DNA of 64,000 bases from an uncultured Pseudomonadota bacterium (GTDB lineage Bacteria; Myxococcota_A; Polyangia; Fen-1088). The stretch is taken from positions 7,532 to 71,531 of the forward strand of contig CAVTSM010000009.1 of the NCBI GenBank assembly GCA_963737345.1. The letters run 5' to 3'. A program made the translations under genes and the position numbers. Of the stretch, positions 1 through 64,000 are shown in pieces; within the stretch, counting starts at the first letter, position 1, and each line of letters begins with the position of its first letter. The notes below the pieces were generated by a model. That model searched no databases. It had not been told where the DNA came from and saw only the letters and a program-made list of their open reading frames with translations.

Positions 1-3000
1 CGGCATGACTCGCGGCGACCGAGACGTGGTGTCGCTGATACCGCTCATGAGCGCGACGGAGCGCCATCAGGTGCTGGAGGGGTGGAACGCGACATCGAGG
101 ACATATCCGAATGACCGCTGCGTTCACGAGTTGTTCGAAGACCAGGTGGCGAGGGCCCCCGGAGCAGTGGCGGTGGTGTGCGGAGCAGAGAGACTGACCT
201 ATGGCGAGCTGAACATTCGGGCGAATCGGCTGGCGCACTATCTGCGGAGCTTGGGCGTTGGACCGGACGTGCGGGTCGGGGTCTGCTCCGAGCGCAGCGT
301 GCAGATGGTGGTCGCGTTGCTGGGTACCCTGAAGGCAGGAGGCGCCTATGTTCCGTTGGACCTCGCGTATCCTCCAGACCGACTTGCCTACATGATCGAG
401 GACAGCGATCCGGTCGTTATTCTGACGCACGGACGTGTGCCTGGCGCTAGTTTCGTCTGGGCACGCTCAATCCCGGTACTCGATCTGGAAACGGACCGAG
501 ATCTCTGGTCCGACCGGCCGGCCGGCAGCGCGAATGCAAGGGGCAACGGTCTGACGGCGCGGCACTTGGCGTACGTGATCTACACGTCGGGTTCGACGGG
601 GCGGCCCAAGGGCGTGATGATTGAACATCGCAGCCTGGTGAACTACGCGCTGGACGCGGTCCGGTGGTTTCAGCTCAGTGCGGCGGATCGGGTGTTGCAG
701 CACAACTCGTTGAACTTTGATCTGTCGATTGAAGAGGTCATCCCGGCATTGGCTGCAGGTGCGACGCTACTGCCAATCAACGGTGTGTTCGGGATGGCTG
801 AACCTGATGGGGAGATGCGGCCGACCTTTGTCCACTTGTCCGCCGCCCACTGGAGCACGCTAGTGACAGAAGGGCTGCGCGCACCCGGGCGCGTCCGTGC
901 CCTGCTGGAAGGAGTTCGGATGCTGAACGTGACCGGGGACGCGATGCCGGTGCAGAAGCTGGAGCAATGGCAGGCTCTTGGCCTGGAGCGCGTCAAGTTG
1001 ATCAATACATACGGCCCTACTGAGACGACGGTCTCGTGCACAGCCGCGTATGTAGCGCACGACCCGTCCGCAACGAGCGTCACGATAGGCAAGCCGTTTG
1101 CGAATACAAGAATCTATGTCCTAGACCAGAATGGGGTACCCGCACCGATCGGTGTGGCAGGTGAGATCTGCGTGGCAGGGGTCGGTGTCGGGCGTGGTTA
1201 CTTGAACCAGCCGAGCCTGACGGCTGAGCGATTCACGACCGATCCGTTCGTGCAAATGCCGGACGCTCGGATGTACAGGACTGGAGACGTTGGGCGGTGG
1301 TTAGCAACCGGTATGCTGGAATGTCTGGGCCGCCAAGACGACCAGGTGAAAGTGCGGGGGTTTCGCGTTGAGCTCAACGAGGTCGAGACGCGACTGGCCG
1401 CGATGGCGGGAGTCGAGGAGGTGGTGGTGGTTGCGCCCGGAGAGGCGGGCGGCGAGAAGAGACTGGTGGCGTACTACACCGGCCTGGCGGCGCCGGGGGA
1501 GCTGCGGACAAAAGTGCGAGAGGCGTTGCCGGACTACATGATCCCGGCGGCGTATGTGCGGCTCGAGAAACTGCCGCTGACGCCGAACGGGAAGCTGGAT
1601 CGTAAGGCGTTGCCAACCCCGGGCGGCGACGCCTACGTGTCGCGGGAGTATGAGGCGCCGAGAGGCGAGGTCGAAAAGACTGTGGCGGCCCTTTGGTCAG
1701 AGCTTCTGAAGGCCGAGCGTGTAGGACGCAATGACAATTTCTTCGAGCTCGGTGGGCATTCGTTGCTGGCCGTCAGATTGGTGGAACGAATGCGACAAGC
1801 CGGACTGCAGACGGACGTTCGCGTGTTGTTCACGACGTCCACGTTGGTCGAACTGGCTCGGGCAGTATGCATGGGACGCAAAGAAGTGATGATTCCGTCG
1901 AATCTGATCCCGCTGAACGCGACGGCAATCACGCCAGAGATACTGCCGCTAGTCGAGCTGACGCAGGTAGCAATCGACGCCGTAGTCGCAAAGGTTCCTG
2001 GCGGGGCGGCGAACGTGCAGGACATCTACCCGCTGTCTCCCTTGCAAGAGGGGATCCTGTTCCACCACATTATGGAAACCGAAGGGGACACTTACCTCGA
2101 GCCGACGGCGCTAAGCTTCGAAACGCGGGCTCGGCTGGACCAGTTCGTGGAGACGCTGCAGAGGGTGATTGCGCGCCACGACATCCTGCGAACGGCGGTA
2201 ATGTGGGAGGGACTGGAGGAGCCTGTTCAGGTGGTTCACCGACGGGCGGAACTACGTGTCGAGACGGTCAGGTTCGAGGCTGACCAGGGTCCAGTGATCG
2301 AGCAGCTGAAAAGTAAGTACGACCCGCGACACTATCGGCTGGACGTTCGTGAGGCCCCGCTGCTTCGTGGGTTCGCGGCGGAGGACGGGAACAGCGGGCA
2401 GTGGTTGTTGCTGATCCTCGCTCATCACCTGGCACTAGACCACGCTACCCTGGACGTTCTGGTCGACGAGGCGGGAGTGATCGAGGCCGGGCGCGGTGAA
2501 GAACTATCTGCCCCGGTCCAGTTTCGAGACTTCGTGGCGCAAGCACGGCTGGGCGTGAGCCGGGCAGAGCACGAGGCGTTCTTCCATGACATGCTGGGTG
2601 ATCTCGACGAGCCGACAGCGCCCTTCGGGTTAGTCGACGTGCGGGGAGTCGGGACCGCGATCGGTGAAGCGCGTGTGATACTGCAAAGTTCGGTGTCGCG
2701 AGCGGTGCGGGAGTGCGCGCGACGGCTAGCCGTGAGCGCGGCGAGCCTGATGCATTTGGCGTGGGCGCTCGTGCTGGCTCGTGTGTCGGGCCGAAAAGAC
2801 GTCGTGTTCGGGACGGTGATGTTGGGGCGCATGCAGGGCGGTGCGGGCGTGGATCGGGTGCTAGGGATGTTCATCAATACGTTGCCCATGCGTGTAAGGA
2901 TGGAGGGGAGCGTCGAGGAGGCGACGAGACAGACGCACGCGCTGCTCGCGCAACTGATCCGGCACGAGCACGCGCCTCTAGCGCTGGCGCAGCGGTGCAG

Positions 3001-6000
3001 CGGCGTACCTGCGCGAACGCCGCTGTTCTCTTCCTTGTTCAACTACCGGCATTCTCCGGTCGGTGAGGGCGCCGGCGAACGCGTTCCGGGACAAGGCATC
3101 ATCGGAATGGAGGTGTTGTGGTCTGAGGAACGCACCAATTATCCGCTGACTCTCTCGGTGGACGATACGGGCCAAGAATTCGTCGTGACCGCGCAGGTGA
3201 GCAGGTCGATAGACGCCGAACGCGTATGTGCGTACATGCAGACCGCTGTCAGCGAGCTTGTAAACGCGCTGGAATTCGCGCCCGGAACTGCGTTGGTTCG
3301 CGTGGATGTGATGCCCACGGGGGAGCGGCATCAGGTGTTGGAACGATGGAATGCGACGGCGCTAGAGTATCCGGGCGATAGGTGCTTGCACGAGTTGTTC
3401 GAATACCAGGTGCAGCAGAGGCCCGACGCCGTGGCGGTTGTATCTGGAGACGAGCGCCTTAGCTACGCGGAACTGGACATCCGAGCGAATCGACTCGCTC
3501 ATCGTTTAGTCGAGGTCGGGGTAAAGACTGGAGATTGCGTGGCCGTCGCCTTCGAGCGCTCGGTGGGGCTGGTCGTGGCGGAGTTGGGAATACTGAAAGC
3601 GGGAGCGGCCTACGTACCCCTGGACGCCGTCCTGCCTGGGCCCCGGCAAGCGGCCATGCTGGCCGATTGCGGCGCTGCGATCATTGTGACGACAGCCGCG
3701 TTCAAGCTGTCTCCGGAGATCCTCGCGGACGGGAATCGGACGCGGCTCGATCTCGATGAGACGCCACAGAGCGCGTCGAGCGACAGGCTTCCCGTGGAAG
3801 TGGATGCCAGGGCGGCTGCGTACGTGATGTACACCTCCGGGTCTACCGGGGTGCCGAAGGGCGTCGCTGTGCCGCATCGCGCGGTGAACCGTCTGGTCGT
3901 GAACAACGGATATGCGAAATTTACGCCGAGCGATCGGGTTGCGTTTGCGGCAAACCCAGCGTTCGACGCAAGCACGATGGAGGTCTGGGCACCGCTCGTG
4001 AACGGTGGGAGCATTGTCGTGATCGCACCCGACGAGGTTCTCGATCCCAGCGGGGTCGGTGAGGCTCTTGACCGACACGGTGTGACTGCGCTGTTCTTAA
4101 CGACCGCGTTGTTCAACCAGTACGTGACGTCGATTCCAAGCGCATTGGCTCGCCTGCGGTTCCTGATGACGGGCGGCGAACGGAATGATCCGCAGGCGTT
4201 TGCGCGCATGCTCGAGGAGAACGGACCGGAGCACTTGATTCATTGCTACGGACCCACCGAAACGACGACTTTTGCGATCACGCATGAAGTGCACCGGGCG
4301 AACGTGTCCCGGGGCACCTTGCCGCTCGGGCGGCCAATCGGGAACACTCAGGTCTACATTCTCGACGGAGAGCGGCAGCCGTCGCCAATCGGTGTCCTTG
4401 GGGAACTCTATATCGGCGGAGCGGGGGTGGCGTGCGGATACCTGAACCAACCAGAGCTGACAGCAGAGCGGTTCCTACCGGACCCGTTCAGCGCCGAGGC
4501 CGGGGCGCGGATGTACAAGACAGGGGACGTCGGGCGGTGGCTGGCTGACGGAACGGTGGAGTACCTGGGGCGGAATGACTTCCAGGTGAAGGTGCGCGGG
4601 TTCCGGATCGAGCTTGGAGAGGTCGAAGCGCGACTGCGGAGCGCCGAAGGTGTCCGGGAAGCCGTCGCGGTGGTGCTTGAGGAGGGGACCGAGAAGCGGC
4701 TGGTGGCGTACTACACGGGGGCGGAGGCTACCGAGGTGGAGGTGCTGCGTGCGCACATGCGACAAGCGCTGCCGGAGTACATGGTCCCGGCCGCGTACGT
4801 ACGGTTGGAGGCGTTGCCGCTAACGTCGAACGGGAAGGTGGACCGGAAGGCGCTACCTCTGCCCGAGGGTGATGCCTACGTGAAGACCGGATACGAGCCG
4901 CCGAGAGGCGCTATGGAAGAATCGCTGGCGAGGCTTTGGGCGGACCTGCTGAAGGTGGATCGGGTAGGACGCAATGACAGTTTCTTCGAGCTGGGTGGGC
5001 ATTCGCTCATGGCCGTGAGGTTAATTGAGCGAATGCGACAGATTGGATTGCACACGGACGTTCGGGCGCTGTTTACGACGTCGACGTTGGCGGAGCTGGC
5101 GGGCGTGGTAGGCACCGGAGGGGGTGCCGTGGAGGTCCCGCCGAATGAGATTCCGGCGGGTGCGGCCGCGATCACGCCGGAGATGCTGCCGCTTGTGAGG
5201 ATGAAGCAGGCGGAGATCGACGCTGTAGTAGCGAAGGTGCCTGGCGGTGTGGGGAACGTGCAGGACGTCTACCCACTGGCTCCATTGCAAGAGGGGATTC
5301 TGTTTCACCACATGATGGGGGGGGAAGGGGATACTTACCTTCTTCCAACAGTGCTGCGGTTCGGAAGCCGGGCGCGGCTCGGGCGATTCGTGGAGACGCT
5401 GCAGAAGGTGGTCGACCGGCACGACATTTTGCGGACGGCGGTGATGTGGGAGGGCTTGGTAGAGCCGGTGCAGGTCGTGCAACGGCGAGCGGAGCTGCAG
5501 ATCGAGACGGTGACGTTCGACCATGAACAGGGGTCCGTCGTCGAGCAGCTGAAGAGGAAGTACGACCCGCGGCGATACCGACTGGACATTCGCGAGGCGC
5601 CTTTGCTGCGTGGGTTCGCGACAGAGGAGGAGAGCGGGCGGTGGCTGCTGCTGGTGCTGGCGCATCACCTGGCGCTGGACCACACGACGATCGATGCGCT
5701 GGTCGACGAGACGGAGCGGATCGAAGCGGGGCGGAGTGACGAGCTGGCTGCGCCGGTTCCGTTCCGAAACTTCGTTGCGCAAGCGCGGCTTGGTGTGGCG
5801 AAGGAGGAGCACGAGGCGTTCTTCCAAAAAATGCTTGGGGACATCGACGAGCCGACGGCACCGTTCGGGCTGACGGATGTGCAGGGAGACGGGAGCGCGA
5901 TCGGTGAGGCACATCTAATGCTGGAGCCATCGGTATCGCGGGCGTTGCGAGAGCGCGCGCGGCGGCTAGGTGTGAGCGCGGCGAGCCTGATGCATCTGGC

Positions 6001-9000
6001 GTGGGCGCTGGTGCTGGCGCGAGTGTCGGGGCGAAACGACGTGGTGTTCGGGACGGTGATGTTGGGTCGCATGCAGGGCAGCGCTGGCGCGGATCGGGTA
6101 CTGGGGATGTTCATCAACACGCTGCCGGTGCGCGTGAAGGTGGAGGGGAGCGTGGAGGGGGCAGCGCGGAAGATGCAGGCGCTGGTGACGGAACTAATCC
6201 GTCACGAGCACGCGCCTTTGGCGCTGGCGCAGCGGTGCAGCGGGGTACCGGCGCAGACGCCGCTGTTCTCGTCGCTGTTCAATTACCGGCACTCTCCGGT
6301 CGTCGAGGCTCCCGTCCAGGGCGATTCGGACGAAGGGGTCGATCCTATCGAGGTGGTGTGGTCCGAAGAGCGGACCAACTACCCGCTGACGTTGTCGGTG
6401 GACGATATGGGTCGAGACTTCATGGTGACGGCACAGGTCAGCACGCGGGTGGAGGCCGAGCGGGTGTGCCGGTACATGGAATCTGCAGTCGGTGAACTCG
6501 TAAAAGCGCTGCAGGAGGCGCCAGGGGCCGCACTGCTGCGTGTGGACGTGATGTCGGCGGCGGAGCGGCGTCAGGTGGTTGAGGAGTGGAATGCGACGGC
6601 GGTGGCGTATCCGACCGACCGGTGCTTGCACGAGCTGTTCGAGGAGCAGGTGGAGCGCACGCCCGAGGCAGTGGCGGTGGTATCGGGAGACGAGAGACTC
6701 ACGTACGGTGAGCTGAATGTGCGGGCGAATCGGCTGGCGCGGCTGCTGATCGAGCTCGATGTGGAGATTGGTGACCGAGTGGCGATAGCACTCGAGCGCT
6801 CGACGGAGTTGGTGATTGCGGAGATGGGGATTGTGAAGGCGGGCGCGGTGTACGTACCTCTGGATGCGGTGTTGCCTGGGGTTCGCCAGGCAACGATGCT
6901 GGCCGACTGCGGCGCGACGGTGATCGTGACGAGAGTTGGTTTCAGCTTGGCTTCGGAGGTGGTGGCAGCCGGGGTGCGGCGGCTCGAGGTGGATGAGGTG
7001 CGTGCCGAGGTGGGGGCTGGGGACGATCTTGGTGTGAAGGTCGACGCTGGGGGGGCGGCGTATGTGATGTACACGTCGGGGTCGACGGGGGTGCCTAAGG
7101 GGGTCGTCGTGCCGCATAGAGCGGTGAGCCGACTGGTGGTGAACAACGGGTATGCGAAGTTCGGAGTGACGGATCGGGTGGCATTCGCGGCGAACCCAGC
7201 ATTCGACGCGAGCACGATGGAGGTGTGGGCACCGCTGCTGAATGGCGGCTGCATCGTTGTGATTGCGACCGATGTGCTGCTGGAGGGGAAGCGTCTGTCC
7301 GCAGAGCTGGATGGCAAGGGCGTCACAGTGCTGTGGCTGACGGTGGCGCTGTTCAATCAATATGTTGACGCTCTATCGGCGGTGACGTCGCGGCTGCGAT
7401 ATCTGATCGTAGGGGGCGATGTTCTCGACCCGAAGGTAATGGCGAAGGTTCTGCGCGAGGGACGGCCGGAGCACCTGCTCAATGGCTATGGACCGACAGA
7501 GACGACAACGTTCGCGCTGACCCACGAGATTGGGATGGCCGACACCGGCAGAAACTCGATTCCGCTGGGGCGACCGATCAGCAACACGCAGGTGTACATC
7601 CTGGGTGCTGATGGGGAGCCGGCACCGATCGGCGTTGCTGGAGAGCTGTACATCGGCGGAGCGGGAGTGGCATGCGGGTACCTGAACCAGCCGGAATTGA
7701 CGGCGGAGCGGTTCGTGGCGGACCCGTTCAGCGGGGTGGCCGGGGCGCGGATGTACAAGACGGGGGACGTCGGGCGGTGGCTGGCTGACGGGACGGTGGA
7801 GTACCTGGGGCGAAATGACTTTCAGGTGAAGGTACGCGGGTTCCGGATCGAGCTCGGGGAGATCGAAGCGCGGCTGCGGAGCGCCGAAGGTATTCGGGAA
7901 GCAGTGGTGGTGGCGCACGAAGAGGGTGGCGAGAAGCGGCTGGTGGCGTACTACACGGGCGGGGCGGCGCCGGAGGCGCTGCGCGCGCATCTGCGAGAGG
8001 CGTTGCCGGAATACATGGTGCCAGCGGCGTATGTCGGGCTTGAGACGTTCCCTCTGACTCCGAACGGGAAGGTGGACCGGAAGGCGCTCCCTGTGCCCGG
8101 AGGCGACGCGTACTCGTCGCGCGGATACGAAGCGCCGCGCGGGGAAATAGAGGAGGGGCTGGCGAGGCTTTGGGCGGAGTTGCTGAAGGTCGACAGGGTC
8201 GGTCGTCACGACAACTTCTTCGAGCTTGGCGGACATTCGCTCATGGCGATTCAGCTCATGTCGCGTGTGCGGCGCGACATGGGCTTGGAGATGGTCTTGC
8301 GTGAGCTCCTGCAGCGGCCAACACCCGCCAGCCTCGCTATGAGTCTAAACGCGCGAGGCCCAAGCTTGCGCAGCCAGACGGTGGTTGCCATTCGGTCGTC
8401 TGGGGAGCTGGCACCCATGTTCGTCGTGCATGGCATTGAAGGGGAGGTGACCTTCGTGCGCGATTTGGCGAACGCCCTGGATCCACGGATGCCCGTTTTT
8501 GGAGTGGCGGCGACCGGGTTTGTTTCTGGTGAGACACCGTCGACGTCCGTGCCCGAGATGGCGGCGCGCTACGCAGCCGCAATCAGGGAGGTGCAGCCCC
8601 GCGGCCCCTACCGCGTGATGGGTTACTCGGCCGGTGGTCTGTTTGCGTATGCGATTGCCGAGTGTCTACTGAAGGCGGGTGAGACCGTCGGCTTCCTCGG
8701 ACTGATCGATTCGACAATCACATTCGGGCCGTGGTTGGCCGATTTGGTGGGAGCGATTAGAAATGGCCGCGGAACGGGCAGGGACGAGACGGCGGTGTTT
8801 GGTGCTTTTGTCAGGAGTCTCGTGCCTCAGGAGGAGAAGACGCGACTGGAGGGGCGCATAGCTAGCGGAGACCTCGCGGCGATGCTGGAGGATGTCAAGA
8901 GCCTCGGGATCATCGAGCCGGACGTCGACGCAGAGACGGTCCGTCGGATGCTGCGTGTCAGGGCGGGGATTTTTGAGGCTATCTCGTTTTATCGACCCTC

Positions 9001-9190
9001 GCCTTTGCCGCTGGCCGCGACCTTCTTTCACACAGGAGAACGCGACGAGGCGATCGCTTCGGCGGGCTGGACCGACCTCGTCATGGGGGAGCTGCGGATT
9101 GTCCGAATAGACGGCGAGCACCACACGATCCTTTTGCCTCCCCATCTGAAGCCGCTTGGCGCCGCCATCATGGAGGCGCTGGAGGCATGA
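1..9190 (+). CDS. Non-ribosomal peptide synthetase, 3' portion (A-T-C-A-T-C-A-T-TE); 5' end lies outside the window
   Basis: Single 3061-codon ORF open to the window edge; its first residues resemble the C-A linkers seen again near 3300 and 6540. Three adenylation domains: YTSGSTG(R/V)PKG at 581, 3830 and 7070, plus YGPTE, Y(R/K)TGD, QVKVRGFR(V/I)EL and NGK(L/V)DRKAL. Three carrier domains (FFELGGHS; Ser codons 1760-1762, 5003-5005, 8237-8239). Two condensation domains (HHLALDH at 2423-2443 and 5663-5683). Terminal thioesterase (GYSAGG, Ser 8627-8629). Confidence 0.95.
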   Translation, partial: GMTRGDRDVVSLIPLMSATERHQVLEGWNATSRTYPNDRCVHELFEDQVARAPGAVAVVCGAERLTYGELNIRANRLAHYLRSLGVGPDVRVGVCSERSVQMVVALLGTLKAGGAYVPLDLAYPPDRLAYMIEDSDPVVILTHGRVPGASFVWARSIPVLDLETDRDLWSDRPAGSANARGNGLTARHLAYVIYTSGSTGRPKGVMIEHRSLVNYALDAVRWFQLSAADRVLQHNSLNFDLSIEEVIPALAAGATLLPINGVFGMAEPDGEMRPTFVHLSAAHWSTLVTEGLRAPGRVRALLEGVRMLNVTGDAMPVQKLEQWQALGLERVKLINTYGPTETTVSCTAAYVAHDPSATSVTIGKPFANTRIYVLDQNGVPAPIGVAGEICVAGVGVGRGYLNQPSLTAERFTTDPFVQMPDARMYRTGDVGRWLATGMLECLGRQDDQVKVRGFRVELNEVETRLAAMAGVEEVVVVAPGEAGGEKRLVAYYTGLAAPGELRTKVREALPDYMIPAAYVRLEKLPLTPNGKLDRKALPTPGGDAYVSREYEAPRGEVEKTVAALWSELLKAERVGRNDNFFELGGHSLLAVRLVERMRQAGLQTDVRVLFTTSTLVELARAVCMGRKEVMIPSNLIPLNATAITPEILPLVELTQVAIDAVVAKVPGGAANVQDIYPLSPLQEGILFHHIMETEGDTYLEPTALSFETRARLDQFVETLQRVIARHDILRTAVMWEGLEEPVQVVHRRAELRVETVRFEADQGPVIEQLKSKYDPRHYRLDVREAPLLRGFAAEDGNSGQWLLLILAHHLALDHATLDVLVDEAGVIEAGRGEELSAPVQFRDFVAQARLGVSRAEHEAFFHDMLGDLDEPTAPFGLVDVRGVGTAIGEARVILQSSVSRAVRECARRLAVSAASLMHLAWALVLARVSGRKDVVFGTVMLGRMQGGAGVDRVLGMFINTLPMRVRMEGSVEEATRQTHALLAQLIRHEHAPLALAQRCSGVPARTPLFSSLFNYRHSPVGEGAGERVPGQGIIGMEVLWSEERTNYPLTLSVDDTGQEFVVTAQVSRSIDAERVCAYMQTAVSELVNALEFAPGTALVRVDVMPTGERHQVLERWNATALEYPGDRCLHELFEYQVQQRPDAVAVVSGDERLSYAELDIRANRLAHRLVEVGVKTGDCVAVAFERSVGLVVAELGILKAGAAYVPLDAVLPGPRQAAMLADCGAAIIVTTAAFKLSPEILADGNRTRLDLDETPQSASSDRLPVEVDARAAAYVMYTSGSTGVPKGVAVPHRAVNRLVVNNGYAKFTPSDRVAFAANPAFDASTMEVWAPLVNGGSIVVIAPDEVLDPSGVGEALDRHGVTALFLTTALFNQYVTSIPSALARLRFLMTGGERNDPQAFARMLEENGPEHLIHCYGPTETTTFAITHEVHRANVSRGTLPLGRPIGNTQVYILDGERQPSPIGVLGELYIGGAGVACGYLNQPELTAERFLPDPFSAEAGARMYKTGDVGRWLADGTVEYLGRNDFQVKVRGFRIELGEVEARLRSAEGVREAVAVVLEEGTEKRLVAYYTGAEATEVEVLRAHMRQALPEYMVPAAYVRLEALPLTSNGKVDRKALPLPEGDAYVKTGYEPPRGAMEESLARLWADLLKVDRVGRNDSFFELGGHSLMAVRLIERMRQIGLHTDVRALFTTSTLAELAGVVGTGGGAVEVPPNEIPAGAAAITPEMLPLVRMKQAEIDAVVAKVPGGVGNVQDVYPLAPLQEGILFHHMMGGEGDTYLLPTVLRFGSRARLGRFVETLQKVVDRHDILRTAVMWEGLVEPVQVVQRRAELQIETVTFDHEQGSVVEQLKRKYDPRRYRLDIREAPLLRGFATEEESGRWLLLVLAHHLALDHTTIDALVDETERIEAGRSDELAAPVPFRNFVAQARLGVAKEEHEAFFQKMLGDIDEPTAPFGLTDVQGDGSAIGEAHLMLEPSVSRALRERARRLGVSAASLMHLAWALVLARVSGRNDVVFGTVMLGRMQGSAGADRVLGMFINTLPVRVKVEGSVEGAARKMQALVTELIRHEHAPLALAQRCSGVPAQTPLFSSLFNYRHSPVVEAPVQGDSDEGVDPIEVVWSEERTNYPLTLSVDDMGRDFMVTAQVSTRVEAERVCRYMESAVGELVKALQEAPGAALLRVDVMSAAERRQVVEEWNATAVAYPTDRCLHELFEEQVERTPEAVAVVSGDERLTYGELNVRANRLARLLIELDVEIGDRVAIALERSTELVIAEMGIVKAGAVYVPLDAVLPGVRQATMLADCGATVIVTRVGFSLASEVVAAGVRRLEVDEVRAEVGAGDDLGVKVDAGGAAYVMYTSGSTGVPKGVVVPHRAVSRLVVNNGYAKFGVTDRVAFAANPAFDASTMEVWAPLLNGGCIVVIATDVLLEGKRLSAELDGKGVTVLWLTVALFNQYVDALSAVTSRLRYLIVGGDVLDPKVMAKVLREGRPEHLLNGYGPTETTTFALTHEIGMADTGRNSIPLGRPISNTQVYILGADGEPAPIGVAGELYIGGAGVACGYLNQPELTAERFVADPFSGVAGARMYKTGDVGRWLADGTVEYLGRNDFQVKVRGFRIELGEIEARLRSAEGIREAVVVAHEEGGEKRLVAYYTGGAAPEALRAHLREALPEYMVPAAYVGLETFPLTPNGKVDRKALPVPGGDAYSSRGYEAPRGEIEEGLARLWAELLKVDRVGRHDNFFELGGHSLMAIQLMSRVRRDMGLEMVLRELLQRPTPASLAMSLNARGPSLRSQTVVAIRSSGELAPMFVVHGIEGEVTFVRDLANALDPRMPVFGVAATGFVSGETPSTSVPEMAARYAAAIREVQPRGPYRVMGYSAGGLFAYAIAECLLKAGETVGFLGLIDSTITFGPWLADLVGAIRNGRGTGRDETAVFGAFVRSLVPQEEKTRLEGRIASGDLAAMLEDVKSLGIIEPDVDAETVRRMLRVRAGIFEAISFYRPSPLPLAATFFHTGERDEAIASAGWTDLVMGELRIVRIDGEHHTILLPPHLKPLGAAIMEALEA

Positions 9191-9262
9191 CAAACCTGCG
9201 ATTTCGGCACACGGATTGGTTCGACGTCCTTGGGAGATCTTCGCACGACGAAGGAGCATCGA

Positions 9263-10216
9263 ATGAGCAGCCCGACGTACGTTCCCATTGAGCGCGTCGA
9301 AGGGCTCACGGTCGACGACTTTCGTCGACGCTTTGACCATCCGCAGCTTCCCGTCGTCATCACCGGCGCGATGCGCGAATGGAAGGCGTTGTCGAGATGG
9401 AACCACGCCTGGTTCAAAACGTTTGGCGATCTAAAGGTCCAGCTCAGCCTCGAGAGAGCCCATAACGCGCGCTCCAAGGAAACGACCATCTCCGACTACG
9501 TAGATTCAATTTTAAATGATACCGCCGGCGGGCACTACATGGACCAGTTTCCGTTCGAGAGGATTCCTGAACTCAACTCCTATGTGGAATCCGTGTACGT
9601 GCCACAGGAGCAGCTCAGAACCCATCATCTCTGGCTCGGCCCGGCCAACACGGAGATTAGCTTCCACAAGGACAACCACGATCCGTACCTCCTGGTCAGC
9701 AATCTGTTCGCCCAGATCAGTGGGCGAAAGCGCGTCCTTCTCGTGACGCCGGATCAGGACTCCGCGATGTACCCTTTCGACTCGGACCAGGGGCCGTACT
9801 GGCACAGTCAGGTCGATCACAATGCGCCTGACTTCGAGAAGTTTCCGAGGTTCAGACATGTCCGAATCTTGGAGGCAATCCTCCATCCTGGAGAAATGCT
9901 CTTTATTCCGGGAAATTACTGGCATTCGGTTCGCGCCCTTGACAGGAGCATTTCCGTCAGCTGTTGGTGGTTCACGCACCGGTTGGTCGACCTGTTCTTT
10001 GCCGGGTCGACCGCGCTGCAGGAAGGTAAGGCTTTTACTCCGATAACCATTCCTGATGTCGATGCGTTCGGGGGCGTGGCGAGGCTGTTGGCGGCATTGG
10101 ATGTCTTGCCACCGGAACAGCACGAAGCGGTCCTCACGTTGTCCACTCCAGAGGTGAGGCGGGTTATCCAGCTTGCAAGAGGGACGCGTGATCGGGTCGC
10201 AGATGTTGACCCCTAA
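9263..10216 (+). CDS. JmjC/cupin_8-type Fe(II)/2-oxoglutarate oxygenase (putative hydroxylase)
   Basis: ORF 9230-10216; I prefer ATG 9263, preceded by AAGGAG at 9251-9256. The N-terminus (PVVITGAMREWKALSRW) and an HxD...H triad (SFHKDNHD, NYWHSV) fit the JmjC/FIH-like cupin fold. About 70 bp downstream of and co-oriented with the NRPS TE. Lower GC (47% on line 9481). Confidence 0.8.
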   Translation: MSSPTYVPIERVEGLTVDDFRRRFDHPQLPVVITGAMREWKALSRWNHAWFKTFGDLKVQLSLERAHNARSKETTISDYVDSILNDTAGGHYMDQFPFERIPELNSYVESVYVPQEQLRTHHLWLGPANTEISFHKDNHDPYLLVSNLFAQISGRKRVLLVTPDQDSAMYPFDSDQGPYWHSQVDHNAPDFEKFPRFRHVRILEAILHPGEMLFIPGNYWHSVRALDRSISVSCWWFTHRLVDLFFAGSTALQEGKAFTPITIPDVDAFGGVARLLAALDVLPPEQHEAVLTLSTPEVRRVIQLARGTRDRVADVDP

Positions 10217-10453
10217 TCTTCGCATACGCCGGCGACAGTGAAGCCATCCGCGTTGTCCTGAGACTCGACGAACGAGCGGGCCACCGGCGCCGGGCTCCAC
10301 ATGTGTCGTGTGCATCCGTCGGACTCGCTCGTCAAAATGTAGCCGAACGGCTCTAGCAGCCCGCGGGCGGCTGAACCCAGTTTCCCGTCTAGCATCACAA
10401 CTCGCGGCGTCCGAGCTGTGCGATGGTCCGCGCCCGCCGCTTGGGGTGAGAAG

Positions 10454-12994
10454 TCAACCCAGCCAGTAGGCCAGCTTGATAATCAGCACGTCGTCCGCCG
10501 CCCGTCCCTGCCAAATAGGTGCTAACTCCAGCTCGCGGTTTCCGTTTGCCGGGACCGTCGTTGCAGGCGTCTGGGCGCGCGTGTAGACCAAAAATAGCGT
10601 CGAGCCGAGACGGTACTCCCACCTGAGCACAACGTTTACGTTTAGGGTCGCTTGGTTGGTGTCGGGACTGGCGCTGGGCGGTGCGGCAGGAAGGAGCGAC
10701 CCGATGTCCACACGCTCGCGGAAGCTCTGCTTCGGGAATACATAAAACGGTCCGTAGTTCACCTTTGCCAGGAAGAGCTGGGCGTACACCTGTAGTGAGA
10801 GCTGTGGCGTAAAGGTGTACGCCGCCCGAATAGTTGCCCCGGCGGTGACCGCCAGCTGAAGGCCGAACGTGTAATAGGCGACACCCGTGATCGGCGACAG
10901 CGTAGGGGCGGGGCCCACGTACCTTGGCGCACCACTATCGTAGCTCACGGTAGGGGTCATGCTGATTTCCAGCTGCGGCAACAGTCGCAACGTCAGCTGC
11001 CCCTGTACGTCCAGATGGTTCCCATCGCGGTGCCGGTCGAAATCCCCGATCACGGTTCCGATCGCGCGCCGGCGTGGATCGGTCACCACGATAAGGTACA
11101 CCCCCACGTTGCCCGGCCGCTCCAGCGCAGCTCCGTCCCCCATCTCCCGGTCATCGTAGTAGTCGGCCCGGCCGTGGACCTCGAACGCGAGCGTCCAAAA
11201 GTTCGTGAACGTTAGGGTCGTGTTCGCCATCAGCTCACGCCACAGGTTCAGGCCGTCGAGCGTCTGGCGGATGTTCAGCTGCAGGCTACTGCGCGTCTCG
11301 CGCGTGCGCCGCCAAGGGGAGAGAGTCCGATACGTGAGCGTAAAATATCCCTGGTAGTCGTTCTTACGTTCCAGGTAGCCGAGGTCATTGAACTCCAGCT
11401 GGCGACCTGTCAGGTGCTGCCACGCGCTCCAAAGCCAGTGCGGCCCGCCCTCCTTTCCGATATATACCGAGGCACCACCGTCCGGGTGGCCCGGTTGAAT
11501 GGCGATGCCGTCCGGTTCGCTGCGCTGTTCGCCGCCCGACAACATGCCACCGATAATCTGCCAAGCAGCGGAGTAGTCTCCTAATCCTGACCGCCAGCGG
11601 CCATCCAGGCTCAGCACGTATGCGTCGTTCGTGCACCGAGCGCCCACGGGGGCCTGCAAGCTTGCTGCGCAGCGCTGGCCGGCGACCACCGAGCGATCGA
11701 AGCGGTTCGTCGCTGTCGCCAGGAGGCCAACGTCGGCGTTGTCCGCGACCAGTCGCTTGAGGCGCAACACGTTGTACGCTGTCACGGGCTCGGCGAGACG
11801 CAACGTTCGGGAGCCGTCTGTTGACTGCACCTCGACCGCGTTCTCGCCCGTGATGGCGGACATCGCGCCGACGGTGGTGCGCCCGTTAAAGGTGCCGGAC
11901 ATCTTGGCCGCGCCCCAAATGCGCGATGGATCCGGCAGTGCGACCAGGGCTTCGCCGCTCATCACGCTCGGGGCAGCGGGTTGCCGCCCGATGCGGCGCG
12001 AGTAGACGAGGGGGCGGATCGTCGCGAACGCGTCCAGCGCTTCTAGGAAGAACGGCCGCCTTTCCGGGAAGAAGGTCTCGAACGTCGACAGGTTTAGAAT
12101 GACGGCATCGGCCTCGACCTGTCCGAAGTCGGGATTGACCGTCATGGTCAACGTCAGCTCGTTCGTCAGATGGGCCTGCGCGTCTAGGCCGGCGGAGCCG
12201 CCAAGGAACCATCCCTTCGAGACGACCTCTTGCACGCCCGGCGCGCGGTGCTCGATGCGTCCCAACGCGAAGGGCGTCACCTCTAGCAGCCCCGGCGCCG
12301 GCAAGCCAACGAGCCCGTCCAGCCGGCCGAACCACGGGACTACGCTGGCGGCGTCACGCGGGTAGAATGCCCAGTCGTCATACTCTTGGCGGGCATCGAT
12401 GAACCGTCGGACCTGAAAACCCCATGAGGTGGTCGGGCGCGCTGTGAACCGCAACGTGGCCAGCGGAATGCGAAACTCGACGCTGTAGCCGTGCCCGATC
12501 TCGGCAACCTTGGCCTCCCAAATCCCGTCCCAATCTGACGAGAAGTCCGTATCGTTGAAGTGGACGCCGTCCATTAGCGCGCCGGCGGCGTTAATTGAGA
12601 AGTGAAACGCCGTTACGCCGTCATCGCGACTGTCGATGTCGATCCATACGCCGTCGGACGGCAGAGGGCCGTCGCGCCGCTGCAGCCGCTTAGAGATCGG
12701 CGCGTTCACCTGCGGGCAGTCGACGCCAACGTAGAGGTTGTGGTCGTCGTAAACTACGCGCACAAAGGTCGGGTCGCTGGGCGGTGCTCCCTCGCCAGGC
12801 TGGTGCTGCGTGAACCCGCCAGACACCACAGCCGTTTGCCAGACTGGGTCGTCCAGGCGACCGTCGATGTTGGGTGGCGTCACTGCACGTGTGGCGAGGG
12901 TGTGCGGGCGGAGCGGAGGCTCTACGCGCGCCGCCGTCGCAAGCGCGGCGACGACGATGGCCAGGGGGACGAGGCTCAGCACAGGTGCGACCAT
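10454..12994 (-). CDS. Secreted/outer-membrane protein with an N-terminal CBM9/DOMON-like module (DUF5916-type)
   Basis: ORF 10454-13207. Internal ATG 12994 gives a signal-peptide-like N-terminus (MVAPVLSLVPLAIVVAALATAARV). PPNIDGRLDDPVWQ...VVYDDHNLYVGVDC resembles CBM9-type modules, followed by a long beta-rich region ending KLAYWLG. Confidence 0.6.
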   Translation of the reverse strand: MVAPVLSLVPLAIVVAALATAARVEPPLRPHTLATRAVTPPNIDGRLDDPVWQTAVVSGGFTQHQPGEGAPPSDPTFVRVVYDDHNLYVGVDCPQVNAPISKRLQRRDGPLPSDGVWIDIDSRDDGVTAFHFSINAAGALMDGVHFNDTDFSSDWDGIWEAKVAEIGHGYSVEFRIPLATLRFTARPTTSWGFQVRRFIDARQEYDDWAFYPRDAASVVPWFGRLDGLVGLPAPGLLEVTPFALGRIEHRAPGVQEVVSKGWFLGGSAGLDAQAHLTNELTLTMTVNPDFGQVEADAVILNLSTFETFFPERRPFFLEALDAFATIRPLVYSRRIGRQPAAPSVMSGEALVALPDPSRIWGAAKMSGTFNGRTTVGAMSAITGENAVEVQSTDGSRTLRLAEPVTAYNVLRLKRLVADNADVGLLATATNRFDRSVVAGQRCAASLQAPVGARCTNDAYVLSLDGRWRSGLGDYSAAWQIIGGMLSGGEQRSEPDGIAIQPGHPDGGASVYIGKEGGPHWLWSAWQHLTGRQLEFNDLGYLERKNDYQGYFTLTYRTLSPWRRTRETRSSLQLNIRQTLDGLNLWRELMANTTLTFTNFWTLAFEVHGRADYYDDREMGDGAALERPGNVGVYLIVVTDPRRRAIGTVIGDFDRHRDGNHLDVQGQLTLRLLPQLEISMTPTVSYDSGAPRYVGPAPTLSPITGVAYYTFGLQLAVTAGATIRAAYTFTPQLSLQVYAQLFLAKVNYGPFYVFPKQSFRERVDIGSLLPAAPPSASPDTNQATLNVNVVLRWEYRLGSTLFLVYTRAQTPATTVPANGNRELELAPIWQGRAADDVLIIKLAYWLG

Positions 12995-13453
12995 TCTATA
13001 GCCGCTAGCTACAGCGGTCGTGGACTGCTCGCCGAGTTGGTGTCGTCCGATATGCGAAAAATGGGGCAGCCGGGGACCGGCCGCCATGAACCAGTTGGCG
13101 CACGAGTGGGGCGCTATCTGGCGTATGCTCGGCCGTGCGTTCGAAGTTGGCGACGACGCCTGTGCATAGGATCCGCCCGCGAATACCGAGCACACGTCCG
13201 AGGCCACCTGCTACTTCGCCGCGCCGGCTGTACGCCGCGCCGCAGACACAAATGCGCCCTTGAAGTGGCCGCGCCGTTAGCCCGCCCGACCTCGATGTCG
13301 CGCCGGCCCACCAGCACGCACAGCGTGCACGGGTTCGTGGCCACCGCAAGTCACAGGTGCGCGCGCGCGGTAAGGCTTTGTGGGCCCGAGAGAGAGCGGA
13401 CCCCGTGGCAAAGATCCGACGGTGGTGTTGGTCGCTTTCCCGGCGATCAGCGA

Positions 13454-14590
13454 TCAGTCAGGCCTACTCCAGCATTGCACCTCTGCGACGAGCTGGGCGG
13501 TGGCTGAGATTGAGACGTCGACCTCATTGCCGAGCGAGAGCTCGTGCGCCATCGATTCAATGTGTTTGGCCACCCTTGCGTATCGCTGCGGAATCGGGCC
13601 GCTCTCGCCCAGCTCCGCGCATGACTGACGGATGTCCTCACCAAGGCGGCGCACTGGGCACCCTCCTCTGCATTCCAGGCCGCGTTGGGCACGAACGCTG
13701 TCTAACGCTTCATCGAAGGCGGCCACGGCCAGTAACGCCGCCCCCCAACGATGGTCGGCGTTCAGCAGGAGGGCTGCCGCGCTCGCGAAGTCGAGCCCAT
13801 TCGGTACCAAGTCGTTTCGTTTCACAGCTGCCAAACGATCGCTCTCGTACATCTGGAAAAAGGCACGTAGCGAATTCTGGCTAGCGACGTGATCGACCGG
13901 GCTGGGACTCCACCAGAAATTCACGGAGATCGCCGTTCCGGGCGAGTGGACGTGATGCCACCAATAGGCGGGCAGAAACAGCATCTCGCCTGGCTTCATC
14001 GTAAACCGCATGGGAGTAGCCAGTCGGAACCGGGGGTGCTTCGTTAAATCCAGGGCGTCAAGGCGCACCTGGGACATGTGGAAATTGTCATCGCCGAGCG
14101 GGGGCGGGTAGAGGTTCTTTGTGTCGCTCGGAGAAAATATCGTGAATTCCTTCTCCCCGTAGACCTGGACGAAGAAGTTGTGCGCCTGATCAAAGTGCAA
14201 CGGGCTCACGCTACGGGAGCCGAACCAGAAATGCGGCTCCTGGGGCCCGCCGGCGATCCATTCCGGCACCCGAACATCGTCAAATAGCTCCGGGAGCCTT
14301 TGCGAGATCGGCTGCTGCTGGATGTAGATGTGTCGGCCCTCCCGGGTGTCCGTAATCAGCTGGGCGGCCTGTTCGAAGGACATGGTCCGCTCGCATAGAG
14401 ATTCACCTAGGTCGAAGTGCCCATCGTTCGACTCACGAACCACTACGAGCTTGTCCTTCAGGACGCTTGAGAGGTAATCAGGCGTCCAGAACCGGAACGC
14501 CGGCCAGTCTTTTGTGGCGTCGATGGCGATCACCGGTTGCCGGCGAGCCATGAAGTCCGGAACCTGAGCGTTGGTGACCCGCGATATCAT
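13454..14590 (-). CDS. JmjC/cupin_8-type oxygenase, second copy, with a roughly 100-aa helical C-terminal extension
   Basis: 378-aa ORF with RQPVIAIDATKDWPAFRFW at the N-terminus. HxD...H triad (PLHFDQAHN, YWWHHVHSP) and GEMLFLPAYWWH as in cupin_8 proteins. Confidence 0.75.
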   Translation of the reverse strand: MISRVTNAQVPDFMARRQPVIAIDATKDWPAFRFWTPDYLSSVLKDKLVVVRESNDGHFDLGESLCERTMSFEQAAQLITDTREGRHIYIQQQPISQRLPELFDDVRVPEWIAGGPQEPHFWFGSRSVSPLHFDQAHNFFVQVYGEKEFTIFSPSDTKNLYPPPLGDDNFHMSQVRLDALDLTKHPRFRLATPMRFTMKPGEMLFLPAYWWHHVHSPGTAISVNFWWSPSPVDHVASQNSLRAFFQMYESDRLAAVKRNDLVPNGLDFASAAALLLNADHRWGAALLAVAAFDEALDSVRAQRGLECRGGCPVRRLGEDIRQSCAELGESGPIPQRYARVAKHIESMAHELSLGNEVDVSISATAQLVAEVQCWSRPD

Positions 14591-14766
14591 TTTTGCGTCG
14601 GTCGAAACTAGGCCGCACCTGCACTACCGAGATTGTCGCGACCGAAACGCTCCCACGTGAGGCACGGGAATGTCAAGCCAAGGCGTAGGACTCTACGGGG
14701 CTCGCGCATCACTGCACACGCGTACGCGTATCCCGACACCAGGGCGGGCGTGCCCCCCCCGATCCG

Positions 14767-15924
14767 TTGCGGAGTCCGGCGGTGACGTCCTCTGAGACGG
14801 TGAAAATGCCGCGCTGCGGGTGGTCAGCGCTGCGGACCTGTTTGATGGTGGCGCGGTCGTGTGCCGGCGGAAAGGTGAGACGTCGGCCGAGCGAGCCGCA
14901 ACTGTCCTCGGGAATGCCCGAGTCGGGTCCAGGTGCCTCTGTGGATCAGGAGCTCGACCTCTTCAAACGCGCAGATGTGTGTGCGTACGCAGCGACCGGT
15001 GGATGCCACCTGGTTCGCTACGAGACCCGATATGGGGGGCGCACTCGGGGATCGACAGCCTCGAGCGTGTTGATGCGTCACCGGGCTATCGACGAGAAGG
15101 TCCTCCTCCGCCTCCATCACGACGGTCACTGCACGTATCTCAGCGTTAGGGACGAACGCGACAATGGGACGATCATCGACTTCGTCCTGCGGAGGGGAAG
15201 TGGCGGTCTTGTCGCTGTTCGGGAGGAGCTCCGTGTTTGGGCCCGCGACCTTCGCGCGACGACCGCGCCAGCGCGAGCCCGTACCCCGACGCCGGACCAA
15301 CTTGGCCGAGCCAGGGTCTGTGACGCCTATTCGCGCGCGCGGATCGTGGCGAACCATCTCCATCTGAACAGCCGCGGAATCCGACCCGAGATGCTTGCCT
15401 CCTTGCGGTTCGTAGATACCTGGCGCGTCGACATCCACGGCGATCTGCTCTTTCGGCATCGAGACGGGGTAGGTCCGGAGAGCATCTGTGGCTTCGAACG
15501 TAAGAATGCGCACTTTGCGGGCTTCTCGGCCGGTGGCCGCAAAGCCGTCTGGGTCGGCAATTCGAAAGACGATGACGACAAGCTCGTCATCACTGAGGCA
15601 GTCATCGACGCGTTCAGTTACCACCAGCTCCAACCGAACGAGCGCGCCCGCTACGCCAGTACCTGCGGCTCCTTCGGCGAGCGTCAGGGACGCCACGTCG
15701 CCGCGGCCATCGCATCCTTGCCGTCCGGTTCCACGGTCGTGATCGCAGCAGACAGCGATCTCGCCGGCGACAAGCTGGCCGAAAGGATCCGGCTTCTCGC
15801 CGCTGACGCACGAACCGTGCGCCAGCGAGCACCACTCGGCAAGGAGTGGAACGAGTGCTTGCAACGTCACGAGCGCGACTACATCAGGTCTCTGGGTCTG
15901 CCTGGACCGGGCCGGTCGCGATGA
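14767..15924 (+). CDS. DUF3991/Toprim-domain protein (TraC-like plasmid primase family)
   Basis: TTG-initiated ORF; ATG 14914 is an alternative start. Toprim Glu and DxD motifs (LVITEAVIDAFS, VVIAADSDLAGDKLA). The N-terminal half (GTIIDFVLRRGSGGLVAVREEL) resembles DUF3991. Confidence 0.65.
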   Translation: MRSPAVTSSETVKMPRCGWSALRTCLMVARSCAGGKVRRRPSEPQLSSGMPESGPGASVDQELDLFKRADVCAYAATGGCHLVRYETRYGGRTRGSTASSVLMRHRAIDEKVLLRLHHDGHCTYLSVRDERDNGTIIDFVLRRGSGGLVAVREELRVWARDLRATTAPARARTPTPDQLGRARVCDAYSRARIVANHLHLNSRGIRPEMLASLRFVDTWRVDIHGDLLFRHRDGVGPESICGFERKNAHFAGFSAGGRKAVWVGNSKDDDDKLVITEAVIDAFSYHQLQPNERARYASTCGSFGERQGRHVAAAIASLPSGSTVVIAADSDLAGDKLAERIRLLAADARTVRQRAPLGKEWNECLQRHERDYIRSLGLPGPGRSR

Positions 15925-16367
15925 CGTCATCGGGCGGGGCTCGTCGTATCACAGCAATCCAGCTCCGAACTGGCGGGGAGATCACCGCTCAACTGCTCTG
16001 CGGCGGCCCCTTTTCCATCATCAATGGCGACGGGAGCGACATCGCGCTCTTGGCTCCGGGTCGCGTGGTCGCCTATTTCGTGGCACGAGGGCACAGTATC
16101 GGCCTGTATGTGTTCCGGACGGCGGGTGGGGGAGGGCGGACCGCCGTCCCGGGCGTGAGTGAGCCCGTCTGCTTACTACTATCGAGCGGCAGGCGGGGAA
16201 CGGCCGAGCGGGTTCGCAAGTTCATCCGAAACGTGACGAGCTACGGTCATGATCCCTCCGAGCTCACGGACGAGTTCTGGACCCGCGCGGCCGGAGTTCT
16301 GCTCGCGCGGTGTCGACCCAGCGCCCAGCTGCTCTCATCGCTGCTGGCGCGGGAGTCTCGGCCGTAG
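15921..16367 (+). CDS. Hypothetical protein (ICE backbone)
   Basis: ATG 15921 overlaps the upstream stop (ATGA). GC3-rich, with no motif I recognise. Its last ~145 nt recur at 19281-19425. Confidence 0.45.
   Translation: MTSSGGARRITAIQLRTGGEITAQLLCGGPFSIINGDGSDIALLAPGRVVAYFVARGHSIGLYVFRTAGGGGRTAVPGVSEPVCLLLSSGRRGTAERVRKFIRNVTSYGHDPSELTDEFWTRAAGVLLARCRPSAQLLSSLLARESRP
16216..16360. repeat. Direct repeat copy A (3' end of gene 15921-16367)
   Basis: Aligned by eye to 19281-19425. The first 60 nt (16221-16280 vs 19286-19345) differ at 5 positions; the remainder is clearly related but more diverged. Confidence 0.75.
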
Positions 16368-16550
16368 GGACATGGTGCCAGCCTAAACACGAAACGGCCA
16401 GTGGCCGGTATCGGTCGCCGAATGCTCCCTCAGCCTCGCACATTTCGCCAAGCTCGAGGTGGCGGGGCGATTACCGCCCGGGCAGATTATCCACAACGCG
16501 ATTGCGGCCCGAGCGCGCAACTGTCTATCATCGGATCCGATTATCCAAAC

Positions 16551-17405
16551 ATGCGTACCTGCAATTTCTTAGCCACCGTTGTTGTTCTCGGTCTGATTCC
16601 GATCGCTTCGGGCTGCCCGACACGCATGGTGAACCTCCCGGACGGCGGTACTGGCGGGACCGTGGCTTCCGGCGGTGGTGGCCATGCTGGTGGCGTCGCC
16701 GGAGGTCCGGGCGGCGCGGCGGCAGGTGCGCAGGCTGTCGGAGGTGCGGTCGGTTCAGGCGGTGCTGGTGGCCTCGCTGGTATCGGCGGAACCGCGGCAG
16801 CAGGAGCCGGTGGGGCGGCGGGGGCGGTTGAAACGGGCGGAGTCGCCGGAGCGGCTGGTGGCGGCGGACACGCGACCGGCGCCGCGGGAGGGGGCGGTGC
16901 AACCGCTGGTACGGACGGAGGAACGGGCTGCCTCGCAAGTGAGGGCACCATCGACTTCGAGGATCTGTTCAATACGGAGACTTTCAAAGCAGTCTCCCTA
17001 CCGTACTTGCATGCAGGCTTCAGCCTGACGACCGACGACCCCGACGGGCTCACGGTTGTCGGAACCAAGGCTGTTCAGTACCTGGGCACGACCGCGGTGA
17101 GTGCCACCAACACCGCGATCGTCAGGCTCACCCGGACAGACGGCAAACCATTTGCGCTCCTCTGGATTGACCTCGCGCCGCATAACATCGGCCACCCGGG
17201 GATCGCATACTCGTTCATAGGGCACAGGGCGGATGGCACCACGACCAGCGAGACGATCTTGCTCCAAAGCGAGAAGGCAGGTTTTCTGCCCTACACTCTT
17301 CCGGCTTCCTTCGACAACGTACTGTCGGTCGACTGGACAATGAATACGGCGGACACGGCCCAGTACTTCGACAACATTCGCTACTCCTTTTGTCCAGGAG
17401 GCTGA
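16551..17405 (+). CDS. Lipoprotein with a Gly/Ala-rich linker, unknown C-terminal domain
   Basis: ORF 16401-17405. ATG 16551 gives a lipoprotein signal (MRTCNFLATVVVLGLIPIASGC), then ~100 aa of G/A-rich linker and a ~170-aa domain with no motif I recognise. Confidence 0.55.
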   Translation: MRTCNFLATVVVLGLIPIASGCPTRMVNLPDGGTGGTVASGGGGHAGGVAGGPGGAAAGAQAVGGAVGSGGAGGLAGIGGTAAAGAGGAAGAVETGGVAGAAGGGGHATGAAGGGGATAGTDGGTGCLASEGTIDFEDLFNTETFKAVSLPYLHAGFSLTTDDPDGLTVVGTKAVQYLGTTAVSATNTAIVRLTRTDGKPFALLWIDLAPHNIGHPGIAYSFIGHRADGTTTSETILLQSEKAGFLPYTLPASFDNVLSVDWTMNTADTAQYFDNIRYSFCPGG

Positions 17406-19231
17406 GAGGTCCGCTTCCGACGCGCGTCCGCCGACGCGCGATCGAAGTTCCTGCGGTACGCGGGAGATGTCGGATCGAGCTCGAGAGCCTTCTGGAACTG
17501 CGCTGCAGCAGAGTCGAAGTCTCGTCGCGATACGTCGACCATGCCTAAGTCGTTGTAGATGGCGGGATCGTCCGGCCGGAGCCGTAGCGCCTGCTGCAGC
17601 ACCTCGACCGCGCCGGCGAGGTCGCCCGAGCGTCCGAGCGCGACGCCGAGGTCGATGAGCAAGGGCGCATGAGACGGTCGAAGCCGCGCCGCTTCTTTGA
17701 GCTCCGTTGCCGCCTCGGCGAACCGATTCTGATCGGACAGAAGGCGCCCGAGGTCATGCCGCGCCTCGAAGTAGGTCGGACGTAAGCGAATAGCCTCTCG
17801 ATAGCCCTGTTCGGCGGCCTCTAGCTCGCCTCGATGCTGGTGAGTCACGGCCAGCACGTACACCAGCTCTGGCCGCATGTCGTCGCGCTCCGCGCAGAAG
17901 CGCCAGGGGGCGACGGTGAGAACAACCGAAACAACGACGGCGACCGTGGCCGACCAAGGCAAGGTCCATCTTCGCGAGCGGACGCTATCAGCGATGAAGG
18001 TGAGCCCTCGAGCTGCGAGGACAGCGAGAACCGGGATGAGGGCGATCCGATACCGCCCTACGACGAAAACGATGACCAGAACGGCACCGTAGCTGAAGAG
18101 CATCAGCCACAAGGGCCACGCGATTCGATGCCGTCCCACGATGCCGCCAAGAACCGCGAGCGGCAACAGCGCGCCGAACGGGAACCCGAAGAAGCCAGCT
18201 CTCCAGATGCCGGCCCTTAGTACCCACGACTCCGGTCGGAATAGATAGACGTCGAGATTCCGCGGAAGCTCTCGAGACGCGACCAGCGCAAGGGCCTTTG
18301 CGCCCAGGCCGGCGAGAAATCTCACGGGCGAATGGACGGCGAATTCGACAGCCCGGTGGCGAAACCAGTCGTCCTCCTGCCACAGGCCGGTAACGCCCTG
18401 GGCCAGCGGCCGCCGGACCATCAGGTCCCAATCCAGTCCCGGCCTCATGGCAATGATCCGGCAACCCTCGTCGTTGTTCCCGATGAAGAGATTCAAGCCC
18501 GCGGCCGCAGACATGACCGTGAACCGACCGGTCTCTTGAGAGGTGGCCAGGGCTGCGACGAACAACACGCTGAAAAGCAACGCTGCCGCGCAGGCGACCC
18601 CGCCGAGCCGACGCGGACGCGGTCCGCGAAAGGACACGACCGCTAGTCCGACCAGCCCAAGGACACAGAACGGCAGGAACGTCGACCGGATCAGGACGGC
18701 TAGCCCTGCGACCATCCCCCAGCCCACACCCCAGAACCATCGTCCGCTGTCGGCAACCCTGAGCGTCAGCAGGACAGCCGTCACCGTCAGCAGGGCCGTC
18801 AACCCTGCGTCCAGGAGTTCTCCCTCCAAGAATATCAGCGGCGCGTATAGGGCCACGATCAGGCCGGCGACCAACGCTTCCACCCGACCGAACGTCCGCC
18901 GAGCCAGAAAGTACGTGGCTACCGACGTTCCCACTCCGAGGGCGAGCTGGATCGCTTTCGCGAGCAGGACCGATGGCGCCAGCAGTCCGTAGATCAGCGA
19001 CAGAAAAAGCGGATACCCCACTCCGTGGGAAAACCAGTCGTCCGCCAGCGCCGGCCGACCGGCGGCGTACTTTCTCGCGAGGGCGTCGAAAATCTCCGAA
19101 TCGACGATCGGCAGCTCGAACGAGTCAGTTCTGGCCCTCGTCCAGAAATACGCGGCGCGAGCCACTATGGCGCATGTCGCCACCAGGATAACGAGACGAG
19201 TGTCGGCAAGCGTCTTCCGCTCTGAAATCAT
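17381..19231 (-). CDS. GT-C type membrane glycosyltransferase-like protein (family 39/83-like) with C-terminal TPR repeats
   Basis: 616-aa ORF. The N-terminal ~440 aa are multi-pass membrane sequence resembling ArnT/PMT-type enzymes. The C-terminal ~170 aa carry TPR-like repeats (EAIRLRPTYFEARHDLG, ALRLRPDDPAIYNDLG, ALELDPTSPAYRRNF). Confidence 0.6.
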   Translation of the reverse strand: MISERKTLADTRLVILVATCAIVARAAYFWTRARTDSFELPIVDSEIFDALARKYAAGRPALADDWFSHGVGYPLFLSLIYGLLAPSVLLAKAIQLALGVGTSVATYFLARRTFGRVEALVAGLIVALYAPLIFLEGELLDAGLTALLTVTAVLLTLRVADSGRWFWGVGWGMVAGLAVLIRSTFLPFCVLGLVGLAVVSFRGPRPRRLGGVACAAALLFSVLFVAALATSQETGRFTVMSAAAGLNLFIGNNDEGCRIIAMRPGLDWDLMVRRPLAQGVTGLWQEDDWFRHRAVEFAVHSPVRFLAGLGAKALALVASRELPRNLDVYLFRPESWVLRAGIWRAGFFGFPFGALLPLAVLGGIVGRHRIAWPLWLMLFSYGAVLVIVFVVGRYRIALIPVLAVLAARGLTFIADSVRSRRWTLPWSATVAVVVSVVLTVAPWRFCAERDDMRPELVYVLAVTHQHRGELEAAEQGYREAIRLRPTYFEARHDLGRLLSDQNRFAEAATELKEAARLRPSHAPLLIDLGVALGRSGDLAGAVEVLQQALRLRPDDPAIYNDLGMVDVSRRDFDSAAAQFQKALELDPTSPAYRRNFDRASADARRKRTSQPPGQKE

Positions 19232-19280
19232 CCCAGCAACCGGACCGTACCATTTTCAGTCGGCGCGGCACGGCTTCCCC

Positions 19281-19425
19281 GCAACTTCATTCGAAACGTG
19301 ACGAGCTACCGTCATGATCTCTCCGAGCTCACAGGCGAGTTCTGGGCACGCGGCGCTGGCGTCCTGTTCGGCCGGCCCGGACGGAGCGCCCAGTCGCTCT
19401 CCACGATCCTGGTACGCGAGGCTGC
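19281..19425. repeat. Direct repeat copy B (orphan 3'-end fragment related to gene 15921-16367)
   Basis: See copy A. It has no upstream coding partner, because it directly follows the start of the minus-strand gene 17381-19231. Confidence 0.75.
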
Positions 19426-19436
19426 ACGTTTGGGCG

Positions 19437-19910
19437 ATGTTGTGCGCGGGGACGGTCGCGCTGATCCTGACCACCGGCACGGCCGTCCTCGCGTCGCGAT
19501 TGACTCGGAACTACACGCCAAGTCTCCCTCGCGGGGTGTACTGGCTCAGGCCGGGGCTCCCTATTAAAAGAGGGGCGCTGGTCGATTTTCCCATCCCACC
19601 GAAGGCGCGCGGGCTGATCGCCGACCGCTACCTTCCTGCACGGTTCCATCTCCTGAAGCGTGTGGTCGCCCTGGAGGGGGACATCGTCTGCCTCGCCGAT
19701 GGCCGCTTCCTCGTCAACGGGCTCGAGATCGCGACGATTGCCAGCCGGGATTCAATAGGTCGGCCGCTGCCGGCATTCGAGTTCTGCGGTCCGGTCCCAC
19801 CTGGCACCGCGTTCGTTGCGACGCCCGTCTCGTCCAGTCTGGACTCGCGCTACTTCGGGCCCGTTCCGCTGTCGGCCCTCACCGTCGCGACGCCCGTATG
19901 GACCTCCTGA
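19437..19910 (+). CDS. traF: Conjugal transfer protease TraF (S26 signal-peptidase-like)
   Basis: ORF 19314-19910; ATG 19437 gives the TM anchor MLCAGTVALILTTG. SLPRGVYWL, LLKRVVALEGDIV and DSRYFGPV match IncP TraF. Confidence 0.85.
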   Translation: MLCAGTVALILTTGTAVLASRLTRNYTPSLPRGVYWLRPGLPIKRGALVDFPIPPKARGLIADRYLPARFHLLKRVVALEGDIVCLADGRFLVNGLEIATIASRDSIGRPLPAFEFCGPVPPGTAFVATPVSSSLDSRYFGPVPLSALTVATPVWTS

Positions 19911-20656
19911 CCGTCATCCTCGCCTGCAGCCTTCACCCGGACGACCGGCTTGTGGAAGCGTTCGTGCGGAAGCTGTCAGACGCGAACCCGCTCTTTGTAG
20001 GTGACTTCGTCTCGCTCGCCACCCACGACGACCTCGCGTCGCCGGAGCAGGCGCTCGAGCTCGCAAGGTCGATCGCCGACAAAGGTGGACGCCCAGGCCT
20101 CGGCCTGATGGCTATCCCGATGACCTGGGCGGCCCGCTTCAATCGGGAGCCGGCCGACCTTCTCGACCCTTGCACGAATATCTCTATCGGCACCGCGATG
20201 ATGGCGTCCTTTGCGGCGGACTGCGCGGGGTCGAGGCAACACGCGAAGGCGCGAAGAGGACCGGCAAGACCGCTCTCCCGTCGAAAGCTCGGCCCGGTAA
20301 GGGGCTGCATCCTTGGGGGCTTCGAACGCGACATCGGGGTTCGGGGCTTCACGCATATCATCGCGGAGATCCCTCGTCTCCCCGTGCGCGACCTCGACGC
20401 CGACCTGCCGCCCGAGCGGTCGAGCGTGTTCGAGCGCGACGCGCCCGAGGCGCGCCCCCAGGCGCCCGTCGATCCCTCGGCTCCTACCGCCTCAGCACCA
20501 CCGCGAGCAATGTCAGACCCCGCACGACGAACCCCGAGAGCTAGCTCGACGCAGTCAGCAGCAGGAGCACGAACATCCGCCAGCCTGCCGGGCCACCCAA
20601 GGCTGCACCCAGTGGCCCCCGCGCTCCCCATTGCGGGCGCCCGCGCTCGGCCATGA
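19898..20656 (+). CDS. TrbN/VirB1-like (SLT-type transglycosylase-like) transfer protein; 3' end uncertain
   Basis: The start overlaps the traF end by 13 nt. SPEQALELARSIADKGGRPGLGLMAIPMTW...LLDPCTNISIGTAMMASF resembles the TrbN/SLT motif series; the catalytic Glu is not obvious. The last ~60 aa are P/A/R-rich and read into the remnant at 20483-20717. Confidence 0.5.
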   Translation: MDLLTVILACSLHPDDRLVEAFVRKLSDANPLFVGDFVSLATHDDLASPEQALELARSIADKGGRPGLGLMAIPMTWAARFNREPADLLDPCTNISIGTAMMASFAADCAGSRQHAKARRGPARPLSRRKLGPVRGCILGGFERDIGVRGFTHIIAEIPRLPVRDLDADLPPERSSVFERDAPEARPQAPVDPSAPTASAPPRAMSDPARRTPRASSTQSAAGARTSASLPGHPRLHPVAPALPIAGARARP

Positions 20657-20717
20657 GGTACCCGCGGTGATGGAGATGCCGCCGAAGGCGACGCCAATCG
20701 TCCCGAGGACCGCCGCG
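20483..20717 (-). pseudogene. 3'-end remnant of a paralogue of the membrane-protein gene 22616-23233
   Basis: Nucleotide similarity to 22616-22929. The shared strings include caatgtcagaccc, gcaggagcacgaacatc and ggcgggcgcccgcgctcggccatgag. Relative to the intact copy it has a ~80-nt deletion and a frame change. It ends 9 bp from the stop of the DGQHR gene. Confidence 0.65.
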
Positions 20718-20726
20718 GGCGGCGGA

Positions 20727-21866
20727 TCAGTCTTGGGCCATGCGTGCTGCGCGTCCGACGGCGTTGATCCCCGCGATACGGCCGAGTTCACGGTGGATGC
20801 GCGCGACGCGCTCGACCTGCCCTTTGGCCGGGAACCGTTCGTAGAATCCCTCGCTGCGGAATGTCCTGACCTCCGCCGTCCAGGGGGAGAGCTTCCGTTC
20901 CCACCGCTTGACGCGTCCCTCTTCGGGCTCGGCATCCGCGTGAGCGAGGTCAGCGCAGATCCGCAGCATCGCCTTCAGTGTCACGGGACGCGTGATCATG
21001 TAGCTCTGGCTACCCCAGGCATTGCCCCAGACCTTCTCAGCGGCCTTCAGGAAGTCCCGCACCGTCTCGTAAAGACGGGTCTTAAGCGCCCGGGGTGTTC
21101 CCTGCTTCTTGAGTGCCTTCCAGTCCGCGGACACCCAGCGGTGGATTTCGTTGAAGAGTTCGGCCTGCAGGATCCATTTCTGCTGCTGGCTGCGGCCGCC
21201 CAGGCGGTTGATACGATAACGGAGCGGGCTGTCGCCCTCGGCGTAGAGGCTCCCGACCACCTGGGCCGCGAGCCGCTTGTCGGGCGCCGACCAGGAGACG
21301 CGCTCGTACAGATCGACGAGGTGGCTTTTGTTGATGCGGGTCGGGGTCGAGTTGATGATCACGAACATCTCGGTGGCGAAGTCTTCGCTCTTCCCGTCGA
21401 AGATCACGCAGGGTACGTGTAGTCCGTGCGCGTCGTCGGGGCGCTCTTTCTGGAAGAAATACAGGGCCGCCAGCCGATGCTGGCCGTCGATGATCAGGTA
21501 CTTCTCTCGCGGGCTCTCCAGGTTCCCGACATTCTCGAACTTTCCAAGTGGCTCGAACCCGAGCCTCTCAGGTGTGAAAAGTAGGACGGTCCCTGGGATC
21601 GGGGGCTGGCTGACCGCCGTCTCGTAGAAGTTCTTGATCGCGGCGACCTTCGCCTTCGATAGATCGCGCTGAAACGCGGTATCAGTGCGCTCGATTCGGG
21701 AAATGAAGTGGGCAACGTCGTCGGTTGGGTCGACCTCGGCCGGTGCGATTTGGCCCTCATCCGCGTAGAAGCGACTGATGAACTGGACCTTCTCCAGCAG
21801 ATCTTCGGTCGGGTACGACACGAAATAGAACACGCTGTCCTTCTGTCGAACCTGGGTCGCGAGCAT
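20727..21866 (-). CDS. DGQHR-domain protein (DndB-like, ParB-fold superfamily)
   Basis: 379-aa ORF. YLIIDGQHRLAALYFF is the eponymous DGQHR motif, followed by FVIINSTPTRINKSHLVDL as in that family. No dnd, ssp or dpd partner genes are nearby. Confidence 0.8.
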   Translation of the reverse strand: MLATQVRQKDSVFYFVSYPTEDLLEKVQFISRFYADEGQIAPAEVDPTDDVAHFISRIERTDTAFQRDLSKAKVAAIKNFYETAVSQPPIPGTVLLFTPERLGFEPLGKFENVGNLESPREKYLIIDGQHRLAALYFFQKERPDDAHGLHVPCVIFDGKSEDFATEMFVIINSTPTRINKSHLVDLYERVSWSAPDKRLAAQVVGSLYAEGDSPLRYRINRLGGRSQQQKWILQAELFNEIHRWVSADWKALKKQGTPRALKTRLYETVRDFLKAAEKVWGNAWGSQSYMITRPVTLKAMLRICADLAHADAEPEEGRVKRWERKLSPWTAEVRTFRSEGFYERFPAKGQVERVARIHRELGRIAGINAVGRAARMAQD

Positions 21867-22072
21867 GCGGCGATGTTACCCGCAACCCGTTGCCGTCGTC
21901 ACCGACGCTGAACAAGGGCTGAGAGATGGTCGAAGCGCGGCCCGATTTAGGGCGGCCCGGGAGGTCACCGAGGACGGGGGACGGACCGGGCTGCGATTAC
22001 GCGAAGGACTTATCGTGGACGGGGATCGCGCGTCGGACGAACCAGGCGCCACGACCCCCGGCGGTCAAGCAA

Positions 22073-22450
22073 TTAGGCCGCCTTGAGCTTCTTCGCTTTC
22101 CGCGCCTGGCGATACTTCTTGATCTGGGTCTTGGGTACGTCCTTGTGCTTCGAGCAAACCATCCCAAAGACTGGAGCAGCCGGATTCTTGCAGCCCGGCA
22201 CCGGGCACAGTTGCTTGGGCCCTTTTCGGCGCGCTTTTCGAAACGCGCCGAGGTCGGTGATCTTGGCAGGCCGGCCCGGAGCGCGTCTGCCGATACCGAG
22301 TGCGCTCTCGACCGCGACACGAGCGCGGTCCTGGGTCTGGCGATCGAGAAGATCCGCGAGTTGGTTGGCGAATGAATCGATGAGCGAGCGAATTGCGTCC
22401 ATTGCCGGGCGATACCATTCGATGGTTCCGCAATCAAGCGAAATGTCCAA
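22073..22450 (-). CDS. Small basic putative DNA-binding protein
   Basis: 125-aa ORF (ATG 22402 is an alternative start). Coiled-coil-like N-terminus and a K/R-rich C-terminus with a CPVPGC...CSKH cluster. Co-oriented, 206 bp upstream of the DGQHR gene. Confidence 0.45.
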   Translation of the reverse strand: MDISLDCGTIEWYRPAMDAIRSLIDSFANQLADLLDRQTQDRARVAVESALGIGRRAPGRPAKITDLGAFRKARRKGPKQLCPVPGCKNPAAPVFGMVCSKHKDVPKTQIKKYRQARKAKKLKAA

Positions 22451-22615
22451 ATCCGTGCCACGACTTCAACTGATGGTGCAGGCACAAACTGACCTACAAA
22501 GTGCCACCTGGCGGGCCGATCTCGATGGGCGGCGTCACAATGGCGCGTGTCGCCGTGAACTCAAACCATCATCAATGATGCGAGGCACGAGCGCAGAAGA
22601 CCGGTTCCTTTGTTA

Positions 22616-23233
22616 CTACCGTCTCAGCGCAACCGCGAGCAATGTCAGACCCACCGCGATTGTCCCAGTCGACAGCGCGACTAGCACCCAGCCCACCGCC
22701 CGCACCCGCAGAGGATGGCTGGAGTGGGTGGCGCGCCAGCCCGCCCGCAGCCAACTTGATGCCGCCGGCAGCAGGAGCACGAACATCAGCCAGCCCGCCG
22801 GAGCACCCAGGGCCACACCCAGCGCTCCCCGAGCTCCCCATGGCGGGCGCCCGCGCTCGGCCATGAGATACCCCGCGGCCATGCAGATGCCACCGAAGCC
22901 GACGCCAATCGCTCCGACGAACGCCGCGAGCTGCGGGTTCCATGTCGCTGTAGCGGAGATTGAGGGGGCCCGCGACCGCCCCGAGCTTGGTCCGGCGCCG
23001 AGTCTCCGCAGCTCCCCGATGGCCTTGCGCGTTTCAGCGCCAATCTTCTCGGGAATGACCGTGTAGAGCTGGAGGTGATAGTCGAGGGCGATCATGACGT
23101 CCCAGATTGCGTCCGCCGAACGGATCCCGAGCGCGTCGCGAACCTTCGCCAGTCGCTGGCGCTCCGCTTCGGTCGGCAGCCGCCCCATCAGCGTCTTGAA
23201 CGCGTCGTCCGGGAGCACCTGGGCCTCACCCAT
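22616..23233 (-). CDS. Membrane protein in the traM position of an IncP-like leader operon
   Basis: 205-aa ORF overlapping the upstream ParA-like gene by 8 nt. Soluble N-terminal half and hydrophobic C-terminal segments (AAFVGAIGVGFGGICMAAG, WLMFVLLLPAA, VGWVLVALSTGTIAVGLTLLAVAL). Confidence 0.55.
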   Translation of the reverse strand: MGEAQVLPDDAFKTLMGRLPTEAERQRLAKVRDALGIRSADAIWDVMIALDYHLQLYTVIPEKIGAETRKAIGELRRLGAGPSSGRSRAPSISATATWNPQLAAFVGAIGVGFGGICMAAGYLMAERGRPPWGARGALGVALGAPAGWLMFVLLLPAASSWLRAGWRATHSSHPLRVRAVGWVLVALSTGTIAVGLTLLAVALRR

Positions 23234-23912
23234 CGATGATTTCCGCCATCACGCGTGCGACGGCGCTCCTCCATCGGCGGAGCTCGGCTCGATTGCCGAT
23301 CGGGAGCTTGTCCGCCGCGGCCGCGATGGTCATTCGCTCCTTGTAGAGATCGTCGGCCACTCGATCCGCGAGGTCGGGGAAGCTCACCGACTTGCCTCCG
23401 GTGCTCTCGACTCGGGGACGCAGCGTCTTTGACGCCGCATAGAGCTCGAATTTACTTTCGTCACCGAAGTAGAGGTTCCGGAGCACGTGGACCCGAGACT
23501 TGGGCATCGACTCCATGAAATCGGCCAAGAGCTCCAGGCTGTCGCGCTGTCGATTGATGGCCCACAGCGCGACGAGCGAGCGATCGAGCTCGCCCAGTGA
23601 CTCACCGAGCGTCGTGCCGAACTTCGCCACGCCGGTGTTACTCCGAGCGGCAGTGTTGACGATGACGATCCTGTCCGGGTGGGTGTCGCACGCATTGACG
23701 AGCCCGATCCACCCGTCGACTTCGTCGAGATCGAGGAGTTGACACCCGATCGTGTCTCGGTACACCTTCCACACGTCGGGGTTGCTCGTGTCCGACTCGA
23801 TGAGCAGGGGCGTCGACTTTCGTGACATGAGGTAGTCGACGAGAGCCATGCTGACGATCGACTTCCCCACGCCGCCCTTGGCTCCGCCTATCCAGTAGAT
23901 GTTGGGTTTCAT
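23226..23912 (-). CDS. ParA/MinD-like P-loop ATPase (IncP TraL-like)
   Basis: ORF to 23945; ATG 23912 is preceded by GAGGAG. Deviant Walker A IGGAKGGVGKS, and a size (228 aa) and position matching TraL. Confidence 0.8.
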   Translation of the reverse strand: MKPNIYWIGGAKGGVGKSIVSMALVDYLMSRKSTPLLIESDTSNPDVWKVYRDTIGCQLLDLDEVDGWIGLVNACDTHPDRIVIVNTAARSNTGVAKFGTTLGESLGELDRSLVALWAINRQRDSLELLADFMESMPKSRVHVLRNLYFGDESKFELYAASKTLRPRVESTGGKSVSFPDLADRVADDLYKERMTIAAAADKLPIGNRAELRRWRSAVARVMAEIIDG

Positions 23913-23922
23913 GTGTAACTCC

Positions 23923-24363
23923 TCAGATATCCTTCGTGTCTTCACGGGGGACGAACGTGCCCGGGTCGCGTGGCGGCTTCGGAGACTCGCGCGGCTCGTC
24001 GCCGTTGACTCCGGCCGTCAGCTCGGCTCGACGGGGTGGGATCACCGGTTGACTCGAGGGTTGACTCGGCCGGCGCGGAGCGGCCTCTTTCGTTGACCGG
24101 CGGGTCTTCGTTCTTGACGTCACCCCCCGTTTCCAGAGGACCGTCTTGAGCGATCCGGCGGTCACTCGGCACCCTTCGCTGGAGACCAGCTCGGCGACTT
24201 CTTTCCAGGAGTAGCCGCGCTTGCGCAGGCCGAGGATCTCGTCGGTCATCCGCGCGATTGCTTCGAGCCGAGTGACTTTGCGTTCGGTCCCGTCCTTTTC
24301 GGGGATCGCGGCGAGGCGCTCCCGAATGGCGTCCACCGTGGCGACTGTCAGAGGCATCGCCAT
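23923..24363 (-). CDS. Putative relaxosome accessory DNA-binding protein (traK position)
   Basis: 146-aa ORF divergent from the relaxase gene. HTH-like segment (GYSWKEVAELVSSEGCRVTAGSLKTVLWKR) and a basic, Pro-rich tail. Confidence 0.45.
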   Translation of the reverse strand: MAMPLTVATVDAIRERLAAIPEKDGTERKVTRLEAIARMTDEILGLRKRGYSWKEVAELVSSEGCRVTAGSLKTVLWKRGVTSRTKTRRSTKEAAPRRPSQPSSQPVIPPRRAELTAGVNGDEPRESPKPPRDPGTFVPREDTKDI

Positions 24364-24594
24364 TGACTCGGGCGATCACGTCTCGAGTTGCGGCTGGAGA
24401 CTTCGACCGCAACGACTGGCTGACCGGGCCGAGTGGCTGTCGTGTTTCTGATTGGGACGACTGAAGGGCAAGATAAAAAGGCAATCACCTGCGGCGCTAT
24501 GTGTGCGTGGCGCTTGGGTCTTTTGTGATGTCTGGGTTAGCGGCGGGAATCACTTCGCGACCGGAACTGCGCGTATTGCCACGCGTTCTTCTGA

Positions 24595-26331
24595 TTGCTG
24601 GCCGTCGGAGGCATCGCCGTGTCCGACGGTGAACGTCGAAATCGGGACGAGCTGCGGCCGCGCATCGGGGCACGTGGCGGTCAAGTGCCGCAGGAGCGGG
24701 TCCCCCGGTTCCGCAACGGCCTGCTCGCCCGGATAGCCCGCATTGGCCGGGACTCAGGTGCGTCGTCATCTCGGCCGCTCGGCACGTCGTCAGCCCGCGA
24801 TGTTCCGCGCCCTGGCCCGTTCGCGCGCCGCTGTGTCATCAAAGCGCGCTTCGTTCCGATGAATGCTTACGGCAAGCGCGCAGCGGCCTTGCACCTCCCT
24901 TACATCGAACGCGACGGCGTCGAGGAGGACGGTTCCGCCGGTCGCGTCTATGGCGCAGCCGAGGTGTCTGACGTGCGGGCAGCGTTGAGCGCGCCGCTGG
25001 AGGGCGAGAAGCGCCAGTTTCGCTTCATCGTGTCACCCGAGGATGGAGCCGAGGTGGACCTGCACGCCTTCACGCGCCGACTGATGGCCCAGGTCCAGGC
25101 CGACCTCGGTCGCGTGCTGGTGTGGGGCGCCGTGAACCACTGGAACACCGACAACCCCCACGTCCACCTGATCGTGCGCGGAATCGACGAAGACGGTCAC
25201 GACGTCACCATCGACGGCCGGTACCTATCCGAAGGCATGCGGAGCCGCGCCCAAACCATCCTCACGAACGAGCTCGGCCCGCGCACGCAGGTCGACGTTC
25301 AGAATCAGCTCGCGCGCGAGGTCAGCCAGGAGCGATTCACATCACTCGACCGGGTACTCCAGGCGTGCGAGCAGGCTGGCGGCGTCCTCGTCGAGAGCCG
25401 GTTGCCCCGGCACGGTCGCATTCCGGCCGCGAAGTTGGCGGCACGGGTTGGACAGCTGGAGCGGCTCGGGCTTGCGACGCGGCTATCACCCGGAGCGTGG
25501 CGGCTCGCCCCCGGGTGGGCCGATACCCTGCGCGGCCTCGGCCAGGCGAAAGACATCGTCAAGCGCATGGCAGACGCAGTGGCCGCCCCAGATCCCTCAC
25601 GCTTCGTCGTGGTCGACGAATCGGGAACGCTCGCCCCCGTAGATGGTGTCGTGCGGGCGAAGGGCCTGCATGACGAGCTTGCGGGCCGTGTGTACGCCGT
25701 GGTCGAGGGCGTCGACGGGCGAGTCTTCTACGCACCCATCGATGTCGCAGCGGCAGAGAAGATCGGGGAGGGTGACGTCGTCCGTCTCGCGATCGAACGA
25801 CCGCCCGGCGCCGAGCCCAAGGGGCCGGCGCGCGCTCGCATTCGGGTCCAGCGGTTGAGCCCGCCGCTTCGCGAACAGGTCTCCTATCGCGGTCCGACAT
25901 GGCTCGATGCGATTGACGCCAACCTAGCCAGCGGCGGCTTCGGGCTCGAGATCTCCTTGGCCCTCGCTCGGCGGAAGGCAAACCCCAGAGCTATCGGAGT
26001 CGACGTCGCAGATCGAGCGAGTCTCAATGCCCGGCTGGTCGCCTTGGAAGCGCGTGCTCTGGGGACTCGGCTCGCGGCCGAGCGCGGCCTGGTCATGACC
26101 GATCACTCCGATGGGCTCGCGGGCCACCTAGCGCTCGCGCCGAGGCTGCCCTCCGGCCGGCAATACGCGATCGTTACGGACGAACGCTCGAAGCGCTTGT
26201 GGGTGCTGCCAGCCAGCAAGCAGCTTCGGCTGCTGGACGGGCACGACGTCGAGGGTGGCCGCGCGCCGGACGGTCGCCTGGTCATCTCGCGTGTGGGTCT
26301 CGGGCGCCGGCGTCCGGGCCCGGAGCGCTGA
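24595..26331 (+). CDS. Conjugative relaxase (VirD2/TraI-type with a DUF3363-like C-terminal region)
   Basis: His-triad motif NHWNTDNPHVHLIVRG (about 25135-25176), FRFIVSPEDG, and YIERDGV near the N-terminus. GTG 24619 is an alternative start to the TTG at 24595. Confidence 0.85.
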   Translation: MLAVGGIAVSDGERRNRDELRPRIGARGGQVPQERVPRFRNGLLARIARIGRDSGASSSRPLGTSSARDVPRPGPFARRCVIKARFVPMNAYGKRAAALHLPYIERDGVEEDGSAGRVYGAAEVSDVRAALSAPLEGEKRQFRFIVSPEDGAEVDLHAFTRRLMAQVQADLGRVLVWGAVNHWNTDNPHVHLIVRGIDEDGHDVTIDGRYLSEGMRSRAQTILTNELGPRTQVDVQNQLAREVSQERFTSLDRVLQACEQAGGVLVESRLPRHGRIPAAKLAARVGQLERLGLATRLSPGAWRLAPGWADTLRGLGQAKDIVKRMADAVAAPDPSRFVVVDESGTLAPVDGVVRAKGLHDELAGRVYAVVEGVDGRVFYAPIDVAAAEKIGEGDVVRLAIERPPGAEPKGPARARIRVQRLSPPLREQVSYRGPTWLDAIDANLASGGFGLEISLALARRKANPRAIGVDVADRASLNARLVALEARALGTRLAAERGLVMTDHSDGLAGHLALAPRLPSGRQYAIVTDERSKRLWVLPASKQLRLLDGHDVEGGRAPDGRLVISRVGLGRRRPGPER

Positions 26332-26373
26332 CGACCGCACGGACTCCCCGCAACTGCCGACCCAGCCGGTCGA

Positions 26374-28443
26374 ATGACTCTCAGGTCAATGTCGGTCACC
26401 ACGAAGCAGCGGGCTCTGCGGTTGTCCCTGGGGGGCCTCCTGATGGTCACCTCGGGTCTGACCATATCCACGCAGTACGTCGCGAGCCGCCTCGGTTACC
26501 ACCGGCACCTCGGGAGACCGTTGACGGACATCATCGGCCGCCCTTTCTACGCCCCCTGGGCTTGGCTCGAATGGGACGATCGCCTGCATCGGTTCGCCCC
26601 TGGTGTTTTCGCCACGGCGAGCCTCATCACCTACGGCACGCTGGTGGCGGTGTTGGGCCCGCTGGTGGCCCTCGCCTTCACAAGAAGTCGGGGCTCGCGG
26701 GAGAGCACGTCGCATGGGTCGGCGCGGTGGGGGACGACGCGGGAGCTTCGGGATGGCGGGCTGCTCGGGTCCGAGGGCGTTGTCCTCTGCCAGACTGCCG
26801 AGGCGCGCTTCTCGTCCTCTCTCGACGAACGCGGCGCGCTGAAGTGGAACATGAACCGCCTGGGTCATCTGGTGCGGCACGACGGCCCTGAGCACGTCTT
26901 CATCTTCGCACCGACCCGATCTGGCAAGGGGATCGGCATCGTGATGCCAACCCTGTTCGGGTGGGGGCAGTCGGCCCTCATCTACGACATCAAGAAGGAG
27001 CTGTGGAGCCTGACCGCGGGCTACCGGAGGAAGTTCTCGTACTGCTGGCGCTTCGAGCCGACCGCCCCCGACTCGGTCCGGTTCAATCCCCTCTACGAGA
27101 TCAGGCGTGGCGACAACGAGGTCCGCGATGCGCAGGTCATCGCGGACATTCTCGTCGACCCGGACGGTGCCGGGACGAAATGGGACCACTGGCAGACCAC
27201 GGCGCATGCGTTGCTGGTGGGCGCGATCCTGCACGTCCTCTACGCCGAGGCGGACAAGACGCTGAGCGGCGTGGCGGCCTTTCTCGCTGATCCGAGCCGA
27301 TCGCAGTTCCAGACCCTTCAGCGAATGCTGACCGCGCACCACCTTCCCAACGGTCCACATCCCGTCGTCGCGCAAGTGGCGCGCAGCATGATGAACAAGG
27401 CGGATAACGAATTGTCCGGCGTCGTATCGACCGCGACGAGTTGCCTGGATCTGTTCCGCGATCCTCTGGTGGCTCGCGCCACGAGCACCAGTGACTTTCG
27501 GATTGCCGATCTCATGAACCTGGATCACCCGGTCAGCCTGTATTTAGTGGTGCCTCCAAGCGACTTGAGCCGACTCCGTCGCCTCATCCGGCTGGTCCTC
27601 AACCAGGTCGGGCGGCGGCTGACCGAGCGCATGGAATTCGGTCCGGGTGCGTCGGCCCCCAAGACCCGCTTTCTCGCGGCGCTCCGGGCGGCCATCGCGC
27701 GACCCAGCCCGGCAAACCCTTCGGAGTCGCCCAACAAGGGATACCGGCACAGGCTGCTGCTCCTCATCGACGAGTTCACCTCGCTTGGAAAGCTCGACTT
27801 CTTCGAGAACCAGCTCGCGTTCTGCGCGGGCTACGGGCTCAAGTGCTTCATGGTCGCGCAGAGCCTCAACCAGCTTCAGAAGACCTACGGCGAGAAGAAC
27901 TCTATTCTCGACAATTCCCACATTCGAGTGACGTACGCGGCGAACGACGAGATGACGGCTCGGCGGATCAGCGACCTCGTCGGCCAGGCGACCGTGACCA
28001 AGCGCCAGAAGAGCTTCTCGGCGGCCAAGTTCCTGGCCGGTCGCTCGGTCAGCGAGTCGGAGCAGGAGTTCGCCAGGCCGCTTCTCACGCCGGACGAGGT
28101 TCTCCGGCTCCCGTTCGAGGAGGCCATCCTCCTCGTCTCGGGCATGCCCCCGTATCGGGCGAAGAAGCTGATGTACTACCTCGATCGGCGCTTCAGCGCG
28201 CGGGCTGGCCTGCCGTGTCCGGACGGCGCGCGCGAGCAGCGGGCGCAGCTGCCGAGACGGGCCGGGCCCGTATCGGAGTGGGCGGCATTCGTTCCAAAGC
28301 CCCCGGCGGCTCCGCCGCCACCCCCACCGGCTCCGATCGACACAGCCGAGCCTGAGTCTGACGGGAGTGATGGGGTACTCGCGGCGGTATTGGAAGACCT
28401 CGATCAGGAGGACGTCGAAGTGTCGCTGGAGCGCCCGTCGTGA
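26374..28443 (+). CDS. traG: Type IV coupling protein TraG/VirD4
   Basis: 689-aa ORF with N-terminal TM segments, Walker A FAPTRSGKGIG and Walker B HRLLLLIDEF. Typical position after the relaxase. Confidence 0.9.
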   Translation: MTLRSMSVTTKQRALRLSLGGLLMVTSGLTISTQYVASRLGYHRHLGRPLTDIIGRPFYAPWAWLEWDDRLHRFAPGVFATASLITYGTLVAVLGPLVALAFTRSRGSRESTSHGSARWGTTRELRDGGLLGSEGVVLCQTAEARFSSSLDERGALKWNMNRLGHLVRHDGPEHVFIFAPTRSGKGIGIVMPTLFGWGQSALIYDIKKELWSLTAGYRRKFSYCWRFEPTAPDSVRFNPLYEIRRGDNEVRDAQVIADILVDPDGAGTKWDHWQTTAHALLVGAILHVLYAEADKTLSGVAAFLADPSRSQFQTLQRMLTAHHLPNGPHPVVAQVARSMMNKADNELSGVVSTATSCLDLFRDPLVARATSTSDFRIADLMNLDHPVSLYLVVPPSDLSRLRRLIRLVLNQVGRRLTERMEFGPGASAPKTRFLAALRAAIARPSPANPSESPNKGYRHRLLLLIDEFTSLGKLDFFENQLAFCAGYGLKCFMVAQSLNQLQKTYGEKNSILDNSHIRVTYAANDEMTARRISDLVGQATVTKRQKSFSAAKFLAGRSVSESEQEFARPLLTPDEVLRLPFEEAILLVSGMPPYRAKKLMYYLDRRFSARAGLPCPDGAREQRAQLPRRAGPVSEWAAFVPKPPAAPPPPPPAPIDTAEPESDGSDGVLAAVLEDLDQEDVEVSLERPS

Positions 28444-28904
28444 AGCAGCATCGCGTTCAGCGGCACCCGTGGATCGACCTCGATCTCGCGCGGCAGCTCA
28501 AGACGTACTGCGCGGCTCGGCGCGCCACCGAAACTTCCGTCTTCAATGCGGCGCTTCGCGACTACTTCGCGGACGCGAAGGACTCGACGCTCGTCATGCG
28601 CCGGCTGGACCGCAATGACCGAGCGGTCGCTGTCGTTCGCCAGACGGTGGACCTGCTCTCTGAAACGGTCATCGCCTTCGTGCAGTCGTATTTCATCAAC
28701 ACGCCGGAGATGCCGGAGCCCCAGCGCAAGCTGGCGGCGACGAACGCGCGGCGGCGACTCGACGACCTGCTCGACGGGGCCGCGCGTCGCTACGCCGGTG
28801 GGGCGCGGATTCTCGACGTGCTTCCGAAGGATGAGGTCGGGGATGCCGAGGAGCTCGCGGCGGCGGCACGCCTCGCGGCGGGGCAGGGGAGCTCGCGTCC
28901 ATGA
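28440..28904 (+). CDS. CopG/ribbon-helix-helix family protein
   Basis: GTGA overlap with traG and ATGA overlap with trbB. RHH-like N-terminus (IDLDLARQLKTYCAARRATETSVFNAALRDYF). Same position as the copG-like gene of Tn4371-type elements. Confidence 0.7.
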   Translation: MKQHRVQRHPWIDLDLARQLKTYCAARRATETSVFNAALRDYFADAKDSTLVMRRLDRNDRAVAVVRQTVDLLSETVIAFVQSYFINTPEMPEPQRKLAATNARRRLDDLLDGAARRYAGGARILDVLPKDEVGDAEELAAAARLAAGQGSSRP

Positions 28905-29878
28905 GCCTCGACGACCGGGAGTATCTGACACGGCAGCACGCCTTCCTGCGCGACGCGATTCTCCCGATCGTCCCCTTCCTCGAAGATTCGGCGGTGACGG
29001 AAATCATGTTGAACGCCGACGGGTGCGTCTGGATCGACCAAGCGGGAAGATTGGCCAAGACCGCCGTCAGGATGGACGCACCGAAGGCGCTGGCGATCCT
29101 GCGCGCGGTCGCGGGCCAGGCGGATCGGCAGCTCACGGCGCAGAACCCCTCGCTCGATGCCGAGTTGCGGCCATGGGGCGCGCGACTGAAAGCGGCGATC
29201 CCGCCGATCACGAAGGCACCCGTGTTCACCATCCGCAAGCCTCCCGCCCGCGTGTTCACGCTGGACGAGTACGTTGATGCCGGGATCCTCACGGGCGTTC
29301 AGGCCGAGATCCTTCGCGCGGCCGTGGCCACTAGGCAGAACATCCTCGTCAGCGGAGCGACAGCGTCTGGCAAGACGACTCTCGTCAACGCGCTGCTCGC
29401 GGAGATCGCCCGGAGCGACGACCGAGTCTTCATCGTCGAAGACCTTCCGGAGCTCCAGTGCGCGAGCCCGAACCGCGTTCAGTATCACGTCCAACCGCCA
29501 TTCACGACGCGGCTCGCGATCATGGACGCCCTCCGAAGCCGGCCCGATCGGATCGTGGTTGGCGAGGTGAGGGAGGGCGCCGCCGCGTTGGAGCTCATCA
29601 AGGCCTGGAACACCGGCCACCCGGGCGGTACAGGGACGCTACACGCGAACGACAACCGCCAGGCGCTGAACCGCCTCTGCCAGCTGATAGAGGAGGTGGC
29701 GCAGCGCGCGCCCCGCGAGATCATCGCGGAAACCGTGAACGTCTGCGTTCACATGCGCCGCGACCCTTTCACCCCCGGTCGCCGCCGGTTGGTGGGCCTG
29801 GATTTCGTGCGGGGCCTGGCCGTGGATGGCTCCTGGGATCTCGTGGCGCTCGAGATCCCTGGGCGGCTGAACTTCTAG
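28901..29878 (+). CDS. trbB: T4SS ATPase TrbB (VirB11 family)
   Basis: Walker A SGATASGKTT, Walker B RVFIVEDLPE, His box GHPGGTGTLHAN. Confidence 0.9.
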   Translation: MSLDDREYLTRQHAFLRDAILPIVPFLEDSAVTEIMLNADGCVWIDQAGRLAKTAVRMDAPKALAILRAVAGQADRQLTAQNPSLDAELRPWGARLKAAIPPITKAPVFTIRKPPARVFTLDEYVDAGILTGVQAEILRAAVATRQNILVSGATASGKTTLVNALLAEIARSDDRVFIVEDLPELQCASPNRVQYHVQPPFTTRLAIMDALRSRPDRIVVGEVREGAAALELIKAWNTGHPGGTGTLHANDNRQALNRLCQLIEEVAQRAPREIIAETVNVCVHMRRDPFTPGRRRLVGLDFVRGLAVDGSWDLVALEIPGRLNF

Positions 29879-30225
29879 ACGAGCCGCAACTTTACCCCCG
29901 GCCCGCCGAAGTGCCCTCATGCGGAACCTTCATGGGACCCTGGCCGGCATCCGGTGCTGGGAAGCGTCTTGGCGTCTCGGCGCCCGCGAGCTCACGGGCG
30001 CCGACGACTTTGTTCGCCGTTTGATCGTCGAGGCTGCGGGACATCTGGGTGCCCGCAGCCTGCTGCGGGACCCGCGGCAAATTTGGCGGCCGGTGTTGGG
30101 CTCCCCTGACAATCTCCCGGAACGGATGGAGACCTGATGAGCCCGTGGAGCGGCACAAGTTGTGGAATTGACAGGTGTTCTTTGTAACCGTGCCTGACTG
30201 CGTTCGATACTGTCCACTAGCGGTA

Positions 30226-30263
30226 CCCTCAATTATCCCTCACAATAGAGGGATAATTGAGGG
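30226..30263. promoter_or_regulatory. Perfect 16-bp inverted repeat (putative antitoxin operator) overlapping the RBS of the TA operon
   Basis: ccctcaattatccctc (30226-30241), 6-nt spacer, gagggataattgaggg (30248-30263). The GGGAG at 30261-30265 lies 5 nt before ATG 30271. A TTGACA hexamer sits at 30168-30173. Confidence 0.6.
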
Positions 30264-30270
30264 AGTGAAC

Positions 30271-30639
30271 ATGCGTCTCGAAGCCACCATCCCCGATAGT
30301 CGCGCCCAGGCAGTCGACCGCCTCGCGGAAGAGCTCGGTCTTTCGAAGAGTCAGGTCGTCGATGAAGCGGTCGCCATGTTCATTCAGGCCGTCTCGGCAG
30401 TCCGGGGCGGTCGGCGCCTCGTCGCCGTAGCCACCGATCCGAACAGCGGCCCGGACTGCCTGATCATGACGCCCACACTCTCAGCCCTCGAGTGGACCTC
30501 GCGGTCGGAGCCGCTGCACATCTCGGTTGAGGCGCTCGAGCGGGTGCGCGCGCTGATTGCCGAGCCGCCGGCGCCCAGCGCAGGGGCGCGCGCGGCGGCG
30601 GCCCGTTTCAAGGCGGGCTCGCGCCAGTCTGAGAAATGA
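30271..30639 (+). CDS. RHH-type antitoxin (TacA-like)
   Basis: ORF 30175-30639 with ATG 30271 after the RBS. N-terminal RHH-like MRLEATIPDSRAQAVDRLAEELGLSKSQVVDEAV. ATGA overlap with the GNAT gene. Confidence 0.7.
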   Translation: MRLEATIPDSRAQAVDRLAEELGLSKSQVVDEAVAMFIQAVSAVRGGRRLVAVATDPNSGPDCLIMTPTLSALEWTSRSEPLHISVEALERVRALIAEPPAPSAGARAAAARFKAGSRQSEK

Positions 30640-31178
30640 TCACAGCGCCAGAGACCCGCACTGTCCGGGTGACTGCCGAGGACGCGGCGAGCGGGTTTCG
30701 GTGCGGTGATGCGGCGCTCGACCAATTCTTCGCCCGCTACGCTTGCTCGAACGACGAGCGCGGGATTGGTCGGACGTACGTTTTGAGACGCTCCGGCGCC
30801 GCGGGCCAAGAGCTGCCGCGTGTCTTGGGATACTACACACTCAGCATGGCAACGATCAGCGCGCCCCTGATCGCGAAGGCGACGCTCGAAAAGCTGCCGA
30901 AGTACCCGATGCCGGCGGCGCTCATCGGCCGCCTCGCGGCAGACGAGCGTACCCGGGGCGCAGGCCTGCGCGTCGGCGAGACGCTGCTCATGGACGCCTT
31001 TGCACGGGTCCTGGCGGCGGCCGAGAACGTCGGCTGCTTCGGTGTGGTCGTCGACGCGAAGCACGAGGCGGCCGAACGCTTCTATCGCCGGTATGACTTC
31101 TCGACCGTGGACGAAACCGCGTGGCCGAGGAAGATGTTCATCGCGATGGTGACGGTGCGCGAAATGTTCGAGCCCTAA
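30636..31178 (+). CDS. GNAT-family acetyltransferase toxin (TacT/AtaT-like)
   Basis: FRCGDAALDQFF, GYYTLSM, LIGRLAADERTRGAGLRVGETLLMDA and VVDAKHEAAERFYRRYDF match the GNAT toxin pattern. Confidence 0.8.
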   Translation: MITAPETRTVRVTAEDAASGFRCGDAALDQFFARYACSNDERGIGRTYVLRRSGAAGQELPRVLGYYTLSMATISAPLIAKATLEKLPKYPMPAALIGRLAADERTRGAGLRVGETLLMDAFARVLAAAENVGCFGVVVDAKHEAAERFYRRYDFSTVDETAWPRKMFIAMVTVREMFEP

Positions 31179-31398
31179 CGGCCGGCGAAGAGAGCCAGGC
31201 CGCGGTACGGCTGAGGTTGCGACACTCGCCGCCCGGAAGGGACAGCTCATCCGTTCGCGGAATCACGTGCGCGGTGCGCGTCTTGGTGTCAAGAGATCTG
31301 GGCGCAGAAGAGTCATCGGGGAGACTTTTTCGCGTTAGCCGCCACTGGCGACGGATGTCGCCGAGTTTCTGTTTCGGTATGTCTCGCGGGAAAGTTCG

Positions 31399-32952
31399 AT
31401 GGAAGTACTGAGACCCGACACCCGGCTCGGCCCCGAGGGCCGGTTTGTCATCCGGAACCTGGTGGGCAGCGGGGGGATGGGACAGGTGTACCGGGCGCTC
31501 GATGCCGTCATGAAGCGCGAGGTCGCGATCAAGACGCTGCACAAAGACCTGGTGACCGCCGAGCCTCAGTACGCCGAGCGCTTCCTCAACGAGGCAATCG
31601 CGGCGGGCGGCATCACTCATCAGCACGTCGTCAAGATTTACGACTACGGCGTCCACGACGGCCAGCCCTACATCGTCATGGAGTACCTCCAGGGCAAGAG
31701 CCTGAGCGCCGTCCTGTTGGCGGCGCCGCTGGCGATCGAGCGGGCCGTAGATATCGTGCTGTCCGCGTGCAGCGCGGTGTACTTCTGCCACCGCCACAAG
31801 ATTTTCCACCGCGATCTGAAGCCCAGCAACATCTTCCTGGTCGACACCGAAGATCGAGACTTCGACCATGTCGTCGTCCTCGACTTCGGGGTCGCGAAGA
31901 TCGCGACCCAACCCGACTTAACCAAGGCGGGCTCGTTGATGGGGACGCCGTCATTCCTCGCCCCGGAATCGATCACGGCCAGGAACGCGGATCCTCAAAG
32001 TGACCAGTACTCGTTGGGCGTGCTGCTCTACTATGCGCTGACGCGAAAGCTGCCGTTCCGCGCAGGGTCGGACCACGAGCTCTGGCAGGCCATCCGCCAG
32101 GGCGCCTACAAGCGCCCCTCTGAGCTCCGACAGGAGATCCCGCCGGGCCTAGAAGAGGTCATTCGACAGGCGATGAACGTCGACCCGAGGGCCAGGTTCG
32201 CGAACGTCCACCTACTCGGCCGGGCGTTGCTCCCGTTCGCTTCGCCCGCGGGAAGGCGGCATTGGAGCAGGCTCTTCACCGCCGCTCCCAGACCCATCAA
32301 GGACCCCTCGCCGTCCATGGCGATGATCGCGCCGTCACTCGAGACGCAAACGACCGCTGTAGATGTCGTACGCCGCGCAGGCGACACGACGATGGGCCCG
32401 TTGGCGCTCGCCCCCGAGCGGGTCCCTGATAGCGCGGAGTCGATGTCTGTCTCGATCGAGGTGGATACGGGCGCCGTCGCGGATAGAAGGACAGGGGACG
32501 CACCGCCTCCCGAGCCACTCGATCTGCCTATCACGCCTGCGGCCCTCAAGACTGCAATCCCGACGGCTGGGAGGATCGTCAATCCGCGATCAGTGGCAAT
32601 GGCCGCCGCCCTGATCGGCATCGCTGTAGCTGGCGCTGTCGCGATGCGTTCGGCCAGCCGACCGCCTGCGCGTGCAGCTGCCGCCGTCCCGATCCGGGTG
32701 GTCGCCTCGCCTCCCGCGTCCGCGCCTTCCTCTCCGGTCGGCCCGGCGCCGACTGCGGCGAACCGAACCGTTGTCGCGGGCTCCCCGGCGAAGGCGACCG
32801 CTCCCGCCGCTCCGCCCGCTCCGTCGGCTGCTCCGGGGGACGCGGAGCATAACCCTGTCACCGCGCGTCTCCGGCACTCGGCAGACAGCAAACACCATCA
32901 CCAGCCCCGCCGCGTCCCGCGCGACGAGAACGGTTTCCCCATCATCGAATGA
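31399..32952 (+). CDS. Hanks-type Ser/Thr protein kinase with a TM segment and a Pro/Ala-rich C-terminus
   Basis: GSGGMGQVY, VAIK, HRDLKPSNIF, DFGVAK, GTPSFLAPE. Confidence 0.9.
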   Translation: MEVLRPDTRLGPEGRFVIRNLVGSGGMGQVYRALDAVMKREVAIKTLHKDLVTAEPQYAERFLNEAIAAGGITHQHVVKIYDYGVHDGQPYIVMEYLQGKSLSAVLLAAPLAIERAVDIVLSACSAVYFCHRHKIFHRDLKPSNIFLVDTEDRDFDHVVVLDFGVAKIATQPDLTKAGSLMGTPSFLAPESITARNADPQSDQYSLGVLLYYALTRKLPFRAGSDHELWQAIRQGAYKRPSELRQEIPPGLEEVIRQAMNVDPRARFANVHLLGRALLPFASPAGRRHWSRLFTAAPRPIKDPSPSMAMIAPSLETQTTAVDVVRRAGDTTMGPLALAPERVPDSAESMSVSIEVDTGAVADRRTGDAPPPEPLDLPITPAALKTAIPTAGRIVNPRSVAMAAALIGIAVAGAVAMRSASRPPARAAAAVPIRVVASPPASAPSSPVGPAPTAANRTVVAGSPAKATAPAAPPAPSAAPGDAEHNPVTARLRHSADSKHHHQPRRVPRDENGFPIIE

Positions 32953-32961
32953 GGTCGTCCC

Positions 32962-33861
32962 ATGGTTGTCGGTCGTTCCTATGCCTGGATCGCGATCTTC
33001 CTCGCTGCGGTCATCTGTTCATCCGCTCGGGCTGCTGAGTCTGAAACGGCCGACCAACTCGTCGCGAAGGGCGTGGAGCTGCGAAAGAAGGGCGATCACG
33101 CCGGTGCCCTCCGCGAGTTCCAGGCCGCGCACCAGAAAGAGCCCTCTGGTCGGACCCTTGCTCAAATGGGCATCGCCGAGGCCACGTTGCAGCACTGGGT
33201 CGACGCCGAAAACCACCTATCACAAGCACTCGAGTCGACTATGCCGTGGGTCGAGAAGAATCGCGCCACCCTGGAGCAAACCCTTCAGACAGTGCGGACC
33301 CACACGGCGGAAATCTCCATTTACGGCACGACCGGAGCTGTTGTTACGGTCGGTGACAAGATCGTGGGCCGCATCCCTCTACCGTCGAGCCCGCTCGTGA
33401 ACGAAGGCACCGTGACCATCAAGGTCGAGAGTCCCGGCCACAAGCCGTTCGTGGCGACGCTGCCCGCCAAGGGTGGCGCACAACTGATCGTGACGGCCAC
33501 TCTCGAACCGTTGCTGCCCGCGTCGCCGCCGCCCGCTCCTCCGGTCGTCCCATTGGTGTCGACGCCGAGCCGTGACGGCCGGGACACGATGCCCGCGAGT
33601 CGCCCGTGGCAGTGGTGGACGGGCATTGGTCTGGTGACAGTAGGCGTCGCGGCGATGACCTGGGGAATCGTCTGGGTCGCCGTCGACGGCAACAATACCG
33701 GCGTCAAGCCGGGCCAGGTGTTCTCGACCCGCACGCCTGGATGGTTCCTCCTGGGTGGAGGCGTCGCCGGGGCCCTCGGGGGCGGCTACCTCCTGTATTC
33801 GAGCCGCCACGGGGACGTGCAAATCGCGGCGTCGCCATCTGGGTTAATCGGACGCTTCTGA
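32962..33861 (+). CDS. PEGA-domain membrane protein with a TPR-like N-terminal region
   Basis: Signal peptide (IAIFLAAVICSSARAAE), a PEGA-like beta segment (VTVGDKIVGRIPLPSSPLVNEGTVTIKVESPGHKPF) and a C-terminal TM helix. Confidence 0.6.
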   Translation: MVVGRSYAWIAIFLAAVICSSARAAESETADQLVAKGVELRKKGDHAGALREFQAAHQKEPSGRTLAQMGIAEATLQHWVDAENHLSQALESTMPWVEKNRATLEQTLQTVRTHTAEISIYGTTGAVVTVGDKIVGRIPLPSSPLVNEGTVTIKVESPGHKPFVATLPAKGGAQLIVTATLEPLLPASPPPAPPVVPLVSTPSRDGRDTMPASRPWQWWTGIGLVTVGVAAMTWGIVWVAVDGNNTGVKPGQVFSTRTPGWFLLGGGVAGALGGGYLLYSSRHGDVQIAASPSGLIGRF

Positions 33862-33927
33862 AGCTGCCGCGATGGGACCCAGACCGCACACGCACCGGAC
33901 TCGCCAACGTGAGCCGCGACGGGGCGG

Positions 33928-34491
33928 TCAGGCCTGGGCGACGTCGAAAGGCGCGCCTCCCGGCGAATCGTCGCGACCGGACGTGCCGTCACCTACGACC
34001 GCCAGGGTCACCAGCACGGTCCGACGGCGGGCGTCTGCTTCGACCCGAACATCGATGCGCCGGGAGTCGCGCAGGTCATCAACGCCGAAGTACATCGCGC
34101 TGAAAGCTCCGTCTAGGCCGATCGCGCTGAGCTGGCTGAGATCGACAGCTGTGCGGAAGAATGGAGCCTCCTCGGGCGAGATCGCGTCGTGCGGACGCTC
34201 CCGATGCCAGACCACGGTCTCCCCATCGTCGACGAGCATCTCGCGCCCGTTCACCAACTGGAGGACCATCACACCCTCGTACAAGAATAGCGCGCAGACC
34301 CCCTCTTCGGTCAGACCATTGGCAAAGCACGCTGCGTGCCGCCAGCTCTCGAACCCGAGGTGGCGCGTGTCGATCTCCCAGTCAGGGTCGGCCATTCGCC
34401 TCCAGCGAATTCGCGCTGCGAACCGTCCCGCCGGCTGTTCTGATGGTCTGGTTTCGACGATTCGGAGGATCGGCCCGGTTGCCGTCGCCAT
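33928..34491 (-). CDS. Hypothetical protein
   Basis: 187-aa ORF divergent from the activator gene. No motif recognised; the start is uncertain (the MADPDWEI alternative). Confidence 0.35.
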   Translation of the reverse strand: MATATGPILRIVETRPSEQPAGRFAARIRWRRMADPDWEIDTRHLGFESWRHAACFANGLTEEGVCALFLYEGVMVLQLVNGREMLVDDGETVVWHRERPHDAISPEEAPFFRTAVDLSQLSAIGLDGAFSAMYFGVDDLRDSRRIDVRVEADARRRTVLVTLAVVGDGTSGRDDSPGGAPFDVAQA

Positions 34492-34557
34492 GGAAGGTAT
34501 TCGGCCCGTCGAGGCCCGCGTTGCTGCCCAGCGGTCGTTTCAACGCAGTGATCAGCG

Positions 34558-36150
34558 ATGACCGACGAAGACACCTCGACACTGGGCGGGCTCGGCGCGA
34601 TACGCGAGTCGAGCGGCCTAGCCCTGATGCCCGCCCTGACGATTCTGGTACACCCCGATATCAGGCGGGTTGGCGAGATCGCACCGCTCACGGCACTACT
34701 CGATGCGCGCCAGGCGAAAGTCGACCGAGACGAGCCGCTCTTCTTCCTGGGCGATGCCGATACGGGGCGCGGCCTCGAACACAGAGCCGTATCAAAGAAG
34801 ACGACCTCGCTGGTCGTCGTTCAGCGCCCAGACTCCGGATTTGAGCTCCGCCCGGGCGAGAGCAACTACCCACTGGAGCTCGACTCGAAGCCTTTCGACC
34901 AGCCTCGGACGTTGACGCGCGACGATTTGGATCGTGGGCTCATCATCACCATCAACGAGCGCATCGTCCTCTGCCTCAAGCTCGTCCGGTATCCCGTGGT
35001 CCGGTCGCGCGATCTTGGCCTCCTTGGCGCCAGCGACGCGATCGAGGAAGTCAGGCGAAAGATCCTCCGCGCAGCGGCGCATCCGAAAACGCCTGTCTTG
35101 CTCCGCGGCGAGACCGGCGTCGGCAAGGAACCGACGGCGCGGGCGATCCATGCCGAGAGCGCGCGGGCCGAACACCCCTTTGTCGCTCTCAACATGGCGC
35201 GGCTCTCCGGGACGCTCGCTGACGGAGATCTGTTCGGTCACGCCCGCGGAGCCTTCACCGACGCCAAAGGCAGCCGAGCCGGCGCGTTCCTCGAGGCCGA
35301 TGGCGGAACGCTGTTCTTGGACGAAATCGGCGAGGCTTCGGCGGAAGTGCAGGCCAAGCTGCTTCGAGCGCTCGAGGACAATTCCATCGTGCCTGTGGGC
35401 GCCGATAGACCCCGGCCGGTCGATGTGCGCGTCATCGCGGCGACGGACAAGGATCTCGAGGAGGCGGTGCGCCAGAAGACGTTCGACGACGCGCTCTACT
35501 TTCGCCTTCACGTCTACCCGATCGACATTCCCCCGTTGCGCGCGCGCCGCGGCGATACGGGCGTGCTTTTCTTCGCCGGGGTCCGGCAGCGTCTCGCGGC
35601 GGTCGGAGCCGCGGCGCGCCTGGACGAGCATCCGGGCCGCCCGGCCTGGATCCCTGCGCGAGCCGTTGCCCGTCTGGCGCTCGCACCCTGGCCGGGAAAC
35701 ATCCGCGAGCTCCTTGCCGTCGCCGAGCGACTCGTCGTCGAGAGCACCGATCATCCCGATCTGGATGTGGACGAGTTCATCCGCAACGAGTTGGCGCGAT
35801 CAGCGCGACTGGCGCAGGATCCGAAGACCGAGGACGCGCCGTTTGTGGACCACCCGCGCGCGCCGGGCGTCCCTAAGCGCGGGACCATCACCCTGCAGCA
35901 GCTGCTCGAAGCCCTGGCGCGTGCCCGGTGGAACAAGAGCGAGGCCGCGCGTGCATTCGGCATGAGCCGGCCGACGTTCTACAGGCTGATCGAGGAGAAC
36001 CACCCGGCCGTCCACCAGGTCCTCGAGATCCCCTACGACGACATCGTCCGCGACTACACAGCCTGCGGCCGAGACGTGCAATCGCTCGCGACCAAGCTCG
36101 GCATCCCCGCCGAGGTCTTGCTCACCCGTCTAAGGCGCCCGCGCGGGTAG
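34558..36150 (+). CDS. Sigma-54-type AAA+ transcriptional activator (FHA-like N-terminus, Fis-type HTH)
   Basis: Walker A GETGVGKE, GAFTDA in place of GAFTGA, GGTLFLDEIG, RVIAATDKDL, and a C-terminal HTH (NKSEAARAFGMSRPTFYRLIEE). Confidence 0.85.
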   Translation: MTDEDTSTLGGLGAIRESSGLALMPALTILVHPDIRRVGEIAPLTALLDARQAKVDRDEPLFFLGDADTGRGLEHRAVSKKTTSLVVVQRPDSGFELRPGESNYPLELDSKPFDQPRTLTRDDLDRGLIITINERIVLCLKLVRYPVVRSRDLGLLGASDAIEEVRRKILRAAAHPKTPVLLRGETGVGKEPTARAIHAESARAEHPFVALNMARLSGTLADGDLFGHARGAFTDAKGSRAGAFLEADGGTLFLDEIGEASAEVQAKLLRALEDNSIVPVGADRPRPVDVRVIAATDKDLEEAVRQKTFDDALYFRLHVYPIDIPPLRARRGDTGVLFFAGVRQRLAAVGAAARLDEHPGRPAWIPARAVARLALAPWPGNIRELLAVAERLVVESTDHPDLDVDEFIRNELARSARLAQDPKTEDAPFVDHPRAPGVPKRGTITLQQLLEALARARWNKSEAARAFGMSRPTFYRLIEENHPAVHQVLEIPYDDIVRDYTACGRDVQSLATKLGIPAEVLLTRLRRPRG

Positions 36151-36315
36151 GCGCCCCCACCGTAAAGGCCCTCGCCCCTTACAGGCGGGCTTTACGGCCC
36201 CTTTACAGGACCGCACGCGCATCGCGCGCGTTTCTCGCGGAAGTCGCGCGCTCCGTGGCTGGCATCGCGCTTGCCATAGGTCCTTCCGTCCCACCCACGG
36301 AAGGAAGAAACCACG

Positions 36316-36975
36316 ATGCACGCTCAGACCACCGTCGCTGTGAAAGACACGTTCGAGAACACCGCGCGAGCGCCCTCTCGAGACGACTTGATTCGCTCGC
36401 ATCTCCCCCTCGTCCGGTCCATCGCCGCCCAGTTGATTCGTTCTGCTCCCCCGCCGCTGACGTTCGACGATCTCGTCGCATACGGACGCGTCGGCCTGGT
36501 CACCGCCGCCGGTCGGTTTGATCCGGCACGCGGGCCAAGCTTCGCGGACTACGCGGCGCCGCGCATTCGCGGCGCGATGTGGGACGGCTTTCGCAAGGAA
36601 GGACCGTTCGGCGACTGCCGGGAGCGCAAGCGCCTCCCTAAGCTGGAACGCGTTCGCGTCGAGGACGACGAGGAGCTCGGACGCTTGATGCTGGGCGACA
36701 AGTTCAGTTGCCCGCAGGACGACTGGGCGGAGCGCACGGACTACCGCCGGCTCGTCGCGCAACTGTCCGACGCCGTTGACCGGCTACCACCCCATCTGCG
36801 CGCGTTCACACTCGCGCACTTCTACCGCGACGTTTCTCTCCACGATCTCGGACGCCAGCTCGGGGTGTCTAAGTATGCGGTTCAGCGCCTTCGCAACACC
36901 GCCGTGCGGGAAATCAGCTCGCTGTTGGTCACCCGTCAGCGCGACGTTCCCAAGGTGGCGGGAGGCCTTCAGTGA
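36316..36975 (+). CDS. Sigma-70 family sigma factor (FliA/group-3-like)
   Basis: Region 2: DLVAYGRVGLVTAAGRFDPARGPSFADYAAPRIRGAMWD. Region 4: VSLHDLGRQLGVSKYAVQRLRNTAVREI. Confidence 0.8.
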   Translation: MHAQTTVAVKDTFENTARAPSRDDLIRSHLPLVRSIAAQLIRSAPPPLTFDDLVAYGRVGLVTAAGRFDPARGPSFADYAAPRIRGAMWDGFRKEGPFGDCRERKRLPKLERVRVEDDEELGRLMLGDKFSCPQDDWAERTDYRRLVAQLSDAVDRLPPHLRAFTLAHFYRDVSLHDLGRQLGVSKYAVQRLRNTAVREISSLLVTRQRDVPKVAGGLQ

Positions 36976-37206
36976 GCCGCTGCTTCTGTAGGGCGCTCGC
37001 GGAGCTGTCCGTGCTGTCGGATGACCCGCGCGAGGAGACGCGCCTGCGGCGGACGATATTCGGCATCGAAATTCAGCACTGGCGGCTCGCGAGCACGATT
37101 GTCATCCCGGAGGGGGGAGGCCCGGGCTGCAACTCAGAAGGCATCGCGGGGGCGATCCCGCGCGTCGCCCGACTCGACGAGTCGACGGTTGAGAACCTCG
37201 CGACGG

Positions 37207-37682
37207 ATGCCCGCCGTGGGTAACGCAGCGACGGGGGAGCGGGAGCCTTCGCGCGCGGCGGCCGAGGCGGACCGGGAAGGGCTGACGATCGAGCTTGGGA
37301 CTTCGGAGGTCGAAATCGAGGCCATGTCGTCCAGCACGATCGCCGACGAGGTCGGTCCGACGGTCGTCGCCATCCCAATCAGGAACCAGCTGGCGGCGGC
37401 ACGCATCGCTCACGCGCTCTCGAACGCCCGAGAAGCGCAAGCGCTCATCGACGAGGCCCTCGAGCTCGCCGCAACAGTCCGGGGCCTGCATGCTGGAGAC
37501 GTATCAGCTCGGCGCCGCGCGCGGAGCCCTGGGCAACACAATCGATCTGGCTCGCGCGACACGCGACAGCGGCGTCGGGCGGGGGAAGCGACGGTTCCGC
37601 GCTCGCCGCCGACCTCAAAAGGGACCCCGCCTACGAGGAGATCGACATCTGGCTCTCCTTCGGAATTCCCGTCACGTCCTGA
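37207..37682 (+). pseudogene. Frameshifted hypothetical gene
   Basis: Protein-like stretches sit in three different frames: ...IADEVGPTVVAIPIRNQLAAARIAHALSNAREAQALIDEALELAATVRGL, then MLETYQLGAARGALGNTIDLARATRD, then SDGSALAADLKRDPAYEEIDIWLSFGIPVTS stop. Low certainty. Confidence 0.3.
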
Positions 37683-37693
37683 CCATCCACCTC

Positions 37694-38323
37694 ATGAACC
37701 GGGAGCAGTCACCATGGAATCGAGTTCCCACCACCTTCTCCGATGCCATCCGCGCGCTGCGCTATCAGATCGCCGATCTGCTGGCCAACATCGAAGCCGA
37801 GAATCACGGCCTCGACGCTCGCACCGCCACTCTCGCGCTTCTTGATACCGCTTATGGCGCGGCGCTCACCTTTTGCGCCACTCCCGATCGCGCTCGTCAC
37901 CATGTCGGCGATGCGATCGACAGCATCCACGCTGGTGCCCTCGCTCGAGGGGCGCGAAAGACTGCCGCCGAGGCGGTGAGCTCGGCGACCCGCCGCGACG
38001 CCTGGACTCGGCCAGCTGCGCCCCCGAGTGGACGGCCGTTCTTGGCCGTTACGGTCGCCGTCCTCTCGTGGCTGACAATCGCCTTCCTGGCTCACCGCGG
38101 CCCGGTGTCTCCCTGGAACTTGCTCGGGCCGGTGTTCTGCACCGCGCTGGCGGTAATGAGCGCGTACCGGTTCGTGGTGTCGGGCGGCTACATCCGCCCT
38201 GGTCTTGCTCTCTCGCGCGTGGTCAGCGCTTGCGAGCCCTTTAGCCGCAGCCCGCAACAAACGCGCCCGCCGCCCGAGTCACCTTCAAGCACGTCGACAA
38301 CACCCTCGCAAGGAACACACTGA
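37694..38323 (+). CDS. Hypothetical membrane protein
   Basis: ATG 37694 within ORF 37295-38323. Two hydrophobic segments (FLAVTVAVLSWLTIAFLA, LLGPVFCTALAVMSAYRFVV). Its stop overlaps the next ATG (TGATG). Confidence 0.4.
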   Translation: MNREQSPWNRVPTTFSDAIRALRYQIADLLANIEAENHGLDARTATLALLDTAYGAALTFCATPDRARHHVGDAIDSIHAGALARGARKTAAEAVSSATRRDAWTRPAAPPSGRPFLAVTVAVLSWLTIAFLAHRGPVSPWNLLGPVFCTALAVMSAYRFVVSGGYIRPGLALSRVVSACEPFSRSPQQTRPPPESPSSTSTTPSQGTH

Positions 38324-39393
38324 TGGAAACCGAAGTCACGCCAGAGTCTCTGCCGGAGGACGCCACCCCAACCAAGCACACTCCCGTCGTCATTCGCGGG
38401 GCGGTCGCGCAACGACCCCGAAATCAGGACCACGCGAGTCCGGCAAGAAGGTCGTCAACATCCTCGTCGCTGCTCACGCGATCGAGCGCGACGGCGAGAA
38501 GCTCGATCCCGAGCAGAACAAGTGGCACCAGGCCACGTTCTGGAACGAGAAGGCCGAGCGAGGCGGTCGCCGAGCTGAAGAAGGGCACGCGAATCGAGGT
38601 CGCCGGCGAGCAGCGCCTGGTCGAGTACGAGAAGGACGGTGTCGACGCGAACAGCGAGCGAGATCCGGAATCCGAAGTACGACGTCCGTTCGCTCGAGCT
38701 GAAGGGGATGGTGGCCAAGGATCCCGAGCTGCGGACCACCGACGAAGGGCAACACGATCGCTCGCGTCCTGGTGGCCGCCGACGAGCTCTCGAAGGCCGG
38801 CCAGAAGCTCGATCCAGCCGAGAACAAGTGGCACGTCGCGCTCTTCTTCGGGGACCGCGCGAAGGAGGTCGCGGGCGAGCTGAAGAAGAACATGGTCGTC
38901 AGCCTCGCCGGCGAGCACCAGCTCCGGAGGTTCAAGGACAAGGGCACTGGCGAGGATCGGGAGGTCAGCGAGCTGGTGTCGCCGAAGGTCGAGATCCGTT
39001 CGCTCGAAATCAAGGGGACGGTCGCCAAGGACCCGGAGCTCCAATTCACGGCCAGCGAGAAGCCGTTCACGCGGATCCTGATCGCCGCCGACCAGGTCGC
39101 GAGGGGCGGAGAGAAGCTCGATCCCGACCAGAACAAGTGGCACTACGCCGTCTGCTGGGGCGAAAAGGCCAAGGAGGCCGTCCAGACGTTCAAGAAGGGG
39201 ATGGACGTCCAGGTCACCGGCGAGCAGCGCGTGACCCAGTACGAGCGTGAGGGCCGGCAGTTCACGTCATCGGAGCTGCACATGCCGAAGATCGAGCCGC
39301 TGCAGCGGCAGCAGCAGCGCTCGCAGGGGCTATCTCGCGTAGCGGCGTCGCCGCCAGTTCATCGACGACGGTCACCCAGATGGACGGCTCGCG
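38323..39393 (+). pseudogene. SSB-like gene encoding three tandem OB-fold units, disrupted by multiple frameshifts
   Basis: Three ~305-310-nt units, marked by the KG(A/M/T)VA-DPE strings at about 38399, 38704 and 39014. Unit 3 is in one frame: IRSLEIKGTVAKDPELQFTASEKPFTRILIAADQ...NKWHYAVCWGEKAKEAVQTFKKGMDVQVTGEQRVTQYEREGRQF. This fits the SSB pattern. Unit 2 needs one frame change and unit 1 about four. Confidence 0.6.
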
Positions 39394-39933
39394 ATGACAC
39401 ACGACGCCGCAAGACGAGCTGCTCGCCCGCTTCGTCGAAGAGGATCGACCTGCCGGCCTACTTGGGCCAGCGCGGTTTCGAGGTGGTGGCGAGACGCCAG
39501 GAATGCCGCCTACATCGCGATGGCACACCGCACGGCGGGACAGATCCTGCTGGTCGCGAGAGAGGCCGACGGTCGTAGCTGGACGTACAAGAGCGCGACC
39601 GACCCGCGCGACTGGGGCTCGGTCGCCGAGTACCTCCAGCGGCACGAGCGGTTGTCGACAGGCGCGGCACTCGAGCGGGTGGTCGCGTGCCTCGATCCCC
39701 GACGTCACGACACCCCCGCTGCCGAGCGGTACCGGGCGTATCTGCGCAAGAAGCCCCGTGCGCTGTTGGAAGCCGAGGCCCGGCACGCGTGTCACGCGCG
39801 CGCCAGATCGCCGCGCATCTGGGCGGCGACGTCGACGTGTCTCGGCTCAGGGCCGCCACCTTTCGCGGCACCTGGAAGGGACCTGACCGGTAGCCCGCAC
39901 CCGCGTAACCCAACCACCAACGCAAGGATGTGA
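39394..39933 (+). pseudogene. DUF3991-like (TraC primase N-terminal) gene fragment, frameshifted and truncated
   Basis: Spliced across frames it reads DELLARFVEE / RIDLPAYLGQRGFEVVARRQE / NAAYIAMAHRTAGQILLVAREADGRSWTYKSATDPRDWGSVAEYLQRHERLSTGAALERV. This resembles the N-terminus of gene 14767-15924. No Toprim part follows. Confidence 0.4.
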
Positions 39934-39935
39934 AC

Positions 39936-40852
39936 ATGCTGTGCAACAGATACTTCGCAATCGTCGCAGTACTGCTGGTGTGCGGCTGTCCGACCACGAA
40001 CGTCGACCCGGATGCAGGTTCGGGCGGTGCCGGGGGCACCCGTGCTGGCGGCGGCGCCGTAGGACACCAACAGGTTACGCAATCCGCTGGGGGCGCGGGT
40101 GCTGCGGGAACCGCCGGCGCGGCAGGCACGCCTGGCGCAGCCGGCGCAGCGGGGACGTTGGGGGCCGCCGGCGCCGCGGGCGGTTACCCGATCGAAATGC
40201 CAAAGCTGCCAACCCCCGGCCCTCCGGCCGCGCCGCCCGGAAAGCCGATCGCCGTGGCCTGCGCGTCCAATTCTGAATGTGCGTCTGGCTATTGCGTGGA
40301 CGGCGTCTGCTGCAACACCGCGTGCGACGGCCAGTGCTTCAACTGCAACCAGACCGGACAGATGGGGTACTGCGCAGCCCAGGCGGCGGGCGACGACTTG
40401 AACGCCGCGACGCCCTGCGCAAGCCCGCGCACCTGCGGTGCTCCAACACGGTCGTCGGCGCTGGCGGCTTGCCGGTTGAAGGACCTTCAGGCCTGCAAGA
40501 CTGCCGGCGACTGCGCGTCTCTCCGGTGCGTGACCTTCTACGTCGACCGCGACCAGGACGGCTACGGGGACAGCAACACGACGCTGAAGCTCTGTGAGAA
40601 CCGGGCGCCGTACCTCCCGGCGGGTACGTCACGGTCGGTGGCGACTGCTGCGACGCGGATGCGAACGCTCACCCTGGACAAACGCAGTACTTCACGAAGG
40701 CGAACGCCTGCAGCTCCTACGACTACAACTGCGACCAGGCCATCGAGGGCATCAGCGGCTTCGTCAGTTACCCGAACGAGCCCGTCGCCCAGTGCGGCAC
40801 GACGGTCCACGGCAGCTGCACGTCCTGCACCAACACGATCTCGTGCCACTAG
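39936..40852 (+). pseudogene. Cys-rich repeat lipoprotein, one frameshift near 40620
   Basis: Lipoprotein signal MLCNRYFAIVAVLLVCGC, a G/A-rich linker, and CASNSECASGYCVDGVCCNTACDGQCFNCN. After ...NRAPYLPAG the reading continues in another frame (GYVTVGGDCCDADANAHPGQTQYFTKANACSSYDYNCD...TISCH, stop at 40850-40852). Confidence 0.6.
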
Positions 40853-40887
40853 CCCGCCCGCTCACGCGAATGCTCGCGAAAGGACCC

Positions 40888-42000
40888 ATGCCAATGCTCA
40901 CCATCAAGTCAGTTGTCCCTCTCCTCGTCGCGCTACCCTGTGCCTCCTCGTCCGGGTGTCACGACCCGGCTGCAGGTGACCGCCCGGACGTGCACGTCGA
41001 CGTGCGTGCTGACGCCGGACCGCCTACGCCGGGATGCGGGCGCCAATGTCTTTCGGCACCCGATGCCGGAACGTCCACTCCGACGAGCCGGATGCCAAGG
41101 CAATGCCGGTGGTCGTCGTTCCGCCACCGCCGAGCTCTCTCGGGACCGCCTGCAGCTCGGATGGCGATTGTGGGTCGGGATTCTGCACGGACGGCGTGTG
41201 CTGCGATTCTGCGTGCGGGCAAACCTGCTACGCGTGCAACCAACGTGCGGCCGCCGGGCATTGCACTGCGATGACGAGCGGCCAGGACGCAAACGCCACC
41301 CTCCCGTGCGGCGGGTCGGCATTCTGTTTCCCTCCGGCACCGGGTAGCAGCGCGCCTGTCTGCAAGACGCCAAGCCCGCTCGGCGCGGCCTGCAGCTCGA
41401 ACAGCGATTGTGGCTCGGGGTTCTGCACCGACGGCGTGTGCTGCGATTCCGCGTGCGGGCAAACCTGCTACGCCTGCAACCAGGCAGGCGGCGATGGGCC
41501 ACTGCGCGGCGCTCACAACTGGCCAGGACCCGAACGCCACCTCGCCGTGCGGCGGATCGTCGTCGTGCTTCCTGCCGCCGACCAGCAGCACAGTGCCAGC
41601 CTGCAAGCTCGTAGATGGAACCGCATGTCAGGACGACGGCGACTGCATCAGTGGCCACTGCCTCACCTATTACGCGGACGTGGATGGCGACGGCTACGGC
41701 GGTTCCGACCAGGCCCATTTCTGCGAGCAGCTCAACGCGCCGCCGCCGGCCGGGTACGCTGCCTATTCCGGCGACTGCTGCGACCTGGATAGCGGCGCCA
41801 ACCCTGGTTTCAACTCCAGCAACTTCCTGCGGATGCCCGACGCCTGCGGCAGCTTCGACTGGAACTGTGACGGTGTCGTTACCCAGCAGCAGACATGCAC
41901 CGTCACCGGCGGCGCGTGCGGCCAGGCCTGTTACATCAGCTGGGGCGGCATCATCAGCACCAACCCGAACGACGTCGTGTTCGTCCAGGCGTGCCATTGA
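40888..42000 (+). pseudogene. Cys-rich repeat lipoprotein paralogue, two frameshifts (about 41030-41100 and about 41490)
   Basis: Signal MPMLTIKSVVPLLVALPCASSSGC. Two CSS(D/N)(G/S)DCGSGFCTDGVCCDSACGQTCYACNQ repeats. The C-terminal domain (CLTYYADVDGDGYGGSD...GDCCDLDSGANPG...FDWNCDG...VFVQACH) is shared with gene 39936. Confidence 0.6.
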
Positions 42001-42041
42001 CGGGCCACAAGCCGCAGCGACTAACGGATGCAGGAAGTACT

Positions 42042-42371
42042 ATGACGTCAACCCTGTTCAGTCCGAACGCCTTCCTGGTCGTGGTCAAAGGCATGACCGC
42101 CGGTCAGTCGTTCGCAGTTCGTCGGAACCACTGCGTCATCGGTCGAGACGAAGACGCAGACCTGACCCTGCCAGACCCCGCGATCTCTGGGCTTCACGCG
42201 CTCGTCATCATCGATCCTGACGGCACCGTAGCGCTGCGGGACCTCGGGTCCTCGAACGGCACCCGCGTCAATGGGCAGCCGCTCTCCGCCGAGAGGGTAC
42301 TGGTCCAAGGCGACGAGATCGCGATCGGCAGCACCGTGCTGCGGTTTACGTACGAACTTCCGAACTGCTAG
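42042..42371 (+). CDS. FHA-domain protein
   Basis: ATG 42042 after AGGAAG. 109 aa: CVIGRDEDADLTLPDPAISGLHALVIIDPDGTVALRDLGSSNGTRVNGQPL...GDEIAIGSTVLRF. Confidence 0.8.
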   Translation: MTSTLFSPNAFLVVVKGMTAGQSFAVRRNHCVIGRDEDADLTLPDPAISGLHALVIIDPDGTVALRDLGSSNGTRVNGQPLSAERVLVQGDEIAIGSTVLRFTYELPNC

Positions 42372-42912
42372 CCGACCGGGTGGCGCCTCGCCAGCTCGAC
42401 GGGCGAGGCCTCACACGCGTCAGGACGCGCACCGCTGTGGCCACCGCATGGACCACCAGCGCCAACACGAAGCACACGTCGGCAGCTTCCCCCAACACCA
42501 TCAAGCGTTCGAGCATCGGCACGGGCAGAAAGTAGTATCGGCGAGCTCGGGAGGAACTTGTCGTCTCGCGCGTTCGGGAACCGATGGCCGAGCCCTGGCG
42601 TCTCGCTGACGACTCGGCGGCGACTTCGGGGTTCCTTGGCGAGCTACCCGGAGGTCGGCCGGCACTGAGGGCAGGGCGTCGCCGCCCGTTTTCCGGTCCC
42701 TCCGGTAGGTGAGCTCGGCGCACCCACTTCCTCCTTGGTGGGCGGGCCGGGGGTCGCTTTCGCCGGCGCCCCTGCGCAACCCGTGGCCGGGCTACGGACC
42801 TCTGCTTTGTCGGCTCCCCCCGCGCGACGGGTCCCCCCGACAAAGCGGTCCTCCGGCGCAGGGGAGCTCGGCCCGCTCCCCCGTGGGCGTCCCGCCCATC
42901 AAGGAGGAAGCC

Positions 42913-43580
42913 ATGAAAGATCGCGAGCTCATCAAACCGTTCGAACCATCCGCTGCCGCCGCCCCACGACCCGCCGCCCCGGAACCGGCTGACCGCGACG
43001 GTGCCGAGCTCCTCTCCGGTGTCCTCGACGTGAAAGTCTCCACCGCCCAGCGCCTCCTGGCCAGGCTCGGCGGGCTGAAGGCCCTCAGCGCCGCGAGCGA
43101 GCCCGAGCTGATTTCCGCCGGCATCCAGGCCACCAAAGCCAGGCGCCTCTGTCACTCCCTCGCCCTTGCCCGGGCGGCCATTGGACAGCGCCCGGTTCGC
43201 GGCCAGCGTCTCGCCGGAGCCGCAGAGGTCTGGGCCCACATGCGCGCCCGACTCGCCAACCTGCCCGTCGAGGAGTTCTGGGCCATCGCACTTGACGTCC
43301 GCCACCGCGTGGTCCTCGACCAGCTCCTTGCCCGCGGCAGCCTCTCGGGCGTCGAGATCCACCCCCGCGACGTCTTTCGTCCCCTGATCCGCAGCCGGCG
43401 CGGCCGCCGTCATCTTCTGCCACAACCACCCGTCAGGCGACCCAGCTCCGTCCCGCGCCGACATCGAGCTCACCGAGCGGCTCCGCGAGGTGGGCGACCT
43501 CTGCGGGATCGCCGTCCTCGACCACGTCGTCGTCGCCGCCGATGGGCTACGTCAGCCTAGCCGAGCGCAACTGGCGTTGA
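42913..43580 (+). pseudogene. radC: radC (JAMM-motif DNA repair protein family), two frameshifts (about 43395 and about 43545)
   Basis: ATG 42913 after AAGGAGGAAG. HhH-like region LLARLGGLKALSAASEPELISAGIQATKARRL. In a second frame [28 protein letters not shown]...[10 protein letters not shown], and in a third [10 protein letters not shown] followed by the stop. Confidence 0.75.
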
Positions 43581-43643
43581 TCCGACGTTGACATCCCGGC
43601 AGGCGTCCGCCGGCGGCGACGGACGTTCACCTCCGATGCGCTC

Positions 43644-44528
43644 TCAGATCCTTGAGTATCTTCGTCTTCGTGTCGTCTGAAGATCCACACCGATTGAACG
43701 GGCGAATCCGTCCAGCCCCGGATACAGCGTAGCCGCCGTGATGTTCATCAGTCTCAGGCGTCTGAGCACTTCCCTGCGCAGGCAGGTGTCCGCACAAATT
43801 TGAACGACAACGGGATTCTTCCCGCCCGCCATTCTCGGTAGTCCGGCTGAAGGATCGAATGGTATCGGGTCATGCTCGGTCCGCGACGCCTCTCCGTAGA
43901 GCCCGAACAGGTTGTACTCGAACGAGTGGTCGATCGTCGCTGGGACGAGGAATGCGCCTTGCTGGGCTGCCATGCGTTCATTCATTCGGTAGGTTTCCGC
44001 AAACCATACGGCTGGTCTCGGCCAACGCTCCCCAAAAATATGGTCGAGAAGCGGCGTCTTTTCGTTGGGGCTGTCGCGGTGCGCGTGGCGGGTCCTGGCC
44101 CCGATGCTTTCTGAATCAAACGCCCAGATTGAACAAAAACCATGGTCGTCGGAACTCTCGAACGCAAAGTAGGTGGCGACGTAGGGAGAATGAGTCACAT
44201 CCAAAAGGCGAGACGGGGCGCCGTGATGTCGCAGTAGTGCCCACCAATCGAAGCGCTCATCGAGAGAAGGAGGAGCAGCGTAGTAGTGGTGCGCCTGCCG
44301 ACGGAACCGCTGGATAACAGTGTCCTCCAGGAGCAGGCGATCGCGCACAGCGCACCTCGATCTATCGAACGTACGTTCGAGCGTCGAAGCCAGCGAATCG
44401 GACGCTCGGCCTTGCCCTCGAAAGCACCATGCTTCGCCTTTGAACTCGTCCAGCGCGGATATGAGTTCCTGCCACGTTGAGATCCGGATTCGAAGAAATA
44501 TGCCCGCAATTTCTGACTCGTACGGCAT
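43644..44528 (-). CDS. FRG-domain protein
   Basis: WCFRGQGRASDSLASTLER and WWALLRHHGAPSRLLDVTHSPYVATYFAF match the FRG domain. Lower GC than its surroundings. Confidence 0.8.
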   Translation of the reverse strand: MPYESEIAGIFLRIRISTWQELISALDEFKGEAWCFRGQGRASDSLASTLERTFDRSRCAVRDRLLLEDTVIQRFRRQAHHYYAAPPSLDERFDWWALLRHHGAPSRLLDVTHSPYVATYFAFESSDDHGFCSIWAFDSESIGARTRHAHRDSPNEKTPLLDHIFGERWPRPAVWFAETYRMNERMAAQQGAFLVPATIDHSFEYNLFGLYGEASRTEHDPIPFDPSAGLPRMAGGKNPVVVQICADTCLRREVLRRLRLMNITAATLYPGLDGFARSIGVDLQTTRRRRYSRI

Positions 44529-44702
44529 GGCTGGGACAGCCCACAGGACGCCGGACTACTTCTGATCCTCCCTTTCGCGGCAGATGGTAAGTACGCGACT
44601 GCGATGCAGGCGGAGAGCAACATGCGAAGGCTAGTGGACGAACTGGAGTACCGCGCGGACCAAGCTGCGAACATGGACTGGTAACTACGACTTAGTGCCG
44701 GT

Positions 44703-45884
44703 TCACTGATGTGCGGCGTGTGGTCCGCTCGGGGCGTCGCTCGGTCTCTTATGTGATAGCGCCTTCCACCAGTTCACGATCGTGCCTCTCGTGAGGTGTT
44801 CGAAAACATGAAGAAGCATCGGGAGGTCTTCGCTCACCCAGCTGCCGTCTCTAGTGGCTGACGCAATGGCGTCCGGCCTTTCGACGTATCGACCTGATTG
44901 TATTGCCGGGCCGCACATCGGCTGCGGGAAGGGGGTCCCGTTGTGAAGGGCCTGGGACCGATACTCATAGATCTTTTTCAGTGCAGCCTCCAAATCCGGC
45001 CATTCCCACGAGATCACGAGGTCGTCGGCATCCCGGCGGGGCGGGGCGGCAGGACGGAACGCTTCGACGAAGGTCATCAGTCGTTTTCCGGATCCGAGCT
45101 GCCGCTCCAAGTGCTTCGCGACCTTCGAAACGAGTGTCATCCCACCCGCCTGCTCGACGTCTCGGTAGAGATCAGTCTTCAAATCCTTCAGGGTCTGTTC
45201 GGGGCTGGACGATGATTCTTGGTGGTGAACCGACACCACTTCCAATGCCGCAACGAACAGCAGCCAAGAAAGGGCTGGCTGCCCCTCTGCCACCCAGAGG
45301 GCGTCCTGATAAAGCCGCGAGCCACGGACGAGCGAAATCGCTTCCAGCGGCGACAGTAGCGCGTAGCTCTCAAACAGAGGTACGAGGGCAGACCCGACGT
45401 CTTGGGTTTCGAACGCTCGGGGGATGATGCCGTTTTTGTGGCGCGCTGGCAGGGGAGTCGCCGGGCGCTCGACGTCTGCACGCGGTCGGCCTCGAGGATC
45501 CGTTCCAAAGAAGTCACGCGTCACGCCTCCCGGGCGCAACCGAATACCCATCAACAGGCTGCATAGCGACGCAAGTTCATCCGCCAGCCAGCCTCCGTGA
45601 TATCGGCTCGTGTCGGTTACCGACATGTCCGGAACGGTTGGCGGGATATGGGAACTCATTCGCAGAGCGAGCGCTTCGGCAAACTCGAACGTGTGGCGCG
45701 GGACCGTATTCAAGAGGTCGTACGGAACACCGTCCTTGACGAACTCGCCCACGACATGGCCGTCCGAATAGAGGAGGACTTCAACTACGCTGAGAGCCGG
45801 GCGGCCGTCAGCGGCTGCACGCCAGTTCTCATACCCGCGTGGACCCTCGATTGGCTGCTTCTCCTTGCGCTTCTGAGCACACAT
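44703..45884 (-). CDS. Hypothetical protein with a C-terminal Rx4H (HEPN-like) motif
   Basis: 393-aa ORF (ATG 45884). YEYRSQALHNG sits in a helical C-terminal half; the N-terminal half has no motif I recognise. Co-oriented between the SIR2_2 and FRG genes. Confidence 0.55.
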   Translation of the reverse strand: MCAQKRKEKQPIEGPRGYENWRAAADGRPALSVVEVLLYSDGHVVGEFVKDGVPYDLLNTVPRHTFEFAEALALRMSSHIPPTVPDMSVTDTSRYHGGWLADELASLCSLLMGIRLRPGGVTRDFFGTDPRGRPRADVERPATPLPARHKNGIIPRAFETQDVGSALVPLFESYALLSPLEAISLVRGSRLYQDALWVAEGQPALSWLLFVAALEVVSVHHQESSSSPEQTLKDLKTDLYRDVEQAGGMTLVSKVAKHLERQLGSGKRLMTFVEAFRPAAPPRRDADDLVISWEWPDLEAALKKIYEYRSQALHNGTPFPQPMCGPAIQSGRYVERPDAIASATRDGSWVSEDLPMLLHVFEHLTRGTIVNWWKALSHKRPSDAPSGPHAAHQ

Positions 45885-45987
45885 GCCAAGACTGTCTCAC
45901 AAGATCGCACCGTCGTAGTCCACCTGGCCGACTACGTGGACGCCGACTGCCGCGGGCCCCATCATCCGGCCTGCCGGACGGCGTCCC

Positions 45988-46983
45988 TTACGTCCAGAAG
46001 CCTCTTTCAAGGAGTTGGTGATCGACGCCGCGGCCGTCGAAAAGGTGGTGCCAGCTACCCGGGGTGTATCCCACTACCGCATTCCAGATCGTTCCCATCC
46101 CTCGAGCCCTGAGGGAGGACCTTATCTTTTCTGGGTCACTTGGATCGACGACCCAAAGCCTGAGTCCTGTCTTCACTCCAATAGCGATACTCCGATTGAT
46201 GTGGTCGTCGGCAAAGCTGTACCCGATGACAAGTAGGCGGCCCTCGGGCTGCTTAAGAGCAGCCCTAAACACCGCGGTGTTGATCCGAAGAATACGAAAC
46301 TGCTTTATCGCCGCCTCCTTCGCCCCGCCCAGGACCATGACGTCCCCACGCGGTCTCCGCCAGTTTGTAGAACCATGTAGCTTGATGTAGGTGATCTTGC
46401 CTTTCGCCGTTCGGAAGCTCGGCCCAGGATCGTCGCTGACTGTCACCGGGTGCGAGGCGTGCGGCCAAGGAGCCGTCGCGACCTCCCGTCCGAACCACCA
46501 CGACTCGCTCGGAACGCCGGGTATGTCCACTCTCGGGGCGTCACCAGAAAGCATGAACCTCTCGAGCAGGAGGTCCTGGTTCAGCGTGAAAAGGCACTTG
46601 GTGCCAGGACCTTTGCTGAAGGTCTTCAGAAGGCCCCAGAGCGCGGTCACCAGCCCTTGATTGTCTTGCGTCCTGATGCGAATGTCCTGCAAATCGAAGG
46701 CGTCCATAATCGCTGCGCGCAAGACGTCGCGATCCGCTTCGGAGTAACGTTCCTTTTCTGTGACCTCGGCTTTTGCCAACGCTTCCTCGAAATTCATCTG
46801 GCGGTGTAGGAGTCGGTCAATTTTCGGCCGCGCTCTGATCTTCGGATTTCCGAGGATTAGGCTCCAGATCTCTTTCGCCAGATAGCCTCCCCAGTCTCGA
46901 GAGAAACCGGCGCCTGTGAGCAGCAGGCGGCCGTTGAAGGGCGCCAGCGTCGCTGCGATCTGAACACTCGATCCCGATCCCAT
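45988..46983 (-). CDS. SIR2_2-family (defence-type sirtuin-like) protein
   Basis: LLTGAGFS, FTLNQDLLLE, IKLHGSTNW and LVIGYSFADDHIN. ATG 46983 is preferred; the ORF track extends to a TTG at 47019. Confidence 0.8.
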   Translation of the reverse strand: MGSGSSVQIAATLAPFNGRLLLTGAGFSRDWGGYLAKEIWSLILGNPKIRARPKIDRLLHRQMNFEEALAKAEVTEKERYSEADRDVLRAAIMDAFDLQDIRIRTQDNQGLVTALWGLLKTFSKGPGTKCLFTLNQDLLLERFMLSGDAPRVDIPGVPSESWWFGREVATAPWPHASHPVTVSDDPGPSFRTAKGKITYIKLHGSTNWRRPRGDVMVLGGAKEAAIKQFRILRINTAVFRAALKQPEGRLLVIGYSFADDHINRSIAIGVKTGLRLWVVDPSDPEKIRSSLRARGMGTIWNAVVGYTPGSWHHLFDGRGVDHQLLERGFWT

Positions 46984-49900
46984 TGGGCGCCAGCATACTT
47001 CGCGTGCTGGAGCAAACAATTGCTATCAATGAGCGCGTTCGTTCAAGGCCGAACTGGAGTGCGCACTCGGACGGCGGGTTGTTGTACGATGCTGCGGTGA
47101 CCGCCTTCGTCGTCGCCCGCGATCGCGATGCGTACGCGACGATCAGAGGCTTTGTCTACCAGATTGAGCTGACGCTCTCTCGGTGGATGGAACTCGCCGA
47201 GACTGAAGCATTGGAGTTGGAGTGCGGCGAGGATATCGACGTTGTCGGCCGTGTTCTGGGAGCGGAAGACGGCGATCCGTCCGTACACCGAATCTTGGAG
47301 CAGGTGAAGTATCGCGCGAAGGCAATCACACTTCGATCGCCCGAATCGCTGGGTGCCATTGCGAATTTCGTGGAGCACCGCGAAGCGAATCCGGGGCTTC
47401 GACTGAGATTTCGGTTTGTAACGCACGCCGAGGCAGGTCGAGAGCGGCCGACAACCCTGCCGGACAACTATTCGGGAATAGGTGCCTGGGAAGCCATACG
47501 GAGACAAGAAGTACAGGGTGAGGTGCTGCGCGACCTACTTCGCGGACTCGGCACGCTTTTGCAAACTGCCGAAGTTCCCGGAGGCGCCGCTCCTTTAGCC
47601 TGGGCGCGCCTGCAGGAGATTGCGCGGTCGGAAGCGGAGCTTCGCAGCCTTGTCGGAGATTTTGAATGGAGTCTACGAGCCGGGATGCCCGCCGAAGTCG
47701 CAGAGGGCCTTCGGGAAACCCTTTTGCGACAGTTCGGAGCGTCGGATGCCGAGACGGCACAAATTCAATATTTGCGCCTCTTCGATCGGGCCGTGCGCAC
47801 CCTTTGCCGGCCAGGTCTCAAGAGGCTGACGGCAAAGGATCGTGACGAAATCCTAGTCCAGCCTTCGCCCACGCCCGAAGAGCAGCGACGGCACGCTCTT
47901 CTTCGCGAAGTGCTCGGTGAGCTTCGTGAAATCGTCGACGGACACGGCAGACACATCCAACGTCTGGAAGATCAGATGGGTGATGTGCAGGTCCAGCTAC
48001 AAAAGATGGTGGGAACGGAATTCGGACCGCTCCTGCCCGAGGGGGCACCCGACCTCAGCCTTCCGATCGGTCTCGTCCATGCAGCGTCTCGCCGGGAAGC
48101 GATTGATCTGCTGGGCAAAGCTTCTGCCTCTGCAACGTGGACCGTCGTTCAGGGTGGACTGGGGAGCGGGAAGAGTGAACTGGTTCGGACCTTTGTTGCT
48201 CGAAGAAGCACACGGCACCCGTGGGTCCGTCTCCGTGATCTCGGTCCAGCGGCGGCCAGTGCACGCTTGCGGCAGGCGGCTCGACACGTGTCTTGCGGGC
48301 GAACGTTCGATGATCCGAAGAGCCTAGGTCGTGCACTGGCGGAGTACGTTGGGCGGGAAGGCCTTCTCGTCCTCGACGACATGCCGCGCGTCGACGGAGG
48401 TGGCGAACTCTTCGATGACGTCGTGCGAATCGTGAATGCATTGGACGCCGTCGGTGGTCGACTACTGTCGACGAGTAGCTACGATATCGATCCCGCCGTG
48501 CGGGAACGCTTCGACGGTAGCCGACTAGCGGTGTTGTCGGCTCCTACCTTCACGGACGACGACATTCGCGAGTGGCTTCGGTCCGTCGATGCTCCAGAGC
48601 GATGGTCGACGCGCGAAGCATGCGGCTACCTTGCGATGCGATCGAGTCGCCACCCGGTTCTTTTGGCAGACGCCATCCGAGGCCTGAAGTCGATGGGATG
48701 GCCTCTGGTGGACGACTTCGAACGCGCGGCTGGTGAACGGCCGACGCCGGAACGGGCGACCATGCGCCGTTTGGTGCGGTCAGTACCCGTGGAGGACCGG
48801 CGCAACCTTCTTTATAGGCTCACTCTGGTCAGAGGACCTATATCTACCGCCGAGGTGCGGGCCGTCGCGGAAGCACCGCCACCGATCGGCGAGTCACAAG
48901 CGCACGTGTCCGAACTTGCCGGCCTATGGCTCCAGACCGACTCAGGAGACCGTTACGTCGTGTCGCCGCTTGTAGCGCGCCTTGGCGATACCGAACTGAC
49001 TGAGGTGGTACGGCGGACCGTAAATCGACAGCTAGGGATGCTCGTGCTTTCACGCGGTTCGCTGGGGGTAAGTGACGTTGTGCGGGCATGGTACTACCTG
49101 ACCGACGCCGGCATGCGCTCGAAGGCTGTGGCGCTCCTCACTTGGGCGTTGGGCGCCGCGAGAGCCGCAGGGGATCGCCGCACACAACTGCTCCTACTCC
49201 GTCTCGGAAGAAACGCTTCGCTTACGGAAGTGTCTGCTGGAATGCAGATCAACCTGCGCGCGACTCAGATCAGCGTCGCCGCCCGTCTCGGTAAGTCCGC
49301 AGCTGACATCGAGACTGAGCTCGCCGTCCTGTTGGACCAGCCGCTTCCCGATGGTGAGAGGTGGTCGCTGGTCGTCGCTGCTACAGCTCTTACTATCGCG
49401 CGAGGGCCAAAGAACGACGGCTTGGTAAGTCGGGTGTTCAGCCTCGCGCTTCAACACTACTCGACGGCACGTCTTCCCAACGGGGTGGAAATTGCTGACG
49501 TCATGCCAGAGACCTTCGAGCAGCTGATCTGGCTGCAGGCTGGGAACGTTCAGTCCTCCGAAGGCGTTGCGGCATGGCTGCAGACGCTCGAGTCGATGAG
49601 TCCGGAGCAGCGCCAGACAGCTCTGGCGGGCGATTCGTATCTAGATGGCTGCTCCGCCATCTCGTCGCGTGTGTGGTTGCGCGAAAATGCGAAACCACGT
49701 GACGAACAGAACTGGTCATCGGCGGAGAGTTTGTTGGGCGAGATCGAAACGGCCGGCCGAAGGCTCGGGCTGGAGCCCCTGTGGGCGTGGGCGCTGCGCA
49801 TTCGGATCATCGCTCTTGCTGAACACCTTGGTCGGCCAGAGGACGCGATCGCGTTCGGGCGGGAAGGCCTAATCGTTGCAGTCACTCCGCTGGGCCAGTT

Positions 49901-51290
49901 CGCACTGCGCGACGTCATCGGTCATCAGTTGGTTGGGATAGGTCGCTCAGGCGAGGCACGGCCGTATCTCGAGGAAGCTCAGCTCCCAGTGTTTGAGGGC
50001 TTTGAGCTGTTCCGGATTCGGTCTCGGTTGGAGCTGGCATCTATCTTGGGGCGAGAAGAGCGCGCGAAGGCCGTCTCTTTGACGGGAGAAGCACTGGATC
50101 TGGCAAACGAGACCGCAGCTCTGCCCGCTTCGGAGGTAGTCATGTGTCTCGCAGAAGCAGCGATCGCCCGCTTCGATGCCGGTGGAGTCTCCGCTGCGTT
50201 CGACGCTTGGGACGATGCGCTCGGTCGAGTAGTCGACGGGGTGTCTGCTGAACCAACCGACAAATGGAAGGGGCTCCTTGTCCGATGCGGTCATGTGTCT
50301 GGATACTTCGTCTCGATGGCCCGTACAGGCGCTCCACCGGAGCGTAAGGCGGGCACGCCATACGCCCAACCAAAGCTGGGTATGTTCCTGGGCGAGTCTG
50401 CATCGTTGGCGGGGTTCTTTGCCGAGACATCGGTTGGCCTGCTTATGACTCACGGCGCTCTTTACGCAGAGGCCGTCGGCCGCGACGACCGTGCGGCCGC
50501 GTGGGCGCTGCGTGGAATCGACGAGGCGACCAGAACTGGCGATAAGCCGACGCTCGCAATTCTCGCTACTACGGCCGTGAATCCCCTAATAGTTGCAGGC
50601 GACTATGGTGCTGCGCTGGATGCGGCGTTTCGCGGTGCGAGCATCGCGTCGGAGGCCCTCGCGACCATCTCACCTGACGCCGGTCAGCGCCCGCCGGAGA
50701 AGGTTGTCGATGAGGCCGAGGAGAGAGCGCTCGCACTCGCTGTCGTGCCGGTGGCACTCCAGCTCGCTGTTGCTGTGCAATCAAAGGGCGAGGATGTGGC
50801 CGCGAGAATCAACAGAATCGGTATCGCGTGTGAGATCCTGGCGGGAAGGTCCGCACGTCCAGACATGTGGAAGAGTGCGGCTGGAGTGCTTGAGGAATCG
50901 TTTGTGCGTGGAGCGACTGTGAGGCGACTGTACGAAGAGTCCCAGAGGCTGGGTGCGAAGTACGGACGCGTATTCCAAGCGGTCGCCTATATCGGAGCCG
51001 CGATTAGCCCAAACGCGTCGCTGGAAGACACGCTGGCGTTCCAGTGGGAGGTGCGCCGGTATGTTCTGAATGCGTTTGGCTCTAAGTCATCGACGCTGCG
51101 CCTCTTTCTTGATCCTTTCGTCGAGACCTTTTGGGGCGAGGCAACCAGGGAACAACGCTATCGCTTCCGTAACCCACAGATACTCGCAGTGGACTTCGAA
51201 GCCGCACGTGCGGTCGGCGAGGGAACCCGGGCCGGGGCGATTCTTCGAGTGGTTGGGTCGGCTCTTGGCGTGATCTTAAAGGGCGAGTAA
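46983..51290 (+). CDS. Large NTPase: N-terminal PD-(D/E)xK (DUF4297/Cap4-like) nuclease module, P-loop (STAND-like) core, long helical-repeat C-terminus
   Basis: 1435-codon intact ORF. The start is uncertain (TTG 46983, GTG 47004, TTG 47079). RGFVYQ, ECGEDID (about 47220-47240), EQVKY (about 47298-47312), Walker A GGLGSGKS (48153-48176), Walker B LLVLDD (about 48366-48383), then ~950 aa rich in helical Leu/Ala repeats. Confidence 0.85.
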   Translation: MGASILRVLEQTIAINERVRSRPNWSAHSDGGLLYDAAVTAFVVARDRDAYATIRGFVYQIELTLSRWMELAETEALELECGEDIDVVGRVLGAEDGDPSVHRILEQVKYRAKAITLRSPESLGAIANFVEHREANPGLRLRFRFVTHAEAGRERPTTLPDNYSGIGAWEAIRRQEVQGEVLRDLLRGLGTLLQTAEVPGGAAPLAWARLQEIARSEAELRSLVGDFEWSLRAGMPAEVAEGLRETLLRQFGASDAETAQIQYLRLFDRAVRTLCRPGLKRLTAKDRDEILVQPSPTPEEQRRHALLREVLGELREIVDGHGRHIQRLEDQMGDVQVQLQKMVGTEFGPLLPEGAPDLSLPIGLVHAASRREAIDLLGKASASATWTVVQGGLGSGKSELVRTFVARRSTRHPWVRLRDLGPAAASARLRQAARHVSCGRTFDDPKSLGRALAEYVGREGLLVLDDMPRVDGGGELFDDVVRIVNALDAVGGRLLSTSSYDIDPAVRERFDGSRLAVLSAPTFTDDDIREWLRSVDAPERWSTREACGYLAMRSSRHPVLLADAIRGLKSMGWPLVDDFERAAGERPTPERATMRRLVRSVPVEDRRNLLYRLTLVRGPISTAEVRAVAEAPPPIGESQAHVSELAGLWLQTDSGDRYVVSPLVARLGDTELTEVVRRTVNRQLGMLVLSRGSLGVSDVVRAWYYLTDAGMRSKAVALLTWALGAARAAGDRRTQLLLLRLGRNASLTEVSAGMQINLRATQISVAARLGKSAADIETELAVLLDQPLPDGERWSLVVAATALTIARGPKNDGLVSRVFSLALQHYSTARLPNGVEIADVMPETFEQLIWLQAGNVQSSEGVAAWLQTLESMSPEQRQTALAGDSYLDGCSAISSRVWLRENAKPRDEQNWSSAESLLGEIETAGRRLGLEPLWAWALRIRIIALAEHLGRPEDAIAFGREGLIVAVTPLGQFALRDVIGHQLVGIGRSGEARPYLEEAQLPVFEGFELFRIRSRLELASILGREERAKAVSLTGEALDLANETAALPASEVVMCLAEAAIARFDAGGVSAAFDAWDDALGRVVDGVSAEPTDKWKGLLVRCGHVSGYFVSMARTGAPPERKAGTPYAQPKLGMFLGESASLAGFFAETSVGLLMTHGALYAEAVGRDDRAAAWALRGIDEATRTGDKPTLAILATTAVNPLIVAGDYGAALDAAFRGASIASEALATISPDAGQRPPEKVVDEAEERALALAVVPVALQLAVAVQSKGEDVAARINRIGIACEILAGRSARPDMWKSAAGVLEESFVRGATVRRLYEESQRLGAKYGRVFQAVAYIGAAISPNASLEDTLAFQWEVRRYVLNAFGSKSSTLRLFLDPFVETFWGEATREQRYRFRNPQILAVDFEAARAVGEGTRAGAILRVVGSALGVILKGE

Positions 51291-51566
51291 GTGTGCGAGC
51301 AGGCGATGGGTGCATCGCAATTAGTGCCTCGACGGGCTTGCAGTTGCGGCAGACGCCGCTGTCGCCAGCCGGCTCGACGTAAGGGGTGATATCACCTCAT
51401 CTCAATCGAAAGCCGCGCGACACTGTGGTGTCTGGTACCCGCCAATCGGTCCCGCTGACCTTGAAATGCGCAAGCACGCGGCCGGTGGGCTCGGGTCTCG
51501 TGTTTCTATCTATCTACCAGGTCGTCAGGCTCAGTCCGTCGCATGCTTCGGATGCCGATAGCCGAC

Positions 51567-52012
51567 TCAACGCTTCAAAACTGCAGCTATCCGCGGATGC
51601 AGTTGGTCAACTGATCGCGAGACACCCTGAGCGCACCTCAGAAACTGTGAACGCATGTCTTCGACCTGAATCTCTACCGCAATTCGTTCCGCGATGTCGT
51701 CGGCAAGCTCGGGACCGCAAATCGCGAGTACCCGGCCCATTACGAACCAACGATTGTGGGACGCTCCCAGTTCTGCGGCTGCAACGGCGGCCGCGGCCTT
51801 CGCAGCCAGCGAGCCCGCCGAGAACACCGCTTGTACTCGGCCGATGATCACGTCACAGAATGCAAATGTGAATCCCGTTGAGCGAACCCAGCGGCAGTAT
51901 TTGTCGGCGATGCGGTCGCCTAATCCTTCGCCGCGACCTGCGAGCTGCTTTAAGTGCTCGGAGTCGAGGGCGGCAAGACTCGGCTCATCTTCGCCAGAAT
52001 CCGGGAGAGCGT
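51567..52012 (-). pseudogene. C-terminal part of the IS-interrupted kinase gene
   Basis: The reading frame ...DALPDSGEDEPSLAALDSEHLKQL...HPRIAAVLKR stop continues exactly from 53490 once the IS and one CTAG copy are removed. Confidence 0.65.
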
Positions 52013-52016
52013 CTAG

Positions 52017-53489
52017 CAGCCCGTGGTGGAAGCCCTTCCGCCGCTCAGGCCGGGACGTGGACGACCGCGATGGGCGTCTCGAGCGCGAATCGGACCGCCG
52101 GGCGGACCTGTCGCCAGTAAGCCCGCAGCGAGCGCAGCAACGCGAGGAGGGCGACCGCAAAAGCGGCCGCCCGGCCCTGGAGGCACCTCGGCTTGCCGAC
52201 ACCGAAGCGCGTTCGCATCAGCAAGGCCAGGTTGAGGCCCGCGATGTGCACCAGGAGCCGCTTGGCGATGTTCTCGTGTTTGCGCAGGTGCGTGCGTCGC
52301 ATGCCGCCGGTTTCGAAGGCGTGAGCAAAGGGGCGTTCGATGAGCTCGCCGCGCAGGCGCATCAACGCGAGGCCGCGGCGTCCGTTCTTGCGTCGACGAT
52401 TGGCGTACACCGCAGCGCACTCCGCCTGCTGCCCCGGCCATTTCTGCCGACCACGTTGAGGCTCGGCGATGTACGTGCGCCAGCCCGCTTGCTGCAGCGA
52501 CAGCAGCACCATCTTGCTGTGGTAGCCCTTGTCTGCCACGGCTTCCTCAAGATCTCCCTCACGCTGCGATTCGTCGCCGGCAATCTCGCGGGCGTCGTCG
52601 AGATTCTTCACCGCCGCGTCGAGCGTCCCTTCGATGGTCGCCGTGTCTCCCGCCGACGCCGGCACCAGCGTCACTGCCACGACTGCGCCGGTATCAAGGT
52701 CGACCGCATGCTCTTCCTTGTGGGCCAGGTGCGTCCGCCCGTCCTTCATCTTCGTGATCTTGGCGTCGGGATCGTTCGGGTTGAACCAGTCGTCGTTCGA
52801 GCCCTTCTTCTTTCGCTTCCGATCGAGGCGCGCCAGATCTTCGCGCGTCGGTGTTTCGATCCCCGAAGCCTTGGCCAGGTCTTCGAGAAACGTCTGGTAT
52901 GTGCGGCCATCGTCGCGCCGAACGATCGAACGCATCGCCGCGTTCGCCTCCAGCGTCGTCGCGTCCACACCGATCGTCTTGCCCTTGATGAGCCCGGCCC
53001 CGTCGAGTACGCCCAGCACCCAGGTGAACACGGCCTGATGTGTCTCCAGATCGATCAGCCGCCGCGTCCGCGAGATCGTCGAGTGGTCGGGCGTCAGCTT
53101 GCTGGCCGGCACTCCGATAAAGTCACGCAGACTCAGCGAGTCGGCGGCTCGCCAGGCGATCCCTCGTTCGCTATCGATGCCCTCGAAGAACCCGAGCAGC
53201 AAGCTGCGGAAGTAGATTCCCGGAGCAAGCCCCGGCCGTCCCATCTTCTTCGCGTAGAACTTCGAGCAGAGCCGCTCGACGTACCGATCGAACCCTTGCT
53301 CCCCCAGGACACGATTCACCGCCCGATAGAAAGGATGGCTCTGCGACCGTAGCTGCTGATGCGTGACGAACAGGTCTTCCTGCTCGCCCTCTCGCTTTCC
53401 CATTGCCACGTCCGCATCCTGCCCAACCCGAGATCCTGCGTCGATCGTGATCAGGTGTTCAGGTCACCCGAGACTTCCACCACGGGCTG
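52017..53489 (-). mobile_element. Insertion sequence (IS5/IS1182-superfamily type), 1473 bp, 16-bp terminal IRs, flanked by CTAG on both sides
   Basis: cagcccgtggtggaag (52017-52032) is the exact reverse complement of cttccaccacgggctg (53474-53489). CTAG lies at 52013-52016 and 53490-53493. A single transposase ORF is inside. Confidence 0.85.
52045..53409 (-). CDS. DDE transposase (InsH-like N-terminal domain plus IS4/IS5-type catalytic domain)
   Basis: 454-aa ORF. GRPGLAPGIYFRSLLLGFFEGIDSERGIAWRAADSLSLRDFIG, TIGVDATTLEANAAM, AVADKGYHS and RGELIERPFAHAFETGGMRR are typical of this transposase type. Confidence 0.9.
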   Translation of the reverse strand: MAMGKREGEQEDLFVTHQQLRSQSHPFYRAVNRVLGEQGFDRYVERLCSKFYAKKMGRPGLAPGIYFRSLLLGFFEGIDSERGIAWRAADSLSLRDFIGVPASKLTPDHSTISRTRRLIDLETHQAVFTWVLGVLDGAGLIKGKTIGVDATTLEANAAMRSIVRRDDGRTYQTFLEDLAKASGIETPTREDLARLDRKRKKKGSNDDWFNPNDPDAKITKMKDGRTHLAHKEEHAVDLDTGAVVAVTLVPASAGDTATIEGTLDAAVKNLDDAREIAGDESQREGDLEEAVADKGYHSKMVLLSLQQAGWRTYIAEPQRGRQKWPGQQAECAAVYANRRRKNGRRGLALMRLRGELIERPFAHAFETGGMRRTHLRKHENIAKRLLVHIAGLNLALLMRTRFGVGKPRCLQGRAAAFAVALLALLRSLRAYWRQVRPAVRFALETPIAVVHVPA

Positions 53490-54342
53490 CTAGGTAATCG
53501 GCAAACTCTTCCGCTTTCTCGTTGCTCCAGGTGGCGATATCGGGCAGCTCGGCGATCCACTGTTGAGCTTGGGGGGTTGGCGGGATCTTTTGCGGAGTTG
53601 CTAGGATCGATAAAAGCGCGGCTCTAAGGGCGGCGACATTTTTGAATCGTTTCGCCGGGGAAAGCTCCGTGCACTTTTCAATCACCCGACCGATCGGACC
53701 CGGCGCAGAATGACGCTGGTACGGAATCCGAGGAGTCGAACCATAGATATCGTGGAGGATGCAGCCAAAAGCATAGATGTCAACGGCCGGGGTGGACCCG
53801 CTGAAATGTGTGGCTTGCTCGGGCGCGCAGTAATGCAAGGTGCCCCAAGCTGAATCCACCGATGTAAGCTTCGTCGTTGTACCTGTCGGTGGCAACGCGA
53901 GCCCGAAATCAGACAGGCGCCAGTGACCGTCGAGCAACAGAACGTTTTGGGGCTTCAAGTCTCGGTGGGTGTACCCGAGTCTATGGAGTTCTTCTAAGCC
54001 GTCCAAAATGTCGGCTAGCGGTTCCACACTGACGAAGCCGGCCGCCTTCTCGGCGGTAATCTGATCTCCGTAGTTCTTGGCGGCGAGCGGCATCGCGAAC
54101 CACGGAGGCGCATCTTCAAGGTGGTGCTCGATGACCGGTACTACGAACTCCACGGCGATCGTCGACTGTATTCTAACCTCACGACGAAACCTCGCCCGAA
54201 GCTTCGAAATGTCCGCGCCTGCTAGTGCGGGCCCGGGATCAAATACCTTTCTCGCGGCGATCTCGCCGTTCGCCAGCCGGACTTGTTCAACCCGACCGAA
54301 GCCCCCTCGGTTTATGATCGACAACACATCAGGAGCCGCCAT
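53490..54342 (-). pseudogene. N-terminal Ser/Thr kinase domain of the IS-interrupted gene
   Basis: GGFGRV, AARK, HRDLKPQNVLL, SDFGLA and YCAPEQ. In its present state the ORF reads 9 codons into the IS and stops at 53464. Confidence 0.8.
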
Positions 54343-55186
54343 TCATCGGTGTCGCTTTCTGGCGCTCAACCTCGCCTTGGTCCCCTAGGCTGAGGTTCAG
54401 CGTTTCAGAGCGGTATCGGCTGGTCAAGTTCTTCACATATGAAGTGGTCGACGATTGCCTACGGATGTTGCCCGAACTCCTTCGCTCACGGCGCGCGGAT
54501 CGACACACTCGCCCTGTGTGAGCGCGTCACGGAGACGCTTTACGCGGTGACGACCGTGTATCCCTCCGCCGACAATAAGGGGCCCGTCCTAAGGCTGGCT
54601 GACGGTCGCTGGTAGTCTGCGTTCCGGCCGACCCTGGATTGAGGATCCTGCCGCGCTTCAGTGGACGGTGTCGCTACGTTGCCTGAGCGACTAGCAAACG
54701 GGGGCGCAGTGATGGCCCCCGGCGGGTCTGCTGCGTTCACAGGCACGCCGTACTGCACGCTCTCCGTCATCGGCACACCCGCACGCGATGCACGCCGGCA
54801 CCGCAAGAAGGTCAATCGCATCCATTCTCGATTTGCGCGGCGGGGCGATCCCGTCGACGGCGCTCGGTTGCGCGTCCGAAGACCGCGGCCAGCCCTGGCT
54901 GTCGCGGTTCGAGTCGACCCTGGCGCCGGAGCAACGCGTGTCGTTCGATCTTCCGGCCTGCGGGATCTCACGTTCGCCGTCCCTGCCTCTCCTCCCGGGC
55001 TGGAATCGAGCACCGGGGCGACTGCGCTCGGCGCCCCTCGGCGGACCCGCTGCGCGGGCTCGCGCTTCTGCCTTTTCGGCTCCCCCACGGGGACGTGGTC
55101 CCCCCGAAAACGCAGCGCTCGGCCGAGGGGAGCCGGCTGCGCGCCCCCACCTGGGTGCCTCGATTCCAACCACAGAGGAGACCCAG

Positions 55187-55679
55187 ATGAAGGACGCAAA
55201 CTCCACGACCCCAGCGCCAGCCGGACCCGGACCGAACGACCTCGGGATGCGCAAGCTCGGCGAGCGAGCCACGAGGATCTTCACGATGCTGGTCGACGGC
55301 GTCGACGTCGGGGACGCGAAGAAGCTGGACAACGCGCCGGGCGCGTTCATGGCGGTGACGGTCGACTTCCTCATCGCGCGCCACCACCAGGCGCCCGTGG
55401 GCGGTGTATGCGGTCGCGCACCGGTACCTCGTGAACGGCGACCTCATCCCCGATCCCGACGTCGAGTTCTACGTCGTCGATGATCCCGGGCGACCTGGTA
55501 CCAAAGCCGTCTATCCGATCGCCATCGACCACGGGCCGCTCGCGTATCACTGCTACATCGACGTGGACCACGCCGGCCGGTTGACGCTCTCAAGCGCCCG
55601 CGGCCAAGCCGAGCTCGCACGGTTCTGCGACGTCTGGATGAAGAACATCGCCGCTCAGCAGCGGCTGGAGGTGCATTAG
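55187..55679 (+). pseudogene. Hypothetical ICE-associated gene with one frameshift near 55395
   Basis: ATG 55187 after GAGGAG. MKDANSTT...FMAVTVDFLIARHHQAP in one frame, then WAVYAVAHRYLVNGDLIPDPDVEFYVVDD...FCDVWMKNIAAQQRLEVH in another. The junction is at a CCC run. Confidence 0.5.
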
Positions 55680-55827
55680 CCATGCCGGCGACCGCCGCGC
55701 GTGCCGGTCCCCTCTCCCGGCGCAACTGCCGGCTCGGCTGCCCGAAACCCTCGTAGGGTGGCGCCTCTCGTGAGCCTCGGGGCTCCGGGCGCGCGCCAAG
55801 CACTGCAAACGCCGAAAGGAGACCCAC

Positions 55828-56079
55828 ATGGCCAGCGATACCAAGAAGAAAGGCGTCCTCCACGTCTTCGGGATCGAGAAGCGAGACGATCGCAGCGAGC
55901 CCGGCAAGACATTCAACATCTGGACGCGCATCGGGACGGCGTTCGTCAATGACGACGAGTCGATCAACATCAAGCTCAGCTACGTCCCGGTCGGACCTGA
56001 CATCACCATCCAGGTCCGCAAGCCGGACGAGCGGCGCAAGGGCGCTGAGGAGCGCGGTGGCGAGGCGCGGCGTAGCTGA
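55828..56079 (+). CDS. Small hypothetical protein
   Basis: 83-aa ORF preceded by AAAGGAG (about 55816-55822). No motif recognised. Confidence 0.5.
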   Translation: MASDTKKKGVLHVFGIEKRDDRSEPGKTFNIWTRIGTAFVNDDESINIKLSYVPVGPDITIQVRKPDERRKGAEERGGEARRS

Positions 56080-56195
56080 CGGCGCGCGGCGGCGCGGGAC
56101 GCCTCGCGCCGCCCGCGCCCCGTTCTCGCGAACGCCGCAACCCGCGGCGCCGCTGCCCGAGTGGATCCGTCGGACACACCAGAAAGGGACCAACC

Positions 56196-56538
56196 ATGAC
56201 GCGAACATCGATCCTGTCGCTCGCTCCCGAAGTCATCCGCCTTCCGAAGCCGGCGTCGCGTCTCGGCTGCTGCTTCCTCCTGACCGGCGTCGCGCACGCG
56301 GGCGCTGGGCTGCCGTGGGAGAGCCAGCTCGACAGGATCTCGAACGTCGCTGAGCGGTCCTGTCGCCAAGGCGATCGGCCTCATCGCCATGGTCCTGTGC
56401 GGGATCGGCATCGGGCTCAGCGAGGGTGGCGGCGGCGCGCGCAAGCTGCTCATCATCGGGCTCGGTCTGTCGATCGCGTTCAGCGCCCGGACGTTCTGGC
56501 TCTCGTTCTTCGGATCGAGCGGCGGCTTCATCCTCTGA
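56196..56538 (+). pseudogene. trbC: trbC (VirB2-type pilin), frameshift near 56345-56350
   Basis: Signal-like CCFLLTGVAHAGAGLPWESQLDRISN in frame 0. Then SLSGPVAKAIGLIAMVLCGIGIGLSEGGGGARKLLIIGLGLSIAFSARTFWLSFFG in frame 1, ending TGA 56536-56538. Confidence 0.7.
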
Positions 56539-56545
56539 GGCGGCG

Positions 56546-56804
56546 ATGACCGACGACGACGGCTACGCCTGGCCCGTGCACCGCGCGCTCACTGAGCCGA
56601 GCCTGCTCGCCGGCGTTCCGCGCAGGCTGGCCATCTTCCTGTGGACCACGACGGCGGGGCTGGTCTTCAACTTGAACCAGTACTGGTTCCTGGCCGTCGG
56701 CGCTCGGGCTTCACGTCGCGGCCGCGTACCTGACGCGCAAGGATCCCGACTTCTTCCCGGTCCTGTTCCGCGCACTGAACGGCCAGAACCGCCTCGAGCC
56801 ATGA
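56546..56804 (+). pseudogene. trbD: trbD (VirB3-type), frameshift near 56700
   Basis: MTDDDGYAWPVHRALTEPSLLAGVPRRLAIFLWTTTAGLVFNLNQYWFLAVG, then LGLHVAAAYLTRKDPDFFPVLFRALNGQNRLEP stop in another frame. Confidence 0.7.
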
Positions 56805-56808
56805 GGGG

Positions 56809-59311
56809 ATGACGATGTTCTCGCTCAAGGGATACCGCGAGCCGACCCACCGGCTCCCCGACTGGCTGCCCTGGTACGGGCTGGTCGCGCCGGGCGTCGT
56901 GCTGCAGAAGAACGAGGTCCTACAGAAGACGGTGGCCTTTCGGGGCCCGGATCTGATGGCGTCCGGCCGGCCCGAGCTCACGGCCACGGTCCTCCGTCTC
57001 AACAACGCGCTCAAGCGGCTGTCCAGCGGGTGGGCGATCTTCGTCGAGGCGCAGCGGTTCGAGACCGACAACTACCCATCATCGGCGTGGCCGCACCCTG
57101 CGGCGTGGATCGTCGACTACGAGCGCCGCCACAACTTCCGCGGCGGCACGCACCTCGAGACCAGTTACTACCTGACGTTCGCCTGGCAGCTCCCGACGCT
57201 GGCGGAGCACCGGGCGGCGCGTCTGTTCTCGGGCGCGCGGCCGGAGCGGGCAAGGGCCGTCGGCTCTCGGCGGTCGCCGAGGATGGCCACGACGACCGCC
57301 GCGACCTCGCAATCTTCTGCAAGACCGTTCGGGAGATCCTCGACATCATGGCGGCGGTGTTCGTCGAGGTGCGCGAGCTCTCGGACGAGGAGACGCTCAC
57401 GTACCTTCACAGCACGATTTCGACCAACCGCCATCCGGTGCGCATGCCGGAGGTGCCGGCCTATCTGGACGCTCTCCTGCCCGACCAGGCGTTCACGCCA
57501 GGCGACATCCCGATGCTGGGACGGCACTTCGTGCCCGCCTGCACCATCACCGGGTTCCCCGGATCGACCGTTCCGGGGATCCTGGACCAGCTCAATCACC
57601 TCGGCATCGAGTACCGCTGGTCGACCCGTTACATCTTCCTTGGCAAGGAAGAGGCGCAGCGCGAGTTCGAGAAGGCGCGGCGGCGCTTCTGGCAGGGCCG
57701 CAAGAGCCTGCTCACGCTGCTGAAGGAGACGGTCACCAAGGAGGAGTCGGCGCTGGTCGACAACGCGTCGGCCGGCAAGGCAGGGGACGTCGACCGCGCG
57801 CTCGAGGAGGTCGGCAACGACCTCGTGAGCTACGGGTATCTGACGTCGACGATCGTGGTCTGGGATCGCGACGTCGACCTCGCGCGGCGCAAGAGCCAAG
57901 CGGTCCGCCAGGTGATCCAGCAGAACGGGTTCGTCGTCCGCGACGAGTCGCTGAACGCCCAGGAGGCCTGGCTCGGCACGCTACCCGGCCACCTATGGGC
58001 GAACGTGCGACGCCCGCCGGTGAGCACCACGACGCTCGCGCATCTGATGCCGCTCTCGTCGGTGTGGGCCGGGGACGAGGAGAACGAGCACCTGCGCGAG
58101 CGATCGGGCGTCGGCACGGCGCACGTCTATTGCTCGACCGCCGGGTCCACGCCGTTTCGGTTGAACCTGGCCGTCCAAGACGTCGGCCACACCTTCATCG
58201 TCGGCCCGACGGGCGCGGGGAAGAGCACGCTCCTCGGCACGCTCGCGATCCAGTTCCTGCGCTACCCGGATGCCCAGGTGATCATCGTCGACAAGGACAA
58301 GAGCGCACGGGCGCTCACCCTTGCGCTCGAGGGCGTCATCTACGAGCCGGGGAACGAGAAGGCCTCCACCTCGTTCCAGCCGCTGCGCGACATCGACGAC
58401 CCAGTCGAGCGCGTCTGGGCGTCGCAGTTCGTGCTCCATCTGCTCGGCGCAGCAGAAGGTGAGCCCGTCGCCCGAGCTGAAGGAGTACATCGACAGCGCC
58501 CTCGCCAGCCTGGCCAGCAATCCCCGCCGCGAGCACCGGACCATCTCGGGCCTGAGCTTCCTTCTGACGCCCGAGCTCAAGGCCGCTCTCTACCCGTACA
58601 CGGTTCGCGGGAACTACGGGCAGCATCTTCGACGCCGACCACGACTCCATCGGCTCTTCATCGTCCTTCCAGATGTTCGAGATGGGCGAGCTGATGCGCA
58701 TGGGCGAGGAGGCGGTCGCGCCCGCCCTCGACTACGTCTTCCACCGCATCGAGGCGCGCCTCGACGGCCGCCCCACGCTCCTGATCCTCGACGAAGCGTG
58801 GCTGTTCCTGCGCCATCCGACGTTCGTGAGCCGGCTGCAGGGGTGGCTCAAGACGCTGCGGAAGAAGAACGTCTACGTGGTGTTCGCGACCCAGGAGGTC
58901 GCCGACGCCGCGAACAGCCCCATCGCCCAGACGATCCTCCAGGCCTGCCCGACCAAGATCTACCTGCCCGACGAACAAGCCGAGACGCCGGCGCTGGCCT
59001 CGGTCTATCGCTCGTTCGGACTGACCGAGACCGAGATCTCCATCCTGGCGCGCGCGACCAAGAAGGCGGACTACTACTACAAGTCGGTGAAGGGACAGCG
59101 CCTGTTCCGTCTCGACCTTGGGCCTGTCGCGCTTGCCTTCGTCGGGATGTCGAGCCCCGCCGACCACCGGTTCCTCGACGAGTTGGAGCGGACTACGCCG
59201 CCCGCCGATCGGGCGGTGAAGATCCTGGCCCACCGCCAGCTCGAGTGGGCCGTTCCTTTGCTCGAGCAGGCGCGCGCTGCGCGCCCAGGAGGCCAGGCCC
59301 TGATCTCGTGA
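56809..59311 (+). pseudogene. trbE: trbE (VirB4 ATPase), three frameshifts (about 57250-57290, about 58450, about 58625)
   Basis: Four collinear segments in frames 1, 0, 1 and 2. Segment 1: MTMFSLKGYREPTHRLPDWLPWYGLVAPGVVLQKN... Segment 2: ...ETLTYLHSTIS...GPTGAGKST (Walker A, about 58203-58229). Segment 3: KVSPSPELKEYIDSALASLAS... Segment 4: IFDADHDS...RPTLLILDEAW...VVFATQEVADA. Confidence 0.85.
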
Positions 59312-59324
59312 CCGGAGTCACGCC

Positions 59325-60079
59325 ATGTCTCAACGCCGCCGCATTGTTTTCGTCGCCGCGCTGGCTGGTTCCCTCTCGCGGCGTCGCACCGAACCCGGCC
59401 TGGGCCGATCCGTTCGGTGGCGACGTCGTCCAGCTCGGCCGCGATCCTTTCCGAGCTCCTCAGCCAGGGTGTCCAACTCGCGAATCAGCTCGAGCAGTTG
59501 CAGGCGGAGGTCCGTTACACCGAACAGACGTTGCAGCAGCTCGATCCGACCTCCTTCAGTACCCTGCTGAACACCTTCAACACCCTCCGCTGGAACTACC
59601 AGTCGCTGGCCGGCCAGGTGCAGACCATCAGTTTCACCGCCAATCACGTTCAGTCCGACTTCACGCGCCTGTTCCCGAAGGACAAGAACGCGTGGCGAGC
59701 AGCGCCGTCCTCGGCCTTCGACGGCTACTACACTGGCTGGCAGACGGAGATCAGCAACTCCTCGCTTGTGGCGATGAGCGCACAGACGCAGATCGACCTC
59801 TTGCAGCGGCAGAACGACGTCATGATGGGCATCCTCGGGCAGTCCCAGGGCGCCAACGGCGAGCTCCGCCAGCTTCAGCTCATCAACCAGAGCCTCGCCA
59901 AGATTCACGACCGCCTCGGTACGGTCGTCGAGGTGCTGGCCACCAGCCAGCGCGTGACCGCGGCGCTCGCCGCGGCGACGTCCGGCCAGAACCTGATGCT
60001 CCGCGAGAGCAAGCAACGCCGTCTCGACGGTTACACCAACCGCGGCAAGCCGTCGCGCGTCCTCAACCGCCTGCCGTGA
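59325..60079 (+). pseudogene. trbJ: trbJ (VirB5-type), two frameshifts (about 59375-59380 and about 59435-59440)
   Basis: Signal MSQRRRIVFVAALAGSLS in frame 0; APNPAWADPFGGDVVQL in frame 1; AAILSELLSQGVQLANQLEQLQAEVRYTEQTLQQL... to the stop at 60079 in frame 2. Confidence 0.65.
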
Positions 60080-60094
60080 CGGGAGTGCCAGGTC

Positions 60095-61372
60095 GTGGAG
60101 TTCAATACCCTAACGACGACGCTGACCACGTTCGTCACGGCGTACTCGGCGGCCTATGATCGGGTCCAACCGATCGCCCACAAGGTGCTCGGTTCGCTGG
60201 CCCTGATCGAGATCGCCCTCGTCGGTATGTACCTGGCCCTGGACGGCGGGCACCACGTCTCGGCGCTGTTCGGCAAGTTCCTCAAGATCGCCGTCTGGAC
60301 CTACATCACGACGAACTTCCACCAGCTTGTCCAGGCGTTCTCGCAAAGTCTGATCGGCGCCGGCCTGATCGCCGCCGGCCAGCCCGGCAATTTCCAGATC
60401 CTTCTCGACCCCTCGAAAGTAGCCAGCATGGGCACAACGGCGACCGACGGTCTCGTCCACGCCTTGTCCAACATCGGGACCTTCGACTTCTTCGACGCCG
60501 TGGTCTTCGGTCTCATGTACATGGCCATCATGCTGACGTTCCTGCTGATGGCGGTGCAGATGTTCTTGGCCGTGGCGGAGTTCTACTTGATCTCCGCTCT
60601 CGCCGGGGTGCTCATCGGGTTCGGCGTCTCGCCGCAGTTCCGCTTTCTCTCGGAGAAGGCCATCGGCGCGGTGGTGGCCTGCTCGATCAAGCTGATGGTC
60701 CTCGCCTTCATCATGGCGATGGTCCAGCCAACTCTGGCTTCGGTTCGCTTCGTCGGGCCTGAGATCAAATTCAACGAGCTCTGGGCACTCCTGCTGACGA
60801 GCGGGACGATCATGCTCTTCTCCTGGACGGCGCCGAGCCTGGCGGCGTCCCTGCTGGCGGGCAGCCCGTCCCTCGGAGCGGGAGGCGTGGCCCAGAACGT
60901 CATGTCAGGTGCCATGATGGTCAGCGGTCTGGGTGGGTTGGCCATGACGGTCGCACGCGGCGGCGGTGCGCTGCTCGGCGCCGGCGCGCGGGGCGCCGGT
61001 GTGGTGGCGGGCGGCTCCGCCGCCGGGATCGCTGGAGCCGGCGGAGGAGGGTACGCCGCGAGCGCCCTTGCCGGGGCGCGGGGAGCGGCGCGGGCAGCGG
61101 CGGCGGGCGCCGGCAACCTGGCGAAGGCGCCTTTCGCGGCGTTGCGTGATCAGTTCGGAAAGGGATTCGAAGAGGGCGCAAGTTCGGGGACGCCGAAGTC
61201 ACCGGGCTCGCGCGCAGCGCCCACCTCCGACGCAAATGGCAGACCCATTGCAGGCGGCACGAGTACAGGCCATCCGGCGCCGTGGGCCGAGCACGCGCGC
61301 CGGGCGTTGCTGTCCCGCGCGAATGCGGCGCCCGTTGATCAGCCCGCTCCCGGTCCTGAAAGCGACGCCTGA
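60095..61372 (+). CDS. trbL: trbL (VirB6-type inner-membrane T4SS protein)
   Basis: GTG 60095 after GGGAG. Multi-pass membrane protein (LALIEIALVGMYLAL, MYMAIMLTFLLMAVQMFLAVAEFYLISALAGVLIGFG) with a G/A-rich C-terminal tail. Intact. Confidence 0.85.
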   Translation: MEFNTLTTTLTTFVTAYSAAYDRVQPIAHKVLGSLALIEIALVGMYLALDGGHHVSALFGKFLKIAVWTYITTNFHQLVQAFSQSLIGAGLIAAGQPGNFQILLDPSKVASMGTTATDGLVHALSNIGTFDFFDAVVFGLMYMAIMLTFLLMAVQMFLAVAEFYLISALAGVLIGFGVSPQFRFLSEKAIGAVVACSIKLMVLAFIMAMVQPTLASVRFVGPEIKFNELWALLLTSGTIMLFSWTAPSLAASLLAGSPSLGAGGVAQNVMSGAMMVSGLGGLAMTVARGGGALLGAGARGAGVVAGGSAAGIAGAGGGGYAASALAGARGAARAAAAGAGNLAKAPFAALRDQFGKGFEEGASSGTPKSPGSRAAPTSDANGRPIAGGTSTGHPAPWAEHARRALLSRANAAPVDQPAPGPESDA

Positions 61373-61477
61373 GGGTCCGTGGTAATGGATGCCGCTGATC
61401 TCCAGCTCGCGTCCGGATCGTCAACCGACTAACCTGCGCAGCTGGCCGAGATAGGCCGCGTCCTTTCGAGCTCGCGG

Positions 61478-62821
61478 ATGACGATGAAGCGCGGCGATTT
61501 CATTCAAACCCGTGAGGGCCAGCTATCGTTGCTCGACCGTCGACGGCTTCGCTCGCGCTGGCTGTCTCTTGACCAGCCGCTTCGCGGCAAGGGCAGCATG
61601 AGCGAGAAGGAACAGCTCGCGTTCCAATCGGAGGTCGTCGCCGAGATGACTGCGCGTCGGCGGCGGACCCTCACCGCTCCGGTCGTTCTCGAGCTGGACT
61701 TCTCGGCGTCGCAGGCGAACCCGCCGGAACTGCATACGCTCGCCAAGAACTACATTGACCTTCTGGAAACGCCGGTGGCGGCCCTCGACAGCCGCAGACA
61801 TCACCTCTGGTTCAAGAATGATCGGAAGATCAAGGTGCTAGCGGTCTCTTATGGAAATCACCTTGGCGGGCCATCGATCAGGGCCAAGGTAGTTCCGCTC
61901 GTCGATTTTCGCGACAACCTCGCGCTTCTCGAACGAATTCGGAGGAAGGACTTCAAAGAACACGTTCGCGATCGCTACCGATCGTCGCAGTTTGATGACA
62001 ACGATGACGGCGACGATGATCGCGATGACCACGCAGACGAGCGCGCGTACGAGGAGCTGTCCGACTTCCAACGCAACAGGCCGTACTGGGTCAGTGTCAT
62101 GACGGAGGAGGGCTACGCGGCGATGCTCCAAACGCATCTGGCCAAGGCTCAACAGTCGTTCCTGGCGCGCAATGACCGGCTGCTCGAATGGTCGCTGACG
62201 AACCTCCTGTCGCGCCCGACCAGCAGGGAGTCAGAGTTTAGCTATCTCGACGTTCTGCAGCCGGCATATCGGCGGCCACTGATGACCGACACAATTAGTC
62301 TCCCGCTCGGTCACAGACCACAGCAGCAGGGTGAATCCCCGGCTTTCAAGCAACGAGTTGAGGCGGCTCTGGATGCCTTCCGAACGCGGTGGCCGTTCAT
62401 GTTTCCCCTTCGGACGCTGCTCGCCGTTACCATACTGGTCGTTCCGTCGGTACGGCAGGTAGCGGCTGAGCGCGCCCGCGAAGCGCATCCGAATGGAATC
62501 GACCTTGATAACCTGGCGCGAAAGATTGTTCCCATCGTTCATCGCGTCCTCTTGCCCCCGAGTACCTATGGGCGGGCATACGACCTGCCGAAGCGAGCGG
62601 GTCCAACGGATGACTTGTCAGCGAAGGTTGATGCGGCGGAACACCGATTCCCGAAGTATTCAGTTACGCGCTATTCGGCGATCGAGCTTCCTCGGGCTTC
62701 CGACGATCCGTCCGAGGGCTTCGTCCGATTGATGTTTGGCGATGGCTTGCCTGGCACTGGGCTGCTGGACAGCGTCGACGAAAAGGTGAGCCGATGGGAA
62801 AGGCGTGTGAGGAGGCTGTAA
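61478..62821 (+). CDS. Hypothetical protein inserted between trbL and trbF
   Basis: 447-aa ORF (ATG 61598 is an alternative start). Lower GC (52-57% on lines 61861 and 61981). Acidic stretch DDNDDGDDDRDDHADE. Two segments reminiscent of RusA-type motifs (PELHTLAKNYIDLLE, NGIDLDNLARKIVPIV). Confidence 0.55.
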   Translation: MTMKRGDFIQTREGQLSLLDRRRLRSRWLSLDQPLRGKGSMSEKEQLAFQSEVVAEMTARRRRTLTAPVVLELDFSASQANPPELHTLAKNYIDLLETPVAALDSRRHHLWFKNDRKIKVLAVSYGNHLGGPSIRAKVVPLVDFRDNLALLERIRRKDFKEHVRDRYRSSQFDDNDDGDDDRDDHADERAYEELSDFQRNRPYWVSVMTEEGYAAMLQTHLAKAQQSFLARNDRLLEWSLTNLLSRPTSRESEFSYLDVLQPAYRRPLMTDTISLPLGHRPQQQGESPAFKQRVEAALDAFRTRWPFMFPLRTLLAVTILVVPSVRQVAAERAREAHPNGIDLDNLARKIVPIVHRVLLPPSTYGRAYDLPKRAGPTDDLSAKVDAAEHRFPKYSVTRYSAIELPRASDDPSEGFVRLMFGDGLPGTGLLDSVDEKVSRWERRVRRL

Positions 62822-62959
62822 GCAGCCGTTCTGGTCACCGGGATTCCGAAGGTCTTCTCAACCGTCCTCGGGACTTGAGTGATACGAGGGCCTACCAGCG
62901 TCGCGAACCGGAGCGCCGCAACTGCGGCCCGGTATGCCCGATTGTGATCGCAGGACGTC

Positions 62960-63670
62960 ATGCTCACACCGTTCAAGACGGTCGGCGGAAAGGCGGTGCG
63001 GAGATGGGCCCCGCAGGGGCTGCTCGAGACGCCGTACAAGCGCGCTTCCCAGGAGTGGGACGACCGGATGGGGTCGGCGCTCGTGCAGGCGTTTCACTGG
63101 CGAATCGCTTGCTTCGCGTTGGCTGCCGGATTTGCGATTCAAACGGCCGGCATCGTCTATCTCGGGTCACTTCCGAAGGCGGTCACGCACGTCGTGCAGG
63201 TCGACCGGCTGGGCGGTGCGCGGTACTTCGGGCCGGCCGCGACGACCGCGTACCGGCCGGGGCCGGAATCGATCAGGTACTACCTCCGGCAGTTCGTCCA
63301 CCACACCCGCTCCCTGACGAGCGACGCCGAGGTGCTGAAGACCTGGTGGGTGGACGCGTACAAATTCGTCACGCCCGCCGCCAGCAGCGCGCTCACGGCC
63401 TACGTCGAGGCGAATAGCCCTTTCGCCCGGGCGCAGGAGCAGCGCGTCGCTGTCGAGTTCACCTACGTCATCCCGCTGTCGGCGGACACGTGGCAGGTCG
63501 ACTGGCGCGAGGTCGTCTCGGACAAGGACGGCAACCCCGTCTCGACCGCGAACTGGCGCGCCACGTTCCGCGTCGCAATCCGGCCGCTCGATCCCGACAA
63601 GGACGAGCAGATGGACGAGAACCCGCTCGGGATCTTCATCGACGAATTCCACTGGACTCGCCTGCCTTGA
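62960..63670 (+). CDS. trbF: trbF (VirB8-type)
   Basis: TPYKRASQEWDDRMGSA, a TM helix (WRIACFALAAGFAIQTAGIVYLG), then VVQVDRLG...YYLRQFVHHTRS...PLGIFIDEFHW. Confidence 0.85.
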   Translation: MLTPFKTVGGKAVRRWAPQGLLETPYKRASQEWDDRMGSALVQAFHWRIACFALAAGFAIQTAGIVYLGSLPKAVTHVVQVDRLGGARYFGPAATTAYRPGPESIRYYLRQFVHHTRSLTSDAEVLKTWWVDAYKFVTPAASSALTAYVEANSPFARAQEQRVAVEFTYVIPLSADTWQVDWREVVSDKDGNPVSTANWRATFRVAIRPLDPDKDEQMDENPLGIFIDEFHWTRLP

Positions 63671-63700
63671 CTCCGTTCACCCAAACCGCGAGGACAACTC

Positions 63701-64000
63701 ATGAAGCTCTCCGCTCTACCCGTGGCTTCGCTGCTCGTCGCCACGGCGGCCTGCGCGAGTCGGACGCCGCCGCCTCGGTACGTGAAGGCCGAGTTCGTCA
63801 CCGAGACGGTCAAACCGCCGGCAGTGATCACCGTGCCAAAGCCGATCCCGCTCCCTGGCCAGCTCCGACCGCTTCCCGCGCGGGGGCGCGCGGTTCACCA
63901 TTCCGTCGGGAAAGAGCCGGCCGCGGTGGTCGAGGAGGCGAACGCGAAGGCGACGTCCTCGCCCGACCCGGCCGGCTACTACAACGCCATCATGGTGTTC
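63701..64000 (+). CDS. trbG: trbG (VirB9-type), 5' part; runs off the window end
   Basis: ATG 63701, open for 100 codons to the window edge and not in the ORF track. Lipoprotein signal MKLSALPVASLLVATAAC, then ...LPGQLRPLP...EEANAKATSSPDPAGYYNAIMVF as in TrbG. Confidence 0.75.
   Translation, partial: MKLSALPVASLLVATAACASRTPPPRYVKAEFVTETVKPPAVITVPKPIPLPGQLRPLPARGRAVHHSVGKEPAAVVEEANAKATSSPDPAGYYNAIMVF

Follow-up and report, generated by a model that had tools for sequence, protein, structure and literature searches.

The locus raises the question of how a pair of accessory genes came to lie, bracketed by a duplicated gene end, among the transfer genes of a conjugative element. In the window, by which we mean the whole 64,000-nt stretch of DNA that was analysed and to which all coordinates refer, a conjugative element of a soil myxobacterium has gained a 1.9-kb accessory gene pair inside its tightly packed transfer-gene backbone, and this gain duplicated 335 bases of the target. 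The original prediction attributed the arrangement to a recurrent mechanism for loading two-gene modules at the 3′ ends of backbone genes. We find that the traM site clearly exemplifies a recombinase-free type of gene gain that is already known; it bears no sign of new loading machinery and does not indicate new biology. The features of the site are as follows.

22616–23233, minus strand: traM-position gene, intact, 205 aa (ORF list).
22602–22936, minus strand: copy 1 of the 335-nt target, the working traM 3′ end plus about 14 nt past the stop codon.
22403–22601, minus strand: left end of the insert, a stretch of about 100 nt that leads into the region upstream of the small basic gene.
22073–22402, minus strand: gene for a small basic Cys/His protein, 109 aa from the ATG at 22402; the longest ORF reaches 22450.
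21867–22072, minus strand: spacer between the cargo genes, whose last ~35 nt (21901–21867) belong to the DGQHR cassette.
20727–21866, minus strand: solitary DGQHR-domain gene, 379 aa (TIGR03187, PF14072).
20470–20725, minus strand: copy 2 of the target, a dead remnant as a traM piece.
19898–20656, plus strand: SLT-like (TraH-like) backbone gene, convergent with traM, with weak SLT and TraH-family hits.

The traM-position gene is the last of the traK-traL-traM operon, which diverges from the relaxase gene. Its product has a conserved N-terminal domain and a membrane C-terminal part; it found no match in Pfam or NCBIfam, and its homologues in relatives, at 47–80% identity, occupy the same position. 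The stretch 20470–20725 is a direct, decayed copy of 22602–22936, the 3′ end of this gene, and lies 1876 nt away from it. MAFFT and the repeat finder align the two copies as three blocks of 79–84% identity, the largest with a blastn E-value of 1e-46, so that the repeat is genuine and far above chance. Both copies map to one 335-nt segment of the closest relative, L178. Indeed, copy 1 aligns to L178 8301–8635 inside an unbroken match (window 24499–22602, L178 6734–8635), and copy 2 runs on into the backbone (window 20725–19279, L178 8301–9783). One end of the segment lies 70 nt past the stop codon of the convergent SLT-like ORF, the other 14 nt past that of traM.

Pairwise alignment bore out most of what had been predicted of the remnant, namely a diverged, frame-broken 3′ copy with a deletion of ~80 nt, in the order traM, small basic gene, DGQHR gene, remnant. 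The deletion measures 78 nt, at about 20534, and is itself in frame; what disrupts the traM frame of copy 2 is the loss of 1 nt near 20663, together with a TGG>TAG change near 20543. The limit of the repeat had to be corrected: it had been placed 9 bp from the DGQHR stop codon (20727–20729), but homology reaches 20725, one base away. On the other side, homology continues about 14 nt beyond the traM stop, to 22602.

Copy 2 is not dead on the opposite strand, a point overlooked earlier, since the SLT-like ORF reads into it. The last 58 codons and the stop of this ORF fall inside copy 2, and the position of the stop is homologous to that in every relative. The encoded protein has an N-terminal part of 190 aa conserved across clades and a Pro/Ala/Arg-rich tail. 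The 335-nt target brackets the 251-nt overlap of the traM and SLT-like ORFs, an overlap identical by ORF coordinates in six relatives; in nine relatives, as in copy 1 of the window, the antisense frame stays open over one and the same stretch of 82 codons. This 82-codon tail shows no sign of purifying selection (copy-2 changes fall 6/6/9 by codon position in the SLT frame) and tolerates a 26-codon deletion. Synonymous-codon shuffles kept the antisense frame open over at least 82 codons in 10–97% of trials; the conserved overlap is therefore no proof of function, and selection on the antisense tail was discarded as an argument. The duplication was thus not strictly needed for the SLT-like gene, which weakens the selective argument for the reading favoured below.

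That the 1876 nt are an insertion, as proposed, is confirmed by comparison with relatives lacking them: the traM site is empty in at least 14 related elements, where traM is directly convergent with the SLT-like gene (L021, L144, L146, L148/149, L157, L164, L170, L178/179, L181, L182/183, L184, L185 and L186/187, with one further empty site on a contig known as a gene list only). L145 carries different cargo after traM, and both this site and the second one described below are cargo hotspots. In G018 (L022), the small basic gene lies beside a different relaxase (37% identity), accompanied by a 3′ fragment of traM and by 190 nt from the 3′ end of the SLT-like gene; this arrangement shows that homologous flanks can move the small basic gene cargo into a different element, and so counts against the duplication in situ favoured below. 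Searches at family and order level, both on one set of 89 genomes, yielded two further relatives of the element type, G102 and G110 (~72% TraL identity); a class-level search of 401 genomes found no relatives beyond these two. L151, which has the highest TraL identity of the relatives (96% aa over residues 25–175 of a truncated gene), was set aside as a closer source of the remnant, its decayed traM fragment being uninformative and grouping with L164/L157.

Compared with eight relatives, copies 1 and 2 share at least four derived substitutions, located on both sides of a conserved core. The substitutions unique to copy 1 fall 2/2/11 by codon position (11 of 15 at the third position), and the 31 unique to copy 2 fall 9/13/9 over the traM codon positions. 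In our codon-position test, it is the working copy that changes at third positions and the displaced copy that changes evenly. Neutral divergence is ~12–13% in each copy. This pattern fits a duplication in situ followed by the decay of copy 2, and the traM-site insert is probably an "insertion with long target duplication" that arose in this way. Alternatively, the shared derived sites could stem from gene conversion between the copies.

Could the second copy have come from elsewhere? If the integration was additive (Campbell-type) or facilitated by homology, the cargo would have come in on a circular or linear DNA, joined to the traM/SLT fragment of a related element; that DNA would have recombined with the resident traM region, so that the two copies would derive from two elements. 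The topology of the product is identical for any additive integration, G018 holds exactly such a piece of cargo joined to backbone homology, and the raw distances are star-like (79–80% identity between copies 1 and 2, 80% between copy 2 and L164, 85% between copy 1 and L164). However, the substitutions point to a single ancestor in situ: the derived sites common to both copies are missing from the eight other elements, and the even spread of the extra divergence of copy 2 over codon positions implies that it accumulated once the copy no longer coded for traM, and not in a different functional lineage. Moreover, the G018 fragment groups with the L164 lineage, apart from the window copies, and the identity of the window traM to its relatives shows no break at the duplication boundary. 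Sliding identity along the gene is uniform against L164 (85.0, 85.2, 84.4 and 88.5%), L157 and L178, on which ground an imported 3′ end was rejected. Integration of this kind thus seems unlikely to us, without being far-fetched. A short tandem duplication of the junction that came first, as a neutral change uncoupling the overlapping genes, with cargo arriving later by any mechanism and possibly repeatedly, would leave the same substitution signature as a duplication made together with the insertion; it would also account for duplicated segments that exactly bracket gene junctions and for cargo that is composite and turns over at both sites. Yet a tandem duplication free of cargo is seen in none of the at least 14 relatives whose junctions are visible, and homologous recombination would rapidly remove a perfect 335-nt tandem repeat, which makes this order of events quite improbable.

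The remaining alternative, to which the original prediction corresponds, is a site-specific tyrosine or serine recombinase, since lost or acting in trans, and an element that brought a substitute 3′ end in an attL/attR layout. Integrase islands regenerate the 3′ end of their target, at att sites in tRNA or protein genes, and leave CIME-type remnants. The succession of intact gene, cargo and displaced 3′ fragment in direct repeat is the same here, it is found twice inside 7 kb, and a 25-nt run identical in both copies, CTCATGGCCGAGCGCGGGCGCCCGC, could in principle be the core. This run is simply the most conserved coding stretch across all relatives, and the shared lineage-specific substitutions on both sides of it disfavour the import of a substitute 3′ end: both copies belong to the same lineage and neither is an element-borne mimic. 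No recombinase or transposase domain was detected by Pfam, NCBIfam or PADLOC in any ORF of the 14.8–31.2 kb backbone, insert included. A short conserved sequence at the four junctions, which the original prediction had envisaged, did not emerge: no 8-mer is shared among them, and no 6-mer recurs at all four. The position of the traM-side junction is variable: in three elements its distance downstream of the traM stop codon is about 14 to 22, 47 and 190 nt, a difference of up to ~170 nt. Pieces of the cargo occur apart elsewhere without flanking repeats. We therefore hold a site-specific recombinase to be very improbable, and a dedicated loading mechanism for two-gene modules finds no support, given the same absence of a shared motif, the variable junctions and the shared lineage-specific substitutions. 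A transposon or insertion sequence was likewise rejected; the repeat finder revealed no inverted repeats pairing the ends of the insert, and the duplication is 335 nt, not short. Any microhomology at the junctions would have been erased, because the event is old (~12% neutral divergence).

The content of the insert does not support the notion of a two-gene module either. The DGQHR protein scores 122 bits against TIGR03187 (cut-off 58.85) and 37.8 bits against PF14072, DndB (cut-off 29.1), and remains far below the equivalog cut-offs for DpdB (49.9 versus 300) and DndB TIGR03233 (18.4 versus 328). With no dnd or dpd partner gene in the insert, its assignment from sequence is to the DGQHR domain family (TIGR03187) only, and it would be neither a DndB nor a DpdB. 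The gene is single-copy in the genome; between genomes it has 76–90% DNA identity, and homology ends within ~50 nt of the ORF on its upstream side and ~16 nt on its downstream side. On the upstream side, DNA homology to other DGQHR loci begins at 21884–21901, a motif there is conserved in L063–L066, and a −10-like TAACAT (21878–21873) precedes the ATG by 6 nt. The small basic protein found no match in Pfam, NCBIfam, PADLOC or PDB, and its family is present in 80 of the 89 genomes of the host's family, in 1–7 copies. Upstream of its gene, backbone homology ends ~14–22 nt past the traM stop, the motif CTTTGTAGGTCAGTT (about 22486–22500) is common to G018, and a −10-like TGGTAT (22417–22412) lies 9 nt before the ATG, in a promoter layout of leaderless type; motif and layout were both set against those of homologues. 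A promoter and terminator scan of the insert yielded nothing useful. Neither the small basic gene nor a transfer gene lies close to any of the 80 nearest DGQHR loci, and G018 shows the reverse, the small basic gene without DGQHR. The cargo is thus two independent, self-promoted single-gene cassettes, and since each is found alone elsewhere, the two genes probably arrived in separate steps. We also rejected the idea that long duplications travel with the DGQHR gene, as only three of the 80 loci have flanking repeats, all short (19–57 nt) and one of them inverted. [quoted passage not shown]

A second occurrence of the pattern within 7 kb had been predicted, and a repeat pair is indeed found there (16215–16377 and 19280–19442, 75% identity). 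Alignment with relatives extends it to ~16193–16377 and ~19257–19442, or ~185 nt, so that the gene15846/traF site reads as follows.

16193–16377, plus strand: copy 1, the working 3′ end of gene 15846–16367 plus about 8 nt.
16378–19256: second insert, with a lipoprotein gene (plus strand) and a GT39/PMT_2-TPR glycosyltransferase gene (17381–19231, minus strand).
19257–19442, plus strand: copy 2, the decayed 3′ end of gene 15846.

The signature is the same as at the traM site: the unique substitutions of copy 1 fall 2/2/8 (8 of 12 at the third position), the 30 of copy 2 fall 9/13/8, and the copies share four derived sites. Loading at the 3′ ends of genes holds only in part; the repeat topology is present at both sites, but the second duplicated piece is equally the upstream region and start of traF (19314–19910), which is all that copy 2 now serves as. 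The second insert is absent in L021, L149, L157, L170 and others. L178 has related but rearranged cargo at this site, flanked by a repeat that is its own. Copy 2 has boundaries that coincide to within ~3 nt in the window and in L178, yet the two copies of each element share private substitutions. Either one ancestral event was followed by conversion, or the site is a preferred one. No third duplication was found at the large cargo boundary near 31.2 kb or across the whole window.

Insertions with direct target duplications of 46–423 bp and no mobility genes are known; the duplications often span a start or stop codon, keeping the target gene intact, and single-gene inserts such as mcrA or an orphan methylase are among them (PMC2853133). 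Insertion into operon-like structures has also been reported (Nobusato, Uchiyama, Ohashi & Kobayashi 2000, Gene 259:99; Furuta, Abe & Kobayashi 2010, PMC2853133). Our two sites resemble these cases closely. Both traM-site repeats (22936–22602 and 20725–20470) align to the single-copy L178 8301–8635, with at least 14 empty sites; the repeats exceed 30 bp and vary in length (335 nt at traM, ~185 nt at gene15846/traF); the inserts are below 20 kb (1876 nt and ~2.9 kb) and devoid of integrase or transposase in Pfam, NCBIfam and PADLOC; and the repeats span a stop or start codon, the target gene surviving. The published cases concern chromosomal restriction-modification genes, for the most part in naturally competent species (PMC2853133), whereas no R or M gene is present here. 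Nevertheless, that criterion defined the published screen and not the mechanism, and DGQHR (TIGR03187, DndB-like) is a member of a defence-associated superfamily. Our cases differ further in their setting, since the target belongs to the transfer backbone of a myxococcotal conjugative element; in their cargo, DGQHR and the small basic gene or, at the second site, lipoprotein and glycosyltransferase genes; and in that one duplicated segment equals a 251-nt convergent ORF overlap. Published repeats are usually near-identical, which makes those events young; ours are old, at 75–84% identity.

Conjugative elements and plasmids have other variable-cargo positions, such as the SXT/R391 hotspots and the accessory-load sites of IncP-1. 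As in our element, accessory genes there occupy a few fixed backbone positions, with cargo that differs among relatives. To our knowledge, those hotspots are intergenic, and long backbone-coding duplications have not been reported at their bounds.

The physical mechanism of duplication and insertion we can only infer. A 335-nt backbone stretch, comprising the whole traM/SLT overlap with margins of 70 and 14 nt, would have been duplicated in place, and the 1876 nt of foreign DNA placed between the two copies. The upstream copy 1 continues to complete traM under purifying selection; the downstream copy 2, dead as traM, drifts neutrally while supplying the SLT-like gene with a dispensable tail and a stop codon. 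In one conceivable route, foreign DNA would have been captured at a staggered break with an offset of ~335 nt, and the ends then filled in; the host, which has two Ku genes, is equipped for end-joining. The other is serial template switching during replication, which would re-enter the backbone 335 nt upstream of the exit point. Recurrence at gene15846/traF probably reflects a survivorship filter and needs no special machinery: with backbone genes that adjoin or overlap one another, an insertion leaves all transfer genes intact, and so survives, only if it duplicates a gene junction.

These observations show that accessory genes can enter a nearly spacer-free conjugative backbone with all transfer genes left unbroken, and that such entry leaves a recognisable and datable scar. 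The codon-position test distinguishes a duplication in situ from an imported gene end and is usable for similar cases. Our two sites also extend "insertion with long target duplication" past restriction-modification genes and the chromosomes of competent bacteria.

A broader conjecture, which we think unlikely to hold, is that the slot after traM is the first cargo position of a leading region, the part entering the recipient first, and would be filled by an undescribed, recombinase-free traffic of single-gene cassettes; the traK-L-M "leader operon" of IncP is its analogue. Each cassette would consist, very tightly, of a leaderless-type promoter and an ORF. Were this so, a general, replication-based loading of establishment or anti-defence genes into conjugative elements would have long target duplications as its footprint. 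Three observations point in this direction: the DGQHR homology between genomes is high and narrowly limited to the gene; the small basic gene recurs on the leader side of the different relaxase of G018; and the insert looks like an assembly of pieces the size of single genes, a product to be expected of serial template switching.

The 14.8-31.2 kb segment is the DNA-processing half of a conjugative element, and its genes, with the cargo at the traM site, are laid out as follows:

14767-15924, Toprim/DUF3991-type primase-like gene
15846-16367, gene of 173 aa
19314-19910, TraF signal peptidase gene
19898-20656 (+), SLT-like/TraH-like gene
20727-21866 (-), DGQHR-domain gene (cargo)
22073-22402 (-), gene for a small basic Cys/His protein (cargo)
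22616-23233, traM-position gene, on the strand opposite to the primase-like, TraF and SLT-like genes
23226-23945, P-loop TraL gene, same strand as the traM-position gene
23923-24363, TraK-position gene, same strand as the traM-position gene
Remaining genes of the block: DUF3363 relaxase, TraG-type coupling protein and TrbB

The cargo at the traM site lies between two copies of one backbone segment. MAFFT and a repeat finder both delimit a direct repeat, 20470-20725 against 22602-22936, that aligns in three collinear blocks of 79-84% identity (blastn E = 1e-46 for the main block), the left copy showing one 78-nt and one 1-nt gap relative to the right. The right copy corresponds to the 3′ end of gene 22616-23233, which is intact and lies on the minus strand. 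The left copy begins well in the traM frame (AAVLGTIGVAFGGISITAG vs AAFVGAIGVGFGGICMAAG in the right copy); further on this frame is broken and contains stop codons, an internal TAG having also been reported. The original prediction was essentially right about the repeat and its coordinates, the homology extending about 14 nt past the traM stop and, in the left copy, to 20725, leaving a single base between it and the DGQHR stop codon.

Genome and metagenome searches recovered many elements with the same backbone. Both cargo sites, the traM site and a second one upstream of traF, are empty in L021 (from the same genus), L144, L146, L148/149, L157 and L170, where primase, 173-aa gene, TraF and SLT-like gene follow one another and face traM, TraL and TraK in convergent orientation. 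The same empty arrangement is found in L181, L182/183, L184, L186/187 and one contig known only as a gene list, all reached via TraM homologues, and the traM/SLT junction is empty in the short contig L164. The closest full-length relative is L178 (TraL 94.8% identical in amino acids; traK-traM 86% in DNA). Window 24499-22602 aligns with L178 6734-8635 and window 20725-19279 with L178 8301-9783; both copies therefore map to one 335-nt target, L178 8301-8635, which is the single-copy target in a relative with an empty site that an insertion with long target duplication calls for. The 1876 nt between the copies (20726-22601) are an insertion.

Did the repeat arise in place, or did the insert bring along a gene end from another element? 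Three results favour duplication in place over an imported end. The identity of the window traM gene to L164 is flat, at 85.0% upstream of the duplication and 85.2, 84.4 and 88.5% within it. When the substitutions unique to each copy are scored with L178, L164 and L157 as references, copy 1 (the right copy) has 15, distributed 2/2/11 over the traM codon positions, and copy 2 (the left) has 31, distributed 9/13/9; this split is what one ancestor would give with one daughter kept under selection and the other released. Finally, at least four substitutions are common to the two copies and missing from eight other elements, and they flank the most conserved stretch on both sides, although gene conversion between the copies could imitate such shared changes. 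The duplication is old: neutral divergence is about 12-13% for each copy.

The window layout matches what has been described as insertion with long target duplication, in which direct repeats of 46-423 bp flank inserts that lack mobility genes and relatives have empty sites; single-gene inserts and insertions into operon-like structures have also been reported (PMC2853133). The published cases concern chromosomal restriction-modification genes and are for the most part young (PMC2853133), whereas the window has old repeats, a conjugative backbone as the target and a different cargo. We regard the traM-site insertion as an old and well-documented case of an event type already known, here found in a new setting. 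The insertion could have proceeded by capture at a break with fill-in or, as another option, by template switching during replication. End-joining repair is available in the host, since its genome carries two Ku genes (G000:C9:161891-162436 and G000:C1:93710-94237).

The duplicated segment includes an overlap of two convergent genes. In six relatives the SLT-like ORF (278-280 aa) extends on the antisense strand into traM, overlapping its end by exactly 251 nt, and the same 82 antisense codons are open in nine relatives (L144, L149, L157, L170, L178, L182, L184-L186) and in window copy 1 (22616-22866); the corresponding stretch of copy 2 is 20483-20656. The position of the SLT-like stop is fixed whichever codon a clade uses (TGA or TAG), and the L178 target spans from 70 nt beyond this stop to 14 nt beyond that of traM. 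In the window the SLT-like ORF terminates 174 nt into the remnant; since 174 + 78 = 252, its stop lies at the same homologous position as in the relatives. The 78-nt deletion is in frame for this ORF and the 1-nt deletion lies past its stop, so that the remnant still provides the last 58 codons of a live SLT-like gene. This antisense tail is probably dispensable, as it is a low-complexity sequence rich in Pro, Ala, Arg and Ser with no conservation between clades, and no selection on it was detectable, the copy 2 substitutions falling 6/6/9 by SLT-like codon position. In addition, 10-97% of synonymous-codon shuffles of traM kept 82 or more codons of this antisense frame free of stops.

The second site lies at the junction of gene 15846-16367 with traF. 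Alignment with relatives places its copies at about 16193-16377 and 19257-19442. Copy 1 terminates about 8 nt past the stop of gene 15846-16367, and copy 2 holds the traF upstream region, including a GAGG box and the ATG. In relatives the traF ATG comes 5 nt after the upstream stop; the 119-nt overlap of the longest ORFs probably overstates the true traF start. The substitution signature is that of the traM site: by codon position, the 12 changes unique to copy 1 are split 2/2/8 and the 30 unique to copy 2 are split 9/13/8, and four derived sites are shared. In L178 this site is occupied by 3.26 kb (9805-13063) carrying genes for a lipoprotein with Vgb-lyase-like repeats and a PMT_2 glycosyltransferase, within a repeat of its own (9687-9804 vs 13148-13265, 88%). 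The copy-2 boundaries of L178 and the window agree within about 3 nt; the copy-1 boundaries are about 25 nt apart. The two elements share homology (67%) over the lipoprotein gene's promoter and its first 390 nt, a stretch that includes a ATCGGATCCGAT palindrome, but in L178 this stretch lies at the opposite end of the insert and in opposite orientation, inverted relative to the backbone. Within each element both copies share private substitutions; the copy-2 sequences of the two elements are united by one site. The simpler reading is one ancestral event followed by conversion and cargo turnover, though the two elements may instead have been hit independently at a favoured position.

At the traM site, the more distant relative L145 carries, instead of the window cargo, genes for a lipoprotein and a 694-aa subtilisin-type (S8) peptidase directly after traM (1800-4903); its contig stops before the far junction. 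Together with the empty sites, the second site with its identical signature and the other cargo in L178, this supports the proposal of insertion at a recurrent hotspot. We see no sign of a site-specific system behind these insertions. The short conserved sequence sought at the four junctions did not emerge, as no two share an 8-mer and none of the 6-mers occurs in all four; the insert ends are not paired by inverted repeats, and no recombinase or transposase domain was found in the ORFs of 14.8-31.2 kb. Moreover, the distance from the traM stop to the traM-side junction varies, being about 14-22 nt in the window against about 47 nt in L145 and about 190 nt in genome G018 (locus L022). With no junction motif, no recombinase and a variable junction, the idea of a dedicated loader of two-gene modules at gene 3′ ends finds no support.

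Nor are the two cargo genes the module first proposed: the nearest DGQHR loci lack the small basic gene, and in G018 the latter occurs with no DGQHR gene. The DGQHR gene has more than 550 close relatives across many phyla at about 70% amino acid identity, a level seen across Myxococcota, Gemmatimonadota, Nitrospirota, Verrucomicrobiota and Gammaproteobacteria, and neither the small basic gene nor a transfer gene occurs within 6 kb of it in the 80 closest loci. With the nearest loci, the window DNA is homologous (83-86%) from 21901 to 20716 and not beyond, and the DNA identity of the gene between genomes is 76-90% (loci L063-L142). Between these loci themselves, even where identity is 90%, the homology reaches no further than about 50 nt before the ORF and 16 nt after it. 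The gene behaves as a very tight single-gene unit. All nearest loci have a -10-like hexamer 6-8 nt before the ATG, a leaderless layout. Of the 89 genomes in the host's family, only 19 have the DGQHR gene, and the host genome has a single copy.

The small basic protein (109 aa; window 22073-22420) belongs to a family found in 80 of these 89 genomes, with 1-7 copies each, whose chromosomal copies (loci L035-L062) conserve a leaderless-type promoter layout, CTTGTTTGC ... TATTAT about 8 nt before the ATG. It had no match in Pfam, NCBIfam, PADLOC or PDB, and our guess would be a nucleoid-associated protein or a regulator. The gene for its nearest relative (81-83% in amino acids), in G018, adjoins a traM 3′ fragment and 190 nt of the SLT-like 3′ end (L022, G018:C1032 2800-3900), on the leader side of a different relaxase (37% identity) and with an RHH gene; homology to the window stops at its stop codon. 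In G018, cargo and a piece of backbone have moved as one.

The transfer genes of the element are split. The block with relaxase, coupling protein and TrbB stops at about 31.2 kb, as does homology to genome G004, and TrbL does not follow until 60.1 kb. The intervening stretch contains genes for kinases, a sigma-54 activator and a sigma factor, a SIR2-like gene and an ORF of 1435 aa, and a search of 31200-60000 found no flanking duplication. In another relative, on the contig of P0010, two extra genes (HTH_31 and transglutaminase-core) between the relaxase and coupling-protein genes would make a third cargo position in the backbone. Locus L151 (360-1050) is a decayed copy of the element in which a deletion joins traL, up to residue 175, to mid-traM, and this fusion adjoins an integrase N-terminal fragment.

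Follow-up and report, generated by a model that had tools for sequence, protein, structure and literature searches.

Why do about 26 kb of DNA lie between trbB and trbC in a conjugation locus of a Polyangia genome, and does this gap disable transfer? In Tn4371-like ICEs and ICEMlSymR7A the two genes are contiguous (PMC2789088, PMC8627217). In the 64,000-nt stretch analysed here (the window), trbB runs to 29878, and the first codon of trbC stands at 56196. The original prediction had taken the interval for a cargo hotspot, probably built up by nested insertions, which would compromise transfer by separating trbB from the rest. We find that the gap is real and that roughly half its length belongs to a regulatory module that is old and common to related Polyangia conjugative elements. 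For the locus as a whole we favour, with reasonable though not high confidence, an integrated conjugative element with an ancestral insertion between trbB and trbC, in which the module is the oldest layer, later inserts followed and decay is now under way.

The conjugative backbone and the edges of the gap

Beyond the gap the order trbC-D-E-J-L-F-G was found as predicted, with the correction that the trbC starting at 56196 is itself frameshifted and hence a pseudogene; a signal sequence and a GLPWE motif mark its N-terminus there. All contents previously listed for the gap (toxin-antitoxin pair, kinase/PEGA genes, sigma-54 activator, sigma factor, ssb, radC, lipoproteins, island, IS and split kinase) were located (Table 1). 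The expected adjacency of trbB and trbC elsewhere was seen in intact, more distant relatives among the Myxococcota (L076, L018, G009:C17 and G419:C46), where trbB is directly followed by trbC-D-E. L076 and L018 read relaxase-traG-orf154-trbB-trbC onwards, which in order and orientation is the window minus the interval.

Tn4371-family ICEs and ICEMlSymR7A share a MOB_P RlxS relaxase, TraG, TrbBCDEJLFGI, the TraF peptidase and the Msi107 transglycosylase (PMC2789088, PMC8627217). The window resembles this set in its RlxS-like relaxase, TraG and small ORF before trbB, in trbB and trbC-D-E-J-L-F-G-I without trbK or trbH, and in a TraF-like peptidase, an SLT transglycosylase and ParA, which is also encoded in the backbone. 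The element would be of the RlxS/TraG/TrbB-I type (IncP, Ti, Tn4371, ICEMlSym-like). It differs in its host, which belongs to the Myxococcota (Polyangia), and in that trbBCDEJLFGI, which is reported to be unbroken in every characterised element of those families, is here split across a whole clade. In addition, the relaxase matched NCBIfam relax_RlxS (E 7.9e-93) at 312 bits, under the curated cut-off of 850 bits. Neither an integrase nor att sites were found within the window.

The left-hand genes are well kept. TrbB is 88% identical to those of G089 and G328 (dN/dS 0.15), the 154-aa ORF occurs in every Myxococcota relative, whether split-type or canonical, and the dN/dS values against G089 were 0.10-0.28 for backbone genes and 0.10-0.21 for trbB, the 72-aa ORF and the toxin-antitoxin pair. 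Accessory DNA inside the backbone, as described for the Tn4371/ICEMlSym family (PMC2789088, PMC8627217), is present here too. The left backbone of the window contains two inserted stretches, 17.4-19.2 kb and 20.7-21.9 kb, that G089 lacks. Inserts separate the 173-aa ORF from traF, SLT from the backbone gene after it, and trbL from trbF, which are ~48 nt apart in G296:C179 and adjacent in L131. The 447-aa ORF at the last site gave no family matches. These other intergenic sites would likewise have gathered lineage-specific DNA.

Table 1. Features of the window (positions counted from its first letter; G and C numbers are handles for genomes and contigs)
Feature	Position	Strand	Evidence or remark
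S26 TraF-like peptidase	19314-19910		
SLT transglycosylase	19898-20656		
Relaxase, RlxS-like (DUF3363), intact	24595-26331	+	Pfam DUF3363; 68% identical to G089
TraG type IV coupling protein, intact	26374-28443	+	T4SS-DNA_transf E 6.5e-106; dN/dS 0.13 vs G089
154-aa ORF between traG and trbB	28440-28904	+	90% identical in G089
trbB, VirB11-type ATPase, intact, 325 aa	28901-29878	+	T2SSE E 1.2e-35
72-aa ORF, left junction, conserved	29919-30137	+	directly after trbB in G089, G328, G360
Type II toxin-antitoxin pair	30175-31178	+	RHH antitoxin-like ORF, then GNAT toxin (30636-31178), 4-nt overlap
Ser/Thr protein kinase, first module gene	31399-32952	+	Pkinase E 1.4e-47
TPR/PEGA protein	32962-33861	+	weak TPR_2 and PEGA matches; syntenic homologues 36-39% identical
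Sigma-54 enhancer-binding protein (AAA+ and HTH_8), intact	34558-36150	+	Sigma54_activat E 4e-57
Sigma-54 type promoter, TGGCAT-N5-TTGC	36260-36274	+	~45 nt upstream of sigma-factor gene
Sigma-70-family sigma factor; overlapping small partner ORF	36316-36975; 36972-37223	+	Sigma70_r2 E 8e-15; syntenic in four relatives
Three tandem SSB-like OB-fold units, partly decayed	38323-39578	+	Pfam SSB; direct repeats, period 305-310 nt
DUF3991-like remnant, frameshifted and truncated	39438-39792	+	two-frame alignment to G296, G360 homologues
Two Cys-rich lipoprotein pseudogenes, each frameshifted	40248-40798; 41073-41997	+	vs G296:C863
FHA-only remnant of FHA-GGDEF gene	41895-42371	+	FHA E 1e-18
Structured leader repeat, copy 1	42746-42915	+	directly upstream of radC
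radC-like gene, one frameshift	42913-43560	+	partial RadC JAB domain match
Low-GC defence-like island	43644-51290	mixed	GC 0.58-0.64
FRG gene	43644-44528	-	Pfam FRG
393-aa ORF	44703-45884	-	island member
SIR2 gene	45988-47019	-	Pfam SIR2_2
1435-aa NTPase	46983-51290	+	island member
Ser/Thr kinase gene split by IS	51567-54342	-	Pkinase E 1.3e-25
IS (DDE_Tnp_1 and DUF772 transposase)	52013-53494	-	20-bp perfect terminal inverted repeats
Structured leader repeat, copy 2	55005-55190	+	directly upstream of DUF6908 gene
DUF6908 gene, one frameshift	55187-55679	+	Pfam DUF6908; G360 homologue
83-aa ORF just upstream of trbC	55828-56079	+	homologue in G296:C179
trbC and trbD pseudogenes	56196-56812	+	one frameshift each
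trbE (VirB4) pseudogene, three frameshifts	56809-59311	+	vs 820-aa G296 TrbE: four frame segments
trbJ, at least one frameshift	59324-60079	+	NCBIfam TrbJ; signal peptide in different frame
trbL, single frame	60095-61372	+	Pfam TrbL
447-aa ORF between trbL and trbF	61478-62821	+	lower GC
trbF, intact	62960-63670	+	
trbG, continues past window end	63701-64000	+	three frames (contig C9)

Conserved and lineage-specific layers of the interval

The ~11 kb from 31.4 to 42.4 kb have the same order in four elements (two copies in G296, and G316 and G360), the TrbB proteins of which are 50-57% identical. The order is kinase, TPR/PEGA gene, sigma-54 activator, sigma-54 promoter, sigma factor with partner, DUF3991-like gene, two Cys-rich lipoproteins and FHA-GGDEF gene; the four relatives match from kinase to second lipoprotein, and FHA-GGDEF was seen in G296:C863 only. 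Homologues of the kinase follow trbB in all four copies (39-42% identity), and the motif WGIEIQxWRL of the small partner ORF is in common with the relatives. For these 31.4-42.4 kb, recent cargo is largely refuted by the synteny. The module from kinase through FHA-GGDEF would represent the oldest layer of the insert.

Parts of the module have decayed in the window. The intact DUF3991-like homologues of G296 and G360 have 356 aa and 301 aa, and the remnant covers residues ~15-152 only. The intact lipoprotein genes of G296:C863 (378 aa and 268 aa) each align in two frames at 45-83% identity, and the FHA remnant corresponds to residues 23-121 of the FHA-GGDEF protein (303 aa) encoded on the same contig.

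The activator gene is intact, and its closest solved structures are ZraR, NifA, FleQ and NtrC; for its 150-aa N-terminal domain, no Pfam family or PDB sequence was matched. Between activator and sigma factor, GGCAy-N5-TTGC is invariant in all five elements and, besides the ribosome-binding site, is the sole invariant stretch of the intergenic region. This arrangement suggests that the activator would switch on the element's own sigma factor through the conserved sigma-54 promoter. The sigma-54 contact loop reads GAFTDA instead of GAFTGA, so the module itself may not work in the window copy. As in myxobacterial kinase/enhancer-binding-protein signalling, an AAA+ sigma-54 interaction domain is combined with HTH_8, a GG-N10-GC promoter precedes the next gene and a kinase lies in the same cluster. 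The circuit differs from those systems in that it is on a mobile element, conserved beside trbB, and in the GAFTDA loop and the N-terminal domain without family match.

For the kinase and PEGA genes, a chromosomal kinase-PEGA pair on C5 scored as high as the module copies did, so their orthology rests on synteny. The C5 match would also fit an origin of the split by rearrangement, with relaxase-traG-trbB and trbC-I units brought beside a chromosomal regulatory locus, or with host DNA captured as the module by imprecise excision; G009, which carries trbB-I without traG or relaxase upstream, indicates that modules do change position with respect to one another. However, nothing close to the activator, DUF3991-like and lipoprotein genes occurs on the chromosome. 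The activator's module orthologues reached 332-356 bits versus 191 bits for its best own-genome paralogue, and the lipoprotein orthologues also scored far above own-genome paralogues. Moreover, L076 and L018 match the window order minus the interval, so a simple insertion is the most parsimonious reading, and we give rearrangement little credence.

At the left junction, the 72-aa ORF is 81%, 75% and 42% identical to its homologues in G089, G328 and G360, respectively (dN/dS 0.21). The toxin-antitoxin pair that follows is common to G089 only among the relatives compared, and there it is followed by integrase, AAA+S8 and AbiE genes. The GNAT toxin (180 aa) resembles the KacT, TacT and AtaT structures (E 5e-18 for KacT to 1e-12), and the pair recalls KacAT/TacAT/AtaRT in that a small RHH-like ORF precedes the toxin with a 4-nt overlap. 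It differs in that the antitoxin assignment is weak: the ORF, with a likely start at 30265, gave weak CopG and MazE matches, weak RHH similarity and no DUF1778 match, and the toxin had no Pfam acetyltransferase match at E 0.001. This KacT-like GNAT/RHH pair would belong to a later layer.

The toxin-antitoxin pair, the triple SSB gene, the low-GC 11-kb island and the IS are not shared with the four module-bearing elements. Segmentation of the interval by GC, which had been proposed, gave a compositionally distinct block at ~43.56-54.5 kb (GC 0.57-0.63, with steps at ~43.5 and 54.5 kb) with the recent IS inside. In PADLOC the island matched PDC-S15 (E 1.5e-41), SIR2 and a LmuA/DUF4297-like N-terminus, and it was absent from all relatives examined. 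The triple SSB gene and the island with its kinase gene would be later layers as well. Joining the two IS flanks restores a kinase ORF of 429-430 aa, and the IS has five genomic copies, the four others (two on C3, one each on C13 and C17) being 99.7% identical. This host IS would have jumped into the island's kinase gene.

Two structured leader repeats lie upstream of radC and the DUF6908 gene. Copy 1 is 75.6% identical to 55029-55148 (nhmmer E 9e-47, DNA fold z-score -3.78), copy 2 gave E 8e-51 and a z-score of -3.94, and eight pairs show compensatory changes across three copies. The HNHPSG motif of the radC-like gene lies in a different frame, and the intact 168-aa DUF6908 homologue of G360 aligns to the window in two frames. 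A homologue of the 83-aa ORF (45% over 42 aa) stands upstream of ssb-trbC in G296:C179.

Frame breaks in trbC-I

At least nine frameshifts are spread over six genes (trbC, D, E, J, G and I); trbI, beyond the window on contig C9, has one. The N- and C-terminus of trbC are in different frames and trbD is in two, while each trb alignment in the relatives, TrbE included, is a single piece. The radC, DUF6908, DUF3991-like and both lipoprotein genes are frameshifted or truncated too; the left half from relaxase to sigma factor and the young inserts are intact.

Such breaks could be consensus errors of a long-read metagenome in an intact, functional element, for example if reads of related elements had polished the region. 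The assembly is a MAG in 18 contigs that probably derives from long reads, the breaks fall in genes common to related elements, and the inserts unique to this copy (1435-aa gene, IS) are free of them. However, relaxase, traG and trbB are also common to related elements and yet intact, and 12 of the 13 break sites contain no homopolymer run as long as 4 nt. In a control of 119 paralogue loci (~100 kb) only 3-4 were frame-split, ~0.03 per kb genome-wide versus roughly 0.9 per kb between 56.2 and 66.0 kb, where the trb genes lie. In all, 160 ORFs of the genome reach at least 1000 aa, one of them 5572 aa. The FHA-only and DUF3991-like remnants are truncated beyond a mere frame shift, and similar decay occurs in G316 and in five genomes with in-frame stops. 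We therefore consider consensus error unlikely. Given the frameshifts in the trb genes, the window copy is probably a decaying, non-self-transmissible ICE.

Age and consequences of the split

Six other elements of the same bacterial family lack trbC after trbB (G089:C142, G328:C430, G360:C40, G296:C1037, G296:C863 and G316:C4). In a TrbB tree from which the G316 pseudogene was left out, six of the seven split-type sequences formed one clade with moderate support (92/81); canonical G009 was its sister, and L076 and L018 fell outside. This indicates that the split is old. In the ancestor of the clade, DNA would have been inserted between trbB and trbC, dividing the transfer genes into one unit, relaxase-traG-orf154-trbB, and another, a trbC-I operon headed separately.

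The hotspot description holds in so far as the interval is composite and the content of the trbB/trbC site varies: toxin-antitoxin pair and integrase/AAA+S8/AbiE genes in G089, the module in G296, G316 and G360, and both pair and module, plus island and IS, in the window. It does not hold for the ~11-kb syntenic module, which together with the small ORF, DUF6908 and the 83-aa ORF is shared with relatives. The original prediction had named as counter-evidence close relatives in which the whole block is a conserved, functional part of self-transmissible elements; this sharing supplies such evidence in part. ICEs of the SXT/R391 group carry variable DNA at fixed intergenic sites within conserved transfer gene clusters. 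The likeness is that the same backbone positions hold differing DNA, G089, G296 and the window all differing after trbB; the element family is unrelated, however, and the oldest trbB/trbC layer is conserved and regulatory, not variable cargo.

That the whole 26 kb is recent nested cargo whose insertion compromised transfer appears improbable to us. The mixed GC and content, the inserts missing from most relatives (IS, defence-like island, toxin-antitoxin pair) and the contiguous trbB-trbC of canonical elements (PMC2789088) speak for it. Yet the ~11 kb and both junction genes are kept in elements with TrbB only 50-57% identical, the split maps to the base of the clade, purifying selection on trbB continued after it, and the frameshifts account for loss of function more directly. 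The gap as the cause of lost transfer was likewise not supported, given an ancestral split, dN/dS of 0.10-0.21 and trbC-I operons that are intact without an adjoining trbB in G296. The separation of trbB from trbC as such does not look disabling, and transfer was more plausibly abolished by the frameshifts in the six trb genes than by the gap.

The split arrangement could nevertheless be a feature of remnants only, because TrbE was not found in G089, G328, G360 and G316, and no relative has a contig on which a trbB block of the split type and an intact trbC-I set occur together. G296 has two of each, its trbC-I operons being fully intact and preceded by ssb rather than trbB, but the two kinds lie on separate contigs of a fragmented MAG.

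Organisation of the element and the break after trbB

The window (positions 7532-71531 of contig C9) derives from a MAG of 6.09 Mb in 18 contigs, with a GC content of ~69% genome-wide and ~65% on average in the window, and its closest TrbB relatives are found in Polyangia and Myxococcales MAGs. ORF and Pfam scans revealed an RlxS-like relaxase, TraG, a 154-aa ORF and TrbB, followed by ~26 kb of other genes and then by trbC, trbD, E, J, L, F and G (see table), while an S26 TraF-like peptidase, an SLT transglycosylase, ParA and a Toprim protein are encoded 5' of the relaxase region. The relaxase carries Pfam DUF3363 and matches NF041267 (relax_RlxS) with an E-value of 7.9e-93 and 312 bits, the curated cut-off being 850 bits. 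As in Tn4371/ICEMlSymR7A-type ICEs (MPF_T, MOB_P RlxS), TraG and trbB, C, D, E, J, L, F, G and I are all recognisable by similarity, with six of the nine trb genes frameshifted, and judged by these similarities the backbone is the ICEMlSym/Tn4371 gene set. No recombinase was present among the window ORFs scanned. On the left the contig begins within an NRPS gene, and on the right the element extends past the window. The GC content of the NRPS ORF is lowered as in the element, so that it may be cargo or neighbouring chromosome. Conjugative elements of Myxococcota have hardly been described, and a limited literature search turned up no paper describing one.

In all characterised elements of the ICEMlSym and Tn4371 families, trbBCDEJLFGI is reported to be contiguous (PMC2789088, PMC8627217). 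In the window element, by contrast, trbB and trbC are 26.3 kb apart, and trbL is separated from trbF by 1.6 kb. The original prediction placed the ends of the gap at the trbB and trbC positions listed in the table and took adjacency of the two genes as the norm. Both points were confirmed, since trbB is directly followed by trbC-D-E at four Myxococcota loci (L076, L018, G009:C17 and G419:C46), in agreement with the literature. As a tblastx comparison of the interval with relatives gave too much noise at such GC, tblastn with chosen window proteins was used instead. This showed trbB followed by non-trb genes at six further loci of the same bacterial family, with TrbB 88% identical to that of the window in G089:C142 and G328:C430, 57% in G360:C40, 56% in G296:C1037, 54% in G296:C863 and 50% in G316:C4, where it is a pseudogene. 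In a maximum-likelihood TrbB tree, from which G316 was left out, the window and the other five split-type proteins form one clade (support 92/81). The canonical G009 is the sister of this clade, and L076 and L018 branch outside. Path lengths from the window to G296 and G360 are 1.4-1.6 substitutions per site. A single old insertion would be the simplest account of the split.

The edges of the interval were also found in relatives. The 72-aa ORF directly 3' of trbB is conserved in G089, G328 and G360. For the right end, an intact homologue of the DUF6908 gene lies towards the end of the G360 contig, and a homologue of the 83-aa ORF adjoining trbC precedes ssb-trbC in G296:C179. Both edges are thus older than the window copy. 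When we searched for att-like repeats around the window-specific DNA, the only substantial direct-repeat pair (76% identical) was rejected as an insertion scar, as it forms part of a structured leader that precedes two genes and recurs as a third copy in G360.

Coordinates of the features discussed (window positions unless another locus is named)
Feature	Position	Remarks
NRPS ORF	1-9190 (C9:3-16721)	5572 aa; A-C-PCP-TE domains; runs off contig start
TPR/PMT_2 glycosyltransferase-like gene	17381-19231	
DndB/DGQHR-like gene	20727-21866	
RlxS-like relaxase gene	24595-26331	
traG	26374-28443	
Segment of lower dS	28440-31178	orf154 to toxin-antitoxin pair
trbB	28901-29878	
GNAT/RHH toxin-antitoxin pair	30175-31178	genes overlap by 4 nt
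Sigma-54 activator gene	34558-36150	
Region between activator and sigma-factor genes	36150-36316	contains repeats
Putative -24/-12 promoter	36260-36274	GGCAy-N5-TTGC
SSB-like units	38323-39578	
Leader upstream of radC	42746-42915	DNA fold z-score -3.78
Rejected att-like repeat pair	42764-42882 / 55029-55148	
Low-GC block	~43.56-54.5 kb	GC 0.57-0.63
Leader upstream of DUF6908 gene	55005-55190	DNA fold z-score -3.94
trbC start	56196	
447-aa ORF	61478-62821	
Third leader copy, G360	L120 15435-15619	
Integrase and ORC/CDC6-like fragment, G089	L114 6462-8495	

A conserved module and a predicted sigma-54 circuit

The gene order that follows trbB in the window is common to both copies in G296, to G316 and to G360. 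It consists of a Ser/Thr kinase, a TPR/PEGA protein, a sigma-54 activator, a sigma factor, a small ORF with the motif WGIEIQxWRL, a DUF3991-like gene, two Cys-rich lipoproteins and an FHA-GGDEF protein, the last of which was seen in G296:C863 only and is reduced to its FHA part in the window. For the activator and the lipoproteins, the module orthologues outscore every paralogue of the window's own genome by a wide margin. The scores of the kinase and PEGA orthologues do not exceed those of own-genome paralogues, and their orthology therefore rests on synteny.

The original prediction regarded the whole interval as cargo, probably assembled by nested insertions. This holds for the later inserts, for which the site is a hotspot, but not for the module, which is conserved at the same position in related elements. 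On comparative grounds, the trbB-trbC site is best described as a long-standing operon break that holds a conserved regulatory module together with later nested inserts. Together with its relatives, the window defines an ICE lineage of Polyangia that is unusual in two respects: the otherwise invariant trbB-trbC linkage has long been broken, and a conserved signalling cassette of typically myxobacterial kind (kinase, sigma-54 activator and sigma factor) lies in the gap.

The activator contains an AAA+ sigma-54 interaction domain and HTH_8, and its loop reads GAFTDA in the window versus GAFTGA or GSFTGA in three orthologues. Its 150-aa N-terminal domain matched no Pfam family and no PDB sequence. 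In the intergenic region before the sigma-factor gene, only GGCAy-N5-TTGC and the ribosome-binding site are conserved (5/5 loci), and we assign the former as a putative -24/-12 sigma-54 promoter. It came to light with a looser pattern and by visual inspection; a strict sigma-54 motif scan of the whole interval and the relatives gave no matches beyond it. Upstream of it, the window harbours the repeats CTTTACGG and CTTTACAGG, and each relative has other motifs at this position. These element-specific repeats are likely candidates for activator binding sites, and we infer that the activator drives the element's own sigma factor.

A leader repeat of ~150-185 nt immediately precedes the start codons of radC and the DUF6908 gene; besides the third copy in G360, a weak fourth match is present upstream of ssb-trbC in G296:C179. 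The leader folds as a long imperfect hairpin, with eight pairs showing compensatory changes among the three copies. No known RNA family was found by Rfam in 24-64 kb, leader included. Single-strand promoters are known from plasmid leading regions, and the leader could be a promoter of this type or an RNA leader. It is conceivable, though we consider it rather unlikely, that the kinase/PEGA/sigma-54 activator/sigma-factor cassette is the transfer-control circuit of this ICE family. Its location between trbB and trbC would then serve to put the trbC-I operon and the leading-type genes (radC, DUF6908, ssb) under separate signal-dependent promoters, and the hairpin leaders before radC and DUF6908-trbC would be circuit outputs or single-strand promoters. 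If the cassette did control transfer, this would be a regulatory solution unlike the quorum-sensing and excisionase circuits of proteobacterial relatives.

Probable decay of the transfer genes

Frames of the trb genes were traced by alignment to intact guide proteins from L076 and G296. One frameshift splits each of trbC, trbD and trbI into two frame pieces, trbG is in three pieces (two frameshifts), trbE is in four (three frameshifts), and the signal peptide of trbJ lies in another frame (at least one frameshift). In total the trb region has at least nine frameshifts in 9.8 kb, with trbL and trbF whole, and in G296, G203 and G283 these guides each give one uninterrupted alignment. Within the interval, radC and DUF6908 have one frameshift each, and the DUF3991-like gene and both lipoprotein genes are frameshifted as well. 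As controls, the genome contains 160 ORFs of at least 1000 aa, including one of 5572 aa, and among 119 paralogue loci of the kinase and activator (~100 kb) no more than 3-4 are frame-split. Because of this low rate, and because 12 of the 13 break sites are without a homopolymer of 4 nt or longer, the decay of the window copy looks real and local.

It had been proposed that separation of trbB from the other genes would compromise transfer. In G296, two complete, unbroken trbC-I operons headed by ssb are found on contigs other than those of the two split-type trbB blocks, with no trbB in the 4.5 and 9 kb that precede them; DNA overlap between the two sets of contigs was sought for linkage and none was found. 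The backbone genes common to the window and G089 have dN/dS values of 0.10-0.28. Together with the intact operons of G296, this argues that the separation by itself would be tolerated. The window copy is probably an eroding element, the transfer defect of which is better explained by the trb frameshifts than by the gap. For annotation, a large gap in a T4SS operon is on its own evidence of neither recent cargo nor inactivation, and it is the frameshift cluster that signals inactivation here.

TrbE was undetectable in G089, G328, G360 and G316. DUF3991-like gene fragments with in-frame stops were seen in several other genomes of the bacterial family (G268, G292, G080, G407, G140 and G316), which suggests that many copies of this element type are decayed remnants.

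Inserts at the trbB junction and elsewhere

Unrelated DNA occupies the same post-trbB junction in related elements, as expected of a cargo hotspot. In G089 the junction is taken up by a toxin-antitoxin pair with a tyrosine integrase, AAA+S8 protease genes and AbiE behind it; G296 has an HTH gene, a beta-helix gene and the module; and the window has the toxin-antitoxin pair, the module and an island. Among the relatives examined, the GNAT/RHH pair is common to the window and G089 only. The GNAT toxin is similar to KacT and counts as a KacT/TacT homologue, and the upstream antitoxin ORF gave weak RHH matches only (E about 0.1). In G089, the integrase and an ORC/CDC6-like fragment immediately follow the pair, and another integrative element may have used this site. 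Synonymous divergence from G089 (L114) is 0.42-0.50 for orf154, trbB, the small ORF and the toxin-antitoxin pair versus 0.84-1.29 for traG, parA, traF and the Toprim gene, which indicates that the former segment is mosaic (recombinant).

The interval contains a compositionally distinct, low-GC block, no part of which is present in the relatives examined. It encodes an FRG protein (PADLOC PDC-S15), a 393-aa ORF, SIR2, a 1435-aa NTPase with an LmuA/DUF4297-like N-terminus and a kinase. A 1482-bp IS of the DDE_Tnp_1/DUF772 transposase type, with 20-bp perfect terminal inverted repeats, interrupts the kinase gene; the genome contains four more copies of this IS (99.7% identity). Joining the IS flanks restores a kinase ORF of 429-430 aa; the target duplication is ambiguous as the IS ends in CTAG.

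Two further insertions relative to G089 lie in the left backbone of the window (17.4-19.2 kb and 20.7-21.9 kb), where the TPR/PMT_2 and DndB/DGQHR-like genes interrupt the Toprim-traF-SLT-parA backbone that is compact in G089. A 447-aa ORF of lower GC and without family match separates trbL and trbF. In relatives these two genes are neighbours, with a distance of ~48 nt in G296:C179. Insertion at intergenic backbone sites is thus common in this lineage, which supports the hotspot idea for the younger layers. The window also contains three SSB-like units in tandem, with a period of 305-310 nt and 63-76% identity; G296 has instead a single ssb gene just upstream of trbC.

Follow-up and report, generated by a model that had tools for sequence, protein, structure and literature searches.

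The locus and its surroundings

The DNA analysed here, referred to as the window, is a stretch of 64 kb. Between positions 43644 and 51290 it contains four intact open reading frames with immune-type domains. Three of them are co-oriented on the minus strand and code for an FRG-domain protein, a protein of 393 amino acids and a sirtuin; the fourth codes for a giant protein and is divergent from them. The features of the region are the following:

43644-44528, minus strand: FRG-domain protein, 294 aa
44703-45884, minus strand: 393-aa protein of an uncharacterised family
45988-46983, minus strand: SIR2_2 sirtuin, 331 aa (deposited model P0166 starts at 46983; longest open reading frame 45988-47019)
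46984-47081, no strand: divergent intergenic spacer between the SIR2 and giant genes, 98 bp between the deposited starts of P0166 and P0096
47082-51290, plus strand: giant, predicted Avs-like STAND protein, 1402 aa (deposited model P0096, TTG start at 47082; longest open reading frame 46983-51290)
47082-47861, plus strand: Cap4/DUF4297/LmuA-like nuclease domain of the giant, aa ~1-260, with the motifs RGFVYQ, ECGEDID and EQVK
48069-48761, plus strand: STAND NTPase core of the giant, with Walker A GGLGSGKS (48153-48176) and Walker B LLVLDD (48363-48380)
48999-51290, plus strand: C-terminal TPR-like alpha-helical region of the giant, aa ~640-1402, presumed ligand sensor
51567-54342, minus strand: Ser/Thr protein kinase gene interrupted by an insertion sequence (IS; Pkinase 1.3e-25 for the N-terminal part)
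52013-53493, minus strand: IS5-like element (DUF772 and DDE_Tnp_1 transposase) with perfect 20-bp inverted repeats (52013-52032 and 53474-53493), outside the defence genes

The gaps measure 174 bp (FRG/393-aa), 103 bp (393-aa/SIR2) and 98 bp (SIR2/giant). The last one exists because the deposited genes start at 46983 and 47082; with these starts the SIR2 and giant genes do not overlap. An initial annotation of this DNA had described the four reading frames and the gaps of 103 and 174 bp just as we find them. The motifs it quoted are all present (RGFVYQ, ECGEDID, EQVKY, GGLGSGKS, LLVLDD, LLTGAGFS, TLNQD, KLHGS, GYSFADDHI, RSQALH, WCFRGQ and LLDVTHSPYVATYFA), and its Walker A coordinates are exact to the nucleotide. 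Two starts have to be corrected to those of the deposited models, that of SIR2 (to 46983, 331 residues) and that of the giant (to the TTG at 47082, which shortens it from 1435 to 1402 residues).

The island differs from its surroundings in base composition. Its GC content is 60.8% versus 65.3% in the rest of the window, and it is the lowest-GC stretch of 7.6 kb therein (median 64.9%). At third codon positions GC amounts to 63-69% versus about 80% for the backbone genes of the integrative and conjugative element (ICE). The dip had first been noticed on single lines of sequence, of which those at 44101 (48%), 46201 (62%) and 46261 (52%) reproduce; the line at 26041, given as 75%, has 73%. To either side there are genes of a type IV secretion system and its coupling protein, namely TraG/VirD4 at 26374-28443, VirB4 at 57030-58694 and TrbL at 60095-61372. 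The view that the four genes are cargo of a conjugative element with a foreign base composition is supported.

The flanks are indeed decayed, as had been claimed. The radC gene is frameshifted inside the JAB domain, and the kinase gene is split by the IS5-like element, whose excision in silico restores a kinase frame of about 430 aa. The kinase gene is convergent with the giant and, because of its low GC content of 58%, is assigned to the same foreign island. That intact genes between decayed flanks testify to selection is a weak argument; the pattern is there, but it would also be seen in an island acquired recently.

The giant

The giant is built from three parts. Its N-terminus matches the PADLOC profiles of LmuA (1.6e-8) and DUF4297 (1.3e-5) and the NCBIfam model DUF4297_antiphage (4e-5); Pfam yields no match to this domain, neither with the protein nor with the family consensus. 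Throughout the family G23, Q27, E47, G49, E50, D51 and Q74 do not vary; E73 and K76 reach at least 90% conservation. The conserved acidic residues and the lysine, together with the profile and structural matches, place the domain in the Cap4/DUF4297 nuclease superfamily. The NTPase is AP-ATPase-like, with G358, G363 and K364 invariant and D433 of the Walker B motif conserved to at least 90%. A long helix (aa 265-311) connects nuclease and NTPase. The remainder of the protein is predicted to be helical and TPR-like. In a profile search against the PDB, the giant retrieves a consensus TPR (3e-7, at positions 884-1069), DUF4297 (8xav, 3.7e-5) and Apaf-1 (3e-4); solved Avs chains are absent among the 60 PDB sequence and profile matches listed. 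Several homologues go by the name of “tetratricopeptide (TPR) repeat protein” in JGI annotations.

Structure comparison points in the same direction as the domain calls. With residues 1-700 as query, Foldseek ranks SeAvs3 first (8dgc_A, E 3.4e-12), followed by Apaf-1, MalT, CED-4, Avs4, LmuA and HerA-DUF4297. Both the division into a Cap4/DUF4297-like nuclease, a STAND NTPase and helical repeats and the Avs/NLR-like reading of the initial annotation therefore hold. The giant has the architecture that defines the Avs class in the broad sense, an effector, a STAND module with Walker A and B motifs, and C-terminal repeats. It is also a stand-alone gene near defence islands or mobile elements, with no conserved neighbour in 84 loci. 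The family, found mainly in environmental lineages, comprises about 55 full-length homologues among the proteins searched and, in metagenomes, 262 confirmed stretches.

The profiles of the named Avs families in PADLOC v2.0.0, which we take to be AVAST types I-V, give no significant match to it: in a scan at E<=0.1 the domain models of LmuA and DUF4297 are the only ones to respond. Because no Avs or AVAST model of PADLOC matched, we place the giant, judged from its sequence and predicted structure, in the Avs-like class as a new member. Lee et al. (Nature 2026, PMC13581612) define Avs7-Avs21 and 684 structural sensor clusters, and describe the Cap4-STAND-TPR architecture and its mechanism of activation for SeAvs3 and SeAvs7. 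With SeAvs3 (8DGC) and SeAvs7 the giant shares the N-terminal Cap4-like PD-(D/E)xK nuclease, the STAND NTPase and the large C-terminal TPR-like sensor, and like Avs3 and Avs7 it is encoded by a single gene found in defence islands and on mobile elements. It differs from the known Avs proteins in escaping the PADLOC models, in the long helix and in a sensor of unrelated sequence. The N-terminus also resembles Lamassu LmuA and DUF4297-HerA in profiles and structures (9nxx for LmuA, 9c1m and 8xav for HerA-DUF4297); those systems, however, work with an LmuB/SMC or HerA partner, which is missing here, whereas the nuclease of the giant is fused to an NTPase and a TPR region.

A mode of action can be proposed from that of SeAvs3 and SeAvs7: the giant would be a pattern-recognition receptor. 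Binding of a phage protein to its TPR sensor would release the autoinhibition of the NTPase. An ATP-dependent oligomerisation may then bring the nuclease domains together; thus assembled, they would cleave double-stranded DNA, and the infection would be aborted.

The 393-aa protein

The greatest novelty of the locus lies in the 393-aa protein. An alpha/beta domain (aa ~15-130) forms its N-terminus and a helical domain its C-terminus, and its AF2 model reaches a pLDDT of 92.8. No model of Pfam, PADLOC, NCBIfam or PHROG matches it. A word-indexed search yielded 95 homologues, an exhaustive one (E<=1e-3) at least 1,838 clusters at 50% identity. The family has a single architecture, the top 150 clusters all being about 350-500 aa long, and is distributed patchily over more than 10 bacterial phyla plus one archaeal MAG. 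The helical domain contains an RSxALH (Rx4H) motif at aa 309-314, here RSQALH; in a set of 80 sequences its R309 and H314 never vary. Equally invariant are S310, A312, L313, E215, R190, H96, G97, E103, R115 and R123.

The protein had been called HEPN-like. In favour of this name, a conserved Rx4-6H is the motif of the HEPN superfamily, and UniProt lists a homologue from Lyngbya as “Apea-like HEPN domain-containing protein”. None of the HEPN profiles of Pfam, PADLOC and NCBIfam matched the 80 members or the family consensus, and Foldseek with the whole model, the check that had been proposed, found no structural relative in PDB or BFVD. We regard the protein as a candidate HEPN-like nuclease encoded by a stand-alone gene. 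It resembles the ApeA/HEPN abortive-infection RNases in having an Rx4H in a helical domain and in being a single-gene affair. It differs in size (about 390 aa versus about 580 aa for ApeA), in its distinct, beta-containing N-terminal domain, and in lacking any match to a Pfam or PADLOC HEPN/ApeA model or, by Foldseek, to a solved structure.

The neighbours of the homologues include ZorD, BrxH, DrmA/D, DpdE, PDC-S03 and restriction-modification genes. Some neighbourhoods are metabolic instead of defence-like. The alpha/beta domain may sense a ligand or substrate, and the helical domain would act as a HEPN-style RNase by means of the invariant Rx4H dyad. A bolder proposal would make the protein the founder of an undescribed, widespread single-gene family of immune or abortive-infection function, with a fold not represented in PDB or BFVD and an N-terminal domain (H96/E103/R115/R123) that gates a C-terminal Rx4H HEPN-type RNase. 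We consider this possible, yet would give the odds to its being wrong in some part. Its HEPN mechanism is the weakest step of our explanation, because neither a profile nor a structure links the protein to HEPN.

The sirtuin and the FRG protein

These two are more conventional, and in both cases the domain call of the initial annotation was right. The sirtuin matches Pfam SIR2_2 with 1.8e-6 and 28.6 bits at a cut-off of 24.5 bits, and its NAD-binding and catalytic residues are present. The protein has 991 homologues. In the family alignment the GAG motif, H203 and D259/H261/N263 do not vary, while N135 and D137 reach at least 90% conservation. The SIR2 models of PADLOC and NCBIfam match only aa ~209-314, and the score with NCBIfam SIR2_antiphage, 31.6 bits, is far below the equivalog cut-off of 500 bits. 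Like DSR1/DSR2, ThsA, SIR2-HerA and SIR2-pAgo, the protein keeps the NAD-binding GAG and the catalytic Asn, Asp and His. Unlike these defence sirtuins, it is just 331 aa long, with no fused sensor, and the region of 43.6-54.3 kb offers none of the required partners: the TIR protein ThsB and a SLOG domain for Thoeris, the sensor of about 1000 aa for DSR, HerA or pAgo. It is best described as a small solo sirtuin, a putative effector that would consume NAD+. Downstream of two of its homologues (77% and 49% identity) large P-loop NTPases of the KAP family are encoded.

The FRG protein matches Pfam PF08867 with 7e-21 (75.4 bits, cut-off 25 bits) and, over aa 11-285 and thus near its full length, the PADLOC model PDC-S15 (PDLC04937) with 1.5e-41. 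It belongs to both families. The “S” presumably stands for a single-gene candidate. PDC-S15 is a computational candidate, for which no experimental validation was found in the literature searched. The FRG domain is assigned to the ADP-ribosyltransferase (ART) superfamily and may be an NADase (PMC9503650); the protein is accordingly a putative ART-superfamily effector, perhaps also of NADase type. On plasmids its homologues are solitary and in unrelated contexts (six matches, three inspected). Some FRG homologues have metabolic neighbourhoods that are not defence-like.

Do the four genes belong together?

The neighbourhoods of homologues were surveyed with tblastn, using the four proteins of the window, and with family HMMs or phmmer on all six-frame open reading frames. 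The survey covered 84 loci of the giant, 79 of the 393-aa gene (four viral contigs were added later) and 31 of the sirtuin, in total 194, plus three plasmid contexts of FRG. The SIR2 sample comprises only about 16 full-length loci, and the FRG sample is thin. By either method, not one of the 194 loci contained two of the four families, and in the three FRG contexts the other three genes were absent. Upon all-against-all clustering, the largest neighbour family occurred in 8 of 84 giant loci and in 4 of 79 loci of the 393-aa gene; neither gene has a conserved neighbour. The family beside the giant probably consists of integrases, since Pfam Phage_integrase is found in 9 of its 148 nearest neighbours. 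SIR2_2 and FRG are not among the recurrent Pfam families in these 148 proteins or in the 145 nearest neighbours of the 393-aa gene. Around the giant's homologues one meets AbiE, pAgo, ThsB, ShosA, QatD, Cas1, BREX, integrases and TrwB.

Even close relatives are unlinked already: a 393-aa homologue with 69% identity (L001), a SIR2 homologue with 77% (L164) and a giant homologue with 61% (L003). L003 is itself a related ICE, with DUF3363 (59%), DUF6908 (62%) and TraF-like and Toprim matches. The two elements have the giant at the same cargo spot, within a few kb of DUF6908, but on the other flank of the giant L003 carries a DprA-like cassette and a gene of 327 aa that is not a SIR2.

Defence islands are common on conjugative elements. 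Probably the locus is another one: ICE cargo made of four independently mobile single-gene modules of immune type, which became neighbours by accretion and are not parts of one machine. It is the “stack of independent ones” that the initial annotation had kept as its fallback.

The missing co-occurrence is compatible with local synergy or co-regulation. The sirtuin and the giant, sharing a divergent promoter region, or the trio of SIR2, 393-aa and FRG genes, on one transcript, might be co-regulated or cooperate in this lineage while each is autonomous elsewhere. The short divergent spacer of 98 bp and the co-orientation of the three genes would fit, and the KAP NTPases next to two SIR2 homologues hint that small SIR2 genes may often adjoin big NTPases. 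Yet these two KAP proteins do not cluster together at 1e-4, other SIR2 homologues are not accompanied by an NTPase, and none of the 84 giant loci has a SIR2 of this family. The scan for promoters and terminators, which matched no sigma-70-type promoter in the spacer, was uninformative. We consider such coupling improbable.

Slightly less probable still is a role other than antiviral. The genes could serve the element, in plasmid or ICE competition, as addiction module or toxin, or in exclusion, or they could be non-immune, the giant being a STAND regulator and the 393-aa and FRG proteins metabolic or stress enzymes. Many STAND clades are non-immune (PMC13581612), and several homologues of the 393-aa and FRG proteins lie in surroundings that are not defence-like. 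The immune role of all four genes, moreover, is inferred from homology and context, as are their biochemical activities, their triggers and any protection phenotype. On the other hand, the giant has a conserved nuclease instead of a DNA-binding output domain, and its best structural match is Avs3; defence genes and integrases recurrently flank the families of the giant and the 393-aa protein; and the FRG protein matches a candidate model derived from defence islands.

The composite system that had been proposed originally, in which the giant would sense the infection and the SIR2, 393-aa and FRG proteins would act as effectors in trans, could appeal to the tight clustering of four intact genes with immune-type domains and a common foreign base composition, but is now very improbable and largely refuted by the earlier annotation's own criterion that the genes never co-occur elsewhere, quite apart from the nuclease effector that the giant already owns and from its homologue in L003, which lacks all three partners.

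What it means

Adjacency alone misleads: an apparent four-gene “system” dissolves as soon as the neighbourhoods of the homologues are compared. Two families deserve attention. That of the giant would extend the known set of bacterial pattern-recognition receptors by one sensor. The 393-aa family, being large, uniform and unannotated, and having a confidently predicted fold with no known structural neighbour, could be entered into single-gene defence screens at little cost.

Layout of the island and its flanks

The four genes occupy a 7.6-kb stretch with the lowest GC of the window (60.8% versus 65.3% in the remaining window). Their GC3 is 63-69%, whereas VirB4 and other backbone genes reach about 80%.

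Features of the island and its borders
42709-43640, plus strand: RadC/JAB pseudogene; the frame changes from +1 to +2 just ahead of the HNHPSG metal-binding motif
43644-44528, minus strand: FRG ORF (294 aa)
44703-45884, minus strand: ORF of the 393-aa protein
45988-47019, minus strand: SIR2 ORF, before correction of its start
46983-51290, plus strand: giant ORF (Cap4-like nuclease/STAND NTPase/TPR protein), before correction of its start
51567-52012 and 53494-54342, minus strand: interrupted Ser/Thr kinase gene, convergent with the giant
52013-53493: IS5-like insertion sequence, 1,481 bp, with perfect 20-bp terminal inverted repeats CTAGCAGCCCGTGGTGGAAG

The initial annotation had recognised most of this. 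All four ORFs are present where it had placed them, as are the low GC, the gaps of 174 and 103 bp among the minus-strand genes and every motif it had quoted, Walker A (GGLGSGKS) exactly at 48153-48176; its GC figures for single lines could be reproduced. Two gene starts require correction. The deposited models let SIR2 start at 46983 (P0166, 331 aa) and the giant at a TTG at 47082 (P0096, 1402 aa); the two genes are therefore divergent, with 98 bp of spacer between them and no overlap.

The decay that had been seen on either side is equally real. The frameshift of radC falls inside the JAB domain, and the Ser/Thr kinase gene is split by the IS5-like element, which encodes a DUF772/DDE_Tnp_1 transposase and, with a GC3 of 81%, resembles the host backbone, not the island. 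Excision of the element in silico restores a kinase ORF of about 430 aa. Since this kinase gene is likewise low in GC (58%), the foreign island reaches to about 54.3 kb. Immune operons can have kinase-based regulators (CapK/CapS; PMC13373217), a role that this kinase could once have had for the neighbouring immune genes. A relaxase-like DUF3363 gene, TraG/VirD4, VirB4 and TrbL flank the island on both sides, which makes it the cargo of a conjugative element.

Elsewhere in the window, positions 5-9190 carry an NRPS ORF of 3,061 aa whose domains are AMP-binding, Condensation, PP-binding and Thioesterase; an uninterrupted second Ser/Thr kinase lies at 31399-32952 and a sigma-54 activator at 34558-36150. 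Sorangium and Polyangiaceae carry close homologues of the 393-aa protein. Together, these observations tentatively suggest a host of myxobacterial type.

One system or several

The headline of the initial annotation was a candidate composite four-gene defence system, its fallback a stack of independent ones. We collected 84 loci with giant homologues, 79 with homologues of the 393-aa protein (four viral contigs were added later) and 31 with SIR2 homologues, and screened them by tblastn with the four window proteins and by family HMMs or phmmer on all six-frame ORFs. Two or more of the four families were found in 0 of the 194 loci. Close relatives already tell the same: the other three genes are absent next to a 393-aa homologue of 69% identity (L001), a SIR2 homologue of 77% (L164) and a giant homologue of 61% (L003). 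The four genes are unlinked even at short evolutionary distance. Megablast of 43-52 kb against plasmids gave no match, and FRG homologues on three plasmids stand alone, without the other genes.

Nor does another partner take their place. Unbiased clustering of neighbours within 5 kb yielded a largest family of 8/84 giant loci and of 4/79 for the 393-aa gene. Among the 148 nearest neighbours of the giant, integrases, AbiEii, TrwB, pP_pnuc_1 and SLFN recur, and among the 145 of the 393-aa gene ResIII, N6_Mtase, Eco57I, Uma2, Fic and PLDc_2; SIR2_2 and FRG are in neither set of recurrent Pfam families. PADLOC scans of these surroundings revealed scattered defence genes of different kinds and no constant partner: AbiE, pAgo, ThsB, ShosA, QatD and Cas1 near the giant; ZorD, BrxH, DrmA/D, DpdE, the candidate PDC-S03 and methyltransferases near the 393-aa gene. 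One contig (L004, 1-9894) is a textbook defence island, where a BREX/PglZ cluster and a pP_pnuc_1 nuclease gene immediately precede a 37%-identical giant homologue, which is followed by an SLFN_AlbA_2/HATPase_c_4 gene.

The evidence best supports reading the locus as a defence island whose modules are single genes, each independent of the others. Local co-regulation or synergy of the genes may still occur in this host, as the divergent spacer is short and the trio is co-oriented; a scan of 43.4-51.7 kb for sigma-70 promoters (0) and intrinsic-terminator-like sites (6 versus 5.8 expected) says nothing on transcription units. A non-immune role of the small genes is possible because several homologue neighbourhoods are metabolic. 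The composite four-gene system is effectively refuted by its absence from all 194 loci.

Independent modules are also what a related element displays. L003 is an ICE that shares DUF3363 (59%), DUF6908 (62%), TraF-like and Toprim genes with the window, and in both elements DUF6908 and the giant are a few kb apart. In L003, the gene divergent from the giant homologue encodes a 327-aa protein, behind which a DprA-like cassette follows. That the 327-aa protein is a hidden SIR2 was ruled out by BLASTP and hhalign. The cassette pairs a 298-aa gene with one of about 210 aa downstream of it, and two contigs share the 298-aa protein at 88% identity:

DprA-like gene (DNA_processg_A / LDcluster4), 298 aa
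L003, 5622-6518
L193, 9198-10094

It neighbours a giant homologue in one contig and a SIR2 homologue in the other. Cargo modules are shuffled among elements, and the cassette looks like another mobile module, which might encode a defence or anti-defence pair not yet characterised.

The giant

About 55 full-length homologues of the giant are available. Their alignment shows no substitution at E47, E50 and D51 of the nuclease or at G358, G363 and K364 of Walker A, and at least 90% of the family keep E73, K76 and D433 of Walker B. The N-terminus matches LmuA and DUF4297 profiles, the NTPase region Apaf-1 and the C-terminal part consensus TPR proteins. Modelled with AlphaFold2, aa 1-700 (pLDDT 84.9) have SeAvs3 as best Foldseek match (8dgc_A, E 3.4e-12), then Apaf-1, MalT, CED-4, Avs4, LmuA and HerA-DUF4297. 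These data demonstrate the architecture of the protein and the conservation of its catalytic residues.

The Cap4-nuclease/STAND/TPR layout and its mode of activation are established in SeAvs3 and SeAvs7, and Avs-like proteins are now divided into at least 90 families of distinct structure (PMC13581612). No PADLOC Avs/AVAST model matched the giant at E ≤ 0.1, and solved Avs chains are not among the 60 sequence or profile matches listed for it; we therefore place it in the class as a new member, outside the named families that could be tested. By analogy, the TPR sensor would bind a phage protein. The autoinhibition of the NTPase would then be lifted, ATP-dependent oligomerisation would follow, and the assembled Cap4-like nuclease domains would finally cut DNA.

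The FRG and SIR2 proteins

The FRG protein matches Pfam FRG (7e-21) and, over nearly its whole length, the PADLOC candidate PDC-S15 (1.5e-41). It is a candidate already catalogued. FRG belongs to the ADP-ribosyltransferase superfamily and is a possible NADase according to Iyer et al. (PMC9503650). A scan of viral contigs revealed no relatives. The SIR2 protein exceeds the Pfam SIR2_2 cut-off and has 991 matches among proteins of about 330 aa; no member deviates at the GAG loop or at His203, and at least 90% of them have Asn135 and Asp137. Defence-specific SIR2 profiles cover aa ~209-314 only, with scores far under the equivalog thresholds. Both proteins are without an evident sensor domain and may act as NAD+-consuming effectors. 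The literature searched contained nothing decisive on PDC-S15/FRG proteins or small solo SIR2 proteins as validated defence systems.

Downstream of SIR2 homologues of 77% (L164) and 49% (L168) identity, large genes for P-loop NTPases of the KAP family were found (L164 9726-14297, 1523 aa with BNR repeats; L168 10652-12892, 746 aa). As a constant partner these NTPases were discarded: at 1e-4 the two proteins fall into separate clusters, and other SIR2 loci lack such genes. The adjacency may be coincidence.

The 393-aa family

The 393-aa protein has no match in Pfam, PADLOC, NCBIfam or PHROGs, and neither sequence nor profile search found it a relative in the PDB. A word-indexed search gave 95 homologues; the exhaustive one gave 1,838 clusters of 50% identity at E ≤ 1e-3 and 875 at 1e-30. 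The best 150 matches are all about 350-500 aa long, each a single full-length match. The distribution is patchy, over many bacterial phyla plus one archaeal MAG (Methanophagales, L087 8312-9415, 41% identity); the archaeal homologue indicates spread between domains of life.

The RSQALH motif pointed out earlier proved invariant in the family (R309-S310-x-A312-L313-H314), and so are R190, E215 and an N-terminal cluster (H96, G97, E103, R115, R123). The very confident AlphaFold2 model (pLDDT 92.8, pTM 0.92) has two domains, alpha/beta at the N-terminus and helical at the C-terminus; Foldseek found nothing significant in PDB or BFVD. Pfam HEPN models matched neither the family consensus nor any of 80 members, and the same members, the consensus and its halves hit only DUF5063 in Pfam, sub-threshold at 0.011-0.036. 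Attempts to place the protein in HEPN or another family produced no significant profile, sequence or Foldseek match. External support for HEPN comes solely from UniProt, which names a Lyngbya homologue 'Apea-like HEPN domain-containing protein'; ApeA itself has about 580 aa and N-terminal domains unlike those of the 393-aa protein.

The protein could be a HEPN-style RNase whose activity the conserved N-terminal domain gates. Of the mechanisms proposed for the four proteins this is the weakest, and its basis is the invariant Rx4H motif. The boldest reading, tentative and less likely than not, would make the family an immune RNase of a new kind and fold that works as a single gene. The island as a whole is ordinary. 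Its main lead is the 393-aa family: large, of one architecture, unannotated, often adjoined by defence genes, and with a confident model that has no structural neighbour.
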